Shown here in pieces: positions 1-64,000 of a stretch of 64,000 nucleotides of DNA; the stretch's first letter is position 1, and each line of letters opens with the position of its first letter. The DNA is taken from the NCBI GenBank assembly GCA_049700835.1, contig JBNAUL010000002.1:222999-286998 (forward strand), given 5' to 3'. The translations under genes and the position numbers were made by a program. The notes beneath the pieces are model-generated. The model did no database searches, was not told the DNA's origin, and worked only from the letters and a program-made list of their open reading frames with translations. This DNA is from Candidatus Woesearchaeota archaeon. GTDB taxonomy: Archaea; Nanobdellota; Nanobdellia; Woesearchaeales; WAPY01.

Positions 1-497
1 AATACATTCCTTAGATTAAAAGCTTCTCTTAAATCATAATTCCTTGAATAGTTTATGACAGAACTAATGATAAGATACCATGTTATAAAAATCAAAACAA
101 ATGCTGTTAAAAAGAAACCAAGAAAATTGCTCATAAACTCTGCGAGCAAAAAAGGAGAATTTGCATACAACTCTGCTTTAAAAGGAGCAAAGAATTCTCC
201 AAAAAATGGAAGTTTCTTCAAAAACATTATAAAGATAATTGTAAAAGCAGGAATTGAATAAACTATGGCTATGAGAAGGTAAAATGCGGCATTCTTTAGA
301 ATTTTTGCAAAATCATTGTAATCAGGAAGCTTGAATTCCTTTTTTAATATTCTGTTAGCGCATTCAATAAAATAACCATAAATCAATAGGTTAATTAGCG
401 GAAATGCTGATAATACAATTCCTATAATCATCCTTGTATTGTCCTGAAGAGGCATTCCAAAAGAAATCTTTATTTTTTCAGAAAGGTTTTTTTCCAT
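1..497 (-). CDS. DUF4013-like integral membrane protein (3' end runs off the window)
   Basis: Not in the ORF track. ATG at 497 preceded by GAGGTGA SD; manual translation MEKNLSEKIKISFGMPLQDNTRMIIGIVLSAFPLINLLIYGYFIECANRILKKEFKLPDYNDF...REAFNL is open to the window edge; GY..LP..AF pattern typical of DUF4013. Confidence 0.7.
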   Translation of the reverse strand, partial: MEKNLSEKIKISFGMPLQDNTRMIIGIVLSAFPLINLLIYGYFIECANRILKKEFKLPDYNDFAKILKNAAFYLLIAIVYSIPAFTIIFIMFLKKLPFFGEFFAPFKAELYANSPFLLAEFMSNFLGFFLTAFVLIFITWYLIISSVINYSRNYDLREAFNLRNV

Positions 498-605
498 TCT
501 TTCACCTCAATGAAATTTGATGTTTTTTGCATTCTGTTTCATTATAAATAACAACGATATAAAAAATTTTCTTTTTGTTTTTTAGAATTATGATAGAATT
601 GCGAG

Positions 606-679
606 CGGGCCCAAGGGGATTTGAACCCCCGACCTAACGGTTAAGAGCCGTTTGCTCTACCAGGCTGAGCTATGAGCCC
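606..679 (-). tRNA. tRNA-Lys(CTT)
   Basis: Reverse complement GGGCTCATAGCTCAGCCTGGTAGAGCAAACGGCTCTTAACCGTTAGGTCGGGGGTTCAAATCCCCTTGGGCCCG folds as a cloverleaf; anticodon arm AACGG-CTCTTAA-CCGTT. Confidence 0.95.
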
Positions 680-955
680 ACAAACCAATAAAAGACAAAG
701 CAACTATTTATAAATTTTTTCATAAGTTTGAAAAGCAGAATGTTCTAAAAATATCAAGTTAAAATAAAAAACGAAAAATATAACAATAAAAAATAAAAAA
801 TCAACTTAAAATAAAAAATAGAAATATAAATAGAATAAAAATTTTTGTGCTATTTATCAGCTGGAAATATGTAAATTTTTGTTTTTTACTAAAGAGTAAT
901 TTATAATAAGGAATAAAGCAAAACTTTTATATAATCTTTATGTTTGACAAATAGC

Positions 956-1915
956 ATGATAAACAACAAGAATTTGGAAAACAAAGCTAAATATGTTCTT
1001 TCTAAACATAACCCAAAAACGCTTGAAGATTATACAGCTTATTCCTTAACTGCATTCATTCTCTGCGGAAAAAGCCCTGCTGACAAGATAGTTAAAAAGG
1101 AAGAATTAGAAAAGATACCTGCGAACAACAAGGCCTTCTTAAAATTAGGAGAAAGACCAATGGTAGAGTATGTTATCAAGGCATTTTTAAATTCCAATAA
1201 AATAAAAGACATATATATCATAAACCATGCAGATGAAGAACTTACATTCAGGATTGAACTTGAAAAAATCATTTATTCCTCTGAACATCGATATCCAAGA
1301 ATTATACGCTTGTTAAGTTTTGATGATGAAGATCTTATTAACAACATAGAAAAAACTTTTGTTGAGAGCAATCTAAAAGACGATGAATATGCTATCATTG
1401 CAAGTTCAGACACTCCAATGATTAATCCAAAACTGATTAATGATTTTGTAAAACAAATTTATTATTTTCAGGGTTATGATGCATATGTTCCTTATACAAG
1501 GATTTCAATGCTTAGGGCAAAATACCCTAAAATAAAGAAGAGGAGCATGTTTGAACTTTTAATAGAAGAAAACAATGAAAAGAAAAGAGATGGAGTAAGA
1601 ACAGGAAACCTGTTTGCACTAAAAAAAGAAACCTTTATTGAGAACAAGAAATTGATGGAATATCTTTTTGAGAGCAGAAAGAAGGGCTATTTGGCAATTG
1701 CAAATGATATCGTTGCAAGACTGCATAATAAAAAAGCAAGCATGATGTTTGAGTACGGAAAAAAATTGGTAAGAAAGGAACTCACGATTGACGACCTTTC
1801 TGAAATCGTAAGACAAACATACGATATTTATGCAAAGGGGATTTTGGTGGAGCCAGAATTCTGCATAGATGTTGATAGGAAAAAGGACTTTGAGGAAATA
1901 AAGAATTATTTATGA
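956..1915 (+). CDS. MobA-like NTP transferase / nucleotidyltransferase family protein
   Basis: ILCG, NKAFLKLGERPMVEYVIKA, SSDTPMI and C-terminal IDVD motifs of the GT-A NTP-transferase fold; start uncertain (944 TTG or 956 ATG). Confidence 0.7.
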   Translation: MINNKNLENKAKYVLSKHNPKTLEDYTAYSLTAFILCGKSPADKIVKKEELEKIPANNKAFLKLGERPMVEYVIKAFLNSNKIKDIYIINHADEELTFRIELEKIIYSSEHRYPRIIRLLSFDDEDLINNIEKTFVESNLKDDEYAIIASSDTPMINPKLINDFVKQIYYFQGYDAYVPYTRISMLRAKYPKIKKRSMFELLIEENNEKKRDGVRTGNLFALKKETFIENKKLMEYLFESRKKGYLAIANDIVARLHNKKASMMFEYGKKLVRKELTIDDLSEIVRQTYDIYAKGILVEPEFCIDVDRKKDFEEIKNYL

Positions 1916-2000
1916 AAGGATTTAGACGGCGGGATTTCTATTGCAAAGAGTTTAGTTATTAGAAAATTTTATATTGAGCAAAGAATTTCTACATAGCAGA

Positions 2001-3623
2001 ATGGAAGAATCTGATAAAGAAACAATCTTTTGGGCTGACAAGCTCGCTGAAAAAATAGTGAACAGAAAGAGATTTCATTATACTGATGACAAAATCAAAA
2101 AACAAGACGAATTTGTTGTAAAGACATCTGCTTCTCTCTCAGGAGTCCTTCACATAGGCAGATTGAGCGACACAATAAGAGGCGATTCTGTTTTCAGAGC
2201 CCTCAAAGATTTAGGAGTAAAAGCAAAACTCATTTGGGTTGCAGAGGACATGGACCCTCTAAGAAAAATTCCTGAAGGGGTTCCAAAATCCTTTTCTGAT
2301 TACATAGGAGTTCCTGTGAGTGACATACCTGATTTTTACGGGTGCCACAAGAGTTATTCAGAACATTTCATGTCAGAGTATCTTGAAGTCATCGATTCAT
2401 TTGTTCACAACAAAATGGAAAAATTCTCGATGAGATCTGAATATAAGAATGGAAGTTTCAAACCGTTTATCAAAAGAATAGTTGAAAATTTTTCAGAGGT
2501 TAAAAGCATAGTTGAAAAATACCGAGACGAGCCTTTGCCAAGGGACTGGGCCCCTTGGAAACCTGTTTGCAAGAATTGCGGAAAGATAGCAACTACAAAG
2601 ATTGTTAAGATTGAGAATAACAAAATTCACTATGTTTGCGAGGATTATGATTTCAAGACAACAAAGGCAAAGGGTTGCGGTTATAAAGGGGTTGCAGATC
2701 CTCTAAACGATGACGGAAAACTCATGTGGAAATCAGAATGGGCTGCCCAATGGGCTCATTGGAACATATGCTGCGAAGGAGCTGGAAAAGAGTATCAGGT
2801 TCCAACAAGTGCTTTTTGGATTAACGGAGAGATTTGCGAAAGAATATTAAAATACCCTATGCCAGAGCCGATATTTTATGAGCATCTTATGATTGACAAT
2901 GTTAAAATGTCAGCTTCCCTTGGAAATGTAATCTATCCAAAGGACTGGTTAGAGGTTGCACCTCCTGAAATCCTGCGATTCTTTTACAATAAAAGATTAA
3001 TGAAAACAAGGAGTTTCTCCTGGAAGAACCTTCCTCTTATCTACGATGAGTTTGACGATGCTCAGATGATTTATTTTGGAATTAAGAAATTGGATAATGA
3101 AAAAGAGGAGGAAAATATAAAGAGGTTGTATGAAATCTCTGCTCTAAAGATTGAAAAGCCGCTATTGCTGAGCTTTAACCATTCTGTTTTAATCTCGCAG
3201 ATTTTCAATGACGAGAATAAAATGCTTGAAGCGCTGAAAAAAACAGGGCATTACCAAAAAGAGTTTGAGGAAAGAATCCTGCAGAGATTGAGGTATGCAA
3301 AGAAATGGGTTTTTAGTTATGCTCCAAAAGAATACAAGTTTGAACTTCAGAAAGAGCCAAAAGCAGTTCTAAAAGAAAATGAAAAAGAAGCTGTGAAGCA
3401 GGTTATTGAAATTTTAAGAAGAGGATCTTTGGAAGAAGCAGAACTGCACAAGAAATTTTACGAAATTGCAGAGAAAAATAATATGAAAACTCAGGAATTC
3501 TTTAGCATGATGTACAGAATTCTATTAGACAAAGAAAGAGGCCCAAAACTCGCTAACTTTCTGCTAAGCTTAGGGGAAAATGGGATTGAAATATTGGAAA
3601 GGGCTGTTAATAAGCAACAATAA
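2001..3623 (+). CDS. lysS: Class I lysyl-tRNA synthetase
   Basis: FWAD, SGVLHIG (HIGH-like), DMDPLRKIP, CKNCG zinc motif, KMSAS (KMSKS-like), C-terminal RGPKL. Confidence 0.95.
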   Translation: MEESDKETIFWADKLAEKIVNRKRFHYTDDKIKKQDEFVVKTSASLSGVLHIGRLSDTIRGDSVFRALKDLGVKAKLIWVAEDMDPLRKIPEGVPKSFSDYIGVPVSDIPDFYGCHKSYSEHFMSEYLEVIDSFVHNKMEKFSMRSEYKNGSFKPFIKRIVENFSEVKSIVEKYRDEPLPRDWAPWKPVCKNCGKIATTKIVKIENNKIHYVCEDYDFKTTKAKGCGYKGVADPLNDDGKLMWKSEWAAQWAHWNICCEGAGKEYQVPTSAFWINGEICERILKYPMPEPIFYEHLMIDNVKMSASLGNVIYPKDWLEVAPPEILRFFYNKRLMKTRSFSWKNLPLIYDEFDDAQMIYFGIKKLDNEKEEENIKRLYEISALKIEKPLLLSFNHSVLISQIFNDENKMLEALKKTGHYQKEFEERILQRLRYAKKWVFSYAPKEYKFELQKEPKAVLKENEKEAVKQVIEILRRGSLEEAELHKKFYEIAEKNNMKTQEFFSMMYRILLDKERGPKLANFLLSLGENGIEILERAVNKQQ

Positions 3624-4044
3624 GAAATAAAAAAAATTAACAACTTGCTTAAAAAACTAAGAATTTTATATTTAATTTTTGCAATTAATTTTTGCCATTA
3701 ACTATGTTATGAACTTTTATGAACTTTACTTAAGGATTAAATTAAACTTATTAGCAATTTTTGTAAAAAACTTTCTGGCAAACTTTCTATTTGTTTATGC
3801 AAGCTTTTTTCTTTTTTTATTTTGCTCAAATTCTAAATGCTCAATCAAGCATAATTTTTTGCTAGCAAAATTTGAAAACCAAAATTTTTATTTTAACTTT
3901 TGTTCAAAGAACTTAGTTTGGCTTTCTCTTTAAGCATTCCAGAAATTATCCAAACTCTAAATTTTAAACCTGAAAACACATCTCAAATCGTTATAAGAAT
4001 TAAATTTAGCTAATGCTTTTTATGCTTATTGCTGAATTTTCTTC

Positions 4045-4401
4045 TCATAATAACTTCAATTTTCCTGTTATCCTGTCAATTTTTTCCTCTTTGTCAGGCC
4101 CTATACCTAAACAGGTTATAGTGCTTTGTTTGAAGAATGTTCTTCCAGCGTCTCTTATTAGTGAATTAACAATTTTACATTCATCTGCCATTTTCTTATA
4201 ATTCATTAATTCATCTTCATTCTTTATTTTTAAAATGCTCTTCTTCATTCCTTCCTTAACCCAAAAATCAACATTCTTTTTTGTTTTATCGTTCTTTAAT
4301 GCTTCCAAAACACAACCAACGCTCGCATGACTGACTTGTGCTGCCAACTTTCCCTTTGGCATCTTTAAATCAGTCCTTACAAGAATTACTTGTTTATACA
4401 T
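4045..4401 (-). CDS. pth2: Peptidyl-tRNA hydrolase Pth2
   Basis: KQVILVRTDLKMPKGKLAAQVSHA, IRDAGRT, GIGP, ITGKLKLL. Confidence 0.95.
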   Translation of the reverse strand: MYKQVILVRTDLKMPKGKLAAQVSHASVGCVLEALKNDKTKKNVDFWVKEGMKKSILKIKNEDELMNYKKMADECKIVNSLIRDAGRTFFKQSTITCLGIGPDKEEKIDRITGKLKLL

Positions 4402-4489
4402 AAGAATTAAGTTATCTTTAATGCTATTTTAAAGATTTCTAAATTAATTTGTAACTACATAGTAATTAAAAATAGAAAGATTTATATAT

Positions 4490-4903
4490 ATGTTTTTATT
4501 TACTACTAATATGTTACAACAAATTTTGCTTGGAAAAAATGCTCTGAAAAACAGAAGTTTGGAAAGCAATTTAGAAAGAAAAATCAATGATTTTCCTAAA
4601 TATTGTTCTTCTACTGTGTCTTTAAAAGAAACAAATGGAATTAAATTGCGTTGTTTGACCATAACAGGGGTTGATGAAGTTAAATTCTACATGGAAGAGA
4701 AATCATTGATAGAACATTTTGAAAAGCACAAAATTCAAGAAGTTTTCAATGAGGAAGACTACTTAAGGTTTGCAGCAGAGACTTATTTTTTGGGAAGGAA
4801 TTATAAAGATGGGAAATTGTATAAGGGATATTTCTTAGGATATAGCAAATCAGAGGAATTAAAAGGAATTGTAGTTCATACTCTTTATAGAAGATTTTTC
4901 TAA
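4490..4903 (+). CDS. Hypothetical protein
   Basis: 137-aa ORF filling the gap between pth2 and enolase; no recognised motif. Confidence 0.55.
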   Translation: MFLFTTNMLQQILLGKNALKNRSLESNLERKINDFPKYCSSTVSLKETNGIKLRCLTITGVDEVKFYMEEKSLIEHFEKHKIQEVFNEEDYLRFAAETYFLGRNYKDGKLYKGYFLGYSKSEELKGIVVHTLYRRFF

Positions 4904-4990
4904 AAAATTATTCTAAAAGATGCAAAGAAAAAAGCAAATTTATAAATAGAAAACAGATTATTGTTCATTAAAAAAGAAAAAGGTGAGCTG

Positions 4991-6256
4991 ATGACTAAAA
5001 TAATAAGAATCTTTGGAAGAGAGGTTCTTGACTCAAGGGGAAATCCTGCTCTGGAAGGAGTTATCTGCACAAAAAAATTCTGTGAACAATCAATAGTTCC
5101 GAGCGGAGCTTCAAAAGGAAGCAGAGAAGCATTGGAACTAAGGGATGGAGGCAAAAGATACAATGGAATGGGAGTTTTAAATGCAGTAAACAACTTAAAA
5201 GTCATAGAAAAAGAATTGATAAATGCCAATTGCAAAAAACAATCCTTCATTGACAAAAAGATGATAAAACTTGATGGCACTGAAAACAAATCAAACCTTG
5301 GAGCAAATGCAATTCTTTCAGTGAGCATGAGTTGCGCAAGATTAGGGGCAAGGCATTCAAATATTGAACTCTACGAATATCTTGCTATGTTGTTCTGGGG
5401 TAAATTTGGCGAAGATTACAAGAACAAAATCAAGATTCCAATGCCATATTCAAATGTAATCAACGGAGGAAAGCATGCAGGAAACAATCTTGAAATTCAG
5501 GAATTTATGATAACTCCTCTCAAAGCAAAATCGTTCAGAGAAGCAACTCAAATAGTGAGCGAGGTTTATCATTCCCTTAAATCAATACTCCTTGATAAGT
5601 ATGGAAAATCAGCAACAAATGTTGGAGATGAAGGCGGGTTTGCGCCCCAGCTGAAAGATAATGAGGAAGCTTTAGAATTGTTGATGTTTGCAATTCAAAG
5701 TGCAGGTTATGAAGATAAAGTAAGGCTGGCTGTTGATGCAGCAGCAAGTTCTTTCTATGACAAAGATTCAAAAAGATATTTAATTAACGGCAAAAGAATT
5801 AACCGAGAAGAACTTTTAGATTATTATTTAGAACTAATAAACAAATACCCAATAATCTCCTTGGAAGACCCTTTTGATGAGAACGACTTTAATGGATTTG
5901 TAGAGATAACAAAAAAACTCGGCTCAAAAATACAGATTGTAGGAGATGATTTGCTGGTTACAAATGTCAAAAGAATAAAAATGGCTGCAAGAAGAAAACT
6001 TTGTAACGCACTTTTACTAAAGATAAATCAAATAGGAACAGTAACAGAATCATTCAAAGCAGCAAAACTTGCCTTTGACAACAATTGGAAAGTAATGGTT
6101 AGCCATCGTTCAGGAGAAACAGAGGACACATTCATATCTGATTTGGCAGTTGCTCTTGGGTGCGGGCAGATAAAGATAGGCGCTCCTTGTAGAGGAGAAA
6201 GAACATGCAAGTACAACAGATTGCTGAGAATTGAAGAAATGCTACATAAGGAATAA
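4991..6256 (+). CDS. eno: Enolase
   Basis: DSRGNP, VPSGAS, NGGKHA, GDEGGFAP, LLLKINQIG, SHRSGETED; AGGTGA SD before ATG 4991. Confidence 0.97.
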   Translation: MTKIIRIFGREVLDSRGNPALEGVICTKKFCEQSIVPSGASKGSREALELRDGGKRYNGMGVLNAVNNLKVIEKELINANCKKQSFIDKKMIKLDGTENKSNLGANAILSVSMSCARLGARHSNIELYEYLAMLFWGKFGEDYKNKIKIPMPYSNVINGGKHAGNNLEIQEFMITPLKAKSFREATQIVSEVYHSLKSILLDKYGKSATNVGDEGGFAPQLKDNEEALELLMFAIQSAGYEDKVRLAVDAAASSFYDKDSKRYLINGKRINREELLDYYLELINKYPIISLEDPFDENDFNGFVEITKKLGSKIQIVGDDLLVTNVKRIKMAARRKLCNALLLKINQIGTVTESFKAAKLAFDNNWKVMVSHRSGETEDTFISDLAVALGCGQIKIGAPCRGERTCKYNRLLRIEEMLHKE

Positions 6257-6404
6257 ATTGAATAATTAAATTAATTAAATGAAAAGCAAATAAAAAAGAT
6301 TTTTATTGCAATTACTTGGAAACAATGCCATTGTTTGAAAGTTATTTATTTTTTAATCTTTCTTCTTTTTGGTTTTTTCAGAATTGAAGCCATATTTTAA
6401 AGAT

Positions 6405-6788
6405 CTATTTTTTATTCTTTATTTTCTCAATGTCTAAGTCCTTTGTTTTTTCTTTTTCCTCTCTTTCTTCCTCTTTTTGTATTCCTGTAAGCGTTATGTG
6501 AGGTCCTTCCTGAATTATGGTTATTGACTCAAGATTGTTTATTACCAAATCGTTTCCAGGTATTAAGTAATTTACATTCAGTCCTTTTATTATTATTTTA
6601 TGCGCCTTGAAATCAAGAAATCTGAACGGCGGAATCTTGCTTATGTGGGGGTTGTTAACGCTTGACAGATTTATAAAGCAAGGAAACCTGTCACCTATTG
6701 CATCCTTCTTTCTCTTTCTTCCTATAATAACGCTCTTGCATCTGTATGTCATGTTTACATGGACCTCTTTTTGTTTTTTGGTTTTCAT
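6405..6788 (-). CDS. Hypothetical protein
   Basis: Globular-looking ORF, GGAGGG SD before ATG 6788, co-oriented with the phosphoglycerate mutase gene. Confidence 0.65.
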   Translation of the reverse strand: MKTKKQKEVHVNMTYRCKSVIIGRKRKKDAIGDRFPCFINLSSVNNPHISKIPPFRFLDFKAHKIIIKGLNVNYLIPGNDLVINNLESITIIQEGPHITLTGIQKEEEREEKEKTKDLDIEKIKNKK

Positions 6789-6889
6789 ACAACCCTCCAA
6801 GCGATTTTATTTTGTTCTAAAAATTCTTATTTAATTTTAGTATTTAAATTTATCCATTGAAAATTTAGAATTAAAAAATTTTATTGAGC

Positions 6890-7465
6890 TCAAATCTTAA
6901 CAACATAGTCAAAGTAGTCATCCCATGGATTTTCAAGCTTCATCATTTCTTTTATGTTTAGTTTCTCAAAATGCCTTCTAAAAGGCCTCATTGAGTTTCC
7001 GTGGGCAGAAATAGCAACATTGACCCTATATTTCTTCATTAAGAGCTTTAAATCGTTTATAAAACTCAAAACTCTCTGCTCAACCATCTTTATGCTCTCC
7101 CCGTTTGGAGGTGCTATGTCATAACTTCTATGATATATGTCAAACAATTCTTTTCCATAATGCTTTATAAATTCTCTATGAGACATTCCCTGCAAGTTTC
7201 CATAACTCCTCTCAATAATTCTGTCATCCGTTATTATTCTCTTGCATTCAGGATGGTATTCCAAAACATACTTCAATGTACCCCTGCTTCTTGAAAGATG
7301 GCTTTGAAATGCCAATTCAATCCTCTTGTTCCTGAGTTTTTTTGCTATGTTTTTGGCATCTGATATTCCCTTAGGAGTAAGTTTTGAATCCTTCCAACCT
7401 GTAAAAATTTTGTTTTTGTTGTAGTATGTTTGTCCATGCCTAAAAATGTAGATGTGCAATTTCAT
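6890..7465 (-). CDS. gpmA: Cofactor-dependent phosphoglycerate mutase (histidine phosphatase family)
   Basis: RHGQT..N..FTGWKD, ERSYGNLQG, RSYDIAPPNGES, SAHGNSMR. Confidence 0.85.
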   Translation of the reverse strand: MKLHIYIFRHGQTYYNKNKIFTGWKDSKLTPKGISDAKNIAKKLRNKRIELAFQSHLSRSRGTLKYVLEYHPECKRIITDDRIIERSYGNLQGMSHREFIKHYGKELFDIYHRSYDIAPPNGESIKMVEQRVLSFINDLKLLMKKYRVNVAISAHGNSMRPFRRHFEKLNIKEMMKLENPWDDYFDYVVKI

Positions 7466-7842
7466 ATTTTTTCAATAAATAATTCCTCTTATAAAAACTT
7501 TGCTAAATAACAAACTGCAAAGCAAACTTAATCTGACAAGATTTTTAGCAAATAAGTTTTCCATTGAGCAAAACTTCCCAAAAAATTTTCAACAAAACTT
7601 CTCGATTTAGATAATGTCTGCGATGGTTTAAGAATTTTTTAAATTACAAATAACAAATATAAATCTAAATAAATTTTCATTTAATATGTTTCCAACTTCA
7701 AATCTCATAAATACAAAATAAATAAAAATAAAAAAAAACAAATAGAAAAAAAACAAAACAGGAAAACACAAGCCAGTTCATAATGCAAATTTAAAATAAA
7801 GCATAGAAATATTTAAAAAGTTTGAGAACAAAACCTTTTCTT

Positions 7843-8049
7843 ATGCAGAAAAAGAGTAGGATAGTTTATTCAAACAGGAGAAAAATAAAGAAATACACCA
7901 GAATTCTATTAGGGCTTTTAATTATGCTCTTTGGCATTTGGCTTTTAAGTGTTTGGAAAGACGCTTTCTTGGATTTCCTTAAAGGGCTTGCGATTTTTTT
8001 AATAATTGCAGTTGCTCTGTCCCTAATATTTTTGAGTTGGGCTGATTAA
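7843..8049 (+). CDS. Small membrane protein (two TM helices)
   Basis: Basic N-terminus followed by two hydrophobic segments; TATA-like TTTAAAA upstream. Confidence 0.6.
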   Translation: MQKKSRIVYSNRRKIKKYTRILLGLLIMLFGIWLLSVWKDAFLDFLKGLAIFLIIAVALSLIFLSWAD

Positions 8050-8147
8050 AACAGTTGCAAATAAAAAAAATGGCAAATCAAAATGATTAAACAGCAAAAA
8101 ACAAAACTTTTTTAAATAAAATCGCAATCTTTGGGGTGTGATTCAAA

Positions 8148-8444
8148 ATGGCAATGAGAATGGGAGGATTTAGGAGAAAAACGAGGAGAAAACTCTCAAA
8201 AGAAGAGGAGAACAAAGGTAAGATAGGATTAAAGAGATATTTTCAAGAGTTCAAGCAAGGTGATTATGCTGCAATAAAGATTGAACCTGCTGTTAAAGAG
8301 GGAATGCCAAGACCTGATTTTCAGGGAAAAACAGGCAGAATTGTTGGAAAACAAGGCAGTTGCTATTTGCTCTTAATCAACGATTGCGGAAAATTGAAAA
8401 GGGTGTTAATACATCCTGTTCATCTTGTAAGAATAAAAAAATAA
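8148..8444 (+). CDS. rpl21e: 50S ribosomal protein L21e
   Basis: GFRRKTRRKL, GMPRPDFQGKTG, HPVHL; GGGGTG SD. Confidence 0.95.
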   Translation: MAMRMGGFRRKTRRKLSKEEENKGKIGLKRYFQEFKQGDYAAIKIEPAVKEGMPRPDFQGKTGRIVGKQGSCYLLLINDCGKLKRVLIHPVHLVRIKK

Positions 8445-8471
8445 CTGCACAAAAAAGAAGGGGTGGTTTTA

Positions 8472-8837
8472 ATGGAAATCATTGAAGAAAAACCAATCAG
8501 TTGCGCAGAAGTCAAAGAAGAACTTTCAAAGAAAAAATCAGAAGATAATTTCAGAATCTTAAAAACAAAGGAATACCTAGACATATTTACTCATATAAGC
8601 AAGAAAGAAGCAGAGGAGCTCTACAAAAAACTTGAGGAAGCAGGAATTCCAAGGATGAAGGATGCATTAATGATAAAGTTAATTGACTTGCTTCCTGAGG
8701 ATGAAGAAGGAGTGAAAATACTTGTTGAAAGCTACAATGTAAGCGTAAGCAACCAAAACATAAAAAAGATTGTTGAAGTGGTAAAGGAATTCAAGGAAAA
8801 GCACATTGCAAAAGAGAAAACAAAAGAGAAAACATAA
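8472..8837 (+). CDS. rpo4: RNA polymerase subunit Rpo4 (RpoF)
   Basis: IIEEKPIS..EVKE, KLIDLLP; conserved archaeal rpl21e-rpo4-DUF655 order. Confidence 0.85.
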   Translation: MEIIEEKPISCAEVKEELSKKKSEDNFRILKTKEYLDIFTHISKKEAEELYKKLEEAGIPRMKDALMIKLIDLLPEDEEGVKILVESYNVSVSNQNIKKIVEVVKEFKEKHIAKEKTKEKT

Positions 8838-9063
8838 AAAGATTTCTTTAATGAACAAGCGCTTACAAAAGTTTTAAATAATTAATCATATTTATTTTTT
8901 AATCACATTTAAAAACAATAAGTAAGAAAATCAAGCAAGGATCAATCAAGGCGAAAAATATTATCAAAAATAATCAAAAATAAATAATTAAAAAAATAAT
9001 ATTTAAATAAATATTCAAGGACAACATCAAAACATTAAAAATCATTAATGAATTGGGGGTAAA

Positions 9064-9645
9064 ATGGGAAAGGAAGAATACGCTATAATATTAGACTTTT
9101 TACCTAATGGATATTCATTTGATAACAGGCCGTTGTTTCAAAGAACTCCAATAGCCCAAGCAATTGGAGAGAACAAATTCGCTTTGTTAGAGTTAGTTCC
9201 AAAAAAAGGAATTTTTTTGCAGCCCTTGGAAAGGGTTTATATTGGAGAGGAAAAGAGGGATAAAATACATCATATCTTAGGAAGGATAAATTATGAAAAA
9301 CTAACATCAACAGCCCGTTCTGAACTTGAGTTTGCTGTGAAAGAGATTGTGAAGAACAATGAAAAGAGATTTGTTGAATTTTTTAACAACTCAACAGCCC
9401 TGACTACAAGAATGCATCAGCTTGAACTTCTACCAGGAATGGGAAAGAAGAGAATGTGGGAAATTTTGGAGGAGAGAAAAAACTCGCCTTTCCAAAGTTT
9501 TGAAGACATAAAACAGAGAATAAAATTGCTTCCTGATCCTGAAAAGCTTGTTGTGAACAGAATACTTGCTGAAATTCAGGAAGAGCAGAAGCACTATGTA
9601 TTTGTTGAGCCGTATAAAAGGCACGATCAAAACAAAGAAGTGTAG
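9064..9645 (+). CDS. DUF655 putative RNA-binding protein
   Basis: EEYAIILDFLPNG, FALLEL, RMHQLELLPGMGKK HhH motif; gene context. Confidence 0.9.
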   Translation: MGKEEYAIILDFLPNGYSFDNRPLFQRTPIAQAIGENKFALLELVPKKGIFLQPLERVYIGEEKRDKIHHILGRINYEKLTSTARSELEFAVKEIVKNNEKRFVEFFNNSTALTTRMHQLELLPGMGKKRMWEILEERKNSPFQSFEDIKQRIKLLPDPEKLVVNRILAEIQEEQKHYVFVEPYKRHDQNKEV

Positions 9646-9832
9646 ATAAAAATTTAGATTAAATATAGAGAAAAAGTGCAAAATAGAAGGATGGGAAATA
9701 ACAGAGAGCATTAAGAAAATAAGCAGAAGTTGCAAAAGGCAGCAGCGAAATAATGATAAAGCATAATAAAGAATTCTAAAGGTTTTTTAAAGCAAGTAAA
9801 ATAGATAATAATAAAATCTAAAAAACAAAAAA

Positions 9833-10366
9833 CTAAAAAGCATAAATCTCTTCAAGAGCCAACTTGTCGAGTTCTTTTTTAAGCGCATTCATGTTGGCTT
9901 TCTTTAATTCCTTTGATTGAATCTTGTTGCTGAAAAAATCAACATTGCGTAGTTTGTAGTCCTTGATAGAATAATAGCACTTAACTATGATTTTCATAAA
10001 ATTTTTTTGAATTTCAAGTTCAAGAGGGGTCTTATAGAGCTTTTCATCTATAAAGGAATTATAAGACAACAATAACATTTGGCAGATATGGTTCTTTGTG
10101 TGGTTGTTTCTGTTGTTCTTTGCACTGTTGTGATTTTTTTGAATTGAATATTCATAATTTTTCATATTGTACAAAAAATCTCCCTGCGTGTATTTCGTAA
10201 TTGAAATGAAGTCCTTGTTTTCAAACTCCTCTATGTATTGCTTTTCAGACACAAGCTTTTCCAAGTCGTCAACGCTCTTTATTCTGTTCTTATTAAAAAA
10301 ATTCAGAACATTCTTTACAATGGACTTCACTTCCTCGCATCTGATTCTTTTTTCATTGATTAGCAT
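9833..10366 (-). CDS. Hypothetical protein
   Basis: 177-aa ORF with GTGGTGG SD-like sequence, downstream of gyrB. Confidence 0.6.
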   Translation of the reverse strand: MLINEKRIRCEEVKSIVKNVLNFFNKNRIKSVDDLEKLVSEKQYIEEFENKDFISITKYTQGDFLYNMKNYEYSIQKNHNSAKNNRNNHTKNHICQMLLLSYNSFIDEKLYKTPLELEIQKNFMKIIVKCYYSIKDYKLRNVDFFSNKIQSKELKKANMNALKKELDKLALEEIYAF

Positions 10367-10410
10367 AAACCACCACAGATAAAAATTATTTTAGCATTTT
10401 GCTTTTTTGA

Positions 10411-12387
<1,977 letters not shown>

Positions 12388-12619
12388 TCAATTCCTAACC
12401 ATAAAAATCTTAACTAACTTTTGTTCAACCTGAACTCAATTTTGGGAGAATTATTGCGCTTTTTCCCGAGAGAAAAAATGGTTTTCGGCTTTAAAAAACT
12501 TTCGGTTTTTTTGCATGAAAAATTTCATAAAAAAACTGGTTTTTTTAGAAGGAAAAATAAAAAAATTCTTGTAATATTTTTTTGAATTCAATGAGAAAAC
12601 AAGATAAAAAAACTGAATT

Positions 12620-13087
12620 TTAATCTACCATCTGCTTAACAATGTCCTCAAGGTTCATTTCTTTATGATTTTTTTCAGGTGTAAAATGTATAGTAGCAAC
12701 CTGCTTGAATGTGCTTTTTGGTTCAAGATAGATGCAGAGCTCATTGTATACATTTGAACCATCATTTTCTCCTCTGCAGCTGTGAAAATCCAATATAGCA
12801 GAATTGAATTCAGGGTATGTTGAAAATTGCAGTCCTGATTCAAGAAAGATTATATCTATTGAAACCGCTTTGTAATGCTTTGGGCTCTTAACTTTAAAAA
12901 CTGATTTTCTTACAATATGAAAACCGTCTTCCTTCAAGGATTTTATTATTGTTCTATATATTTGCTTTGCATTTCTAAGTTTTTCATCAGCAACATCATA
13001 AAAGAGCGCAATCAGATGGGTGCCAATCTCCTTGGCAAAATACTGGTCTTCTTGCTTGGAAATGATTTTTTGGGTTTCATTTATCAT
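12620..13087 (-). CDS. Divergent pyruvoyl-dependent S-adenosylmethionine decarboxylase (SpeD/SpeH) family protein
   Basis: GTHLI, LE/S cleavage site, TYPE and DFHSC match the class 1B consensus ESH..HTWPE..D.FTC, with both His residues substituted. Confidence 0.75.
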   Translation of the reverse strand: MINETQKIISKQEDQYFAKEIGTHLIALFYDVADEKLRNAKQIYRTIIKSLKEDGFHIVRKSVFKVKSPKHYKAVSIDIIFLESGLQFSTYPEFNSAILDFHSCRGENDGSNVYNELCIYLEPKSTFKQVATIHFTPEKNHKEMNLEDIVKQMVD

Positions 13088-13098
13088 TGAAAAATTCC

Positions 13099-13149
13099 TT
13101 ATGAAAAATTCATTTTCGTAAATAAGATACTTCCTAAAAAGACTGCCAT
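13099..13149 (-). promoter_or_regulatory. Putative 16-codon leader ORF (MAVFLGSILFTKMNFS) upstream of the SpeD-like gene
   Basis: GGAGGTGG SD (13159-13166) 9 nt before ATG 13149; TAA ends 11 nt before the ATG at 13087. Confidence 0.45.
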
Positions 13150-13380
13150 ATATTTAAACCACCTCCTAATGATCAATGAAAGTGCAAAAAAAGCAAAAAT
13201 GCTCAACAAATGCTCAATAGTCCGTTTGTTTATTCAAAATTTAAATTTTTTTAACAACTTTGGAAAAATGAATGTTGGCAAACAATCTTTTGATTTTTTC
13301 AAAACTTATAACAACAGCAAACCAGTATAGCAAACCAAGCAAACCAAATATTTAAATATGTATGAAATATTTATTGTTCT

Positions 13381-13983
13381 ATGAAGTTGTCAGACAAGAT
13401 AGTTGCATTCGGAATAGCGATACTGCTTACAATCTTAGTGTTCTTATTAATAGATTTTGTTTATCCACAACCAAACAATTATTATGATTACTATAATGAC
13501 TGCTATTACAGGTTCAATTGCGACAAATCGCTTATTGATTGCGAAAGAATGTTTGAGCAACACTCCATAGATTATGAAGCAAGAGTTAACGAGTGCAGGA
13601 ATGAAATTTTAAAAAGCGAAGAGTATAGGAAGTGCTTAAATGAGCAAAACTTGTGCAGTCAAGAAAGTTTTAGGAATAGCGCTTTTTACGCTTATTCTAA
13701 AATAAGCTTTTTAATATTGGTCGTCATTGGGGTAATATTAATACTAACAAGCATGTTTTTGATTTTTGTTGATGCAATAAGAGCAGGTTTCATGCTAAGC
13801 GGAATAATGGTAATCATAATTTCAACATTGAAGAGCTGGAGTTATTTGATGTACAACAAAGGATTGAGCATTTTCATGATTCTCTTGGCGCTTCTTCTCC
13901 TGATTTTTTATTCTTATAAAAATAACATTCAAAATAACATTTTTGGAAAGGTTGTCAAAACCAAGGAATTCAAAAAGATTTGA
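13381..13983 (+). CDS. Membrane protein with Cys-containing extracellular loop
   Basis: One N-terminal TM, a hydrophilic loop with six Cys, three C-terminal TM segments. Confidence 0.75.
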   Translation: MKLSDKIVAFGIAILLTILVFLLIDFVYPQPNNYYDYYNDCYYRFNCDKSLIDCERMFEQHSIDYEARVNECRNEILKSEEYRKCLNEQNLCSQESFRNSAFYAYSKISFLILVVIGVILILTSMFLIFVDAIRAGFMLSGIMVIIISTLKSWSYLMYNKGLSIFMILLALLLLIFYSYKNNIQNNIFGKVVKTKEFKKI

Positions 13984-14179
13984 TAAAGTTCCAAAGAGAA
14001 CATTTAGAAAAAATAAATAAAATTATAATAAATAAATAATTATAAATTATAATAGAACCATAAAGGCAATAAGGATTATGCAAAGAATTCTGCAGCAAAA
14101 TCTCAAAAAGGTTTTTTATAAAAGTTTTGCATCATTTTTAAGCATAAAGTTTATTAATGCAGTTTGAAACATTAGAGCT

Positions 14180-14617
14180 ATGCTTTGGAAATTGCCTCCA
14201 GGAGTTAAAGTTTTGGAAGCATTGGGCTGCATTGGAGACAACAGAATAGTAATGAAGGATAAAAACAGGGCTGTTGTTTTTTCTTCTGAGAGAAAAAGGG
14301 CTTATCTTGTTGTTTTTTATCCTGAAAAAAATAAGGTTTATAGCGATGACAATGCTTCAAAATTTCGGCATTACATTGGTTATCCAATAATTGCTTTTTT
14401 TATGAAAAACAAGATTATAGACTATGACAAAAAACTTGCTGACAATCTAAAAGGCATAAATTGGCATAAATTAAACTTGGATTTTAAGAGAGACTATCAG
14501 AAAGTTGAAGCATACATTGAAGAACTTTGCGAGAAAAAAGGAATAAATAGGGAGTTTGTTGAAGAGGAAATAAAGAGAACGCTTAAAAGGCTTGAGGAGC
14601 TAAAACTTGAGTATTAG
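14180..14617 (+). CDS. Hypothetical protein
   Basis: 145-aa ORF with conserved-looking motifs WKLPP..KVLEALG, SDDNAS, YIGYP. Confidence 0.75.
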   Translation: MLWKLPPGVKVLEALGCIGDNRIVMKDKNRAVVFSSERKRAYLVVFYPEKNKVYSDDNASKFRHYIGYPIIAFFMKNKIIDYDKKLADNLKGINWHKLNLDFKRDYQKVEAYIEELCEKKGINREFVEEEIKRTLKRLEELKLEY

Positions 14618-14706
14618 AACTAAAAAATCAGCGAAAAACAAAAAGAAAAATTAAAAATAAAAAACAAATAAATAAAAACAAAAAAAATTAAAATAAATAA
14701 AAAAAG

Positions 14707-15000
14707 ATGAAAATAAAGAAAACCAACAAATCTGAGAATTCTGCCGAAAATGAATTTTTAACTGAGGATAAAGATTTGGAAGGACTCAGCATTGCAGAGT
14801 TAAGGGAAAGAATAAAGAGTTTAGAAGAAATCATGCGCGCTGAAATTGAAAGGAGAGATTCTATTATTGAAGATTTGAAAAAGAAAAATGAAGTCCTGCT
14901 TAAAACCGCTCTAAAGCAGTCGATGAAAAATGAGGAGTTGAAGAGCTTGTTCGAGCAGATTAAGAGCAAAAAGAACGATGACAAGAAAAAGAACGAGTGA
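14707..15000 (+). CDS. Hypothetical coiled-coil protein
   Basis: E/K/L heptad-rich 97-aa ORF. Confidence 0.6.
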   Translation: MKIKKTNKSENSAENEFLTEDKDLEGLSIAELRERIKSLEEIMRAEIERRDSIIEDLKKKNEVLLKTALKQSMKNEELKSLFEQIKSKKNDDKKKNE

Positions 15001-15070
15001 GAACAAGCGATTTTTCAATTCATTATTTTATTATTAATTCTATATTATTTATTATTAATTAAATTATGCT

Positions 15071-15952
15071 TTATGCTTTTAGGTTTATCATCTTGTAAAC
15101 GAGCTTTGCAAGAGCATATGCCTCAGAAGCATAGTTGTAAAAACTTCCCTTTGGTGAGAATTCTGTAATATCCGCTCCAATTACATTTTTATTTTTAAAA
15201 ATAATCTTCAATGCAGAAATCACTTGATTCCAAGAAAAACCTCCTGGTTCAGGAGTTCCAACGAACCTTATTAGTGAAGGGTCAAAGACATCTGCGTCAA
15301 TTGAAAGGTAAACATCCTCTTCAAGGTTTTCCAAAGTGCTCTCAAGTTTTTCAATAGAAAATTCATCTGCTCTAAGCATAACAATGTTCTTGTTCTTTTC
15401 AGAGAATTCAATCTCAGAATCATCAGCGCTTCTAATGCCTAATATCAATGTCTTGTGCTTTGCTGCTGTTCTCCTTGCAACGCAAGCATGGTTGCAAGTA
15501 GAATTGTTCCAAGAGTATCTGAGATCAGCGTGCGCATCAAAAATTATTACTGAAAATTTCTTTTTAAATCTTTCAAAAGCATCCGCAACTCCTATTGTAA
15601 TTGAGTGATCTCCTCCAAGAACTACTAAAAATTTGCCTTTTGAGTAATAATCGCTCTTTTCAAGCACTCTTTGAACTTCAAGAGATATCTTTTCAACAGC
15701 ATGTTCTTGCTTTTCCAGCTTTCCTCTTATCTTTATTCTTTTTAGGGTTCTTATTCCATTTAAGAACCCTTGTTTTTTCAATTCAACATCATAGTATTCA
15801 AGTTCAGAAGACGCTTTGATTATCTTATCGCATCCATAGCTTGCTCCTCTTAAAAAACTCACTTTGCCTTCATAATTTATAGGCAGTATTAAGAATTTTG
15901 ACTCTTTGCCAGAATATTCCCTTGGCAGGTTCATGAAATTAATTTTTCTCAT
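15071..15952 (-). CDS. speB: Agmatinase (ureohydrolase family)
   Basis: GGDHS, DAHAD, SIDADVFDP, PEPGG metal-binding motifs. Confidence 0.9.
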   Translation of the reverse strand: MRKINFMNLPREYSGKESKFLILPINYEGKVSFLRGASYGCDKIIKASSELEYYDVELKKQGFLNGIRTLKRIKIRGKLEKQEHAVEKISLEVQRVLEKSDYYSKGKFLVVLGGDHSITIGVADAFERFKKKFSVIIFDAHADLRYSWNNSTCNHACVARRTAAKHKTLILGIRSADDSEIEFSEKNKNIVMLRADEFSIEKLESTLENLEEDVYLSIDADVFDPSLIRFVGTPEPGGFSWNQVISALKIIFKNKNVIGADITEFSPKGSFYNYASEAYALAKLVYKMINLKA

Positions 15953-16063
15953 TTTAAAGCATATTTAAGCATCTGTTAAAATCTCTTCTTTGTTATTTTT
16001 TAAATCTTTTAATTTTAAATCTTGCTATTCAACAAAATTCTTCTTTGTTTAAAATACTTGTGT

Positions 16064-17131
16064 TCAATCCACTGTTCTTGTTTCCAATTTTTCCAAACCG
16101 CAAAAATCAGTTGCGTAGTTGTAAGCGCCTGCATTCAAAAAAACAATTTTATCCCCAACTTTTTTTTCAGGAAGATAAACTTTATACCTGAATATGTCCA
16201 TTGAATCGTTTGTGCATCCTTTTATAACATAAGGAATTGCATTTCGTTCTTCGAACTGCCCTTTGTTGAACTGATTTTCTTCAAGTTCTCCTTCCACCAG
16301 CAATCTAAGATTTAAAACAAATGTGTCCATTGCTGCGTTGAATACTGAACAATTAACAATGATGTTGTTTTCATAAATCGCTATTATCTCGCACTCAAGT
16401 TTGACTGCAGAAGCTGCTATGAACCTTCCTGGTTCAATTATCAACTTTATTCCTCTGCTATTGGCCCATTCCCTGAATTCATTTATCCTGTTAAAAATTG
16501 ATTCGAGGTGTTTTAACTCGTAATTCTTGTAACGCGAAGGCAAACCTCCTCCAATGTTTATGAAATCAACGCTCTCAAGAGTTTCCTTAGAGAGAACTTC
16601 CTCAACATCGTTTATCAATGACCACTCAGCAACATTCTGAGTTTTTCTGTGAAAGTGAATTCCTAAAGAATTTATGTTCTCGTTCTTTCTAAGATTTGGA
16701 ATTATTGAGTTCATTTGCTCAGCGCTCATGCCAAAAACAAAGTGCTTTCCAGTGTGCATTGTCTTTTCCTTTATTTTTACCCTTAAAAAGAGATTTATCT
16801 TTACGCTCTTCAATTTTGAAAAACAGAGCAATGTGTCTAAGTCAAATTTGTTGTCAACGATGAAGTTCTCAACTCCTATGCTAAAAATCTCTTCCAAATC
16901 GTCAAAACTTGCTGCCTGCAAATAATAAAAAATCCTTTTTGAGGATTCTCTCTTAAGCATTCTTAGGGATTTCAAGGATTCAACTGTAAAATAAGAATCT
17001 GTTTCTGATTCCAGTATTTTTCCAACTTCTGTGTTTGTCTTAAAGCTGTATGAAACTATATCTGCGATGCCTTTAACTTTGTAATAGTTCTCCAAAACCT
17101 TTGACTTTAACAACAAAAATCTCGCTTTCAT
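16064..17131 (-). CDS. PLP-dependent basic amino acid decarboxylase (Orn/Arg/DAP family, alanine-racemase fold)
   Basis: YSFKTN (PLP Lys), HFH, NIGGG, EPGRF, GAYN; substrate not determinable from sequence. Confidence 0.88.
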   Translation of the reverse strand: MKARFLLLKSKVLENYYKVKGIADIVSYSFKTNTEVGKILESETDSYFTVESLKSLRMLKRESSKRIFYYLQAASFDDLEEIFSIGVENFIVDNKFDLDTLLCFSKLKSVKINLFLRVKIKEKTMHTGKHFVFGMSAEQMNSIIPNLRKNENINSLGIHFHRKTQNVAEWSLINDVEEVLSKETLESVDFINIGGGLPSRYKNYELKHLESIFNRINEFREWANSRGIKLIIEPGRFIAASAVKLECEIIAIYENNIIVNCSVFNAAMDTFVLNLRLLVEGELEENQFNKGQFEERNAIPYVIKGCTNDSMDIFRYKVYLPEKKVGDKIVFLNAGAYNYATDFCGLEKLETRTVD

Positions 17132-17169
17132 TTTTCTTTCATTTTTTTATTTTTTTTTCTCTTGAAAAT

Positions 17170-18114
17170 TTAATCTGAGTTTATTATTTTATCCCTGAAA
17201 AGTTCTTCAAAAACAGGAATTATGACTAATGGAAATATTATCGTTGCATCTCCTATCATCGTTACTGCCTCTGAATCGTCCTTAATCTTTCCCCAACTCT
17301 TTGCTTCGTTTGTAGTTGCGCTGCTCATGCTTCCTGATTCTTGGTGAGATGTTGTTATGTAAACAGCATAATCCAAGCCACCATTCAGCAGACAAGCCAA
17401 GAGCGCGTGATGCTTTGAAACCCCTCCTCCCAAAGCAATAACCCCTTTTTTGTCGTCTTGGCTTACAAACAAAACAATTCTTTTAAAATCATCCACAACA
17501 TCAACTACAAAGTCATTGTGCTTCTGCTGAAGCATAAACAAATGAAATCCAAGAGCGCTGTCTGTTATTGCAGGGCAAAAAACAGGGACATTGTTCTTTG
17601 CTGCTTGATAGAGTATTGAGTTTTTGTCTTTAAGCATTAAACCAAACTCCATTAGCATCTCTGAAACACTCCACCTATGCTTTTTCTCGTATAATTTCAT
17701 AAGCATTGCATTTATCAAATCCTCAAATTTCTCATAGCTCTCGTTCGTTATTATCAGGTTTCCTATTCTATTCATCCCGTCTTCATAGAGTTTTAGATCG
17801 TCTGCATTGTAATCTGTTATAAGAAATTCCTCTGAATTCGCTTTCATTATATCTTCTTCAATTCCACCTGCTGTTGTTACAATTGCATCTACAAGCCCTA
17901 ATCTTATCATTTGGGCAAACAATCCTCTTAATCCAGAAGTAACTAAGTTTGAACTGAATGTCAGAAATATCTTTGCTCCTGATTTTTTCATGCTAAGTAT
18001 TATTTCAGAAGCTCTCTTTATGTTTATGCTCTGAAATCCAACGCTTGAGAGCGAATTTACAAACTCTTCAACACTCATTCCATTTTTCCAGATAAAATCC
18101 TTGACAACTTTCAT
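17170..18114 (-). CDS. dys: Deoxyhypusine synthase family protein
   Basis: GFQ, SNLVTSGLR, TTAGGIEED, NRIGN, GGGVSKHH, EAKSWGK (catalytic Lys), GDATI; GGGTGA SD before ATG 18114. Confidence 0.92.
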   Translation of the reverse strand: MKVVKDFIWKNGMSVEEFVNSLSSVGFQSINIKRASEIILSMKKSGAKIFLTFSSNLVTSGLRGLFAQMIRLGLVDAIVTTAGGIEEDIMKANSEEFLITDYNADDLKLYEDGMNRIGNLIITNESYEKFEDLINAMLMKLYEKKHRWSVSEMLMEFGLMLKDKNSILYQAAKNNVPVFCPAITDSALGFHLFMLQQKHNDFVVDVVDDFKRIVLFVSQDDKKGVIALGGGVSKHHALLACLLNGGLDYAVYITTSHQESGSMSSATTNEAKSWGKIKDDSEAVTMIGDATIIFPLVIIPVFEELFRDKIINSD

Positions 18115-18408
18115 TATGCTCACCCTAAATCTTAACTTAAAACTCTCTTTGGCATTTTTGAGATTTAGAAAATTTTTATGAAAAACAATCTTTTTAGAGT
18201 AATAATTAAATTTTTAATCAGAAAAAGAATTTTTTAAGAGCTAGCTCTAACAGAATCATAATTCACAATTAAAATAAAGCACTTGGCGTTCATAGCATTC
18301 ATAGTATAGCTAAGTTTTTTGAGCTGATTTATAAAACTTTCTAAAACAATAAAAATTATAAGAATTATATAAAAAGAAATTAAATACTTTATTGACTGAC
18401 AATATTCT

Positions 18409-19053
18409 ATGATTAAGGGAGTTGCATTTGATGCAGGAGGAGTTTTGTTAGTTACAGGAGAAACAAGTTTAAAAACAGAAAATTTATTTAAAAAATATTT
18501 TCCAGAAATAAGGTATGAGCGTTACATGAAAAATTTTAGGAGATTCAAAAATAAAGCTCAGAAAATAAAGGGATATTCCTTTAAAACTGCTGTTGAGGAA
18601 TGCTTAAAATCATTAGGCATCAAGGATAAAAAAAGAATAAGGGCTTTCAGCAATAGAATTATAAGAATAAAACCAAAAATAATAAGAGGTTGCAGGGAAT
18701 TGTTTGAATTCATAAAAAGAAAAAAATTAAAAATAATTATTTTGAGTGACACACATAATACGAGTTCAAGCGCTCGGAAGTTCTTTAAACTCAAGAACAA
18801 AAAAATCTCAGAAATGATTGATTTTATAATAACTTCAAAGGATGTTGGATGCAAGAAGCCCTGCTCTAAAATACTAAGGTATGCTTGCAAAAAGTCAGGG
18901 CTGAAGAGAGAAGAAATTCTCTTCATAAGTGACAGCATGGAAGAGATTTCAGGGGCAAGAATTTTTGGGTTTAAAACGATTTTGTTCTCAAACAAAAACA
19001 TAAGCAATGCTCTTTATCTAAAACCCATAATTGAAAAATATCTTCACTCGTAA
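18409..19053 (+). CDS. HAD-superfamily hydrolase
   Basis: FDAGGVL motif I, LSD, KP, ISDS..E motif IV. Confidence 0.85.
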   Translation: MIKGVAFDAGGVLLVTGETSLKTENLFKKYFPEIRYERYMKNFRRFKNKAQKIKGYSFKTAVEECLKSLGIKDKKRIRAFSNRIIRIKPKIIRGCRELFEFIKRKKLKIIILSDTHNTSSSARKFFKLKNKKISEMIDFIITSKDVGCKKPCSKILRYACKKSGLKREEILFISDSMEEISGARIFGFKTILFSNKNISNALYLKPIIEKYLHS

Positions 19054-19164
19054 ATTTTCATTGATGAATAAAAAATAGATGAGAAACAAAAAAACAGACA
19101 AGAAACAGACAAGAAACAAATTTTATAAAATTAAAATCCTAAATTTATTTTTTAAGTTCTCTTT

Positions 19165-20115
19165 TCACTCCTTTTCAATTTTCATAACCAAACTTATTTC
19201 TAGCAAGTTAAGAGTATTAACAATAATTACTACTAATCTTGTCAATAGTATTATCTCATGCCTTTCAAGATTCTTGTTTTTCAGGAACATTTCATTGTTC
19301 TTTTCAAAGATTTCTCTTCTTAAAGAATATATAGAGTTTATCTTATCGCTGTTGTAAGTGTAAAAAATCTCGTATGCCAATCTGAATGTTTGGTTGATTT
19401 TTGAGAATATTTCAAGGACTTCTCTTCTTACTGGTTTGCTGAAATAAAATAACTCTTTTGTCAGATACCTGTACACATGGATTATTTCTTCCAACTGCGT
19501 AAGGTAATTGTAGAGAAGGGTTGTTTTCTTGTAATCATAGTAGCCATATTTGCTCAACAGCCTCAAGCAATAGTAGATTAACTTCTCTATCGTGTCGTGC
19601 TTATCGTAGAGCTGTATTTGTTTAAGCTCTTTTATCGCATTGTAGCTTTCATTTCCCATCTCTAATATTAGTAAGAATATTCTCCTCATTATGTTATCAA
19701 ACTCCTTTTCATTCGTTGTTGTAATCTCTTTTATTAGGCAGTAATTTTCAGTGCTGCTTATGATTTCAATTCCTATGAGCTTATCTACCTGGGCCCTGAT
19801 TGCGCTGTAAACAGGAACATTGTTCTTTAATTTCAAATCCCTTGTTTCTTTATTCTTGAATTTTAGTTTTATTTCTTCGTATCCTGCTTTGTATGCGCCC
19901 TTGATGCAGACCTCTATCAACTGCTTTGACATATCTGTAACATCAAGTTCTATGGATTCTATGCTGATTGGTTTTTTTGTTGAGATTACGAGGCTATTTG
20001 CTTTCTCCTCGATTTCAAGTTCTTCCCCTTTTGAGATTTTGTATTTTTCAACCCACTTCTTCGGCAGAGAAATGACAGAGGTTTTTCCGGCAAGCTGTAT
20101 AACTTTCCTTTTCAT
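19165..20115 (-). CDS. Archaeal AbrB-PhoU domain regulator
   Basis: N-terminal RKVIQLAGKTSVISLPKKW AbrB motif followed by helical PhoU-like repeats. Confidence 0.85.
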   Translation of the reverse strand: MKRKVIQLAGKTSVISLPKKWVEKYKISKGEELEIEEKANSLVISTKKPISIESIELDVTDMSKQLIEVCIKGAYKAGYEEIKLKFKNKETRDLKLKNNVPVYSAIRAQVDKLIGIEIISSTENYCLIKEITTTNEKEFDNIMRRIFLLILEMGNESYNAIKELKQIQLYDKHDTIEKLIYYCLRLLSKYGYYDYKKTTLLYNYLTQLEEIIHVYRYLTKELFYFSKPVRREVLEIFSKINQTFRLAYEIFYTYNSDKINSIYSLRREIFEKNNEMFLKNKNLERHEIILLTRLVVIIVNTLNLLEISLVMKIEKE

Positions 20116-20274
20116 AGAGTGCAGGAAATTATTCTTAATATATAAATTTTTCTAATTATATAATTATATATTAATTTATATTTTTTAAGGATAAATTATA
20201 TATTTATCAGCACATTATTAATGATTGTTTTTCCAAAAAAAATGAAAACAAATCAAATTTAAATGGTGATTTTA

Positions 20275-20742
20275 ATGAAAATAACAAAAAAAGATTTAAT
20301 GATCATAACAGAATTGAGGAGAAACGCAAGAGAAACGCTTACAAGATTGAGCAGAAAAACAAGAATACCAATATCAACGATATTCGACAGGTTAAAGCTA
20401 CAGGAAGGAGAACTCATTAAAAAGCACTGCGCCTTAATAGATTTTCAGAAGATAGGATTTTCAATAAGAGCTAACATCCTTATAAAGGTCCCTGTTGAAC
20501 AAAGAAACAGGTTAGTTGAGCACTTGCAGAAAGAACTCCACATCAATACTGTGCTTAGAATAAACAATGGATACGATTTTTTGGTTGAAGCGCTTTTCAG
20601 GACTTTAAAAGAGGCAGAGGGCTTTGTGAATAAGCTTGAAGAAGAATACAAGATAGAGGATAAAAAGGTCTTTTATGTCATCGATGAGATAAAGAGAGAA
20701 GAATTTTTATCAAGCCCTGTATTTGCTGATATGCTCTTTTAA
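20275..20742 (+). CDS. Lrp/AsnC family transcriptional regulator
   Basis: KKDLMIITELRRNAR..LSRK..STI HTH, IDFQKIG linker, NGYDF RAM domain; start 20263 or 20275. Confidence 0.9.
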   Translation: MKITKKDLMIITELRRNARETLTRLSRKTRIPISTIFDRLKLQEGELIKKHCALIDFQKIGFSIRANILIKVPVEQRNRLVEHLQKELHINTVLRINNGYDFLVEALFRTLKEAEGFVNKLEEEYKIEDKKVFYVIDEIKREEFLSSPVFADMLF

Positions 20743-20797
20743 CGATATGCTCTTTTGAAATTCTCATAAAAAACAAAAAAACAAAATAAAAAAGAAA

Positions 20798-22411
20798 TTA
20801 AAATGCTTTTTTAGGACAATCTTTTACCTGGTCAGAGCACTTTTGCAAGTAGAAACATTTTTGTTTCATAAGCTCAGAAATTTCTTTCCCATATCTAGGA
20901 ATTTCAGAAATTTTATTAACGAGTTCTTGCGTTAAATATTGCATCTCCTTCTTTGCAGTGGCACATAATCTTTCTCCAGAAAGCTTAATAAGATTATACC
21001 CATCAAAATTTTCATAAACAAAAACCTTTAACCCATGAGGCAGAACTATGTTTGCAGACATTGGATCTGTGTTATATTCATTTATTAGTTTATTCCAAAA
21101 ATTTAACAACATCTCATAATCCTTTGCAAATATTTCTGCTTTACCCTTTAATGCTTCTGGGTAAGTAAAAAGTTTTGCTGAATCTAAATTTTTATTAACT
21201 GCTATTTTAGCAGCAGCTCTTTTAGCAGCACAAACTAATGGTTCATATTGTTTTGGAACTGTTCTGTGCCTTGTTTCTTGATGCAATAATGACAAATCCA
21301 CAACTCTCAAAACTTTTACATTTATTGTTTTCAACACATCATACATGTTCTTTTTTAGTTTATTTTCTTTGCTCTTCAAAGTTTCAATTATTTTTTCAGT
21401 TCCATAATTTTCTATAACGTGCAAAGGGTCTGAAATCTCTAGAACAACAGCATTTCTTATAACATTTCTTATAGGAGTTTCTGTATGTGCTCCGTAAGCT
21501 CTAAGCAGTATCTCCTCAAGTTTTTCTGTTGCTCCATTCTCTGGCAAAAATAAACTTCCAGATGGAAAATGTTGAAGTTGATCGTAATTCGTATTCCACT
21601 TTCTTACCAATAATTTGTTTTTTTGTTGCAGAACATCAAAAATTTTGCTTGAGTATTCAAAAATAGCATCTAATCCTCCTCTGTCATTAATTATTTTTTC
21701 TCCTTTTGAATTAGATGTTATTCCTGATTCAAGGAACATCTGCCAAAAAGCTCTCAATGAAATATCTGCTGTTAAGGAAGTCAATAAACTCAATGGCTGA
21801 ATGTACATTGCATCTTCTCTGTATTTTTTCCTTTCCTCTTCATCAAAACATTCTAATAATTTATTATAATCCTCATTAATAACAGCTATTATTGAACTGT
21901 ACTCCTTCATTATCCTTTCATTTTTGGAAAACTCCTTTGGAATGAAATAAGCATTGTGTTCTATTCTCCTTGTGGATTTTTGAAGCAAGGAAACGCCTCT
22001 TTCAAATGTTGTCAGCCACAGAGTAAAAATTCTTGGAGCAATTAAACTGATTCTCTCAGTTATCAAATCTGCTGCTGCATTATGGCCCTTTCCAAGAGAG
22101 TTCTCCAGAATCCTTTCTACATCTTCTTCTCTTAATTCTTCTACATATTGATTGTAAGTCCCTATTCTTGATGTCTGCTTCAGGGCAGCAGAAAGTTCTT
22201 GTAATTTCTTATAACCGTTTTTGTCACTAAAGTTTTCAGTTTCATGAATAGTTATTGGCCTTAAACTTTCATCCTTTTCTCCAAGCTGTTCAAGCTCTTC
22301 AAGAGTAAAAAGATTTTTGTCTTTAAAATAAGGTTCTATTTTTTCTACAAGAGTTCCAGGAAATGTATATATTTTAATCTCAGAATTGTTCTTAGAAGCT
22401 TCAGATTCCAT
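20798..22411 (-). CDS. thyX: Tandem-domain FAD-dependent thymidylate synthase (ThyX-like), divergent
   Basis: Domain 1 GH and QKSTR; domain 2 HQETRHR and RLCATAKKE, with terminal Cys cluster; length fits a duplicated ThyX. Confidence 0.7.
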   Translation of the reverse strand: MESEASKNNSEIKIYTFPGTLVEKIEPYFKDKNLFTLEELEQLGEKDESLRPITIHETENFSDKNGYKKLQELSAALKQTSRIGTYNQYVEELREEDVERILENSLGKGHNAAADLITERISLIAPRIFTLWLTTFERGVSLLQKSTRRIEHNAYFIPKEFSKNERIMKEYSSIIAVINEDYNKLLECFDEEERKKYREDAMYIQPLSLLTSLTADISLRAFWQMFLESGITSNSKGEKIINDRGGLDAIFEYSSKIFDVLQQKNKLLVRKWNTNYDQLQHFPSGSLFLPENGATEKLEEILLRAYGAHTETPIRNVIRNAVVLEISDPLHVIENYGTEKIIETLKSKENKLKKNMYDVLKTINVKVLRVVDLSLLHQETRHRTVPKQYEPLVCAAKRAAAKIAVNKNLDSAKLFTYPEALKGKAEIFAKDYEMLLNFWNKLINEYNTDPMSANIVLPHGLKVFVYENFDGYNLIKLSGERLCATAKKEMQYLTQELVNKISEIPRYGKEISELMKQKCFYLQKCSDQVKDCPKKAF

Positions 22412-22572
22412 AAGACCACCCAGCTTATAGACACCATAAAAAGATTATCTTTAAATAATTTTTGTTACTTAAAAAGAATTATTTTAAAATTAGCATTTGA
22501 TTATAAATATTGTATTATTGTAAAACAGAATTTTTTTATATTAGTGAAAATTATTTTTTAAAGGGTGATTCA

Positions 22573-23064
22573 ATGGCAAGGCCAAGCTGGGATGAATATT
22601 TTTTAGGAATAGTTGACAGTGTTGCTCAAAGAGCAACATGCGACAGGGGAAAATCTGGGTGCGTTGTTGTCAAGGACAAGAGAATTCTAACAACAGGATA
22701 TGTCGGGGCTCCTTCTGGACTTCCTCATTGCGATGAAGTCGGGCATATGCTCAGAAAGTCAGTAGACGAAAATGGCGAAATAAAATTGCACTGCGTTAGA
22801 ACAGTTCATGCAGAGCAGAATGCTATCTGCCAAGCAGCAAAGTTTGGAATTTCGCTGCAAGGAGCAACTATTTATTGCACAATGGTTCCCTGCTTTACCT
22901 GCGCAAAATTGATTGTTAATGTAGGAATTAAAAGGGTTGTTTGCAAGTTTAGGTATCATGCTGATAAAGACACAGTAGAATTGTTCAAAGAAGCAGGGGT
23001 TGAGCTTGAGGTAGTTAATGAAAAGGTTTTAGAATATGAGAACCAATCTTCAGGAAAGATTTAG
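22573..23064 (+). CDS. dCMP deaminase (ComEB family)
   Basis: RPSWDEYF, RATCDR, HAEQNAI, PCFTC zinc motifs; GGGTGA SD. Confidence 0.93.
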   Translation: MARPSWDEYFLGIVDSVAQRATCDRGKSGCVVVKDKRILTTGYVGAPSGLPHCDEVGHMLRKSVDENGEIKLHCVRTVHAEQNAICQAAKFGISLQGATIYCTMVPCFTCAKLIVNVGIKRVVCKFRYHADKDTVELFKEAGVELEVVNEKVLEYENQSSGKI

Positions 23065-23106
23065 TTTGAAAGATTAAAAAACTTTGAAGATTAAAAAACT
23101 AAAAAC

Positions 23107-23182
23107 TGGTGGGGCTGTTGGGATTTGAACCCAAGCCACTAGGTCCCGAACCTAGGATACTACCAAGTTATACTACAGCCCC
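23107..23182 (-). tRNA. tRNA-Pro(CGG) with encoded CCA
   Basis: Reverse complement GGGGCTGTAGTATAACTTGGTAGTATCCTAGGTTCGGGACCTAGTGGCTTGGGTTCAAATCCCAACAGCCCCACCA. Confidence 0.95.
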
Positions 23183-23394
23183 AAAACAATCGCAAAACAA
23201 TCAAAACGAATTAAAATGAATTCTTGATTTATATAAAAACTTTGTTCTTCAGAACAGAAGAAAAGAAGAGAGAGCAGCAAGAAGCACATGACAATCTCTG
23301 CTATACACATTGCTATGAAAACCATTATTGTTTCCACTAATTAATAACAAAAATAATAAAATTTAAATATGGATTTATAACTACACTTCATAAG

Positions 23395-24117
23395 ATGAAT
23401 GAAGACTATTCCCTTAGAGAAAGTGAGATTGAAGATTTTCTGAAAAGTTTTTGGAACGAAAAGGAAAAATACTTTTTAAGAAAACCTTACATTGTTGAGT
23501 TTGCAGGCCCTCCAAAATCAGGAAAATCAACTTTGATAGATTCCATAAAATACAAATTTAACGATTATGGGATTATACCTGAGGTTTCCATTGATTCTGT
23601 TGTAAAAAAAGAAGATAGTTTAGAGTACATTGTAAATTCACAAGCAAAAACAAGATTGAGATTACTAGAAGCAAAATGCAGGAGGAATGAAGAAATAATT
23701 TTTATTGACTGCGGAGCTTTCAGCGAGTTGGCATTGCTTGATGCGTATAAAAAGGATAAAAAGATAAAGAAGGAACAGGAATGGATTTACAAAAATTTGA
23801 GAAATCAGATACTTTTTGATTTTGTCTATGAGGATATGGTAATCTATGTGTGTATACCTTTGAAAGAAGAAAACAAGAGAATAGAAAACGAGGTTAAAAT
23901 ATTCAGCCATAAAAAAATGTATGAAAGGAGTATAATAAATCCTAAATTCATAGAAAAATTTAACTTAACTTATGAGAATGTTTATAAAAAAGAACTTATA
24001 GTTCAAAGATTAAAAGAAAAAATGAAATTTATAATGATTGAAGGAAGCAGAGCAGTGAATGAAAACATTGAAATAATAATGGAAGAGATAAAAAGCGAAT
24101 TCTACAATAAGGGTTAA
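23395..24117 (+). CDS. P-loop nucleoside/nucleotide kinase-like protein (thymidylate/deoxynucleoside kinase fold)
   Basis: VEFAGPPKSGKST Walker A, IPE, FIDCG; neighbours ThyX and dCMP deaminase. Confidence 0.6.
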   Translation: MNEDYSLRESEIEDFLKSFWNEKEKYFLRKPYIVEFAGPPKSGKSTLIDSIKYKFNDYGIIPEVSIDSVVKKEDSLEYIVNSQAKTRLRLLEAKCRRNEEIIFIDCGAFSELALLDAYKKDKKIKKEQEWIYKNLRNQILFDFVYEDMVIYVCIPLKEENKRIENEVKIFSHKKMYERSIINPKFIEKFNLTYENVYKKELIVQRLKEKMKFIMIEGSRAVNENIEIIMEEIKSEFYNKG

Positions 24118-24176
24118 AAAGCAAAAGCAAAAAGAAAAAAACATTTAAAGAGGCTAAAAAACTGAAATTAAAAAAA

Positions 24177-25691
24177 TTAAGCATAACCCTGTTTTGACTC
24201 AAGTTCAATCTCAACTTCTTCAAGTCCTGCCTTTTTGGCTTTAAGTTTTGGCAACTTCTTCTTGTAAATCAAATAGATTATGCAAGCAAAAACAAAACTG
24301 AAAAAACCTGTGATTGAAAAACCAATTCAAACCCCTAATGCTTTGAGCCTGAGAGTTATTGCTAAGAGATAAACTAAACCCAACTTGAAAACAAAATTGT
24401 GTGCAAAATTGATAACCATTGAAAGAAAGGCCTGTTTCAACCCTCTGAAAAAGCCAAGCAGTATGTTTCTGAAGAGAAGAAAAAATAGGAATGGAGCAAG
24501 CAATCTTAAAAACAAGGATGCATTTAAAACAACTTCAGGGTCGTTTGTGAATATTCTTACGATAAATCTTGAAAGGACAAAAACGATTACAATTATAACA
24601 GACATAAGTTTAACTCCTGTTTTAAATGCCTCTCTGATTGCTTCAAAAACCCTTTTTGAATTTCCTGCTCCAAAGTTCTGAGCCACAATAGTTGAAACAG
24701 CGACAGAAATTCCGTTTGCAGGCAGAGTTAGCAAACTGAACAACCTGCTTACAATTCCATAAGAAGCGATTGCTGTTGTCCCAAACAAGCTTACAATTCC
24801 AAGCAAGATAAAATTTCCAATGCTTATTGAACCATTATCCAGAAACAATGGAATTCCTAATTTAAGAATTTCCTTGATTGTGCCAAAGCATGGCTTCATT
24901 AAATTCAATCTTATTCTCAACCCATATGTTCCTTTTAGGAGATGATAAACAACTATAAGACTTATAACTCCCATGGAGAGCACTGTTGCGATTGCTGCTC
25001 CAAGAACTCCCATTCTTGGAAAAGGCCAAATTCCAAATATCATTAGTGGGTCTAAAAACACATTCAACAGAACTGAAAGTAAAACAAGTTTTAAAGTGGT
25101 TTTTGTGTCTCCAAGAGCCCTGAGAGCAGCTTCAAATATATAATATGGGAACATTATAAGAAATCCAATAAACATTGTTCTAAGGTATAAAACAGAATTC
25201 TGAAAAACCATTGGTTCTGTTGTGAAAAAACCTATAATTTTTTTCTGTGAAGAAAAAACCGAATATTGAGAAGAACAGTAATATCGAGAAGAGCAGTATG
25301 AATGTTTGCGAGAGTATTGTTTCCAATTCTTTTTTCCAGGACTTTTGTTGCTGCCTCTTTTGCTGCTTTTGTTTTTGCTTTGCATTAAAGTTCTTTCCAG
25401 CAGAATGCGCCATCAGTATTGAACCACCTATTCCTATTCCAGAGGATAATGAAATGGTTAAAAAGATTATTGGAAAGCTCAGAGTAACAGAAGCAATTGC
25501 ATAACTTCCTAATCTTCCAACCCAAAAGTGTCTGTAAGATTATAGAATGTCTGCAGCAAACTTAAAAACATTACAGGCAAAGCCAATCTTACCAATATCT
25601 TTTTTAGTTTTTCATTGAGAACTCCATTTATTTTGTCTTCAAGAACCTTGTTGGCAGAATATTTTGCTCTTTTTACTTTTTCATCAGACAT
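24177..25691 (-). pseudogene. MATE family efflux transporter, disrupted
   Basis: LALP..YNLTDT, GDTKT, N.FLDP, GVLGAAIAT motifs; 1-nt deletion at 25524-25527, 1-nt insertion at 25238-25244, and in-frame TGA at 24327-24329 where LGVW is expected; frame continues to TAA at 24177. Confidence 0.85.
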
Positions 25692-25752
25692 AGAATATTT
25701 TGAACAAAGAACCTATTTAAAAATCTATTTATCTTATTTTTTCATTTTTGAG

Positions 25753-25836
25753 TGCGGGGGAAGGGATTTGAACCCTTGAACCCACTTAGGGACTAGGCCC
25801 TGAACCTAGCGCATTTGGCCACTTTGCTACCCCCGC
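25753..25836 (-). tRNA. tRNA-Leu(CAG)
   Basis: Reverse complement GCGGGGGTAGCAAAGTGGCCAAATGCGCTAGGTTCAGGGCCTAGTCCCTAAGTGGGTTCAAGGGTTCAAATCCCTTCCCCCGCA, with long variable arm. Confidence 0.95.
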
Positions 25837-25866
25837 AAATAACAAGCAGTCATAGCATTTTGATTG

Positions 25867-26457
25867 TCATGCAAAAAACATTCCTTTTATTCCCTGAACT
25901 ATGAACTCAACCGCAATCGCTGTCAAGACCAAACCCATCAACCTTGAAAGAATTTCGTTTCCCTGCTTCCCTAAAAATTTGTAGATGATGTTTGAGTAAT
26001 AAAATATTATAAAAGTCATTAGCAGGCTGAGCCCTGCTGCAATCAATGCAATGAATTTGCCATAATGTATGACTATTATTATAGCTGAAGTTATAACCCC
26101 TGGGCCAGTTATTAGAGGAGTTGCCAAAGGAACTGCTGCAATGCTATATCCGAGCAAAGATTCTCTTGTAATCCTCAAATCCAAAACATACTCAATTCCC
26201 ATTATGAGCAAGATTATTCCTCCTGCTATTCTGAAACTGTTGAGCGAAATTCCAAAAAATTCAAGTATCTTGCCTCCAAAAAAAATAAAGAGCAGCAGTA
26301 TGAATGCTGCGATACTAACTGCCTTTTTTATTGTGTTCCTTCTTTCAAAAACAGATTGTTTCTTTGTCAAACTCATTAGTATGGTTATTCCTCCGAATGG
26401 GTCCATTATGACAAATATTGAAAGGAAGGCCTTCATTATGGAATAATAATCCAACAT
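25867..26457 (-). CDS. MarC family membrane protein
   Basis: IMDPFG, FRIAGGIIL, VPLATPLITGPG, SRLMGLVL. Confidence 0.92.
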   Translation of the reverse strand: MLDYYSIMKAFLSIFVIMDPFGGITILMSLTKKQSVFERRNTIKKAVSIAAFILLLFIFFGGKILEFFGISLNSFRIAGGIILLIMGIEYVLDLRITRESLLGYSIAAVPLATPLITGPGVITSAIIIVIHYGKFIALIAAGLSLLMTFIIFYYSNIIYKFLGKQGNEILSRLMGLVLTAIAVEFIVQGIKGMFFA

Positions 26458-26634
26458 TTCAAGCACCTTTTACAGCACCTTTTTATTTTTAATTTGATTT
26501 TTATTGTTTCTCAAAGCAACCAATCATTAATTTAAATATGTTTTGCAAATATGTTTTGTAGCATAAAAAAGTTTTTAAATGCTTTTGTTTTAAATAAAAA
26601 TTTCCTTTTTCAAATTTAATTTGAGGGTGGTTTT

Positions 26635-28020
26635 GTGAAGTTTTATGAAGTTGTAATTATTGGCTCTGGACCTGCTGGCCTGTTCTGCGCATTACACTTA
26701 TCTGAAAATGCAAGAGGCATTAAAGAATTGAATCCTAAAATTTTATTAGTAGAGAAAAATAGTTTTTTAGGAGGGCTTGGCGCGAGAACAGACGGAAAAC
26801 TAAACCTGAGCACAGAGATTGGAATGGACCTCAATGAGTTGCAGATTAAAAAGGAGTTTGCAGAAAAAATAATAGATTACATTGACAGTTGTTTTAATTC
26901 AGAACAAAATTTTGAACTCACAGGATTAAATGAAATTGAAATCAATCATTGGAACGAAAAGCTCAGCAAGGAAGGCTTAGTTCTGATTTCTGCAAGGCAA
27001 AGACATATGGGAACTGACAGAACCATTAAGGTAATGAAGAACTTTGAGAAAACGCTAATAGAAAACAATGTTGAAATTTGGTTTAACAAGGAAGTCGTTG
27101 ACATAAAGAGAAACAACTGGCTGTTCAACATAATATTCAAGGACGAAATCGTTTGTTGCAGGTATGTTGTCGTTGCTCCTGGACGTTCTGGCTCTTATTG
27201 GTTTAGGGATGTTGCAAACAATTTAGGCGTTGATTGGAAATATGGGCACATAGACATAGGGTTAAGAGTAGAGTTTGATGCAAAGATTTTTGAAGAGATA
27301 ACAAAAGTGATATATGACCCAAAAATAAAGTATACAACATCATCTCATGGCGACAAGGTAAGAACATTCTGCACAAACCCTAGAGGTTTTGTAACTGTTG
27401 AAGAGTTGGACGGATTCAAACTTGTCAATGGGCACGCTTTCAGCAACAAAAAATCAGAAAACACCAATCTTGCAATACTACAAACAATAGGACTGCACGC
27501 GCCTTTTGCAGACACCACCATGTACGGCAGAAACTTGGCAAAGAATGTCAATCTTTTGGGTGGGAATAAGCCGCTGCTTCAGAGATTAGGAGACCTTCAA
27601 AGAGGAAGAAGAACAAAGTATGAAAGGTTTTATGATTATGGAAATTTAGAACCTACGATAAGCTATGGCAATGGAAGCACTGAAATAAAAGGCGCTGTTA
27701 CTTTGGGTGATATTTCAATGGTTTATTCAAAGAGATTGTTGGACAACTTGCTTGAATTTCTAAGCAAGCTTGACAAGGTTTTCCCTGGAATAATGCATCC
27801 GCAAACATTGATATATGCTCCTGAAATAAAGTTCTATGACACTGTTTATAATACCAACAAATTTTTAGAAACAAATATACCAAATCTATTTGTTGCTGGT
27901 GATGGCGTTGGAAAGTCAAGAGGAATTGTCGGAGCTGCACTGACAGGAGTCTTAGCATCCTTGGGAATAATCTCAAAATTCAAAAGTTTAAGTTTAGAGG
28001 AACTTGAAAGTTTGGTTTGA
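26635..28020 (+). CDS. Uncharacterised FAD-dependent oxidoreductase (COG2509-like)
   Basis: GSGPAG Rossmann motif, DGKL, HMGTD, VRTFCTNP, VNGH, PEIKFY, GDGVG.SRG. Confidence 0.85.
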   Translation: MKFYEVVIIGSGPAGLFCALHLSENARGIKELNPKILLVEKNSFLGGLGARTDGKLNLSTEIGMDLNELQIKKEFAEKIIDYIDSCFNSEQNFELTGLNEIEINHWNEKLSKEGLVLISARQRHMGTDRTIKVMKNFEKTLIENNVEIWFNKEVVDIKRNNWLFNIIFKDEIVCCRYVVVAPGRSGSYWFRDVANNLGVDWKYGHIDIGLRVEFDAKIFEEITKVIYDPKIKYTTSSHGDKVRTFCTNPRGFVTVEELDGFKLVNGHAFSNKKSENTNLAILQTIGLHAPFADTTMYGRNLAKNVNLLGGNKPLLQRLGDLQRGRRTKYERFYDYGNLEPTISYGNGSTEIKGAVTLGDISMVYSKRLLDNLLEFLSKLDKVFPGIMHPQTLIYAPEIKFYDTVYNTNKFLETNIPNLFVAGDGVGKSRGIVGAALTGVLASLGIISKFKSLSLEELESLV

Positions 28021-28022
28021 AG

Positions 28023-29537
28023 ATGGCATCAAAAAATCAGGAAAAAGACCAAGAAGAATTCATCAATAAGTTATTCCAAGAATTTAAGATAATTGCTGTT
28101 GTGTGCAATCAATGGGGCGATACTGGTAAGGGAAAGATTGTTGATTTGTTCAGCAAGGAAGCAAATGTTGTGATAAGAGGCAACGGTGGAAGCAATGCAG
28201 GCCATACTATAAAAGTAGGTAATAAAGAAATAGTATTGCATCTGATTCCTTCAGGCATACTCCATGAAAACAAGTTGAACATCATTGGGAGAGGAGTTGC
28301 AGTTGAACTTGAAGAATTGGTGAATGAAATTGAATATCTAAAAAACAACGGCATAGATGTTAATAAAAAAAATTTAATGATTGATGGGAATGCAAAGATT
28401 GTTCTTCCATGGCATAAATTCTTGGACTCTTTTTCAGAACTAAGCAGGAAGATTGGAACCACAAAGAAAGGCATAGGTTACTGCATTGCAGACCATTATT
28501 TGAGGATAGGGCTTACTGTAAATGATTTGTACTCAAGCAATTTAGAGGAAAAATTGAGGGATAACTTTGAGCATCACAGAGCAAAGATTTCAGAAATACG
28601 GGCCAAAATTGGAAGTGAGGAAATGCGAGATTTCTTTGAGAATAAGAGCAAAAATGATTTTTATGATGAAAAAGAATTATTCAGCACAAAGAAAGTTTCA
28701 AGAAAGCTAAGAAGTATTGGAGATGCAGTTAGGGATTTTGTTGGAAAGACAGAGAACGCTTTTTCAGAGAAAAAGAAAATTTTATTGGAAGGCGCTCAGG
28801 GCTTATTGCTTAGCGTTGATTACGGAACAACCCTTTCAAAGACAAGTTCTGAAACATCGTATGTTGGATTAGCAAACGGCTGTTCATTAAACCCGAATGA
28901 TGTTGGATTTGTGATAGGCATTGTCAAAGCTTACATGACAAGGGTTGGCAATGGCCCTTTCCCTACCGAGTTTGGCTCTAAAAAATCAGAAGATTACTGC
29001 TCTGTTGCTAAAAAAGAAGATGAAGAAAAATTGGCTCTCGATGAATTAAATTTGGAAGACGAATTTGAATTCGGAATCTACATAAGGAAAAAAGGAAACG
29101 AGTATGGAGCTACTACTGCGAGGCCGAGAAGAACAGGATGGCTTGATTTAGTTGCTTTAAATTATGCTGTTAATTACAACGGACCTTACATAGTAATAAC
29201 AAAAGCTGATATCCTATCAAACCTGAAAGAAATAAAAACCTGCATTTACTACACTTACATAGGAGAGGAAAGATTTTATAATGGAAATGAAATAAAAAAG
29301 AACGATGTTTTTAAAGAATTCATACTTGAATCCGATATTTTAAGGGAGTGCGTTCCTAATTACAAAATTTTTAAGGGATGGAGCAAGGATATTTCAAAAA
29401 TTTCAAATAAGAAAGAAATTCCAAAGGAACTAAATGAATTTTTAGAATTCATTAAAGAATTTTCAGGTGCAAGAATAATTATGCTCTCTCTTTCTCCTGA
29501 AAGATACAACAATGTTATATATGAAAATTTATTCTAA
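28023..29537 (+). CDS. purA: Adenylosuccinate synthetase (divergent)
   Basis: QWGDTGKGK, GGSNAGHT, GTTKKGIG, EGAQG, TRVGNGPFPTE, GATTARPRR, TKAD. Confidence 0.9.
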   Translation: MASKNQEKDQEEFINKLFQEFKIIAVVCNQWGDTGKGKIVDLFSKEANVVIRGNGGSNAGHTIKVGNKEIVLHLIPSGILHENKLNIIGRGVAVELEELVNEIEYLKNNGIDVNKKNLMIDGNAKIVLPWHKFLDSFSELSRKIGTTKKGIGYCIADHYLRIGLTVNDLYSSNLEEKLRDNFEHHRAKISEIRAKIGSEEMRDFFENKSKNDFYDEKELFSTKKVSRKLRSIGDAVRDFVGKTENAFSEKKKILLEGAQGLLLSVDYGTTLSKTSSETSYVGLANGCSLNPNDVGFVIGIVKAYMTRVGNGPFPTEFGSKKSEDYCSVAKKEDEEKLALDELNLEDEFEFGIYIRKKGNEYGATTARPRRTGWLDLVALNYAVNYNGPYIVITKADILSNLKEIKTCIYYTYIGEERFYNGNEIKKNDVFKEFILESDILRECVPNYKIFKGWSKDISKISNKKEIPKELNEFLEFIKEFSGARIIMLSLSPERYNNVIYENLF

Positions 29538-29577
29538 AAAACAAACATTTATAAAAAGAAAAATTCTCTTTTTAAGC

Positions 29578-30102
29578 ATGAAAAAGGAAGTTGTTCTAAA
29601 GATTAAAAGATTGGACAAAGGACTTGAAATTCCTAAATACATAAACGAAACAGATGCAGGGCTTGATTTAAGGGCAGCAAAAGATGTAGTGATAAAACCT
29701 CATGAACAAAAAACAGTTAATTGCGGAATTGTCATTGAAATTCCAGAAGGCTGTGTTGGGTATCTAAAAGACAGGGCAGGAATTGTTACTAAAATGAATG
29801 TCCATGTAGTTGCAGGAACAATAGACTCTGGCTATAGAGGAGAGGTTTCTGTTGTCCTCTTCAATTTAGGAGAAAGGGAAGCAATGATTGAAAGAGGAAT
29901 GAGAATTGCTCAAATGATAATAATACCTGTAATAAGGGTTAAAATTCAAGAGATTGACAGCGTAAGTAAGACAAAGAGGAGCAACAGGGGATTTGGAAGT
30001 ACAGGAATTAAGGAAATAAGCAGCGAGAAATTTGAAGAGGTTGAAACAGAATTGAATAAACTCTACGAAGAAGGTATTAAGAACAGCAAGTTGCGTAAGT
30101 AG
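29578..30102 (+). CDS. dut: Trimeric dUTPase
   Basis: DAGLDL, GTIDSGYRGE, RIAQ, R..RGFGSTG motifs. Confidence 0.92.
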   Translation: MKKEVVLKIKRLDKGLEIPKYINETDAGLDLRAAKDVVIKPHEQKTVNCGIVIEIPEGCVGYLKDRAGIVTKMNVHVVAGTIDSGYRGEVSVVLFNLGEREAMIERGMRIAQMIIIPVIRVKIQEIDSVSKTKRSNRGFGSTGIKEISSEKFEEVETELNKLYEEGIKNSKLRK

Positions 30103-30267
30103 GACAGAGCATAAAAATCTTAAAAGAAAAAAACAAGGTTGCATGAAAAAGCAGTCAATGAACCTTTAAAGCATAAATCAGTTTATTTAACAAAAAGTGT
30201 TCTCAAAAAAATTTAATCAATTCTCAATGGAAAAATTTAAATAGTGCTTCTAAACACTTTCAGAGGC

Positions 30268-30459
30268 ATGGGAAGAATAAAAACAGCGATGATTAAAAGA
30301 ATCAGTGAAGAAATATATGAAAAGTATAAGGAAAAGGTAAGCAAAGATTACGAACAGAACAAGTTACTAGTAGAAAGTTTGATAAGCAACAATTCAAAAA
30401 AGCTTAGAAACACAATAGCAGGCTATGTTACAAGGCTAGCAAAGAAAGGAGAAATATAA
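30268..30459 (+). CDS. rps17e: 30S ribosomal protein S17e
   Basis: MGRIKT..IKR, SKKLRNTIAGYVTR. Confidence 0.95.
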   Translation: MGRIKTAMIKRISEEIYEKYKEKVSKDYEQNKLLVESLISNNSKKLRNTIAGYVTRLAKKGEI

Positions 30460-30500
30460 AAAAATTAGAAAAGACAAAAAGAACAAGGAGGGTGGTTTAA

Positions 30501-30782
30501 ATGGCAGCAGACAACTCAATATTTGTCGGCAACAAACCGTTTATGAACTATGTAACAGCAGTTGTGATGCAATTCACAACAAAGAATGTGCCTGAAGTGA
30601 CAGTAAAGGCAAGAGGAAAGTTTATCAGCAGAGCTGTAGATGTCGCAGAGGTTGCAATGAAAAGGTTCTTGAACAACCAAGTGAAGGTGAAAGAGATAAA
30701 GATTGACTCAGAAGAGTTTGAGAACAAGGAAGGAAAACAGGTAAGGGTTTCAACAATCGATATAACCCTTTCAAAGAAATAA
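30501..30782 (+). CDS. albA: DNA/RNA-binding protein Alba
   Basis: VGNKPFMNYV, KARGKFISRAVDVAE, VSTIDI; GGAGGGTG SD. Confidence 0.96.
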   Translation: MAADNSIFVGNKPFMNYVTAVVMQFTTKNVPEVTVKARGKFISRAVDVAEVAMKRFLNNQVKVKEIKIDSEEFENKEGKQVRVSTIDITLSKK

Positions 30783-30894
30783 AATCAGATTTTGCATTTT
30801 TCTTTTTATTTATTTTTAATTTGATTTCTTAAATTTTATGAATAATTTTAAATACTTCTAATAATAAAATCATCTAATCAATTTTGCTAATTTT

Positions 30895-30967
30895 GGGCCT
30901 GTAGCATAATCAGGAAGTGCATCCGGCTTCGGACCGGACTATCAGGGTTCAAATCCCTGCAGGCCCG
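30895..30967 (+). tRNA. tRNA-Arg(TCG)
   Basis: GGGCCTGTAGCATAATCAGGAAGTGCATCCGGCTTCGGACCGGACTATCAGGGTTCAAATCCCTGCAGGCCCG cloverleaf; anticodon arm TCCGG-CTTCGGA-CCGGA. Confidence 0.95.
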
Positions 30968-31107
30968 TAAAGGGACTGCAGACCAGGAATGACTAAAAGG
31001 AATGACGCTGCCTGCAGGCCCGTAAAGGGACTGCAGACCAGGAATGACTAAAAGGAATGACGCTGCCTGCAGGCCCGTAAGGAATTGGAGACTAATAATG
31101 AGTGAAA
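30956..31107 (+). repeat. 55-bp tandem repeat containing the last 12 nt of tRNA-Arg(TCG): two exact units plus a degenerate third
   Basis: CCTGCAGGCCCGTAA begins at 30956, 31011 and 31066; the first two 55-bp units are identical. Confidence 0.95.
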
Positions 31108-31223
31108 TTTAAAATAATAAAAAATTAGAAAAATTAATATACCATTTATTTTAGTTTTTTTAAATAATAATATTTTATAGTACAATTAATTTATTACATA
31201 GGTATAGTTTATTTATGATTTAT

Positions 31224-31296
31224 GGCGGTAGTGGCGTAATGGTTAGCGTGGAGGCCTGTGGAGCCTCAGGAGGGGGTTCGATTCCCCCCTACCGCC
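31224..31296 (+). tRNA. tRNA-His(GTG) with encoded G-1
   Basis: GGCGGTAGTGGCGTAATGGTTAGCGTGGAGGCCTGTGGAGCCTCAGGAGGGGGTTCGATTCCCCCCTACCGCC; G-1:C73 pair. Confidence 0.95.
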
Positions 31297-31881
31297 CTAA
31301 TAATTAAAATTGTATCTGCTCTTATTGTTGAAGAATGTTTTTTTGATAACAAGTTCTCCTTCCAATCTTATAGAATATTCGTGCTTAATTCCTATGTTTT
31401 GATCCTTGTCTGAGAAAACAAAATAGAGAATGTTTCTCTTTAAAGAGTATCCAAAACCGCTAACATTGGTTTCAAGCCCATTTTCTTCAAGCGCTTTGTT
31501 TGTTATTCTTGCAATTTCCTTTTCAAGCGTCAAGATTGTTTGCTTCAAAATCTTTGATATTATTACTTCAATATGCTCTGCTGAATTTCTATCATTGATC
31601 AAGCTCTCCAAGTTAAAATGAGGAATCTTGTTTTGAGTTATCATTTCATTGCTCTTTAATGAAATCTCTTCTTTTATTTCTTTTTTTTCATCAAGAAGTT
31701 TTTTATGATATTCAATGAATTTGTTTGGAATTGCCTGCATTCCTTTAACAACAGCATAATACTGAAAAGAATTATTTATTTGAGTTTTGATTATTGGAAC
31801 TCTTGAATTAAAATAAATTTCATTTGGTTTTTTAAAATTATATTCTATGCTCAAACCCTTGTTTTGATTAACTTCTTCCAT
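31297..31881 (-). CDS. Hypothetical protein
   Basis: About 195-aa ORF downstream of purB; stop codon abuts the tRNA-His 3' end. Confidence 0.6.
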   Translation of the reverse strand: MEEVNQNKGLSIEYNFKKPNEIYFNSRVPIIKTQINNSFQYYAVVKGMQAIPNKFIEYHKKLLDEKKEIKEEISLKSNEMITQNKIPHFNLESLINDRNSAEHIEVIISKILKQTILTLEKEIARITNKALEENGLETNVSGFGYSLKRNILYFVFSDKDQNIGIKHEYSIRLEGELVIKKTFFNNKSRYNFNY

Positions 31882-31927
31882 GGAAGCAGTATTATTAAAC
31901 AATTATAAAAATTTTTTGAAATTCAAA

Positions 31928-33292
31928 TCAAAAATCATTTCTTGCAATCTTATCAGCAATTCCATAGTAATCCTTTGGGTCTAATTTTAAAAAATCATCT
32001 TCTATGTTTTGTGGCAGATTGAGTTTTTTTATAATATTCCTAAATTCTTCAATGTTCATTTTCCTGCCTTGAACTTCTTGTCTAAGAATTTCATAAGCAT
32101 TCTCATAACCTAATGTTCTTAGTTTTGTTTGAACTGCTTCTGCTAAAATCTCTGCGTGCTCGTTAAGTTCAGAACTAATTTTTTCTTTGTCAACATCTAT
32201 TTTTTCCAAACCAAAAATTATTTTTTTATAAGCCAAGAGAGAATGCCCGTAAGCAACTCCATAGTTTCTCTTAACTGTTGAATCTGATAAATCCCTTTGA
32301 TATCTTGAAATAACAATTTTGTTGGAAAATAAATCGAACAATGCATTGGAAGTTTGAAGATTTCCTTCAGCATTTTCAAAATCAATTGGGTTTATTTTGT
32401 GAGGCATAACTGAAGAGCCAATCTCATTTTTGTTTTTTAGCATTAAATAATCAATCGAGATGTAATTCCAAATATTTTGTGAAAAATCAATTAGAATGGT
32501 GTTTATTCTAATAATGTTTTGAAACAATTCTGCTTGCCAATCATTAGGTTCTTTTTGAGTTGAGAAAGGATTAAACTTAAAATTAAACTTAATAACAAAT
32601 TCCTTTGCTAATTCAATCCAATTTAAATCAGGAATAGCGTAGTAAAAAGAATTAAAGTTTCCTGTGCTTCCTGAGAACTTAACAAAATATTCTTGATTTT
32701 CAAGCTTGATTTTTTGAGTTTTTAATCTTTCACAATAATTCCTAAATTCTTTGCCAAGGGTTGTTGGAGAAGCAACTTGGCCATGAGTTCTTGAAAGCAT
32801 AACTATGCTTGAATACATTTCTGCAAAATCATTAAGTTTTTCTATGATTAGTTCTAAGTTTTCTGATAAAATTTTATTTCCCTTTCTAAGCATGCTCGCA
32901 ATTGCCAAATTATCAACATCCTCAGAAGTTATTCCAAAATGAATAAAAGCATAAAGTTCATCAGGGTAATCTTTAATCTTTTCTTTTAAATTAATTCTCA
33001 AAGCAAGTTCTATTGCCTTAACATCGTGGTTTGTGGGTTTTATGTTCTTATAACCGTTTGTTTCAATCTGCTTAACAAGATTGTAATCAACATCTATTTC
33101 CTTAATTCTATCAATTAGTTCTTTTTTGCGATCGTCGTTTAAATTCAATGTTTTTATTATTTCTTTTTCCAACAGAAAAATCAGCCATTCCTTCTCATAA
33201 AAAATTCTCTCTTTAACATAATTACTTTCACTAAAAATAGTGTCAAGTTCTTTAACTAATTCATAATACCTGTCATCTAATGGAGAGAGCAT
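31928..33292 (-). CDS. purB: Adenylosuccinate lyase (E. coli-like subtype)
   Basis: LSPLDDRY, TNHDVKA, TSED, RTHGQ.ASPTT.GKE, GSSVMPHKINPIDFENAEGN, QRDLSDSTV.RN. Confidence 0.95.
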   Translation of the reverse strand: MLSPLDDRYYELVKELDTIFSESNYVKERIFYEKEWLIFLLEKEIIKTLNLNDDRKKELIDRIKEIDVDYNLVKQIETNGYKNIKPTNHDVKAIELALRINLKEKIKDYPDELYAFIHFGITSEDVDNLAIASMLRKGNKILSENLELIIEKLNDFAEMYSSIVMLSRTHGQVASPTTLGKEFRNYCERLKTQKIKLENQEYFVKFSGSTGNFNSFYYAIPDLNWIELAKEFVIKFNFKFNPFSTQKEPNDWQAELFQNIIRINTILIDFSQNIWNYISIDYLMLKNKNEIGSSVMPHKINPIDFENAEGNLQTSNALFDLFSNKIVISRYQRDLSDSTVKRNYGVAYGHSLLAYKKIIFGLEKIDVDKEKISSELNEHAEILAEAVQTKLRTLGYENAYEILRQEVQGRKMNIEEFRNIIKKLNLPQNIEDDFLKLDPKDYYGIADKIARNDF

Positions 33293-33325
33293 TTTAAAAC
33301 AAAAAATATTTTATTTATTTTGAAT

Positions 33326-36300
33326 TTATCTAACACTTACTGTTGCTAATGTTGAAGTTGTAGTTCTATTAAAATAGTCTTTTATTGTGAAATAATAATT
33401 AATCTTTGTTTTTTGAGAAACTTCTGATAGGTTAATTGTTACTGAACATGTTTTTGAATTTCCTGAAAGGCATGTTGAATTAAAATTATATGATTTCCAA
33501 TCATCATTTCCTATTTTATAATAAAACATCGCTTCTTTAACATAACTTTCTGAATAACTTACGGTAAAATTTGTTGGAGCTTTATAAACTGTTGTTCCTG
33601 ACTTAGGGGCTGTATAGTAAATGTATGGTTTGCTTGAATCAATTGTAAAACTTATTAATTCTTCACTTGGATTTCCTAAGCTATCATAAGCCCTTATTTT
33701 TAAGTTGTTAAGGCTTTCAACAAAAGTTAAATATCCAATATAAGAATTACAATAACTGCATAAAGTATTCCAACGATAATTGTTCAATGAGTATTCTATT
33801 CTTAATGCTTTTTCACCAACAGTTATGTTTACTGGTAATCTTAAATTATTATAGATTGTATTGTTTTCTGGATTGTTAATTGTTATGCTAGGGCCAGTAG
33901 TGTCCACACTAAAGTACCAAATCGTTTCATTGTAGAATCCTAAACTATCTACCAATTTCAAGTACAACTCGTATCTTCCATCGCTAAGTTCCTCATCAGG
34001 CCAATAATCAAAGTAAAAATTGCTAAAAGAAGAGTTTAAAGTAATATCTTTTCCATTCAATTTTGCAACGCATGCGTTTTTATAAATACTTGTATTATTA
34101 TTTGATGTTTCATAAGCAGCCCATATGTGTGGTTTTTTATTGTTTATAATAGAATTATTCATTGGTCTAAAAGTCTTTATTTTTGGAGAAAAACCTTCAT
34201 CAACTTTACCATCACAATTATCATCAATACCGTTATAAATTTCTGTAGCATTAGGATTGATTGAAGTATTTTCATCATTACAATCACCGCTTGCCAAAGC
34301 CCTATATTTTCCATAAGCACTGCAATAGCATCTTGAATCAGTTATTCCAAAATAATCCTTGTCATTATCATAATAATAATTAATGCAGTTCAAAGCATTC
34401 CTTTCATTAATCTTTCCATTGCAGTTATCATCATAAGTAGTTAAGCAGTCCTCAATCATTCCTGGATTAACAGTAGCATTATCATCATTACAATCATTTC
34501 CAACAGGACACTCTGAAGTTAAAGCATAATAACCATCATTGTCATTGTCTGTGCAGTTATAACCAACAGCAATCTGTTTTCTACAGGTTTCTCCAAACCA
34601 AACAACTCCTTCCCTCAGCATCTGCCAATCAAAATTATAAGTTCCGTTAGTTAAAGGAGCAGTAACTTGAAAACTGAATTTATGCTCTCCTAAAAATCCA
34701 ACAGAATCAGAGTCAGAAAGTTCTATTCTGTTTAAACTCCAATTAGTGTTGTCCTGAGGATTTTGAGAGCCGAGCTTATAGTTTTCTGCTTTTGTCCAAG
34801 TATTAACTCCAAAGTTTTTCATCTTAACATAAGCTGTGTAATTTCTGCCAATTATCATTTCAGAAGTAACATTTATTTTTAAGCATAAGGCATCATTATC
34901 TTTAAGCCAAGGTTCATAATCGATAAAGTCGGTGACATTATTTCCTGAACCATTGTGATTATAGAGTCCTCCTGAGGTTCTATCATCAGAATCATCCTTA
35001 GGGCCTAAAGGACTTCCCCACCAATTGTATTCTGCATTTAAAACATTGGAATAATTATTTTTTAGATTAACCCCTCCATTAGAATTATTTGTTATGTTAT
35101 TATAATTCACAACGATGTTCTTTCCATCAAGTGTCTGATTTGAGAACAATCCGACATAATTATTATAAACATTGTTGAACAAAACACTAACATTATTGGA
35201 GTCTGCCCTGTTTGGATAGGAGTTGAATGCAATTCCTGCTCCTAAAGAATAACCATAAACAGTATTGTTTCTTATAATGGTATTATAGAATTGTCCTCCA
35301 ATTCCAGCACCATAAACACTTGCACTTCCTATAACCTCGTTTTCTTCAATAATGCTGTTCTTTTGATAGCCAGTAATTCCGAATTTAGAATTTTCAATTT
35401 TGTTGTATCTCATTGTTGCCTTTGTTATAACTCCATCTGTTTCTAAATGAGTGTTATTATCATCTCCTGCTGTTATCCCGCTTGTTCCTGCTCCTTTTAC
35501 ATAATTATACTCGACAATTGCATTTTTAGCCCTCCAAAGATTAATGCCATCAACTGTTGAATTTTCAATTATATTATTCCTAATAATAACGTTGTTTGTA
35601 AAATCAGTAACATGTATTGCCTTGTAAGGATTAGAATTCGCTGAAATTTTAAAACCATTAATTACTACCTGTCCAGAACCTGCTCTTATTTGTATTGTTC
35701 CATTTGTATTAGACGAAAGTATTACTGATTCTTGAGCAGTGTTTCTTGTTCTTGCATCAACCCCTGCCTGTGCTCCTCTTAAAGTTAATGGTTTTGTTAT
35801 TGTTAAGTTTTCACTATAATTTCCTACTCTTACATTTATAGTGTTTCCAGCAGTAGAAGCATCTATTGCTGATTGAATCTTCATTCCAGGACCAACATAA
35901 TAAACATCATAATCTGTTAGAGGAACTTGAGTTGGAACTTTGTTAACAACAGCATCTACAGCTCCTAATGAAACTGCTAATGAAGCATTATTCAATGCAG
36001 AAGTTAATGTTGGATAAAAAACAATTACATGAGGTTTTATTGATGGAAACCTTACAATATACTTAAAATCGTTTGAAACATTAAGGTTTGTTATTGGATA
36101 ATCACTTCCTACTGAATAATTTGATGTTTCTATGTAAAAAGGAATTATTTCTGAAAAACTGTTTGTCCCTTTTAATGTAATATTATCACACCCTCCAGCA
36201 TAGTATTGGCCTGAAGTGAATACTGCAAGTCCAGACCAATTATTATTATTTGTGATTATGTTTTCCAAAACAAAATTTTTTGAATCAGTAATTCCAATTC

Positions 36301-36817
36301 CTGTTCCATTGTTATAATAAGCTTGAATGTTTTCAAGTAGCACATCATTGCAGCCATTAAAGTTTATTCCACTCCTTCCAGAATTCTTAACAACAACATC
36401 CTTAATCTGAATGTTAGAAGCTCCTGAGACAAAAATACCATAACCATCTGTATGATTTAAAGGCCCTATCATGGTAAAATTGCTTAGAACAACATTGTTT
36501 GTATTATAAATTTCTATTCCATAGCCAGAACTTATTGAACTTGCATTTATAATAACGCTGTTTTTATTAACACCAGCCAAAGTTATTTTCTTATTAATGT
36601 ATAAAGTGTTGCTTAAATAGTAAATTCCAGAATTCACGATTATTGTATCACCATCAGCTACCTGTGTTAAAGCATATTGTATTGTTTTGCAAGGATTCGA
36701 AACATTAGAACAATCGCCAGAATCTGTTCCTGTTACATTAACATATTTTGTTGTTGCAAAAACATTTGAAGTAAAAAACAATAGAACTAACAAGCATATT
36801 AAGAAATTCTTTTTCAT
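33326..36817 (-). CDS. Large secreted/surface protein: beta-helix repeats, NBR1-like Ig domain, MopE-like Cys/Asp repeats, Ig-like C-terminus
   Basis: Signal peptide; PCKTIQYA and KIQSAID beta-helix caps; NWWG; MKN.G..TW..W.M....WFG; DNDNDGY..DCNDDN..NPG..DDNCNG repeats. Confidence 0.85.
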   Translation of the reverse strand: MKKNFLICLLVLLFFTSNVFATTKYVNVTGTDSGDCSNVSNPCKTIQYALTQVADGDTIIVNSGIYYLSNTLYINKKITLAGVNKNSVIINASSISSGYGIEIYNTNNVVLSNFTMIGPLNHTDGYGIFVSGASNIQIKDVVVKNSGRSGINFNGCNDVLLENIQAYYNNGTGIGITDSKNFVLENIITNNNNWSGLAVFTSGQYYAGGCDNITLKGTNSFSEIIPFYIETSNYSVGSDYPITNLNVSNDFKYIVRFPSIKPHVIVFYPTLTSALNNASLAVSLGAVDAVVNKVPTQVPLTDYDVYYVGPGMKIQSAIDASTAGNTINVRVGNYSENLTITKPLTLRGAQAGVDARTRNTAQESVILSSNTNGTIQIRAGSGQVVINGFKISANSNPYKAIHVTDFTNNVIIRNNIIENSTVDGINLWRAKNAIVEYNYVKGAGTSGITAGDDNNTHLETDGVITKATMRYNKIENSKFGITGYQKNSIIEENEVIGSASVYGAGIGGQFYNTIIRNNTVYGYSLGAGIAFNSYPNRADSNNVSVLFNNVYNNYVGLFSNQTLDGKNIVVNYNNITNNSNGGVNLKNNYSNVLNAEYNWWGSPLGPKDDSDDRTSGGLYNHNGSGNNVTDFIDYEPWLKDNDALCLKINVTSEMIIGRNYTAYVKMKNFGVNTWTKAENYKLGSQNPQDNTNWSLNRIELSDSDSVGFLGEHKFSFQVTAPLTNGTYNFDWQMLREGVVWFGETCRKQIAVGYNCTDNDNDGYYALTSECPVGNDCNDDNATVNPGMIEDCLTTYDDNCNGKINERNALNCINYYYDNDKDYFGITDSRCYCSAYGKYRALASGDCNDENTSINPNATEIYNGIDDNCDGKVDEGFSPKIKTFRPMNNSIINNKKPHIWAAYETSNNNTSIYKNACVAKLNGKDITLNSSFSNFYFDYWPDEELSDGRYELYLKLVDSLGFYNETIWYFSVDTTGPSITINNPENNTIYNNLRLPVNITVGEKALRIEYSLNNYRWNTLCSYCNSYIGYLTFVESLNNLKIRAYDSLGNPSEELISFTIDSSKPYIYYTAPKSGTTVYKAPTNFTVSYSESYVKEAMFYYKIGNDDWKSYNFNSTCLSGNSKTCSVTINLSEVSQKTKINYYFTIKDYFNRTTTSTLATVSVR

Positions 36818-36979
36818 CAAAACACCCCTGCTTTTTTCTAAATGCGCTCCTAAACTCTTAAAATATTTAAACTTTTCTGTATTTCTTTATTACCAAGTGG
36901 TTATAATTTAGTCAGAATTTCAAATTTTTGAGAAAAATATTTAAACAGAAAAGATTGTTTTTCTTTAGGGGTGGTTTAA

Positions 36980-38086
36980 ATGCCAGAAAAGATTCTTGAA
37001 GAATTTGTGAATAAAGAATTTTCTGAATACAGTTCTAAGGAAAGAAATGAAATATTGCGTATTTTGAAAGAGACAATGCCTTTGAACCTTCCAATGGCTT
37101 ATCTTTCTAGCGAAAACAAAGAGGATTATTTGAAAAGCACCTATGATAATCTAAAACAAAAAAAAGAAGATATAGAATCAGGAGAAAAAAGAAACTTCCT
37201 GGAAAAGGGTTTTGATGTAAGGAATAATGCGAGAATACTTGGGTATTTGTTTTTGATGCATAGAGATTATGAAAAAGCAACAGACTCTTTTAATTTATCT
37301 TCTGATTTTAAAGTTGAAGAGGGCGCGCAAAAATATTATATTCTGCTTTCAGAGAAAAACAGAGAAAGAATAAGCAATGTTTTAAAAGAGTTTTATTCAA
37401 GAGCATTGAGCCAAGGTTACGAGCCAAGGAGCGCTGATGAGATTTATAAAAATAATGGAGCAAAAAAAATTCCTCACGAAGGCAAGGATAAGAAAGAAAA
37501 TAACAAAGAAGGAATTAAGTGCGAAACCCTGATAGGTACAGGTTTTTTGATTGTTGCTATTGCTTCGGGAACAATAGGCTACAAAATAATGGAAAAGAAA
37601 TTTGAAAATAGATTAAAAGAAGAAGGCAGAGATTATGAACAGCAAATTCAGGAATTAAAGAACAATCTTGATTCTCAAACTTTAAGGAATTCAGAGCTTG
37701 AAAAGCAGATTTTGGAGCTTTTAGAATTAAAAGATAAACCTGTTTATGTAGTTACAATGTTGGGCAAGGACGAAACAATAACTCACAAGATCGCAGAATA
37801 TCTTGACTTGTCCCTTGGAAAGTATTATGATGAAATGTCAGCAAGCAGCAGGATAAAGCTAATAAATGATTTTACAAGAATACTGTACAACATTGAAGAG
37901 AACAGCAGAGTTGGTTTAACAATCGAAAGTACAAGAAACCTTCCAGAAAACTTCTTTTTTTACATTCCTGTGTCAAAGGTTGAAACTAAAAAAATTCAAA
38001 ATTTGGAAACATGGGTTTTAACAGGAAAGTATAAAGATTTAAATGGAATTATTAAAGAGTATAAGTTCTCAGTTTTAGATTATTAA
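36980..38086 (+). CDS. Hypothetical membrane-anchored protein with coiled coil
   Basis: GGGGTGG SD; central TM (LIGTGFLIVAIASGTIGY) followed by a heptad-rich segment. Confidence 0.75.
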   Translation: MPEKILEEFVNKEFSEYSSKERNEILRILKETMPLNLPMAYLSSENKEDYLKSTYDNLKQKKEDIESGEKRNFLEKGFDVRNNARILGYLFLMHRDYEKATDSFNLSSDFKVEEGAQKYYILLSEKNRERISNVLKEFYSRALSQGYEPRSADEIYKNNGAKKIPHEGKDKKENNKEGIKCETLIGTGFLIVAIASGTIGYKIMEKKFENRLKEEGRDYEQQIQELKNNLDSQTLRNSELEKQILELLELKDKPVYVVTMLGKDETITHKIAEYLDLSLGKYYDEMSASSRIKLINDFTRILYNIEENSRVGLTIESTRNLPENFFFYIPVSKVETKKIQNLETWVLTGKYKDLNGIIKEYKFSVLDY

Positions 38087-38145
38087 TATATAATATAAAA
38101 TTAATATATAAAACAGATATAATAAAAAATTTTCATAGAAACTCT

Positions 38146-38552
38146 ATGGCATCTGATTTAGAAAAATTAATAGAAAACATGGAAAAACAGGAAAAAAAAG
38201 CAGAGGATTTTAAAGCGCAAAACAACGATGAGATGTTCTTTTCAAGCACTTACATGCTGCTCGATTTGTATTCACAGTTTTCAAAAAATTATAACCCTGA
38301 AAAAGATGTTCTTAACAACAAGCATAAAGAAATATTGTCAAAGATAGAGAATTCAATAAAAAATTTCATTCAGGAATATTCTTCTTACCAAGGAAATTGG
38401 GTTTTGATTGTTGATGGAAAAATAGAATTGTACGATAAAAACCTTGCAAACATTCTTGATAAAGAATCTGAATATGTGAAAATGAATATGTGAAAAAGGG
38501 TAAGAGAATAAGCGAAGTTTATATCCCAGAGCTCGGGGAACAAAAACTTTAG
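38146..38552 (+). pseudogene. Probable DUF5678-like protein truncated by a 14-bp tandem duplication
   Basis: YQGNWVLIVDGKI motif; TGAATATGTGAAAA duplicated at 38469-38496 creates TGA ending at 38493; removing one copy extends the frame to TAG ending at 38552. Confidence 0.55.
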
Positions 38553-38620
38553 ATAAAAATTCTGAAAAAAATAAAAACTTTAAATTAAATTATTTAATTT
38601 TATTTTAATTTAATTTTATT

Positions 38621-39781
38621 TCAATTGCTTTTTCCAAGCGCTTCTCTTCTCAAAATTTCTGCCTTATCAGTTTTCTCCCAAGTGAAATCTTCAATCTCAA
38701 CTCCGAAGTGCCCTAACATCGCTGTTTTTTTGTAAATCGGTCTTCTAAGTTTTAGATACTCAATTATTTGTTTTGGCTTCAAAGGAAAGATTTTCATGCA
38801 AACCTCTCTTATTTTTTCTTCTGGAATTATTGAAGTGTTATAACAATCTATGTCAAAACTCGTTGGTTCTGCAACTCCGATTGCATAGCTTATTCTTACC
38901 AAGCATTTCTTTGCAAGTCCTGATTTTACAACATTCTTTGCAATGTGCCTTGCCATATAAGCAGCGCTCCTGTCAACCTTTGTAGGATCCTTTCCTGAGA
39001 AAGCACCTCCTCCAGCAGGAACTATCGGCCCGTAGTTGTCAATAACAACCTTTCTTCCAGTAAGCCCTGTGTCTGCCTGAGGTCCTCCTATCACGAATCT
39101 TCCTGTTCCGTTGATTATTATTTTTGTTTCTCTGGTTAAATATTTGCCGCAAACTGGCTTTATTACCTTTTTTAGAATGTCCCTCCTCAATTTTTTTAAA
39201 TCAACATTTGGGCTGTGCTGTGCTGCTATTATTACATTTGTAACATGTTTTGGCTCGTCATTTTCATACAAAACGCTGACCTGAGATTTTCCATCAGGCC
39301 TCAGGTAAGGAATAATCTTTTTCTTTCTTACTTCTTCTAATCTCCTTGTAAGCTTTTTTGCCAAAGAAGTAGGCAAAGGCAGCAACTCTTTTGTTTCATC
39401 GCAGGCATATCCAATCATTATTCCTTGATCCCCTGCTCCTTCTTCGTGCTTTTCTGTTTCATCAACCCCTTTTGCTATGTCAGGACTTTGCGGTTGAATT
39501 GAAACAAGAACTCCAACTGTTTTATAGTCCAAACCCAAATCCTCGTTGTCATAACCTATCTGCTTTACTGTTTGCCTTATCACATCTGAAATTTCAACAT
39601 AGGTTCTCGTTGTTATTTCCCCACCAACTATTATGAGGCCTCTTGTAGTGAATGTTTCGCAAGCAACCCTTGCATTCTGGTCTTTTTCTATTATCGCATC
39701 CAATATTGCATCAGAAAGTATGTCGCACATCTTGTCAGGATGACCCTGACTAACTGATTCAGCAGTCAATATCTTGTTCAT
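38621..39781 (-). CDS. metK: S-adenosylmethionine synthetase, bacterial/eukaryotic type
   Basis: ESVSQGHPDK, GAGDQG, RPDGKSQV, GLTGRK, GGGAFSGKDPTKVDRSAAY. Confidence 0.97.
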   Translation of the reverse strand: MNKILTAESVSQGHPDKMCDILSDAILDAIIEKDQNARVACETFTTRGLIIVGGEITTRTYVEISDVIRQTVKQIGYDNEDLGLDYKTVGVLVSIQPQSPDIAKGVDETEKHEEGAGDQGIMIGYACDETKELLPLPTSLAKKLTRRLEEVRKKKIIPYLRPDGKSQVSVLYENDEPKHVTNVIIAAQHSPNVDLKKLRRDILKKVIKPVCGKYLTRETKIIINGTGRFVIGGPQADTGLTGRKVVIDNYGPIVPAGGGAFSGKDPTKVDRSAAYMARHIAKNVVKSGLAKKCLVRISYAIGVAEPTSFDIDCYNTSIIPEEKIREVCMKIFPLKPKQIIEYLKLRRPIYKKTAMLGHFGVEIEDFTWEKTDKAEILRREALGKSN

Positions 39782-39931
39782 GGTATCACCAAATATTGTG
39801 TTTCAACGCTTGTTTAAAAATCTTATTGAAAGCAATATTCCAATAGGAATATTTTCTTAAAAATTTATTTATGAGATCAAAAAATAAAAATGCGATTGCT
39901 CAAAACTAAGGAAAATGTTTGGTTGAAGCAA

Positions 39932-40519
39932 TCAATCTATGCTCTTTAGCTCATAGAAAATGAATTTTTCCCCTGTGTAGCTCCACTCAACAATAATTTC
40001 TCTTTCGCTCACAAGTTTTTTAAGTTCTCTGGAAATCTTGATGATGATTTCCTTGAGCTCATTCCAATGTGGAATGTTAGAAACATCTTTCAAGATTTCA
40101 AATGAATCATTGAATTCCAAAACTCCTTTGTAGTCAACAATGCTGTTCTCTGTTAGGTTCCACAGGCTTCCTTCGCAGCTTTCTACTACTGCGCTTGTCC
40201 TCAAACCAAACTTTATCAAAATGTTTCCGCTAAATTCTGCTTTAAAATAAGGATAGATTATTAAATAGACTCCTTCCAGAGTTTCAAATTCTGAAAGAAG
40301 TTCGTTTATTCTATCTTTTATGTCCCTGCCTGTGAGCCCTACAAATCTCGGAAGCCCAAAATCATCTCCTGATTCAACCGCTGTTCTAACTGTATATACA
40401 AGATTGTCTTCAAGAGAATTAACAATGTTTTCAGAAATATCTGCCTTTACAATAGTCCAATTAGGCCGTTCCAATCTTAACTTTTCTATCAATGAAAACC
40501 CGTTCAGTTTGTTTATCAT
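39932..40519 (-). CDS. Hypothetical protein (possible ATP-grasp-like fragment)
   Basis: TVRTA, VES..G, VEWS..FIFYE pattern loosely reminiscent of PEP-synthase ATP-grasp domains. Confidence 0.55.
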   Translation of the reverse strand: MINKLNGFSLIEKLRLERPNWTIVKADISENIVNSLEDNLVYTVRTAVESGDDFGLPRFVGLTGRDIKDRINELLSEFETLEGVYLIIYPYFKAEFSGNILIKFGLRTSAVVESCEGSLWNLTENSIVDYKGVLEFNDSFEILKDVSNIPHWNELKEIIIKISRELKKLVSEREIIVEWSYTGEKFIFYELKSID

Positions 40520-40704
40520 TTTAAAACCTTGCAGAGCTTTTGCGGACTATTTTACATTTTGCTTTTTTACATTTTGCTTTTTATTTGCACTCCTTTTTTT
40601 TCATCAGTAAACAATCGCATATAAGTAAGTTTGCATAAATAATCTTGCTTTATAAAATTTTGCGTTTTGCTGGCAGCATTGGTCTTATGATGCTTCTCTT
40701 AAAA

Positions 40705-41442
40705 TCATATTATTCTTCTCGAAATTGTTATGAAACCAGTATGTCCTAACATCTCTGTCTTTGGCCTTGACTGCTTTTCGTTTATTATCCATTCCCTGCA
40801 AAAACTTTCAATAGTTTTTATGTGAAGAACATTCTTAAACTTTTTCTGTTCTTCAATGTTCTTAATCACCTGACTGATGTTTGGGAGGTAAGCAACCAAA
40901 TAACCACCCACTTTTAAAGCATCAACGCATTCTGGCAGATAATCCCATGGCTGCGGCATGTCCAAAACTATTGCATCTACATTTCTCTCTGAAATATGCT
41001 TTAAATCCTTATTCTTCAAAATAAGATTTTTAACTCCGAAAAGCTCCCTGTTTTTCAATGCAAGATTGTAGAATTCCTTTCTAATCTCATAGCTTATCAC
41101 CCTCTTAGAAATCAAAGAAAGCATCAATGCAAGGGCTCCTGAACCAGTGCCTGCATCAACAACTATGCTCTCCTTGTTTATTCCTGTTTCAAAGGCAATT
41201 AGTCCTATGTCTTTAAGAGTTATTATCTGAGGTCCTCTGAGCAATCTTTCAAAGAAATCGCGGTAGCTTGGAAGCATTATGAAGAATTTCTTTCCCAAGT
41301 TTGTCCTGACAATTCCGCTCTTCTTTTTTAAATCCTTCTTTTTTATAAATCCGTACTGAGTGTGAAAATCGTTATCAAGAGAAGGAACATAGAAAATCCT
41401 GTTTTCAGAGTACAAAATTCTCTCAAACTTGTATTTCTTCAT
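40705..41442 (-). CDS. trmI: tRNA (adenine-N1)-methyltransferase
   Basis: RGPQII..KD, DAGTGSG, LDMPQPW, RP..M.GHTGF. Confidence 0.92.
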   Translation of the reverse strand: MKKYKFERILYSENRIFYVPSLDNDFHTQYGFIKKKDLKKKSGIVRTNLGKKFFIMLPSYRDFFERLLRGPQIITLKDIGLIAFETGINKESIVVDAGTGSGALALMLSLISKRVISYEIRKEFYNLALKNRELFGVKNLILKNKDLKHISERNVDAIVLDMPQPWDYLPECVDALKVGGYLVAYLPNISQVIKNIEEQKKFKNVLHIKTIESFCREWIINEKQSRPKTEMLGHTGFITISRRII

Positions 41443-41488
41443 AAATTATTTTCTAATAAACAAATATTTAAAAATTTTGTGTTATTAC

Positions 41489-41907
41489 ATGACTCTAAGA
41501 ATGAAAAAAGATAAAAAAAAAGCAGGTTCGTTGTTCAGGAGCATTTTTCAAGAACTCATCACTTTGATTTTCGGCTTGAACTTGACAATGTCTTGAAGAG
41601 CTGGGCTGTTCCAAAAGGTCTTCCTGAAAAAACAGGAATAATGAGGTTGGCTGTTCAGACAGAGGACCATGATTTGGATTATATAAATTTTGAAGGGGAA
41701 ATTCCAGAAGGTTTTTACGGCGCTGGAAAGGTGAAGATTTTTGATTCAGGTAGTTTTGAGCTCGTTGAGAGAACTCAAGATAAAATAGTTTTCGTGCTGA
41801 ATGGAAAAAAATTAAGAGGAAAATACACGCTTTTGAGAGCAAGTTATAAAAATTCGGACAATAAAAATTGGCTAGTGATAAAGAACAAAGTCAGCAGCAA
41901 ACAATAA
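41489..41907 (+). CDS. Stand-alone LigD 3'-phosphoesterase domain; start joined only via a frameshift in an A9 run
   Basis: RFVVQEH..HFDFRLE..LKSWAVPKG, RLAVQTEDH..Y..FEG.IP.G.YGAG; ATGs at 41489/41501 are out of frame across A9 (41513-41521). Confidence 0.8.
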
Positions 41908-41968
41908 AAAGTTCAAACAAAAATCATTTTTACAATTTTTCATAAAGTTTTATAAAATTTTCAGCAAG

Positions 41969-42523
41969 GTGGTTTTGGTGGTTTCAGCGGTTTTTAAGAA
42001 TAGCAGGAGATTAAAGAACAAGAATTTCTTAAGAAATTCTATGCTATTCAGCATTATGTTCAGCATTCTTTTTATTCTGCTTTTTTTAGAATCTGCACAT
42101 TCAGAGAACTCAGATATCTGCATAAGAAGAGAAGTTATTTTCAATGAAAAAAACAAAAATGCAAACACTGTTTTAGTCAAACTCAATGCAAGGACAAACA
42201 AGACAATAGAGTTTTATGAGGTGATTCCTAAAGAATGCGCAGTCGGAGAGCATGGAACTATGAGCGCTTCAAAGAACACGCTTAAAGCAACGATAAGCAA
42301 TGATTCTGAAATGAAATACGAACTAATGTGCAACTACGGAAACCACACAATACAGGGGTATTATTTTGTAGAAGGTAATTACAAGCAGAAATTCTACATT
42401 GAGAATACAACATTCTTTATTCAAAAAGTCATTCCAAAAGAACTTCCGATATGGCTTTGGTTTGTTCTTCTGATGCTACTCATAATATTTTTCATAGCAG
42501 TGCTTAAGAGAGAAGAGTTATAA
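41969..42523 (+). CDS. Secreted protein with C-terminal membrane anchor
   Basis: N-terminal hydrophobic signal-like segment, beta-rich body, C-terminal TM with basic tail; start uncertain. Confidence 0.65.
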   Translation: MVLVVSAVFKNSRRLKNKNFLRNSMLFSIMFSILFILLFLESAHSENSDICIRREVIFNEKNKNANTVLVKLNARTNKTIEFYEVIPKECAVGEHGTMSASKNTLKATISNDSEMKYELMCNYGNHTIQGYYFVEGNYKQKFYIENTTFFIQKVIPKELPIWLWFVLLMLLIIFFIAVLKREEL

Positions 42524-42534
42524 AAAACAAAAAA

Positions 42535-43203
42535 ATGAAGATCCAAGAGATAAAAAACCTTCTAAAAGAGGAATTGTATAACATCCTGGAAAGCGAGGGG
42601 ATAGAGGAATTAAGACCTGCTCAAGAAAAAGCAATAAGGGCAGGGCTTCTTAATGGAAAAAACCTTCTTATCTGCACTCCGACTGCTTCTGGGAAAACTT
42701 TAATAGCAGAGATAGCAATGGTAAATACGATACTCTCAAATGGAGGCAAGGCTGTTTACATTTCCCCGTTAAAAGCCCTTGCAAATGAAAAGTACAATGA
42801 TTTTAGAAGAAAATACTCAAACTTGATGCGGATTGCATTATCCATTGGAGATTTTGATTCTGCTGACGCGTATTTGATGGACTACGATTTGATAATCATA
42901 ACTTCTGAAAAACTTGACTCTTTGATAAGGCACAATGCTCCGTGGATTCCAATGATAAGGGTTGTAATAATTGATGAAGTACACCTGCTAAATGATTTTG
43001 AAAGAGGCCCTACCCTTGAAATCTTGATAACTCTTTTGAAACAAGTTTTGAAGAAAGTTCAGATAATTGCGCTCTCAGCAACAATAGGCAATCCAAAAGT
43101 ATTGGCAGAGTGGTTGAATGCTGATTTGATTATAGACGATTGGAGACCTGTAAAATTGAAAAAAGGAGTTTTACACAATTGGGAAATAAAATTTTTTGAA
43201 TAG
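42535..43203 (+). CDS. Hel308/Ski2-like helicase, N-terminal RecA domain only
   Basis: LRPAQ Q motif, PTASGKT, PLKALA, TSEKLDS, DEVH, SAT, WRPVKL, then stop. Confidence 0.88.
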   Translation: MKIQEIKNLLKEELYNILESEGIEELRPAQEKAIRAGLLNGKNLLICTPTASGKTLIAEIAMVNTILSNGGKAVYISPLKALANEKYNDFRRKYSNLMRIALSIGDFDSADAYLMDYDLIIITSEKLDSLIRHNAPWIPMIRVVIIDEVHLLNDFERGPTLEILITLLKQVLKKVQIIALSATIGNPKVLAEWLNADLIIDDWRPVKLKKGVLHNWEIKFFE

Positions 43204-43211
43204 TTCTATTT

Positions 43212-43943
43212 TCACGGCAACTTATCAGGGGGAATCTTCTTTACAATCTTTTCAACAATTTCTCCTGCATCATACTTTTCTTCATGCAAAACGCTGTTGA
43301 AGAACCTACAAACGTTGAAAACATCTCTTGAAAGGTAATTCAAAGAATCTTGGTTTCTCATAGGAGTTGAATGGCTCAAATCAATAAAATACGGCTTTCC
43401 TTCATAGTTTAGTATGTTGAACTCAGAGAGATCTCCATGAACAAAACCATGAACCGCAAACTTCTCTATGTTTTTGAAAACTTGCTTTGCAAAGTTTTCT
43501 ACATTCTCAGGCAGAGAGTCCTTAATACTTGGAGCAGGGTTTTCCTTCCCTATGAATTCCATTATCAAAATGTTCTTTTGGAATGCGATTGGCTTTGGAG
43601 CGTTTATTCTTGCTCTTTGCGCGTTTATTAGATTTCTGAACTCCCTCTGACACCAAGCAAATATAACCTTCCTGCGCTTGTTAGCCAAGCCCTTAAATCT
43701 TGGGTCTCCTCTTATGTAAAAAAACATTCTCTTGAAATCAGCTGTCTGAAGCCTGTAAATTTTCACTATAACCTTCTCGTTGCTTTTTGTAAGCGCAAAA
43801 AAGATATTTGACTCTTTGCCAACAGCAATGTTTCCTTTTAGCTCCTCAAAAATTCCCTTGTTTATCAAAATTTTTAAATTGTTGATTGTAAAATTGTCAA
43901 AAACATCCTGCCAAACCTCAAATTTTTCTTTCCATTTAGGCAT
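43212..43943 (-). CDS. rio1: RIO1 serine kinase
   Basis: GKES, VKIY, YIRGDPRF, HGDLSEFNIL, IDLS. Confidence 0.93.
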   Translation of the reverse strand: MPKWKEKFEVWQDVFDNFTINNLKILINKGIFEELKGNIAVGKESNIFFALTKSNEKVIVKIYRLQTADFKRMFFYIRGDPRFKGLANKRRKVIFAWCQREFRNLINAQRARINAPKPIAFQKNILIMEFIGKENPAPSIKDSLPENVENFAKQVFKNIEKFAVHGFVHGDLSEFNILNYEGKPYFIDLSHSTPMRNQDSLNYLSRDVFNVCRFFNSVLHEEKYDAGEIVEKIVKKIPPDKLP

Positions 43944-44174
43944 AACAATGAATGTTTTTTGAAAGTTTAAAAATTTTTTTAAAGAAAAAAATTAAAAAAA
44001 ATTTAAAATAGAAAAGTTTAAAAACAACACTAACTTATTTTTCAAAACGATAATCATTTAAAAGTAGAAATTAAATTCAAGATATCAAATTAATATTAAA
44101 TAATTAAATAATCTAAATAATCAATATTGGATTTAATCAGTTGAATACTGACAAACAAACGAGCAGGTGATAGA

Positions 44175-44495
44175 ATGCAAAAGAGCATGAGGGAAATTGT
44201 CAATGAACTTTCTTATGAGGATCTTTTAAAATTCAAGAAAGATCTTGAAGAGAATTCTTTTCAGATAAAAAAACTCGTCGAACAGAGGATTAGGCAGGAG
44301 ATTGAAAAAAATTCTCATGTTTGCGCCAACTGCGGAAGAAAGATGAATCCCTACGAGGATGATGAACTTTGCTTAATCTTTGGGCCTCCTGATTTCAAAA
44401 GAAGGGCTTATTTCTGTGGGATTGACTGCCTTGAGTATTTTCTTGCAGAACTGAAGAAGATTGAAGTCAAAAAACTAAAAATTCCTAAAATTTAA
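44175..44495 (+). CDS. Small putative zinc-binding protein
   Basis: CANC ... FCGIDC (TRASH-like); AGGTGA SD. Confidence 0.75.
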   Translation: MQKSMREIVNELSYEDLLKFKKDLEENSFQIKKLVEQRIRQEIEKNSHVCANCGRKMNPYEDDELCLIFGPPDFKRRAYFCGIDCLEYFLAELKKIEVKKLKIPKI

Positions 44496-44521
44496 AAAGC
44501 AGAGCAAAATACCAGTAATTT

Positions 44522-45193
44522 ATGGAGAAATACTTAAATGAAATAAGAGTGCCCAAGGAAAGAGTAGCAGTTGTCATTGGAAAGAAGGGTGAGACAAAAG
44601 AAAAGATTGAGAAAGAACTCAACTGCAAACTAAGAATTGATTCTGAAACAGGGCTTGTAACAATAAATTCAAAGGATGCAATAATGCTCTACAAGGCGTC
44701 AGAGATAATAAAGGCAATAGCCCGTGGTTTCAGTCCTGAGAATGCTTTTCTCCTTCTGAAAACAGATTATGTTCTTGAAATAATTTCTTTAAAAGAATAC
44801 ATAAAATCAAGCAATAGGATGAAGATAGTGCTTGGAAGGATAATAGGAAGCAATGGAAAGTCAAAGAGGACTATTGAAGAACTAACAAACACTGTAATAT
44901 CTGTCTATGGAAAAACTGTTTCAATAATAGGGGAGACATTGAATGTCATCAATGCAAGAAGAGCTGTAACAATGCTTATAAACGGGGCGCAGCACACAAG
45001 GGTTTTTAGTTTTCTAAGCAAAATTGCTGAAGAGGAAAAGAAGATAAGCATGCTTGGTTATGAGGAAAGGGAGGATGTTGTTTATAAAAAGATTGACGAG
45101 CAATTGAATAAAAACAAGAAAGAAAATAAAAAAGAGAGAAAGACAACTGAAAACAATAAAAATAAAAACAAGAAATTAGAGACAAAAGAGTAA
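44522..45193 (+). CDS. KH-domain rRNA-processing protein (Dim2/Pno1 family)
   Basis: RVAVVIGKKG, AIARGFSPE.A, GRIIGSNG, GKTVSIIG, GAQH. Confidence 0.92.
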   Translation: MEKYLNEIRVPKERVAVVIGKKGETKEKIEKELNCKLRIDSETGLVTINSKDAIMLYKASEIIKAIARGFSPENAFLLLKTDYVLEIISLKEYIKSSNRMKIVLGRIIGSNGKSKRTIEELTNTVISVYGKTVSIIGETLNVINARRAVTMLINGAQHTRVFSFLSKIAEEEKKISMLGYEEREDVVYKKIDEQLNKNKKENKKERKTTENNKNKNKKLETKE

Positions 45194-45357
45194 AACCTAA
45201 AGAGTAAAGCAGAAAGACAAAAACTGGCTGAATTTTTAAAAAATATGAGATATTTAGAGCAGGAGAAAAAGAAGAAAAAAGCGCAAAAAACAAGCAATGA
45301 ACAGCAATGAATAAAATTAGAAAAATATAAAAATAACCAAAAGAGCAAGCAAGAAAA

Positions 45358-47058
45358 ATGGCTGAAGAAAAAGAGGTAAATAAGGAAAATAATTCTAATG
45401 AAAATAATGGAATTGCATTTGAACTTGCAAAGAAACAAAGGGAAATCTCAATAGCAGAGTTCTTTGAGAAGAACAGGCACTTGCTCGGCTTTGACAACAA
45501 GAGAAAGGCGTTGCTAACTGCTGTCAAGGAAGCAGTTGACAACAGTTTAGATGCCTGCGAAGAAGCAAGAATACTGCCTGAGATAAAGGTGGAGATAACA
45601 GAACTTTCAGAGGAAAGATTCAAGGTAGTTGTTGAAGACAATGGGCCAGGAATCGTAAAGGATCAAATTCCAAAAATCTTTGCCAAGTTGTTGTACGGAA
45701 GCAAGTTTCACACTCTAAAACAATCTCGCGGCCAACAAGGAATTGGAATTTCAGCAGCAGTTCTTTACGCGCAATTGACAACAGGAAGGCCAGCAAGAAT
45801 AACCTCAAAGATAAAGGAAGAGGATTCCGCGCATTTTTATCAGCTCCATATAAACACTCAGCAGAACAAGCCAGAGGTTGTTGAGGAGAAAAAGATAGAT
45901 TGGGAAAAGATCAGCGGAACAAGGGTCGAGATAGACATAGAAGCTTCTTATCAAAAGGGAGACCAAAGCGTTGACGAATACCTAAAACAAACAGCAATAA
46001 TAAATCCATATGCTACCATAATATACATAAATCCTAAATCAGAACAGCAGATATTCTCAAGAACAATAAACGAACTTCCAAAGAAAGCGCAGGAGATAAA
46101 ACCGCATCCTTATGGAATCGAAATTGGAAGATTGCTCAGAATGCTGCACGAAACAGAATCAAGAACCCTGCAAAGCTTTCTGACAACAGAGTTCTCAAGA
46201 GTTGGAAGTTCTACTGCAAAAGAAATCTGCGAAAAGGCAGCTCTATTACCACAAACAAAGCCAAAAACAATAATAAGGGAAGAGGCTGAAAAACTAATAC
46301 GTGCAATAAAGGAAACAAAGATAATAGCTCCATCAACAGATTGTTTATCACCGATAGGAGCGAATGAACTCGAAGAGGGTTTGAGAAAAGAATTCGCAGC
46401 AGAGTTTTACACATCAACGCAGAGGCCTGCATCAGTTTATAGGGGCAATCCTTTCATAATAGAATGTGCCCTTGCATATAGTTCAGCGCTGCCTCAAGAC
46501 CAACCGATAATTTTGATGAGGTTTGCAAACAAGGTTCCATTGCTCTATCAAAAGAGTGCCTGCGCAATAACTAGGACGGTTTCTCTTATAAATTGGAGGC
46601 AATACGGGCTGCAGCAATCAAAGGACAGTTTGCCAATAGGACCTGTTGTCTTGGCAGTTCATTTAGCATCGGTTTGGGCTCCTTTTACAAGCGAGGCAAA
46701 GGAAGCGATTGCGCATTATCCTGAAATAATGAAGGAGATAAAATTGGCAGTTCAGGAGTGTGCCAGAGACCTTTATGTTTATCTTAGGAAGAAACAGAGG
46801 TTTCACGAGCAGATAAAGAAAAAGGGCTATATTGAAAAATACATACCGCACATTTCAGAATCTTTGAAAGAGATACTTAATTTGAGAGAGGACGAGATTC
46901 CTGAAATAAAAAAGGCATTGGAAGAAATACTTGAAAAAACAAGAAGGATTGAGGAGCTTGAAACTCCTGAGGAAGTTGATGAAAAAGAAAAAATAGGAAT
47001 AAGAGGAGAAGTTGAGGAGGAAGTTGAAAACATCGAGGAAAATGAAAGAGGAAAATAA
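45358..47058 (+). CDS. top6B: DNA topoisomerase VI subunit B
   Basis: [40 protein letters not shown]. Confidence 0.97.
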
Positions 47059-48163
47059 AACAAAGGAAAAGATTGAATTTGACAAAAACTTGCTTGACAG
47101 GATAAAGGAACTCGCTTACAATCTGCTCCAAGAAATAAAAAGCAAGAAAAGCCCTTCATTAAAAACCCCTTTGAGAAATTTGGCGAATGTTCATTACAAC
47201 AAGGAAAAGGGATACTTTGAGATAGGCAGCAAAATAAAGAAGAGAACGCTGACAGTCAACACTTCAAAAACATTTGCCCAAACATTGAGAATGCTTAGTT
47301 TATCAAAAACTCTAATAGAAACAGATGACATTGCAACAAAGAGAGAAGCTTACTATGTATCAAAGAATTGGGGGGATGCAAGATTTTTAGAACAGCAGGA
47401 ATCAGACGCAATAATGGACGACATTGAAGCTATGTTCTTAGTCAACAGGGAAAAACTCGGGTTTATTCCTGAAGAAAAGGGAGGAGATGTTGCTGGAAAA
47501 CTCATGGTAATTGACAAGGATCCTGAAACAGGCAAGGAGATAAAGATTGACTGCACCAAAATGGGAACAGGCGCTTATTCAATTCCAAGCAGCGTTGAAC
47601 ACTTAAAGTTTGAGACAAACGCTGATTTCATACTTGCAATAGAAACAGCAGGCATGTATCAGAGATTGGTAAAGCACACTTATTGGAAAAAATCAAATGC
47701 AATACTAATCTCAATGGGAGGGGTTCCAACAAGGGCTTGCAGAAGATTCATAAGGAGATTATCAGACGAGATGAAACTCCCTGTCTATGTTTTTACAGAC
47801 GGAGATCCATATGGTTATCTCAACATCTACAGGACATTGAAGGTTGGTTCTGGAAATGCAGCACACATCAACAAGTATTTCTGCGTACCTCAAGCAAAAT
47901 TCATTGGAATAACTCCGCAGGACATAATTGATTACAAACTCCCAACACATCCTCTAAAAGATGTTGATGTCAAGAGAGTAAAAGACGGTTTAAAGAACGA
48001 TCCTTTTGTAAAGCAGCATCCTGATTGGCAAAAGGCATTGAAACAATTGGTTGAGATGAGGAAAAGGGCTGAACAGCAAGCACTAGCGCAGCACGGCCTT
48101 AATTTTGTAATCACAAACTATCTGCCTGAAAAACTTTCAAACCCAAAAACATGGTTGCCTTAA
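47042..48163 (+). CDS. top6A: DNA topoisomerase VI subunit A
   Basis: TKREAYY catalytic Tyr, IETAG, DGDPYG TOPRIM, AEQQA. Confidence 0.97.
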
Positions 48164-48786
48164 ATTCTGAAAAAACAAAAAAAATAAAGATAGTTGTTTT
48201 TGATTTAGGAGGAGTTCTTTTTGAGTATGCAACTCTAAAGGCAGCAAAAGTTTTAAGCGAGAAATACAATTACAAAAAGAAAATAATTTTGAATTTGCTT
48301 CAATCAAAAAAGAGCAGGGCTCTAAGAGAAGGAAAGATAAGTGATAAAGATTTTTGGAATTATGCAAAAAAGATTGTCCCAAAGAATTATTACACAAAAA
48401 TAATAAAAAAAGTTTGGGATGGTTGTTCTGAAATTAATAGAAAAGTGTTTAAAATCGTAAAAGAGCTTAGCAAGAATAAGAAAGTAAAACTCATGATTTT
48501 TTCAGGCAATGTAAGAACAAGAATAAAAGCTCTTGACAAAAAATATAATTTCAGAAGGTATTTTTACAAAGAAGTTTATTCTTTCAACCACAAAATAAAT
48601 AAGCCGAAAACAAAATTTGTAAGAATAATGATTGAGCAAGCAGGAGTTAATCCTGAAGAAATCTTATACATAGAAGACAATCCTGTTTATGCAGAACCAG
48701 CAAGAAAATTAGGTGTAAATGTTGTCATTTTTAAGAATGCTAAACAATTAAAAAAGGAATTAAAAAACTTCGGGCTTTGGATTTGA
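48151..48786 (+). CDS. HAD-superfamily phosphatase
   Basis: FDLGGVL, FSG, KP, YIED. Confidence 0.85.
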   Translation: MVALNSEKTKKIKIVVFDLGGVLFEYATLKAAKVLSEKYNYKKKIILNLLQSKKSRALREGKISDKDFWNYAKKIVPKNYYTKIIKKVWDGCSEINRKVFKIVKELSKNKKVKLMIFSGNVRTRIKALDKKYNFRRYFYKEVYSFNHKINKPKTKFVRIMIEQAGVNPEEILYIEDNPVYAEPARKLGVNVVIFKNAKQLKKELKNFGLWI

Positions 48787-48842
48787 CTTAAACCTTTATT
48801 CTGCACTACTTTTATTTTTTAACAAGTTTTCTCTTACGAATT

Positions 48843-49410
48843 TTATAACATTAGAGAATATGCTGTGTTATAAATATTGTTATTTGATTGCTCTTCAAGT
48901 TTTAATTCCAAGAGGTGTAAGCTTGATTCTATGTTTTCAAGATAGCAAGCAAGTTGTCCCCATGTTCTTTGCTTTTTTTGAAATCTCATTCAAAAGCATT
49001 TCTTTTAAGTCCTCTTTTTTGCGATTGCAAAAATTCTTTTTTTTAGGATTTAGTTCTTCTAACAATCCATATTCTACAATCAAGTAAAATAGAACACTTT
49101 CAGGTTTTATGCTTCCTAAATTTTTATATTCGCAACAGGAGTTCTTCAAAACATTAAAGCAGGAATAAAAACCTCCTAAGTATGAGAGCGTGCTTTCAAA
49201 CAAGTTTTCTATTTTGCTTTCCACTTGAGCAATTCTTTCAGAATAATCTCTGTTTTTAGGAGAGCTTTTTATTCTTTCAATATCAGAATAAAAACCTACA
49301 ATCTATTCTGCTATAGGAGTATAGACACCGCTGTTTAGTTTTTCATTAATATCATCTATTCTTTGCTCTAAATCATTGAGCATATTCCTAAACGAATTCT
49401 TTGAGTTCAT
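48843..49410 (-). pseudogene. Degraded gene of unknown function
   Basis: ATG 49410 is in frame with track ORF 48937-49224 but interrupted by TAG at 49303-49305; protein-like sequence continues in another frame (GQLACYLENIESSLHLLELK...) past the TGA at 48937. Confidence 0.5.
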
Positions 49411-49533
49411 AGCCACAAAAAAATCATAAAAGCAGATGTGTTTTATAAGCATTTTTGTAAAGGAAAATTTATATTTGAATAGTAAGTTTTAAAAACAAAA
49501 ATAGTAAACCAATAGAATAAAACAATTTTTTAA

Positions 49534-49607
49534 GGACCTGTAGCCTAGTCTGGAAGGGCAACAGCCTTCTAAGCTGTGGGTCGAGGGTTCAAATCCCTCC
49601 AGGTCCG
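49534..49607 (+). tRNA. tRNA-Arg(TCT)
   Basis: GGACCTGTAGCCTAGTCTGGAAGGGCAACAGCCTTCTAAGCTGTGGGTCGAGGGTTCAAATCCCTCCAGGTCCG cloverleaf; anticodon arm ACAGC-CTTCTAA-GCTGT. Confidence 0.95.
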
Positions 49608-49854
49608 TTAGGAACTGGAGACCAGGAATGACTGAAAGGAATGACGCTNNNNNNNNNNNNNNNNNNNNNNNNNNNNNNNNNNNNNNNNNNNNNNNNNNNN
49701 NNNNNNNNNNNNNNNNNNNNNNNNNNNNNNNNNNNNNNNNNNNNNNNNCCTCCAGGTCCGTTAGGAACTGGAGACCAGGAATGACTGAAAGGAATGACGC
49801 TGCCTCCAGGTCCGTAACAAGGTGAAGGAACTGAAAACTAAGAATGACTAAAAG
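49596..49854 (+). repeat. 54-bp tandem repeat containing the last 12 nt of tRNA-Arg(TCT); spans an N gap so copy number is unknown
   Basis: CCTCCAGGTCCG at 49596, 49749 and 49803; same core as the 30956 array; degenerate tail at 49827-49854. Confidence 0.9.
49649..49748. other. Assembly gap (100 N) inside the tRNA-Arg(TCT) repeat array
   Basis: Run of N. Confidence 1.
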
Positions 49855-49972
49855 ATTTGGTTTACTTTAAGTTCTAAATTATCTATTTTTTTATCTACTA
49901 CAAAATAACAATTGTGATAAGTATTTTTTACAATAAAAAAGGTTTTATATTTTCTAATCATTTTTTAAATTT

Positions 49973-50398
49973 GTGGCAAGAATCAACTATGAAAGAAAAG
50001 AGATTTTATGTATAGAACAAAAATTTGAAGAACTTAGGAGATTCTATGAAAAGGTTTACCAAAATAATAAAGATGGTCATTTTCATTTCAGCACTGCACA
50101 AGATTTAATTAAATTTAAAGAAAAGAATTCTGAGCAAAGAGATTTTGTTGAAAAAAACATTTATTTCTTAATAGGATTGGAAAGGTTAAAAGAAATTGCT
50201 GGTTTAGAAGAGAAAATAGTTTTCTTAGAAAAAGGAAACTTAAGAGAAATTGAGAAAAATGTTCAAGAAGAATACAACTCAACCTATTATCCTGTTTGTT
50301 ATATTTTGGACAAAAATAAAAAGAGATTAGTAGTAGCTAACTATGAAAAGAGTTTTCAGCAAGGAGGTCCTGAAATAATTGTTCTTAATGAAGAATAG
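49973..50398 (+). CDS. Hypothetical protein
   Basis: 141-aa ORF with GTG start; TATA-like TTTTATA upstream. Confidence 0.6.
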   Translation: MARINYERKEILCIEQKFEELRRFYEKVYQNNKDGHFHFSTAQDLIKFKEKNSEQRDFVEKNIYFLIGLERLKEIAGLEEKIVFLEKGNLREIEKNVQEEYNSTYYPVCYILDKNKKRLVVANYEKSFQQGGPEIIVLNEE

Positions 50399-50732
50399 TA
50401 TTCATTAAATTTTAACGAATAATTAAATTAAGATATTAAGCATTTTATTTCTAAAGGAAAACGAGAATGTGGTTAAAATCATTTTTATTATCAATATTTG
50501 AGCATAGCCCATGTTAGTATTATGTTAGTGTAATTTTTACTTATATAAGATTAATAAGCTTTATTAAAACCAAAGAAAACAAAACAAAGTAATTTTGTTT
50601 TCTTTTTAACAACCGAACAATAAAACTAATGTTTTAATAACAATTTGTGGTTAAAAAATGTGGCATCAATAAGAAATGCTGTAAAGCAAAGAAAATGTAG
50701 AAATTATGAAACCTGTGTTCTTATTTAATAGT

Positions 50733-52507
50733 CTATACTTTACAACAACACTTATTAGGAGGACAAGATTCGTATGTTCTGACATCAAAGCATAGATATT
50801 CATATTTACATGTAAGATTATTAAGCCAAGTATTGCAAATATCGCACTTTTTATCAAATATTATATCTAAAAGTATACTATTCTTAACTATTAAGGTTAT
50901 TTTTCCTTCATCGCATAACTCATAACAAATAAAATCATTTCCTACATAACTGGTATTTTGTTTTAATGATTGGTTTATTTGAAGATTAGTTTTATTAAAA
51001 TATGCTGCAACCCAACTTNNNNNNNNNNNNNNNNNNNNNNNNNNNNNNNNNNNNNNNNNNNNNNNNNNNNNNNNNNNNNNNNNNNNNNNNNNNNNNNNNN
51101 NNNNNNNNNNNNNNNNNNAAAACTACTACCATTATAACTTAATATAATGGCATCTGCTAAACCTGGGCTGCCTCCAGGTAGCAAACTATTATAACAGTTA
51201 CGCATCACTAATCCTGGGCTGTTATTATTTTTAAAATAATTTTCAATTTTAGAATCGCATTTTGAAAGATTTCCATTGCACAAAACAGTAAAAACGCTTT
51301 TCAAGAAATCACATTTTTTAGTGTTGTTGGATAGATTTATAGGACTTTCTTTAAAACAAAATATATTCGTTACTTGTTGATCTTGGATTTTATAAGTGAT
51401 TGTGTAATTTTTTGTTAATAAAATGCATTCAGAAGTGTCAAACTTGCAATTATTGCATTTCAAATTTCCTCCTATAAAATTATAGCCAAGATTATCTTTT
51501 AAATCATAGCAATTTTTTCCATCTAAGTTATCTTTTTCACATTCCTCTCCAGAATCATAATTTATAACTCCGTTTCCGCATGTATTTTCACAAACTCCAT
51601 TGTTGCAAAAACCTGTGCAATTATTGCACTTTGATTTTGCTTCATGATTTTCAATATGACAAACACATATTTCATTATCTTTGCAATAAGATTGTGAATC
51701 ATTGTATTTTTCTTCACAATGCAGTTCAACGCACTTATTATTGTAACAAACTTGTGTTTCTAAGCAATCCTCATTTTTTAAGCATTCAACGCACTTATTC
51801 AAATTATAATTGCAAACTCCTCCTTTACAGTCATTATTGGAAGTGCATTCAACGCATCTTCCTGTGCTAAAATTGCAAACTAGTGGAGAGCAATCATCAT
51901 TAAAATAACATTTTTTAATACAAACCCCTTTTTCAGAGCAAAACTCATCTTGCAAGCATTCATTATTTTCCTTGCAAAATCTTGTTTGCGGAGGAATTTC
52001 TTCTAAATAAACCTCCTTGCCCAAACCTACTAATAAAATTTCTGCCTCCTCCTTTGTTATTGGAAAACAATATATTCCTTCTCCGACAAAAACCTCTCCA
52101 ACGTAAAAGCTTTCACGGTTTGGAAACAAAAAAAGGTTTTTATTAATTCCTTCTTTTATTATAGAGCAAACCAGGGCTTTTTCTTTTGAATATACATCAG
52201 AACTTGGGGCTAAACTGCAATACAACTGCTTAAGGTTTTCATCATCTAATAAGGACTTATCAACAAAACACATGTACTTTGTGTTTTCAGGAACCTTCAA
52301 TGTTATTTTCTCGCTGAAATCCATGTTTTCTGAAATTTCTGATATTCTTGATTTAAGATTAGTGTAAAACTCAGTTAGTTGAGCTTTTTCTCCTGATTTT
52401 TTTAGATTAGAAATCACTTTGTAACCCAAAATTATGGTAAATAACAAAATAGCAGCAATGAAGGCAATCAAGAAAACCATTTGAATCTGCGCTTGTTTAC
52501 TCTTCAT
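50733..52507 (-). CDS. Class III (pilin-like) signal peptide, Cys-rich surface protein; interrupted by a gap
   Basis: MKSKQAQ followed by a hydrophobic helix; repeated C..C..C..C modules; after the gap an open frame (SWVAAYF...CPPNKCCCKV) runs to TAG at 50733, replacing the track's end at 50975. Confidence 0.75.
51019..51118. other. Assembly gap (100 N)
   Basis: Run of N. Confidence 1.
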
Positions 52508-52616
52508 AAAACAAACTAAATCAGTTAGGATATTTAAAGATTTCTAAAGCAAAAAACTTGGTTCTCAAATCAAAAATAGAAAAATTTTTAAATGTTATAA
52601 TTTTCTGAGTTTTGAC

Positions 52617-53249
52617 ATGCCAGCAATACTAACCTTTATCAGAAAATTGTTCTGGAATATTTTCAAGAAGAAAAGGCATCTTAAAATAGGAATTTATGGT
52701 CCTCCAAATGGCGGAAAAACAACTCTTGCGAACAGGATTTGCAGGGATTGGCTTGGAGAAGACATGGGAAAGGTTTCTAACATTGCTCACGAAACAAGAG
52801 AGATACAGATAAAAGAGGAAATACACATAAAATCAGGAAACAAGGAACTAAGTTTTAATTTGGTTGATACTCCTGGAATAGCAACAAAGATTGATTATGA
52901 GGATTTTATAAAAGCAGGAATGAACGAGGAAGAGGCAAAGAAAAGAGCAAAAGAAGCTACAAAAGGAGTTATTGACGCAATAAAATGGCTTGATGAAATG
53001 GATGTTGTCATAGTTGTTCTTGATGCAACAAAAGACCCTTATACCCAGGTAAACCTTACTATTGTTGGAAACCTTGAAGCAAGGAAAATTCCTGTGCTTT
53101 TAGTTGGTAATAAGATTGATTTGAAAAAGGCAAACCTGAAAAAGCTTAAAGCTGCTTTCCCGCAGTATACCATTGTAGGGATTTCAGCCAAGTATGGAAC
53201 GAACATTGAGGAGTTTTACAAGTCATTGTTTGAGGTTGCTGGAAAATGA
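52617..53249 (+). CDS. Archaeal Era-like small GTPase (OapA-like)
   Basis: GPPNGGKTT, HETRE, DTPG, NKID, ISA; first gene of the GTPase-DUF2073-DUF2072 operon. Confidence 0.88.
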   Translation: MPAILTFIRKLFWNIFKKKRHLKIGIYGPPNGGKTTLANRICRDWLGEDMGKVSNIAHETREIQIKEEIHIKSGNKELSFNLVDTPGIATKIDYEDFIKAGMNEEEAKKRAKEATKGVIDAIKWLDEMDVVIVVLDATKDPYTQVNLTIVGNLEARKIPVLLVGNKIDLKKANLKKLKAAFPQYTIVGISAKYGTNIEEFYKSLFEVAGK

Positions 53250-53644
53250 TAACAATAGAGTTCATACCTTATTCAGAAATTGAAGGGCTAAGCTCAATAG
53301 GGAGAATTAGAAAACTGCTGAAAATAGCCAAAGAGAACAAGATAGTTCTACTTGAAGGAAGGTTGAGAAAGGAGGAGGAGGCAGAACTCATAAAGACAAC
53401 TATGGAAGAAATTGACGATGAGTTCAAGGGCATAGAGCTTGGAGTTATTTATCCTGAGGAAGGACAGCTTAACTTCATCAAAAAATTGAGATTAAACATT
53501 GTGAACATTGTCTTGGGTTACAGGGCTGGATTCACTGTAATAGGGCCTGCTTCTGTTGTAAAGGAAATAAAGAAAGACCCAAAGAGGATTGAACTCTTCA
53601 CTATCGACAAACAAAAGACAAGGAAGCTTAAAAAGAAAAAATAA
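53246..53644 (+). CDS. DUF2073 family protein (OapB-like)
   Basis: IVLLEGRL..EEEAELI..TMEEID..FKGIE, TVIGPA; ATGA overlap with the GTPase stop. Confidence 0.85.
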   Translation: MITIEFIPYSEIEGLSSIGRIRKLLKIAKENKIVLLEGRLRKEEEAELIKTTMEEIDDEFKGIELGVIYPEEGQLNFIKKLRLNIVNIVLGYRAGFTVIGPASVVKEIKKDPKRIELFTIDKQKTRKLKKKK

Positions 53645-53723
53645 AAACATGATACAGAATAAGAATAAGTAAATGCTAAACAAATACTAAAGTAAATAGA
53701 GTTTAATAAAGAAAATTTTTCTC

Positions 53724-54122
53724 ATGCCACACCAATGCGTTCGTTGCGGAAAGATATATGATGATGGATCTCAAGAAATACTTACTGGGTGTTCTTGCGG
53801 AGGCAGATTGTTCTTTTACATAAAAAAGGAAAAATTAACCCAACTTAAAAAATCCATCTCAAAATTATCTCCGACTGAAAAACAGGAGATAGAAAGGGAT
53901 GTTTTAGAGTTGATAGGAGCTCCTGAAGAGCAAGGGGAAGAGCCAATCGTGCTTGATTTTGAAAGCATAAGGGTTTTAAAACCAGGAAAATACGAGCTTG
54001 ATTTGGTTCAAATATTCAAGAAAAAGCCCTTGATTTATAAGGTTGGAGATGGAAAGTACTACATTGATTTGGCAGCGAGTTTTGAATTGAGCAAGAGCAA
54101 AAGCAAGAAGGAAAAAAGATAA
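53724..54122 (+). CDS. Zn-ribbon DUF2072 protein (OapC-like)
   Basis: MPHQCVRCG, GCSCG..F.Y, ESIRV..PGKYELDL. Confidence 0.88.
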   Translation: MPHQCVRCGKIYDDGSQEILTGCSCGGRLFFYIKKEKLTQLKKSISKLSPTEKQEIERDVLELIGAPEEQGEEPIVLDFESIRVLKPGKYELDLVQIFKKKPLIYKVGDGKYYIDLAASFELSKSKSKKEKR

Positions 54123-54136
54123 GCAAAAAACAAGAA

Positions 54137-54236
54137 NNNNNNNNNNNNNNNNNNNNNNNNNNNNNNNNNNNNNNNNNNNNNNNNNNNNNNNNNNNNNNNN
54201 NNNNNNNNNNNNNNNNNNNNNNNNNNNNNNNNNNNN
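54137..54236. other. Assembly gap (100 N) with the same 22 nt on both flanks
   Basis: AAAGATAAGCAAAAAACAAGAA at 54115-54136 and 54237-54258. Confidence 0.95.
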
Positions 54237-54305
54237 AAAGATAAGCAAAAAACAAGAAGAAAAAATAAAGGAGCAAGAAAAATTTTATGATTTAAGTTTA
54301 TATTT

Positions 54306-55556
54306 TTATTCCTTCACTAACTGCTGAACTCCTTTCTTTATCGCTCTTAAAAAAAATGCGAACTCTTTCATAAAGTCGCCATTGTCCCTTTTCTTTTTTT
54401 CAAAAATTGCTCTTTCATAAACTACAAGAAGTTTTTTAGCGCACTTCTCTATAGAGTATTTTTCTGCTGTCTTGAAAGCGTTTGACAAAATTTTTTGCCT
54501 CAATTCATTATCGTTAATCAATAGTTCTATCTTCCTGATAAAATCAGAATCGTTTTTTGCAACAAGACCATTGAATCCGTCAATCATGAAATCAGAAGTT
54601 CCAAAATTCTTGAAACAAACAACAGGAGTTTCTGAAGCCATTGACTCCAAGATAGTTAATCCCTGTGCTTCTTGCTTTGAAGGCGTTGCAAAAACATCTG
54701 CTGCCTTGTAATAAGGAATGAGCGCTTTATAGTCCTTGGTTGCAGGATAAATCCTTATCCTGTTCTGCAAATCATTCTTTGCGATTTGGTCCTCAAGAAA
54801 ATCCTTTTCAGGCCCATTTCCAACAATTACCAAAACAACATTGTCGAGCTCAATGCGCTTCATCAATTTTAAGAGCAATGGAAGATTTTTTTCTTTTGCC
54901 AATCTTCCTGCATAAAGCAGGATTCTTGTTTTTTTGAAGTCCGCCTTCTTAATCCTGAAATCTGCAATTATCTTGTTTCTAAGAACAGTTGAACTCTTCT
55001 TGTATTTTGCAAGATTAAACTCTTTCAAGTTTATTCCTGTTGGTATAATAACAACCGGCTTTGAAAGTTTCATTCTCAAAAAATGGTTGCGCATTCTTTT
55101 TGAAGGAACTATTATGTAATCAAAGAACTCCAAGAATGATTTTATGTATGTTCTTATCAGCTTCTTACTTAACTTTGGGAACAAGTTTAAATAGATATCA
55201 TAGTCCTCATAATTTGAATGCGCTGTAAATATTAAAGGTTTCTTGTACAATCTTGCAACATATAGCGCTGTCAAACCCGTATTCACTGGATGATTTGCAT
55301 GAATGACATCAAGATTTTTGCAAATCCTAAGTTTTGGGCTCATCATCGGAAATGTCAATGAGAAATCAGTATTTAGAATTTTCAAGCCATTGAAGCGAAT
55401 TATGTTCTTCTCTCTATCCTTATAATGACCATGCTTTGGAGCGAATACATATACTTTGTGTTTTTTTGACTCCAATTCCTGCTTGAAAGCAATCAGCGAA
55501 GTAACAACTCCTGATTTTACAGGTCTGTATGTCTCTGTGAAAAATCCTATTCTCAT
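54306..55556 (-). CDS. GT4 family glycosyltransferase
   Basis: MRIGFFTETYRP..SGV, GRLAKEKN, EAQGLTILE (EX7E). Confidence 0.9.
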   Translation of the reverse strand: MRIGFFTETYRPVKSGVVTSLIAFKQELESKKHKVYVFAPKHGHYKDREKNIIRFNGLKILNTDFSLTFPMMSPKLRICKNLDVIHANHPVNTGLTALYVARLYKKPLIFTAHSNYEDYDIYLNLFPKLSKKLIRTYIKSFLEFFDYIIVPSKRMRNHFLRMKLSKPVVIIPTGINLKEFNLAKYKKSSTVLRNKIIADFRIKKADFKKTRILLYAGRLAKEKNLPLLLKLMKRIELDNVVLVIVGNGPEKDFLEDQIAKNDLQNRIRIYPATKDYKALIPYYKAADVFATPSKQEAQGLTILESMASETPVVCFKNFGTSDFMIDGFNGLVAKNDSDFIRKIELLINDNELRQKILSNAFKTAEKYSIEKCAKKLLVVYERAIFEKKKRDNGDFMKEFAFFLRAIKKGVQQLVKE

Positions 55557-55593
55557 AAAAATCAGGCCTTCCAAGATTTTTTAAATTTTTTAA

Positions 55594-56934
55594 TCATTTC
55601 TTTGAATATTCCAAATCTGATTTTCTCACTATTTTTAAAATTTCCCCTTCTTCCAAGAAGTTTTTCTCAGGAGAATTTATTATCTTTGAAAGCTTGTATA
55701 TGTAATCCACAAAGTTTGGAATCATCAGGAGGTTGTAGAAGCTGTGTTTCAAAGCAAGCATACCTTTAAAGCCCGCATCTCCTACAGCGCCGTAAAACTC
55801 TGTTCTTTTGAAAATGTTCCTAAAGGTGTTGTTCCACTCTTCAACGCTTAGAATATCAGGCCCTAATGCTGAGAACCTTCCAATCCTTGCTGTTTGCGGA
55901 ATGTCAAAACTAAGCAATTTTTTCAGATGAGCATGAGCCCTGTAAGTTGAGATGCTATCAGGCCATGGGATCCAATAAGGAACCATTCTTGAAAGCTGAG
56001 CTGCTGTTGATGAATAAGCCCAAAAATTTTCTATCAAGAACCCATTCAGCCTTGGCTTGAATGCATTGTAAAACAAGAGAGAAGAGAAAAAGCTTAAATC
56101 CATGATGTGCTTTGATGTTATTCTGTAAAAACCAAATCCGTTGTTGTTGCAAAATTCTCTTATTGAATCCCCAAAATCCTTTGAAGATCCCCATTCAGAA
56201 TCATACATTAATCTTTTCTCTGAGCTCAAACGCCATACAACCTTGTCAACAATTGTTGATAATCTCTCAGAAACCCCTTGGTATTCCTCAAAACTTAATC
56301 CACCGTATCCTCCGAGCTGCAACCAAACATTGTCTGATATTCTATGCCATGGCCATGGCTGCTTGTTCTCAAAATAGATTATTACGCCGTCCTTTTTTAA
56401 GAGATCTCTAATTAGTTTTGAATAATAATTGTTAATTTCAAGGAATTTTGCCCTGAAAACAAGATAGTGCTTTAATAGAGCCCTGTCGTGTATAGGGTCA
56501 TAATGCAGTACTATGTCAATGCCATTGTTTTTCTTTTTTACAAGATTCCCTATTTTTTCGCAAACGCTCATGTAATCATTTATTTTGTCAAGTTTCATAA
56601 ACCTCAATGTTGCTCTTATGAATGTTGCATGAGTTGGCAGAAATACTGAGTTCAAGGTTGAGCTTATATCTGCTATTGCTCCTGAACCAGGGCCTATGAT
56701 TAAATAATCAAATTTCTTTTGCTTCAAAAAATTGATGTCAGAAAGCATCTTTTTAGAGAGTTTTTCAACATTCAATCTTGAAATCCTTGAGTTTGAATAA
56801 TACAAAAAATCGCTTGGAACAAAAGAACTTGCTATTCTTGGAATTGAGGATGCTTTGTCATTAAATTGGTTTGCAAGGCAGGATTCAAAGAAAAAGGACG
56901 AACTTTCAATAGGAATCTTTGGATACAAGACCAT
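55594..56934 (-). CDS. Hypothetical protein
   Basis: 446-aa ORF with GAGGTG SD, immediately upstream of and co-oriented with the GT4 gene. Confidence 0.75.
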   Translation of the reverse strand: MVLYPKIPIESSSFFFESCLANQFNDKASSIPRIASSFVPSDFLYYSNSRISRLNVEKLSKKMLSDINFLKQKKFDYLIIGPGSGAIADISSTLNSVFLPTHATFIRATLRFMKLDKINDYMSVCEKIGNLVKKKNNGIDIVLHYDPIHDRALLKHYLVFRAKFLEINNYYSKLIRDLLKKDGVIIYFENKQPWPWHRISDNVWLQLGGYGGLSFEEYQGVSERLSTIVDKVVWRLSSEKRLMYDSEWGSSKDFGDSIREFCNNNGFGFYRITSKHIMDLSFFSSLLFYNAFKPRLNGFLIENFWAYSSTAAQLSRMVPYWIPWPDSISTYRAHAHLKKLLSFDIPQTARIGRFSALGPDILSVEEWNNTFRNIFKRTEFYGAVGDAGFKGMLALKHSFYNLLMIPNFVDYIYKLSKIINSPEKNFLEEGEILKIVRKSDLEYSKK

Positions 56935-57104
56935 TCTACACCTCTTTTTTATTTACTTTTTAACTACCTTGAACAATTATGCTAATTTGTGATCAATTAA
57001 TTATTGTTAATTGGTTAGTGGTTTTTGCATTCTTACATTTTTTATTTTTACATTTTTATATTATCAACTATTTTTAAAATTATCTGAAATGCATGCGAAA
57101 TGCT

Positions 57105-58301
57105 CTATTTTTGAGCTATAATTTGTATTATGTCTCTGTGCTTCAAGACATGATCCTTTCCAATTATCATCTTTGTCCTAAGATCAACAGCCCTTATAAA
57201 ATTATCTCCAAAGCTTGTATGCACCTTGTAAGCGAATTCAAGCGCAGTTGTTCCTTTGCTTACCAAAAAACAGTCAGGCAGAACATTCCCTTGGGAGTCC
57301 TCGAGCTTTGAATTCGCAACTGGAAAAACAGCAATCTGCTGCAGAACATTGAACACCATGTAATCAACAACCTGCTGCACTCCTGTGCTTCCAAACCTCT
57401 TCAAAACATTCTCCCTTATAAAATTAAGAGCAGAAGATTGTTTCTCGCTAAGTTTTTCAGGACTGATTATTTTAAAATCAGAATCTCCTGGGATGTAATC
57501 TATCAATTTTTGGTTTGACGCTTCTCTCAAAGCAAGTTCTGACTCTGCAGAACATGGTATTATAACCAAATTTTGAAATTTCTGCTTTATCTTTTTTATG
57601 TTTTCTTCGGCGTTTTTGCAGTCCGCTTTGTTAGCAGCAATTACTATGGGCTTTGTTTTCCTTCTAAGCATTTTAGTAAATTCAAAAAGCTCAGAGTCGC
57701 TCCACTTTAGAATGTCCTTTTCAAGGTTCAAGGCCTCAATAACTGATTTTACATCATGCTCTGTTATTTTCAGGCCAGAGAACTGCTTTGCAATTTCCTT
57801 AAACGCTTCTTTTCTTTCAAGATGCACTTTCTTGCTGAAGCTCTCCCAAGAGCGCTTCAGTATTTGAAGATACCACAAATCAATTTCTTCCTCTAAAAAG
57901 ATAATATCATTTATAGAATCATAGCTTCCAAGAGCAACTGGTTCTCCATTCTCGTTTGTAGAGCCAGAAATATCAACAACATGTATCAAAGCATCTGCCT
58001 GCCTCAAATCATCCAAGAATTGGTTTCCCATTCCCTTTCCTTTATGAGCACCTGGAACCAAGCCAGCAACATCGAGAACTTCAAAAGGAACAAACCTATA
58101 GTTCCCTAATATAAAACCCGATTTCGGATTTTCTGTTACATTAAATTCCTTTCCAACAGATTCAATCTTTGCATAGGCAATTCCATGATTTGGTTTCAGG
58201 GTTGTAAAAGGATAGTTTGCTATCTCAACATCTATTAGAGTTAAAGCTTTGAAGAAGGTTGATTTTCCAACATTTGCTTTGCCCACAATGCCCACAAGCA
58301 T
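57105..58301 (-). CDS. ychF: YchF/Obg-family ATPase with TGS domain (archaeal type)
   Basis: GKANVGKST, NYPFTT, DVAGL, ANKAD, LPD..FAYKVHT; start reassigned to ATG 58301. Confidence 0.93.
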   Translation of the reverse strand: MLVGIVGKANVGKSTFFKALTLIDVEIANYPFTTLKPNHGIAYAKIESVGKEFNVTENPKSGFILGNYRFVPFEVLDVAGLVPGAHKGKGMGNQFLDDLRQADALIHVVDISGSTNENGEPVALGSYDSINDIIFLEEEIDLWYLQILKRSWESFSKKVHLERKEAFKEIAKQFSGLKITEHDVKSVIEALNLEKDILKWSDSELFEFTKMLRRKTKPIVIAANKADCKNAEENIKKIKQKFQNLVIIPCSAESELALREASNQKLIDYIPGDSDFKIISPEKLSEKQSSALNFIRENVLKRFGSTGVQQVVDYMVFNVLQQIAVFPVANSKLEDSQGNVLPDCFLVSKGTTALEFAYKVHTSFGDNFIRAVDLRTKMIIGKDHVLKHRDIIQIIAQK

Positions 58302-58513
58302 TATTAAAATTTTGTTTTGTAAGTATAAAAATGTTTCCAAATTTTCATTGGCAATTCTATTGGAATTAAAAAAGCAGGTTCTGCAAAAATAGAATTTAAG
58401 AATCAAGAGTTATGAGTATTTAAAAAAATAACAAAAAAATAAAAAATTTAGAATTCTTTGTTTTTCTTTGTTTTTGAGTTTTTCTGCGTTTTTAAAAGAG
58501 TTTTTATGCTGGA

Positions 58514-58642
58514 TTACCAGTCCTCGTCAGACTCGTCGCTGTCTCCGCTGTCTTCATCATCGTAATCCTCATCGTCTTCCCAATCCGTATCGTCATAATC
58601 TTCTTCGTCTTCATCCTTTAATTTTAATGTCCAATCTCTCAT
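58514..58642 (-). CDS. 42-aa hyperacidic microprotein
   Basis: AAGGAGGTGG SD before ATG 58642; MRDWTLKLK followed by a D/E tract ending in W. Confidence 0.7.
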   Translation of the reverse strand: MRDWTLKLKDEDEEDYDDTDWEDDEDYDDEDSGDSDESDEDW

Positions 58643-58725
58643 GGAGTCCACCTCCTTGTGAGAACGCACAAGAAAGAGGTCATATTTAAATATTTCGTTA
58701 AAAAAAAACAAAGCGAGTATCATAA

Positions 58726-59589
58726 TCAAAATTTTTTTGTTTTTAGAATTTCTACATCATATTTCAAGGAGAAATCATTTGAGAGTTCGCTGACCTTTTC
58801 CTTGAAATTGCCAAGCCCTTTCCAGTCAATGATCAACTTTTTAGGAGCAGGAATTGTTCTTTCATACGCTTGTTCCAAGATCTCAAAATCAAGTTCTTCA
58901 AGATTGTATTTTGCGCAAACATGCCCCAATGCTATGTTTGTATTCAATATTATTTTCTTGAAGTTTGGCATTGTGTGCAATCCTCCGATGCCAATTGCTG
59001 ATTCAAAATCAAAGTTTTCTTTTGATAGGGTATTCATCAACGCCCTTGCAACAATTGATCCTGCTTCAGGATTCTTCCATTCCTCTTCGCTAGAACCAAT
59101 CTCTATGAAAAAGACGGGTTTTTCAACAAAAGGGCCGTGATGAGTTACTTCCTGAACAACATCATAGTTTATTGTGTTAAGGGCAAAAAGTTCCTTGACC
59201 GCTTGTTTTATGTAGAATGCAGGTGATAGACAGAGTTTTCTTTCAAAACCCCCTAGTTCTGCTCTTCCAAAGTTTCCAGGGCTGTGCGCTGTTAAACTCG
59301 GTATTTTTGAGCTTGACTTGTGCTTTGTTGCAAAGACAAGGAGTTCAGCTCCAATCTCAGCATCAATATTATTGGCATGCACGCACTCCTCATTTATTGT
59401 ATAAATCCTTGCCAAAAATGAATTGTTTTTAAATAAAAATGTTTTTTCACCTTTAAAAGATCCTTGTTCTGCGAAATCATAGTTTTCAAGAAGCGCTCTC
59501 TTTATGTTCAACCCGGCAGGGTCTTTTTTTGAAACAATGATTGCAACATTCCTGAAAAAAAGTCCCTTGCTTACTTGATTTAAAACCAT
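58726..59589 (-). CDS. dtdA: D-aminoacyl-tRNA deacylase (DTD2/GEK1 type)
   Basis: SKKDPAG.NI, KH.S...PSLTAH.PGN, EVTHHGP, FIEIGS...W, GGLH. Confidence 0.92.
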   Translation of the reverse strand: MVLNQVSKGLFFRNVAIIVSKKDPAGLNIKRALLENYDFAEQGSFKGEKTFLFKNNSFLARIYTINEECVHANNIDAEIGAELLVFATKHKSSSKIPSLTAHSPGNFGRAELGGFERKLCLSPAFYIKQAVKELFALNTINYDVVQEVTHHGPFVEKPVFFIEIGSSEEEWKNPEAGSIVARALMNTLSKENFDFESAIGIGGLHTMPNFKKIILNTNIALGHVCAKYNLEELDFEILEQAYERTIPAPKKLIIDWKGLGNFKEKVSELSNDFSLKYDVEILKTKKF

Positions 59590-59688
59590 CGCTCTTTTTG
59601 TAAATGAAATTCATTTTATATGTTTTTTGTTTTAATTTTGCAACATCCTACAATAAATTTTTAAATACAACGCTAACAATAAATTTTT

Positions 59689-61461
59689 ATGAGATTAGCT
59701 TTTGTTAACAAGGAAAATTGCAAGGGAGGGGTTGACTGCAATTACATATGCATGTCTGTTTGCCCTATAAACAGGGCTAAGAAGGATTGTATAACCATTG
59801 TTGAAAACAAAAAAGTAAACATCGATGAAAAACTTTGCATTGGGTGCGGGATTTGCGTTAAGAGGTGCCCTTTCAATGCTCTTTCAATAATCAATCTTCC
59901 TGAGGAGCTCAAGATACCAATACACAGGTATGGAAAGAACGGTTTTGCCCTCTACAATTTGCCAACTCCTGAGAGTGGAAAGGTTGTTGGAATTTTAGGA
60001 AGGAATGCTATTGGAAAAACAACTGCGCTCAAAATAATATCTGGAATTATAAAGCCAAACTTCGGAAAGAAAGAGGAGTTTGGTTATGAAGAATTAATAA
60101 AATTCTTTAAAGGGCAGGAAGCACAAAAGTTCTTTGAAGAACTTAAAAACAATAGGATAAGGGTTTCTTACAAACCGCAGAACATTGATCAGCTTCCATC
60201 TATCTATGATGGAAAAGTCCTTGACTTGCTGAAAAGGGTTGATGAGAGAAATCTCTTTGAAGAGATTGTTGAAAAACTTGACTTAAAAAATATTCTTGAG
60301 AGAAACATAAAAGAACTCTCAGGAGGAGAACTCCAAAGAGTAGCCATAGCAGCAACTGTGCTTAAAAGAGCAAACCTCTACATCTTTGACGAGCCAACTT
60401 CTTATCTTGACATAAACCAAAGATTAAGGGTTGCAAAGTTCATAAAGGAAATGGTTAGCCAAGAAACAGAAAAAAACATAACTTCTGTGCTTGTAGTTGA
60501 GCACGATTTGCTTGTTCTTGATTACATGAGCGATTTGGTGTATGTTTTCTATGGAAAATCAGGTTGTTATGGAGTTGTTTCAATGCCAAAATCAACCCGC
60601 CAGGGAATAAATGAGTATTTGGAGGGCTTCTTAAGAGAGGAAAACATGAGAATAAGGGAAAAACAAATTGTTTTTGAGGAAAAACCTCCTGTTGTTTTTA
60701 AGAGAGAAGAAAAACTTAATTCTTGGAAAAACATAACAAAGAGGTTGGGCAGCTTCAGTTTAGAAGCAAAAGAGGGCTCGTTGTTCAAGCATCAGGTTGT
60801 TGGAGTTCTTGGAGAAAACGGAATAGGAAAAACCACCTTTGCAAGGATAATTGCAGGGGAAATAACCCCTGATTCAGGAAATTTTGAAAAAGTAGTTGTT
60901 TCTTACAAGCCACAATACCTGGCTGAAAGAATGAACGCTCTTAAAGAAAAGAGAGTTCTTGAAATAATTCCTAAAAAAGAGGATGAGCTTACAATACAAG
61001 TCATAAGGAATTTAGAAATCCCTTTTTTAGAAATGAAAAAGATAGGAGAACTTTCAGGAGGAGAACTCCAAAGAATTGCAATAGTGGATTGCTTGCTAAA
61101 AGAAGCAGACATCTACTTGTTGGATGAGCCCTCAGCTTACCTTGATGTTGAGGAAAGAATGATTGTTGCCAAGACAATAAGAGACTTTGCGCAAAAAACA
61201 GGAAAAACCTTTTTAGTCATAGACCACGATCTTCTGTTTTTGGACTCTATTTCAGAAGCATTAATCGTGTTTTCAGGAGAACCTTCAATAAATGGAAGCT
61301 TGAATGGGCCTTTGAAAATGGAAGAAGGAATGAATTTATTTTTGGAAAAGGTTGGAATAACATTGAGAAGAGATGTTGAGACAAAGAGGCCAAGAATAAA
61401 TAAGGAAGAATCAAAAAAGGACAGAATGCAAAAGGGTTCTGGAAAGTATTATTATGCTTAA
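59689..61461 (+). CDS. rli: Ribosome recycling ATPase ABCE1/RLI
   Basis: N-terminal Fe-S Cys motifs (CIGCGICVKRCP), two ABC cassettes (LSGGELQR, DEP), terminal GKYYY. Confidence 0.97.
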   Translation: MRLAFVNKENCKGGVDCNYICMSVCPINRAKKDCITIVENKKVNIDEKLCIGCGICVKRCPFNALSIINLPEELKIPIHRYGKNGFALYNLPTPESGKVVGILGRNAIGKTTALKIISGIIKPNFGKKEEFGYEELIKFFKGQEAQKFFEELKNNRIRVSYKPQNIDQLPSIYDGKVLDLLKRVDERNLFEEIVEKLDLKNILERNIKELSGGELQRVAIAATVLKRANLYIFDEPTSYLDINQRLRVAKFIKEMVSQETEKNITSVLVVEHDLLVLDYMSDLVYVFYGKSGCYGVVSMPKSTRQGINEYLEGFLREENMRIREKQIVFEEKPPVVFKREEKLNSWKNITKRLGSFSLEAKEGSLFKHQVVGVLGENGIGKTTFARIIAGEITPDSGNFEKVVVSYKPQYLAERMNALKEKRVLEIIPKKEDELTIQVIRNLEIPFLEMKKIGELSGGELQRIAIVDCLLKEADIYLLDEPSAYLDVEERMIVAKTIRDFAQKTGKTFLVIDHDLLFLDSISEALIVFSGEPSINGSLNGPLKMEEGMNLFLEKVGITLRRDVETKRPRINKEESKKDRMQKGSGKYYYA

Positions 61462-61529
61462 TTATGCTTAAAAACAGCAAGAAAAAACAATAAAAAAATA
61501 AAATCAGGATAAAATCAAGAGAGAATGAA

Positions 61530-62228
61530 ATGAGGGTTGGGGTTTTGTTTTCAGGGGGAAAGGACTCTTGCCTTGCTTTGATAAAGGCAATAGGTAAAAA
61601 CACGATAAAATGCCTGATAAATGTTTGTTCTGAGAACCCTGAGAGCTACATGTTCCACACAATAAATTCTGATTTTACAAGATTGCAGGCAAAGGCTATG
61701 AAAATTCCGTTGGAGCGCATAAGAACAAAGGGTCTTGAAGAAAAAGAGGTTTATGACCTGAAATTAGGATTGCTTAAAATAAAGAAAAAGTACAAACTTG
61801 AAGGAATAGTTTCAGGGGCAATAGCCTCAAATTACCAATATTCAAGAATAAATAAGGTTTGCGAAGAATTAAGATTAAAATCAATAACTCCTTTGTGGCA
61901 GAAGCCCCAAGAAATTGTTTTAAAAGATGTTCTGAAGAACAAAATAAAGGCAATAATAGTTGGAGTTTTTGCTGACAACCTTAATAAAGATTTTTTAGGA
62001 AAGGAAATTGACTATGCGTTTATAAGAAAAATGCAGGAGTTGAACAAAAGAACAGGGCTAAACATAAGCGGAGAAGGCGGAGAATTTGAAACATTCGTTA
62101 TTGATGCTCCTGTTTTCAAGAGAAGGATAGTTATTCAGGATTTCATCATAGATTATAAAAACAATTCAGGAGTAATGAAAATAAGAACAGCAAAATTGGA
62201 AAGAAAGCTGAAAACAAAATCAAAATAA
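61530..62228 (+). CDS. Diphthine-ammonia ligase (Dph6)-like PP-loop ATPase
   Basis: FSGGKDS, SYMFH, SGAIAS.YQ, PLW, GEGGEFET. Confidence 0.9.
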   Translation: MRVGVLFSGGKDSCLALIKAIGKNTIKCLINVCSENPESYMFHTINSDFTRLQAKAMKIPLERIRTKGLEEKEVYDLKLGLLKIKKKYKLEGIVSGAIASNYQYSRINKVCEELRLKSITPLWQKPQEIVLKDVLKNKIKAIIVGVFADNLNKDFLGKEIDYAFIRKMQELNKRTGLNISGEGGEFETFVIDAPVFKRRIVIQDFIIDYKNNSGVMKIRTAKLERKLKTKSK

Positions 62229-62274
62229 AAAAGATAAAAATAAAAACATAAATAAAAATAAAAGACTTGGTAAA

Positions 62275-62829
62275 ATGCTTGAATTTTTGGTAAAGGATAT
62301 TGCTGAAAAAATTTATGAAATAAACAACAGTTCAATGGAAAGATTCATTGAATATCTGAAAAAAAAGAAATTTGTGAGCAGTGATGAGCTTAAAACAAAC
62401 ATTGGATTAGAAAAATATTATTCCATTATTTATCAGTTAGGAACTTGCAAGCAGAACTTCAGGATTAGAAAAAAGAGAGAAGAAATCATTCAAGACTTTT
62501 TGTCATCTAATGATCCTTACTTATTGTACCTTGCTGGCTGCAACTGGAACGACTTTTGGTTTGACGAAAGAATAACAAAATCAATAGTTAAAAACAAGGA
62601 AGCTAAGTTTTTATACTACGCAGGGCTTGACTGGAAAGCAAGAAGGTTTTCAAAAGAAATTGTAGAAGCCCTTGTTGAAACGAACAATAAAAAATACATT
62701 GATATGGCGCTTCAAAACTGGAACAAAACAAGGAGAAAAATTCTTGAGAAATGCATAATGGAATACAATGCTTCTCCAATAAAAAAAGAAAAACAAAATA
62801 AACGAAAAAAGCAAATATATAAAGAATAA
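62275..62829 (+). CDS. Hypothetical helical-repeat protein
   Basis: Repeated LY.AG..W / Y..AL..W motif at about 25-aa spacing. Confidence 0.65.
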   Translation: MLEFLVKDIAEKIYEINNSSMERFIEYLKKKKFVSSDELKTNIGLEKYYSIIYQLGTCKQNFRIRKKREEIIQDFLSSNDPYLLYLAGCNWNDFWFDERITKSIVKNKEAKFLYYAGLDWKARRFSKEIVEALVETNNKKYIDMALQNWNKTRRKILEKCIMEYNASPIKKEKQNKRKKQIYKE

Positions 62830-62885
62830 AAAAGAATAAAAAGAATGAGAGATTACAAGCAACTGTTTCAAGCGTTTCAAGCAAC

Positions 62886-63941
62886 TTAAAGTTTTGATTT
62901 CAAGGCATCGATTTCTTCATCAATTCTCTTGCGCATTTTCCCAAACAACCAGGGATAATTGCTTTGCAACAAAATTTTTAATCTTAAGAGATAACCCAAA
63001 GAATTGTTGACGTACTTGCTCCAATCAATCCTTTGATAATCGTTTCCAGTGAAAACAATTTCTTGTCTTTCAGACCAATCTCCTGGTTGATCAGCTCCTG
63101 GAATAAAATAGTTTGCCCATCTCTGAATTGTCTGTTCAGAAGCAATGCATCCAAGATTCAGAAGTTCGCCTGATTTTGAATAGCAGGACTCGTCAGGCCC
63201 GTAAAGAGGCATGTCATAACCATTCTTACATAGAGGAGTTAAGTTTCCCAAGGCCAGAACAATTAGCTCGTTGCAATTATGCTTTAAAATACTGTCCCAT
63301 AAAAAGTCCATTCCTTCTTCTGAAATAAAACCATAAAAAATTATCTTGTCAAAGTTTAAATTTTGTTCTTTTGAAATTTCAAACAACCTTTTCAAAGCAA
63401 CAAATGCTGTTTTTCCAGAAGCAACAGTGTCCTGAACTAAAAGATTTACAGTTTTATTCTTTAACCCTATTAAAGAACTGAAGTCCTCAAAAACAACATT
63501 AACCTCTTTTGAATTGTCATCGTGATCCCTGTAAGAAGGTACCACATACTTTGTTCTAACCCAAGCTTCGCTAAAATTTATTTTTTCTTTTGCGACCTTG
63601 TGGAGATTATATCCAAGAGAAGCTCTTAAAATGTGATAGAATAGAAGTTTGTTATTAGAACCATCAAAATAATTTTTTTGTTTTAAAAAATTAAAAGCGT
63701 ATTTAGCGCATTCAAGAGTTAAATCATCAAGTTCTTTTCCAATGATAGAAGGGAAGCAGGCAATTTTCATGCAGGCATCACAATCAAGGATAAAAACAGC
63801 GTATGGTTTTTTAGAATATTGAAAAACATCAAATTTTTCAGAAGAAATCGCCTGATCTACATCAGTTTTTATTTTGAAATCTCTTATAATCTTTTTAACC
63901 TCTTTTTTGGAAAAACCAAAATCCAAAAAAAACACCTCCAT
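62886..63941 (-). CDS. Type I phosphoribosyltransferase-like protein of unknown specificity
   Basis: HILRAS and LLVQDTVASGKT resemble the UPRTase ILRAG motif and PRPP-binding loop. Confidence 0.6.
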   Translation of the reverse strand: MEVFFLDFGFSKKEVKKIIRDFKIKTDVDQAISSEKFDVFQYSKKPYAVFILDCDACMKIACFPSIIGKELDDLTLECAKYAFNFLKQKNYFDGSNNKLLFYHILRASLGYNLHKVAKEKINFSEAWVRTKYVVPSYRDHDDNSKEVNVVFEDFSSLIGLKNKTVNLLVQDTVASGKTAFVALKRLFEISKEQNLNFDKIIFYGFISEEGMDFLWDSILKHNCNELIVLALGNLTPLCKNGYDMPLYGPDESCYSKSGELLNLGCIASEQTIQRWANYFIPGADQPGDWSERQEIVFTGNDYQRIDWSKYVNNSLGYLLRLKILLQSNYPWLFGKMRKRIDEEIDALKSKL

Positions 63942-64000
63942 AAACTACAAAACCCTGAAACTTAAAAACAGGTTTATTTATAAATTTTTCTAAAACAAAG

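Follow-up and report, generated by a model that had tools for sequence, protein, structure and literature searches.

We analysed a 64-kb stretch of DNA (the window, 64,000 nucleotides) of the Candidatus Woesearchaeota genome G000, in which two tRNA-Arg genes are each followed by an array of short hairpin units. The features are listed below, with T for the host segment, T′ for its inverted copy and P2 for the inner helix of the unit.

30895–30967, + strand: tRNA-Arg(TCG) (ARAGORN; Rfam tRNA 65.2 bits; sequence); its final 12 nt (30956–30967) are the host segment T repeated by the locus 1 units
30972–31022, + strand: unit 1 (covariance model R2, 69.7 bits, E 8.7e-17; RNAfold; unit comparison), made up of T′ (30972–30981), the core with P2 (30982–31011) and a direct T copy (31011–31022)
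31027–31077, + strand: unit 2, identical in sequence to unit 1, from which a 4-nt spacer separates it (TRF; model R2)
about 31081–31114, + strand: decayed partial unit without 3′ arm (read against the full units; unscored by the models)
31149–31161, + strand: first oligo-T runs 3′ of tRNA-Arg(TCG), T4 then T7, beyond the array
49534–49607, + strand: tRNA-Arg(TCT) (ARAGORN; Rfam; sequence), with host segment T as its final 12 nt (49596–49607)
49611–49648, + strand: first unit of array 2, truncated by the scaffold gap (partial model match 49621–49650)
49649–49748, strand not applicable: 100-N scaffold gap within array 2
49749–49760: end of another unit, followed by a 3-nt spacer
49764–49814, + strand: full unit of array 2 (R2, 69.8 bits; RNAfold; unit comparison)
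49827–49860, + strand: decayed partial unit at the distal end of array 2, preceded by a 12-nt spacer (model R1 match 49827–49876, E 0.0054)
49886–49892, + strand: first oligo-T run (T7) 3′ of tRNA-Arg(TCT), beyond the array

An earlier note on this DNA had described the full units at 30972–31022 and 49764–49814, and sequence comparison confirmed its description: both are 51 nt long and differ in five columns (3, 8, 24, 43 and 48), nt 1–10 pair with nt 41–50 with an A4/G47 mismatch at both loci, G51 is unpaired, and the 3′ arm is identical to the last 12 nt of the unit's own host tRNA (30956–30967 and 49596–49607). RNAfold gave −17.8 and −16.4 kcal/mol for the two units (z −2.9 and −2.4). The 5′ arm is a near-complement of the same 12 nt and, a point the note overlooked, can form an equally good pairing with the 3′ end of the tRNA itself across the 3–4-nt spacer; hence covariation gives the 51-nt hairpin no preference over that pairing. 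That the arms covary with the host tRNA is confirmed, and this alone is no proof of a tRNA-related RNA function, a caution that matters here since the matching arms most likely arise largely from how the DNA was made.

The second, identical unit of locus 1, the gap-cut unit of array 2 and the decayed terminal units of both arrays had also been overlooked. The tandem repeat of locus 1 has a period of 55 and 2.3 copies with 100% match (TRF), and the 5′ arm of its decayed unit (31081–31114) is closer to the Arg-TCT type than to the Arg-TCG type. Both arrays terminate distal to the tRNA in such a decayed partial unit, with the newer units adjoining the tRNA. The 12-nt spacer of array 2 is also present in the congener G001 (locus L016), where a full unit follows it in the corresponding place. 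Because the 100-N gap interrupts array 2, its copy number is not countable; every gap in the G000 assembly is 100 N, and assemblies are broken by these repeats both in the window and in G097. The core pattern occurs four times in the window (0 in 100 shuffles) and is confined to the two tRNA-Arg loci across the 1.07-Mb genome. Only Arg-TCG and Arg-TCT carry the unit among the 40 tRNA genes of G000 (ARAGORN, introns allowed), and the genes without it include Arg-GCG and Arg-CCT. The first T4 lies at +181 from the ARAGORN gene end for Arg-TCG and at +279 for Arg-TCT, whereas it is ≤50 nt away for 31 of the 38 other tRNAs. As both arrays come before the first oligo-T, transcription probably runs through them as a 3′ trailer, and tRNase Z would remove them in cutting the tRNA 3′ end.

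The conserved part of the unit is an internal loop, with ACCAG on the 5′ side and GCUGC on the 3′ side, which encloses a covarying helix P2 of 5–8 bp with a variable tip; the inner part of the unit is not a T-arm. The earlier note had not recognised this core, and no Rfam family matched the units. A search for the core, which the note had proposed, found it in G000 at the two tRNA-Arg loci only but was productive among relatives: at E ≤ 0.01, R2 has matches in 23 of the 151 order genomes (a count with G000 and with the unpublished G136, which supports nothing further), and in a class sample in 4 of 151 genomes at E ≤ 0.001 (G000 and three others), with 1–6 copies per carrier genome. The core is specific neither to tRNA-Arg nor to tRNAs. 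Among about 35 sites that were read, 17 are tRNA 3′ ends (Arg, Leu, Lys, Thr, Gly and Gln genes) and one more probably is, 11 are gene starts, one is a 16S rRNA 3′ end in the 16S–tRNA-Ala spacer, one is a CDS end whose host segment includes the stop codon, and four are unclear. The note's suggestion of a non-autonomous element with tRNA-Arg 3′ ends as its target therefore pointed in the right direction and was too narrow. At the 11 gene starts the unit lies on the opposite strand, 10–58 nt from the start codon, with the reverse complement of the ribosome-binding site as host segment; Pfam matches above the curated cut-off back 8 of these 11 genes (DUF5320 twice, ribosomal P1 twice, Alba, SDR, YhcG and a nucleotidyltransferase).

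All these sites share one layout: host segment T, a spacer of 2 to about 60 nt, the inverted copy T′ of the first 5–14 nt of T, the core, and a direct T copy of 4–55 nt. T is on the left side of the element and almost always starts with CCTC, CCTG or CTTC. The arms of the outer stem are different at every one of the ~35 sites and match the local flank, and at L038, L041, L057, L058 and L065 T′ is closer to the left flank than to the right copy. With moderate confidence we interpret the units as tandemly amplified copies of a small mobile, target-copying, non-coding hairpin element family of about 40–55 nt, whose basal stem P1 is made from the sequence of the insertion site. The family is spread across Woesearchaeota-type DPANN archaea. 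Its likeness to tRNA is most likely a by-product of insertion, not a designed mimic: behind a tRNA gene, T comprises the 3′ strand of T-stem and acceptor helix, and for that reason the hairpin resembles a tRNA minihelix and tracks its host tRNA.

Comparisons among relatives bear on mobility. In the congeneric genomes G022 and G149, the 5′ UTR of the DUF5320 gene is filled in G022 and empty in G149, the site before the P1 gene is filled in G149 and empty in G022, and the promoter region upstream of the gene-start units is conserved between the two; the cores of these units are 1 base apart and their arms are wholly local. The two G000 loci have one core variant (1/30 nt different), and the full unit of G001 differs from the G000 cores at 5–6/30 nt while the tRNA genes are 99–100% identical. 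At the Arg-TCG locus of G001 only a decayed unit is present. Downstream of Arg-TCT, the family relatives G003–G005 carry different inserts or no insert, and in G004 it is tRNA-Lys that is followed by the R2 unit. Identical tandem copies and the scaffold gap within array 2 would fit an assembly artefact, or a tandem duplication of purely local origin, at the two tRNA-Arg genes. We consider this extremely improbable, and it is already contradicted by the occurrence of the core with different arms in 22 other order-sample genomes, by contigs from two other public DNA runs that lie on the region of the units (one of them showing a loop variant similar to the short unit of G001), and by G001 itself, a separate assembly with units at the syntenic locus.

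The target-copying element would spread at the DNA level with no enzyme of its own, by template switching at breaks or during replication. In a first step (foldback) the left flank may be copied back on itself, the core may then be copied from another copy of the element through GGAG/CCTC microhomology at the hairpin base, and synthesis would finally resume on the target, duplicating T. Slippage or unequal exchange between T repeats could lengthen and shorten the arrays. The extra T would engage T′, which may thereby be prevented from pairing with the 3′ end of the tRNA itself or, where the host is a gene start, with the ribosome-binding site; with T′ sequestered in this way the insertion would be tolerable. 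We infer this mechanism of mobility in its entirety, neither an intermediate nor an enzyme having been seen.

The structure of the core speaks in part for another explanation, in which the unit is a functional structured RNA and mobility explains only its arrival at sites; behind tRNAs it would be a co-transcribed processing, termination or stability hairpin or a released minihelix-like small RNA, and in 5′ UTRs the arrangement of copy, anti-copy and original would be a translational switch. The core is conserved through the order and into the class, which at 1–6 copies per genome is unusual for a selfish repeat. P2 shows double changes at 3 of 5 pairs (the 16–37 pair is G-C, C-G, U-A or G.A) and tandem G.A pairs on one strand, and the non-Watson-Crick cells are strand-biased (G.U 15 versus A.C 7; G.A/A.G 23 versus C.U 2; at gene-start sites G.U 7 versus A.C 1, the pattern expected for a single-stranded functional form), in pair counts that are biased towards structure because the alignments were built from model matches. 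The A4/G47 mismatch, in an otherwise host-matched T′, is common to both loci, to G001 and to Lys- and Arg-hosted units of other families; the T′ arms of the window copy T inexactly and simple foldback predicts no such mismatch, which suggests either inheritance together with selection for pairing, or selection that keeps the mismatch. The arrays lie upstream of the first oligo-T, P1 and DUF5320 genes recur as hosts (two each), and the folds predicted for three 5′ UTRs pair the anti-RBS segment with the decoy copy. The class-wide core, the P2 covariation with its strand bias, the inexact T′ and the recurrent host families also count against the element reading.

Nevertheless we consider the functional-RNA explanation rather unlikely. 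Unit presence varies between congeners and family members, and the predicted ensemble of the pre-tRNA plus array is heterogeneous (minimum-energy structure frequency 0.0006). Behind tRNAs and rRNA the modelled strand is the sense strand, at gene starts it is antisense to the mRNA, and thus a single RNA function cannot cover both. The earlier note's other suggestion, a minihelix-like small RNA released by tRNA-processing nucleases, may still apply to the two arrays of the window, but it is unsupported as the nature of the family, given this flip of orientation, the differences between congeners, the lack of a T-loop and the 3-nt tail that Leu-hosted units have instead of a discriminator; the helix ends 1 base before an unpaired discriminator in Arg- and Lys-hosted units and not in Leu, 16S, CDS or gene-start units. 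As a tRNA-like minihelix the unit was also rejected by the Rfam tRNA and mascRNA models, which match only 30895–30967. Other RNA classes were considered as well. A K-turn or L7Ae motif does not fit, since the G.A/A.G positions are Watson-Crick pairs in 8 of 16 members and the non-bulged strand has five extra bases, and for a box C/D or H/ACA sRNA there was no Rfam match and neither boxes nor a pocket were seen on reading the units. Function and mobility would be combined in a mobile riboregulator that writes its own specificity (decoy copy, sensor hairpin with the conserved internal loop, anti-copy and original), placing tRNA 3′ ends, the 16S 3′ end and the ribosome-binding sites of highly expressed genes under one loop-binding trans factor and spreading by host repair synthesis without a transposase; we think it quite unlikely that this is so.

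Movement by a dedicated enzyme was also considered. The hairpin might be moved as single-stranded DNA by an HUH (Y1) transposase in trans, like REP/REPIN with RAYTs or small IS200/IS605 derivatives. Such a repeat would be expected to be strand-asymmetric, with insertion side and orientation constant relative to a short CCTC-like motif, scattered and low in copy number, as is the case here. However, Y1 transposase (PF01797) had 0 matches in G000 (98.7% complete; control matched in 6/14 genomes), the REP/REPIN and IS200/IS605 types have neither target duplication nor an inverted target copy, and the duplication here varies from 4 to 55 nt, which makes this route distinctly unlikely. Scars or mini-derivatives of tyrosine-recombinase elements at tRNA genes would account for the direct repeats of the tRNA 3′ end that flank the insert (as attL/attR) and for arrays, read as tandem integrations, with new units at the tRNA and decayed units distal. 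We regard this as very unlikely: Phage_integrase (PF00589) had 0 matches in G000 although the control matched in 14/14 genomes, the insert is merely about 40 nt, an inverted target copy is foreign to att sites, and the same core occurs at ribosome-binding sites with as little as 4–5 nt repeated. No reverse transcriptase was found in G000 either. Membership among MITEs was rejected, as the inverted repeat is formed by the element-side copy and the target and the duplication is of no fixed length.

A hairpin element with a target-copied stem is absent from the described classes of prokaryotic repeats, and full-text literature searches found no published description of one. Its insertions at tRNA ends, at the 16S end and at ribosome-binding sites do not destroy these targets, and each gene-start insertion makes an anti-RBS segment beside the RBS together with a decoy, which is raw material for translational control. 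If the element is spread by host template switching alone, it would be minimal selfish DNA in genomes almost without classical mobile elements.

Among known systems, the RtT repeats of the E. coli tyrT operon (RF00391) are tandem repeats of about 178 nt directly 3′ of a tRNA gene, each with a copy of the tRNA 3′ end, and their function is poorly understood. The present arrays share this position and the tRNA 3′ end, whereas their units are 51–55 nt, carry an inverted copy of the tRNA end, also occur at non-tRNA sites and lack an Rfam match; the RF00391 covariance model gave no match in the window or, at E ≤ 10, in 30850–31220. RNAs of the mascRNA/MEN-beta type (RF01684) also have an acceptor-like helix ending 1 base before an unpaired 3′ base, beside a real RNA 3′ end, but the RF01684 and tRNA models recognise only the true tRNA here. 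Integrative elements leave partial tRNA-gene duplications (attL/attR), the subject of a review on archaea (PMC8371274), and tRNA gene fragments are treated in PMC9897764; in such duplications a direct repeat of the tRNA 3′ part brackets the insert and the tRNA gene stays intact, as here, whereas the present insert is short and gene-free with an inverted target copy, lies in a genome with no Phage_integrase match, and is also found at ribosome-binding sites, at a 16S end and at the end of a CDS. Small prokaryotic hairpin repeats such as REP/BIME and MITEs (PMC3184786) and the repetitive hairpin-forming elements of sponge mitochondria (PMC2800124) are likewise short, non-coding, hairpin-forming and scattered intergenically, show gain and loss among close relatives and in some cases stand in tandem arrays; they bring their own arms, whereas here the outer stem is target-derived and a genome holds 1–6 copies. 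Finally, yeast offers a precedent for the proposed mechanism, since its DNA breaks yield foldback inverted duplications of 5–34 bp and templated insertions from distant loci, in the part of the preprint that was available (bioRxiv 10.1101/2024.03.07.583931). The likeness lies in short inverted copies of the break side made via microhomology and joined to distant-locus sequence; those are sporadic eukaryotic repair products, whereas in the putative archaeal version one conserved core would be the recurrent template.

The units in the window lie downstream of two tRNA-Arg genes and are arranged as follows.

30895-30967, tRNA-Arg(TCG)
30972-31022 and 31027-31077, two identical 51-nt units 3′ of tRNA-Arg(TCG), each preceded by a 4-nt spacer
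49534-49607, tRNA-Arg(TCT)
49764-49814, full unit of the tRNA-Arg(TCT) array

A decayed partial unit comes next after the two tRNA-Arg(TCG) units, and the array 3′ of tRNA-Arg(TCT) runs from a unit interrupted by a 100-N scaffold gap through a unit end to the full unit, followed by a 12-nt spacer and another decayed partial unit. The five columns at which the earlier note found the two unit types to differ are exactly as stated there, and each type folds into the hairpin claimed for it. The host-matched covariation reported with this fold is present, but over the short spacer the 5′ arm can pair equally well with the 3′ end of the tRNA itself, so covariation cannot choose between the two hairpins. 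Over the whole 1.07-Mb genome (G000), which is archaeal by its intron-bearing tRNAs, Alba, S17e, topoisomerase VI and archaeal RNase P RNA, the core is confined to these two loci and none of the 38 remaining tRNA genes carries it. Among public DNA contigs from three runs, none joins sequence across the gap in the tRNA-Arg(TCT) array; summed contig depth in run X1, which is not a copy number, was 13–19 at 49782-49798 versus ∼5 on the flanks. A contig of run X2 holds an Arg-TCT unit with a tip 8 nt shorter and C>G at 49798, which is the short variant of the congener G001.

In G000 a T4 run lies within 50 nt of the tRNA in 31/38 other tRNA genes, and the first T4 run after the two array-bearing Arg genes is found at +181 and +279, downstream of the arrays. 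Because the arrays precede the first oligo-T, they probably belong to the primary transcript, and the predicted fold ensemble of pre-tRNA-Arg with its array is heterogeneous. Outside the window, at G000:C2:309877-309996, ARAGORN calls an intron-bearing ‘tRNA-Stop(tta)’; because its ends resemble tRNA-Gln(CTG), this is probably a mis-parsed intron and not a suppressor tRNA.

The syntenic Arg-TCT locus of G001 has units of two lengths, 43 and 51 nt, and its Arg-TCG locus only a decayed unit. The tRNA genes of the two genomes are 99–100% identical and the 51-nt unit of G001 differs from the G000 units at 5–6 of 30 nt, therefore the units change faster than the tRNAs. Moreover, the two G000 loci have one common core variant (1/30 nt different) beside tRNAs nearly identical to those of G001, and thus have exchanged sequence. 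Three genomes of the same family (G003–G005) have other inserts or none 3′ of tRNA-Arg(TCT). A distinct insert family in these genomes (loci L017, L018 and L019) lies 3′ of tRNA-Ile, Arg-TCT and Ser genes. In it a conserved 10-bp hairpin is followed by a short T-loop-like tract, likewise conserved, and then by a copy of the tRNA's last 7–15 nt; some of these inserts are in tandem, and an inverted target copy was not seen.

A core pattern with up to three mismatches was found in 0/60 relatives. This pattern was too strict, because the G001 unit differs at five positions, and covariance models were therefore needed to find relatives. The model R1, built from four units of G000 and G001, matched 9 of the 151 genomes sampled from the order, and R2, rebuilt from 16 units, matched 23 of the 151 at E ≤ 0.01 and 4/151 at E ≤ 0.001 in a class-wide sample (G000 counted each time). 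The 23 include the unpublished genome G136, on which no other result depends. In the 16-unit alignment, which is derived from model matches and so biased towards structure, 86.6% of pairing cells were paired compared with 64.6 ± 2.0 in shuffles, and double changes occurred at 11 of 14 pairs; the observed pairing values were reached by 0/500 shuffles, and slid controls gave at most 47%. One pair of the inner helix of the core (P2) appears as G-C, C-G, U-A and G.A, and another as C-G, U-A, A-U and G.U, while the invariant parts are the base of the basal stem P1 (one A-U and one G-C pair), the internal loop and two A residues of P2. The exact 21-nt unit tip occurs in public collections at four loci in genome_contigs and one in metagenome_contigs, none adjoining a tRNA; three are bacterial and look like chance occurrences. 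At one locus (L006, a Pacearchaeota MAG contig end), on the minus strand at ∼1560–1380, the exact Arg-TCT tip caps a 10-bp AT-rich hairpin in an unannotated stretch of higher GC with a second similar motif. There is no tRNA near it and no Rfam match at E ≤ 1, and the stretch is possibly an unknown structured RNA with a common protein-binding tip.

Approximately 35 sites were read; the unpublished genome's locus and four R2 matches lacking a returned locus were left aside. Nearly all of the sites have the order host segment (T), a spacer, an inverted copy of the start of T, the core and a direct copy of T, where T starts with CCTC, CCTG or CTTC and is 4–55 nt long.

Hosts of the sites read
tRNA 3′ ends, same strand: 17 sites and 1 probable
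16S rRNA gene 3′ end, in the spacer upstream of tRNA-Ala: 1 site
Last 34 nt of a 470-codon ORF, stop codon included: 1 site
Gene starts, opposite strand, T being the reverse complement of the ribosome-binding site: 11 sites
Host unclear: 4 sites

The tRNA hosts are Arg TCT, TCG and CCT, three Leu-type, Lys CTT twice, Thr CGT, Gly CCC, Gln CTG and an intron-bearing Arg-like gene called by neither ARAGORN nor Rfam, and in all tRNA hosts T starts directly 3′ of the T-loop. At the gene starts the unit is 10–58 nt from the start codon, and at 2/11 of these sites T also complements the start codon or first codons. Eight of the 11 genes are supported by Pfam above the curated cut-off: DUF5320 (twice), ribosomal P1 (twice), Alba, a short-chain dehydrogenase, a YhcG nuclease and a nucleotidyltransferase. 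In three 5′ UTRs, predicted folds pair the inverted copy with the decoy copy. Hence tRNA mimicry, as proposed in the earlier note, is not upheld as the nature of the family: the arms are target-derived at many host types, non-tRNA ones included, and the likeness arises where the acceptor and T-stem helix happens to supply its 3′ strand as T.

Several sites have further structure. At L056 (G133, ∼1440–1620) the unit is within a diverged ∼70-nt duplication of the short-chain dehydrogenase gene start. The duplicated part takes in the ribosome-binding site and the start codon, together with the first 17 codons, and gives rise to a pseudo-start upstream, the frame of which terminates in overlap with the real start codon. 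At L066 (1351–1595) in G097, four or more units in tandem, with a 100-N gap, lie upstream of the nucleotidyltransferase gene; this genome also carries a unit 3′ of its 16S gene and has six R2 matches, the maximum among the genomes searched. Upstream of 1501 at L040 (G042), the stretch from tRNA-Leu(CAA) to an R2-type unit contains an N gap and tandem units of another core, all of which end in one and the same host segment; therefore mixed arrays of different hairpin families exist.

Filled and empty sites are found within one genus. G022 carries a unit in the 5′ UTR of a DUF5320 gene, downstream of a promoter-like stretch common to G022 and G149, and G149 has none there; conversely, a unit precedes the P1 gene in G149 and not in G022. 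Their cores differ by a single base and the arms are wholly local. The units combine a conserved hairpin core with target-derived arms, duplicate their target over variable lengths, have been gained and lost between congeners, and form tandem arrays at which assemblies break; we prefer to read them as a small mobile hairpin element that copies its target. The G149 unit has an inverted copy that matches the native leader over 8 nt but a direct copy of only 5 nt, and at L038, L041, L057, L058 and L065 the inverted copy agrees better with the left (native) flank than with the right copy, with L042 as an exception. We infer that the element inserts when synthesis switches template in the course of break repair or replication: the left flank would be copied back on itself, the core would then be copied from another copy via microhomology at the hairpin base, and synthesis would resume on the target. 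Breaks in yeast offer a precedent (bioRxiv 10.1101/2024.03.07.583931): inverted duplications of the foldback type and insertions templated at a distance are both reported there. Arrays could grow by slippage between T repeats; in the arrays new units adjoin the tRNA and decayed ones are distal. One Leu-type site of G081 holds the inverted copy of another Leu gene, mismatched to its own host, so copies also pass, as complete units, from one tRNA gene to a similar one. Searches of G000 found neither a Y1 transposase nor a tyrosine recombinase or reverse transcriptase; this genome, rated 98.7% complete, has 0 matches to Phage_integrase (PF00589), hence no Xer-type recombinase was found.

Some features count against the insertion reading. 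The A4/G47 mismatch of P1 is common to Arg- and Lys-hosted units of several families, and an exact foldback copy would not yield it. The core is old and its copy number low, and certain host gene families recur. Moreover, non-canonical pairs are biased to one strand, with G.U 15 versus A.C 7 (a test that is suggestive only) and G.A/A.G 23 versus C.U 2, and gene-start sites are also biased (G.U 7 versus A.C 1). For these reasons a rival explanation, a functional RNA or else a single-stranded DNA form with a function, stays live, although we consider it unlikely.

Rfam returned true tRNAs only and no family match for the units. A K-turn or K-loop in the inner part was rejected because half of the members have ordinary base pairs at the G.A/A.G positions. 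C/D box, H/ACA and bulge-helix-bulge elements were also rejected, since the units showed neither the boxes or the pocket nor 3-nt bulges on either side of a 4-bp helix. A full-text literature search, with subscription journals outside its coverage, found no description of the target-copying element. The known systems that come nearest are RtT repeats (E. coli tyrT), the att duplications found at tRNA genes, REP and MITE-type hairpin repeats, mitochondrial hairpin elements (PMC2800124) and foldback with templated insertions at breaks (bioRxiv 10.1101/2024.03.07.583931). Each known family tested has at least one defining feature that the element lacks, and the analysis adds the common core, the non-tRNA hosts, the anatomy of inverted and direct copies, and the pairs of filled and empty sites.

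Follow-up and report, generated by a model that had tools for sequence, protein, structure and literature searches.

Two arginine tRNA genes of a Woesearchaeota archaeon are directly followed by arrays of short tandem units, each of which ends in a copy of the 3' end of the tRNA. These arrays are an archaeal counterpart of the RtT-type repeats of Escherichia coli, and they carry a newly defined hairpin motif, the tandem-GA hairpin. With somewhat less than even confidence, the arrays are read here as RtT-like trailers, in which a structured two-helix module would be transcribed with the tRNA, amplified head to tail and resized by slippage.

In E. coli, the tyrT and tyrV genes for tRNA-Tyr are followed by tandem RtT repeats (rttR, RF00391), each unit of which finishes with a copy of the last bases of the tRNA; the array is presumably co-transcribed with the tRNA and then set free by processing. 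Such tail-regenerating repeats came to light in E. coli decades ago and, to our knowledge, have no accepted function. The archaeal arrays resemble them in that tandem units lie directly behind a tRNA, on the same strand, and each ends in a copy of the tRNA 3' end. They differ in their archaeal host, in units that are far shorter than those of E. coli, and in two additional parts of the unit, a complement of the tRNA tail and the tandem-GA hairpin. No match to RF00391 was returned by cmscan in 30000-32000 at E-values up to 10. A 2024 preprint describes rtT RNA as involved in the processing of the tyrT transcript and likely linked to the stringent response, with an unknown mode of action (10.1101/2024.07.17.603846). 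The literature searches revealed no account of comparable arrays in archaea, nor of an archaeal hairpin of this type.

Organization of the arrays

The window, the whole stretch of DNA that was analysed, is 64,000 nt long and comes from a genome of 1.07 Mb (4 contigs, 98.66% complete), here called G000. Behind tRNA-Arg(TCG), Tandem Repeats Finder reports a repeat at 30956-31080 (period 55, 2.3 copies, 100% matches, score 250) that starts with the last 12 nt of the tRNA (Table 1). The segment denoted S, CTGCAGGCCC at this locus, consists of three T-stem nucleotides and the 7-nt 3' strand of the acceptor stem. Each unit contains, in order, the discriminator G, a TAAA linker, a segment S' (GGGACTGCAG), ACCA, a 21-nt element, GCTGC and a new copy of S; the 21-nt element is GGAATGAC-TAAAA-GGAATGAC. 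In both G000 and its sister species G003, every unit closes with a 12-nt copy of the tRNA tail, discriminator included. In the 55-nt repeat, 43 nt separate successive tail copies. Each array begins within the 3' end of its tRNA gene and shares the strand of that gene.

An earlier note on this DNA had described an S' that faces either the tRNA's own 3' strand or the next tail copy, and its coordinates for the TCG locus are all correct, including S, the intervening GTAAA (30967-30971), S' and the next S copy at 31012-31021. The equivalent that it placed at 49597-49620 is likewise present, as CTCCAGGTCC (S) and GGAACTGGAG (S') behind tRNA-Arg(TCT). Three features had escaped that note: a decayed third unit, the conserved hairpin in the rest of the unit, and a gap of 100 N within the second array. 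The genome holds 1800 N in total, which corresponds to 18 runs if each is 100 long.

Table 1. Features of the two tRNA-Arg loci, in positions of the window
Feature	Position	Strand	Evidence
tRNA-Arg(TCG) gene; S0 (last 10 paired nt) 30957-30966	30895..30967	+	ARAGORN; Rfam tRNA 65.2 bits
Unit 1: linker TAAA; S'1 30972-30981; tandem-GA hairpin 30986-31006; GCTGC; S1 31012-31021; discriminator-derived G	30968..31022	+	sequence; Tandem Repeats Finder; core pattern
Unit 2, same sequence as unit 1: S'2 31027-31036; tandem-GA hairpin 31041-31061; S2 31067-31076	31023..31077	+	sequence; Tandem Repeats Finder; core pattern
Decayed terminal unit, TCG locus: S' remnant GGAATTGGAG; GA part decayed	31078..31115 (end approximate)	+	sequence; flank comparison with G003
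First T-rich run after tRNA-Arg(TCG), T4 then T7; likely transcript end	31149..31161	+	T4 at +180, T5 at +186; sequence
tRNA-Arg(TCT) gene; S0 49597-49606	49534..49607	+	ARAGORN; sequence
First unit, TCT array: linker TTA; S' 49611-49620; tandem-GA hairpin 49625-49645; cut by the gap	49608..49648	+	sequence; core pattern
Run of 100 N, a scaffold gap within the TCT array; unit counts refer to sequence outside it	49649..49748	.	sequence
S copy 49750-49759, then a complete unit: S' 49764-49773; tandem-GA hairpin 49778-49798; S 49804-49813	49749..49813	+	sequence; core pattern
Decayed terminal unit, TCT locus: 13-nt linker resembling G003 unit 2; S' remnant GGAACTGAAA; decayed GA part	49814..49870	+	comparison with G003

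The array repeat is genuine and beyond chance. A 24-nt core occurs four times in the window and in none of 100 shuffles, and across the whole 1.07 Mb it is confined to the two tRNA-Arg loci. Among 40 predicted tRNA genes, two have direct copies of their last 12 nt downstream, and these are the two with arrays. The same two are the only tRNAs with a 10-mer complementary to their 3' end within 40 nt (9 of 10 positions for both by eye, 8 and 9 of 10 by script), the other 38 scoring at most 7 of 10. In 30000-32000, the two tRNAs alone reach the Rfam gathering score.

The genes around the arrays are all housekeeping genes (Alba at 30501-30782, ribosomal protein S17e, dUTPase, adenylosuccinate lyase, topoisomerase VI A and B, and a HAD hydrolase), and no mobile-element genes were found among these neighbours. 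A coding reading of the repeat was rejected, as the period of 55 is not divisible by 3 and the sole open reading frame across the second array traverses the N gap.

A tail complement fitted to each tRNA

At both loci S and S' form nine of ten Watson-Crick pairs with one A.G mismatch, in line with the pairing of S' to the tRNA 3' strand that the earlier note had proposed. At the TCG locus, S' matches the tRNA's own 5' end at 8 of 10 positions. The two tRNAs differ, so that S differs between the loci at two positions, and S' differs at exactly the partner positions (3 and 8 of S'). The complementarity is thereby kept by two compensatory double changes, G-C to A-T and C-G to G-C. The A.G mismatch is constant in all six intact units of G000 and G003, and the spacer between S and S' in these two genomes measures 4, 5 or 13 nt.

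The outermost, decayed S' at the TCG locus (GGAATTGGAG) is nearer to the TCT-type than to the TCG-type S'. Its unit is orthologous to the sole trailer element that G003 keeps at this locus, as the common downstream flank indicates. Since this outermost copy is still TCT-like, the inner S' copies have come to fit the local tRNA. A tail complement re-fitted to two different tRNAs shows that pairing with the tail sequence matters. The fit could also have arisen in a selfish repeat by molecular drive, if better palindromes slip and amplify more, an account that we consider rather unlikely.

S' has two mutually exclusive partners, as the earlier note had recognized. Pairing with the upstream S, which for the first unit is the acceptor and T-stem strand of the tRNA itself, yields a short anti-acceptor hairpin, while pairing with the downstream S encloses the tandem-GA hairpin in a single long rod. 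Covariation cannot separate the two registers, since S and S' are common to both. Hints from other lineages conflict: in a Woesearchaeota metagenome-assembled genome (MAG), G402, the short hairpin of the S-S' type is invariant and the outer closing stem variable, which favours the short register, whereas a Pacearchaeota copy has a 13-bp outer stem around the hairpin, which favours the long one.

The tandem-GA hairpin

The two GGAATGAC copies of the 21-nt element pair with each other as G-C, G.A, A.G, A-U, U-A, G.A, A.G and C-G, capped by a 5-nt loop whose first and last bases can often pair too. When the TCT unit of G000 is compared with unit 2 of G003, 6 of 21 positions differ, all of them in ways that preserve the structure: two pairs are altered on both sides (C-G to G-C and U-A to C-G), one U-A becomes U.G, and one change lies in the loop. 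Unit 1 of G003 has a shorter hairpin, in which just one G.A/A.G step encloses a stem of 2 bp capped by AAA. Since the G003 hairpin still pairs though it is no longer a direct repeat, the conserved object appears to be a folded single strand and not a set of double-stranded DNA half-sites.

In an alignment of 11 distinct hairpin sequences from four genomes, 92.3% of the cells pair, and the unpaired cells are artefacts of 4-nt loops and of one shifted column. Three of the five pairs show changes on both sides. The covariation score was reached by none of 500 shuffles, and slid partners pair at 35-56%. At the level of sequence comparison, then, the tandem-GA hairpin is shown to be kept by compensatory change between species. 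Structure-preserving change is equally expected of a hairpin in single-stranded DNA.

A strict regular expression for the double G.A arrangement finds seven sites in the genome, four of which are the array units, and ten Markov shuffles give 0-3. An 11-nt word shared by unit 1 of G003 and the host's own genome was dismissed as chance, the own-genome copy lying inside a 95-aa open reading frame.

Within G000, the hairpins behind the two tRNAs are distinguished by 1 of 21 positions, compared with 6 of 21 between the orthologues of the two species, so that gene conversion or recent transfer must be assumed. A selfish repeat would show the same pattern. The arrays could indeed be a selfish or neutral DNA repeat, a module that reached one tRNA-Arg gene, spread to the second and is maintained by hairpin-promoted slippage and gene conversion with no function as RNA. 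Units within an array are 100% identical, as such a repeat would have them, but all six of the hairpin differences between G000 and G003 keep the structure. That is unexpected without selection on the folded strand in a lineage that, as described below, lacks a tyrosine recombinase or Y1 transposase. We regard a purely selfish origin as somewhat improbable.

The tandem sheared-type G.A/A.G steps beside a short, loop-capped helix recall the kink-turn or K-loop bound by L7Ae, and the genome encodes two L7Ae-family genes, at 386935-387207 and 200136-200387 of contig C2. The element differs from a kink-turn in that, by inspection, no register gives a 3-nt bulge with a complementary C stem, and in that its helix is symmetric with two invariant G.A/A.G steps. 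A box C/D sRNA was rejected: the size of 50-60 nt fits, but the unit shows neither box C (RUGAUGA) nor box D (CUGA), and no C/D family matches. An H/ACA reading was also rejected, no pseudouridylation pocket being visible by inspection.

Transcription, processing and folding

Because no T-run precedes the array, it is probably transcribed together with the tRNA, and co-transcription with tRNA-Arg is plausible. Behind tRNA-Arg(TCG) a T5 run is first reached after 186 nt, and behind tRNA-Arg(TCT) after 278 nt, the gap counted; among the 40 tRNAs the median distance is 37.5 nt. A transcription stop ahead of the trailer, the objection that the earlier note raised against its own proposal, is thus not predicted in silico. 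The genome encodes the RNA of RNase P (120.4 bits) and RNase Z (352.9 bits), the latter at 101185-102069 of contig C1; no PIN_5 match, the mark of a HARP-type protein-only RNase P, was found. The unit lacks a T loop, which makes it doubtful that RNase P or RNase Z would take it for a tRNA-like minihelix.

Nearest-neighbour folding, which leaves out tertiary structure, modification, the order of transcription and cleavage, gives a probability of 0.999 that the acceptor stem forms in the bare tRNA; appending S' lowers it to 0.88 and one unit to 0.02, and two units give 0.04. Dominance of the cloverleaf in every construct, which the earlier note had named as an objection to its own proposal, is thus not seen in silico. 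In the states that lose the stem, the 5' strand of the tRNA pairs with a distal copy of S. Under constraint, the anti-acceptor register folds at -70.1 kcal/mol and the cloverleaf with two long hairpins at -66.6 kcal/mol; the minimum of -70.2 kcal/mol keeps the cloverleaf. The competing states thus lie within 3.6 kcal/mol of one another.

These values bear on the conformational switch that the earlier note had inferred, in which S' would intrude on the newly made tRNA-Arg at its acceptor and T stems, the next S would free the cloverleaf, and the balance between the two would set the output of mature tRNA. The strong shift of the acceptor-stem ensemble and the closeness of the energies speak for it, as do the complementarity of S' to the local tRNA at both loci and the fact that both arrays follow arginine tRNAs. 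The A.G mismatch, moreover, would leave S' weaker than the true 5' strand of the acceptor stem. The competing pairings stand, but 7 of 29 intron-less tRNAs of the same genome drop below 0.35 when folded with their own 130-nt trailers. Ordinary trailers also cost tRNAs the stem, and the predicted loss is therefore not specific. G003 manages without units at the TCG locus, and tRNA-Leu arrays of another family (G408, below) lack S'. Nothing points to a ligand-sensing or otherwise regulated switch: no sensor-like or aptamer-like conserved element is visible, Rfam gives no cis-regulatory match in 30000-32000, and the conserved part is a plain G.A-rich hairpin that is also found far from tRNAs. A maturation switch is accordingly judged unlikely.

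Relatives and mobility enzymes

In the sister species G003, the TCG locus has no units, and the TCT locus has two unequal ones of 47 and 63 nt. Two other genera of the family (G004, G001) carry, behind tRNA-Arg(TCT), a copy of its own last 10-13 nt at a distance of 70-85 nt. Their insert differs from that of G000, with another hairpin and neither S' nor a tandem-GA element. A third family genome has no downstream copy of the tRNA-Arg(TCT) tail. Within the family, a second copy of a tRNA-Arg tail thus recurs and is labile.

Direct repeats of tRNA 3' ends are a classical footprint of integration, and the earlier note had offered a DNA hairpin serving as recognition site for insertion or duplication as an alternative to the switch. 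The arrays could accordingly be scars of attachment sites, in which the S copies would be attL and attR, S-spacer-S' the core, and the two GGAATGAC copies arm-type sites. The last 10-13 nt of the tRNA are indeed directly repeated downstream, both here and in the two other family genera, S-spacer-S' is an inverted repeat, though an imperfect one, and in GGAATGAC-N5-GGAATGAC the same motif stands twice in one direction. The arrays differ from attL/attR, however, in their tandem 55-nt period, in the variable spacing of the inverted repeat and in the lack of an integrated element, as the 43 nt between copies have no element inside. A spacer of 4, 5 or 13 nt is unsuited to a recombinase core, and the G003 variant loses the direct repeat and keeps the pairing.

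None of five family genomes matches the tyrosine recombinase family (PF00589) or the Y1 transposase family (PF01797), while the control genomes and G402, G403, G252 and G168 do match the recombinase/transposase families. An integration site is unlikely because the family lacks both enzymes. Nor is anything related to the double-GGAATGAC pattern present in 2.9 million viral contigs, where its 15 loci are all unrelated. We regard attachment-site scars as very improbable. An origin from IS200/IS605-type (PATE/REP-like) elements would call for a Y1 (HUH) transposase to act on the hairpins, and this is the enzyme absent from all five family genomes. The insertion site of the earlier note is thereby weakened. 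Expansion by slippage between S copies is likely.

The hairpin in other DPANN lineages

The exact hairpin motif is rare and is scattered through DPANN lineages, four besides that of the host. In G402, the hairpin pattern has 22 matches compared with 3 for the reversed control. The matches belong to an element of 250-350 nt at no fewer than 12 loci, which consists of a constant 5' part, one to three tandem 49-nt units and a constant 3' part with a terminal T-run. Each 49-nt unit is a 7-8-bp hairpin followed by a tandem-GA hairpin, whose loops are of five kinds and whose closing pairs remain complementary. The flanking genes are unrelated housekeeping genes, with no associated gene family. A Pacearchaeota MAG has two copies within a larger structured region, one with the 13-bp outer stem and the other with an A-U to G-C exchange, and two further genomes, G252 and G168, have one copy each. 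At E-values up to 1, Rfam gives no match in the Woesearchaeota and Pacearchaeota loci, nor in two other loci of the host's own genome.

A different family of the same class, represented by G408, has arrays behind tRNA-Leu(CAG) and tRNA-Leu(TAA), each with two units of 105-110 nt and a partial one. The units end in a copy of the last 16-25 nt of the tRNA, with a tandem-GA hairpin directly behind each copy; S' is absent. The strand that bears the G.A steps is antisense to tRNA-Leu and sense to convergent open reading frames downstream. This orientation means that a simple model of a module co-transcribed with the tRNA fails to hold everywhere.

A selfish repeat would accommodate several of these observations. 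The hairpin belongs to a dispersed element of at least 12 copies in G402, a genome with 13 matches to the Y1 family and 9 integrase matches besides, and the module of G408 lies in opposite orientation to the tRNA. Within the host's family, copy number falls to zero in G003, terminal units are decayed, assemblies break at the array, and the insert of other genera, though different, likewise closes with a tRNA-Arg(TCT) tail copy. Against it stands the absence of a resident tyrosine recombinase or Y1 transposase to drive mobility in the five family genomes. Among the remaining genomes, Y1 matches number two in G403 and one each in G252 and G168, and G408 has none.

Broader searches added little. 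Across 401 genomes of the phylum, allowing at most one mismatch, five single matches were found compared with three for the control, which is chance level. A looser, class-wide pattern matched in 58 of 401 genomes, of which only G408, G252 and G168 looked genuine; most of the matches were one single-copy coding motif varying at codon third positions. The pattern GGAATGAC-N5-GGAATGAC occurs at 120 loci or more in genome contigs, nearly all of them 13-nt microsatellites or chance, and the relevant ones among the matches listed are L040 and L121, from one MAG, and L099. Metagenome contigs gave one match to the double-GGAATGAC pattern, an unrelated 13-nt tandem repeat.

Proposed life of the trailer

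We infer the RNA-level steps of the RtT-like reading as follows. The array would be transcribed together with tRNA-Arg, the tRNA would fold first, and RNase Z would cut it off. In the freed trailer, each S' would pair with the downstream S so that every unit becomes a single rod-like hairpin; its foot would resemble an acceptor stem, and its G.A-rich tip, more speculatively, probably binds a protein. Anti-acceptor pairing would then be the other register of the repeat, an unavoidable by-product and competitor, with no designed switch or sensor. Copy number would shift by slippage or recombination between S copies, up to full loss as in G003. Slippage of this kind would explain the identical inner units and decayed outer units, the loss in G003 and the broken assemblies.

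A bolder account combines elements of these readings. The module may be a self-amplifying structured element of DPANN archaea, of RNA or single-stranded DNA, that settles at tRNA 3' ends, borrows the acceptor strand, re-fits its complement to each tRNA and couples its propagation or processing to the maturation of tRNA-Arg. We consider this improbable; if true, it would amount to a novel type of element that parasitizes or regulates tRNAs and operates with no known recombinase.

Compact archaeal units of 55 nt offer an easier object of study than the classical E. coli case. They also go beyond that case, with a re-fitted tail complement and a clearly delimited tandem-GA hairpin, met again in several DPANN lineages, where it stands behind tRNAs or belongs to a dispersed multi-copy element. 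The hairpin provides a handle for finding proteins that bind or process such trailers, and the compactness of the unit allows the effect of a trailer on tRNA maturation to be tested. Even if the arrays were merely selfish DNA, they would illustrate neatly how repeats can expand next to tRNA genes in genomes without the usual recombinases.

Public assemblies attest to variation at these loci. The public runs listed as containing the locus include no RNA run. Contigs from four DNA runs end at the array. One contig from a public run on a related population has no TCG units, as in G003. Another public DNA run contains a variant unit, in which a TCG-type S is followed by TT.

The TCT Array and Its Surroundings

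The array of tandem units behind tRNA-Arg(TCT) contains a run of 100 N, a gap that probably reflects failed assembly of the repeat; N total 1800 in the whole genome. Downstream of the array lies an ORF of 141 aa that has no Pfam family, and its position is conserved in the sister species (G003).

Two family relatives, G004 (L166) and G001 (L162), carry a second tail of tRNA-Arg(TCT), the last 10-13 nt of the gene recurring 70-85 nt downstream. Ahead of this second tail come a conserved hairpin insert of another kind and a remnant resembling a T loop. G005, a member of the same genus as G004, lacks the insert behind tRNA-Arg(TCT).

Locations of the features in the window and in other genomes
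Feature	Location	Strand
N run, 100 long	window 49649-49748	
N run	window, about 51020-51120	
ORF, 141 aa	window 49973-50398	+
Dispersed element of G402, example copies	L198:1400-1624; L190:1445-1717	
Long G.A helix of G402	L197:1495-1540; L210:2105-2150	
tRNA-Leu arrays of G408	L246:350-616; L246:3577-3815	
GGAATGATGATTGGAATGAC-type sequence, G219	G219:C11:4686-4705	
8-mer direct repeat of G000 (L215)	G000:C1:7219-7239	

Look-Alikes of the Hairpin Pattern

A looser class-wide pattern search recovered a single-copy sequence type, GGAATGATGATTGGAATGAC, that recurs across the class, in G219 and about 20 further genomes. It varies at codon third positions and is a conserved coding motif mimicking the hairpin pattern, a trap for pattern searches aimed at the hairpin. 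The genome of the window itself (G000) holds another 8-mer direct repeat, with a 5-nt spacer, that matches the double G.A hairpin pattern, and an Rfam scan of this locus found nothing.

Structured Elements Elsewhere

In the Woesearchaeota MAG G402, a structured element of 250-350 nt without a match in Rfam is dispersed in at least 12 copies (loci L178-L203). Each consists of a constant 5′ part, one to three internal tandem units of 49 nt, a constant 3′ part and a terminal T-run, each unit comprising a short hairpin and the same tandem-GA hairpin as in the window. The copies neighbor unrelated housekeeping genes, and divergent gene starts often adjoin them. The same genome has four successive tandem G.A/A.G steps in one long helix at two loci, as part of a larger structured non-coding region, also unmatched in Rfam. 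A 21-mer of this helix is also found in G518, G056 and G063, and a Y1 transposase gene lies about 700 nt from the L210 copy.

In G408, from a different family of the same class, an array of two units, about 105-110 nt each, and one partial unit stands behind tRNA-Leu(CAG), and another behind tRNA-Leu(TAA). In both arrays a copy of the tRNA tail closes the units, which are of two alternating types common to the two loci. The tandem-GA hairpin here lies on the strand antisense to tRNA-Leu and contains the stop codon of a convergently oriented ORF.
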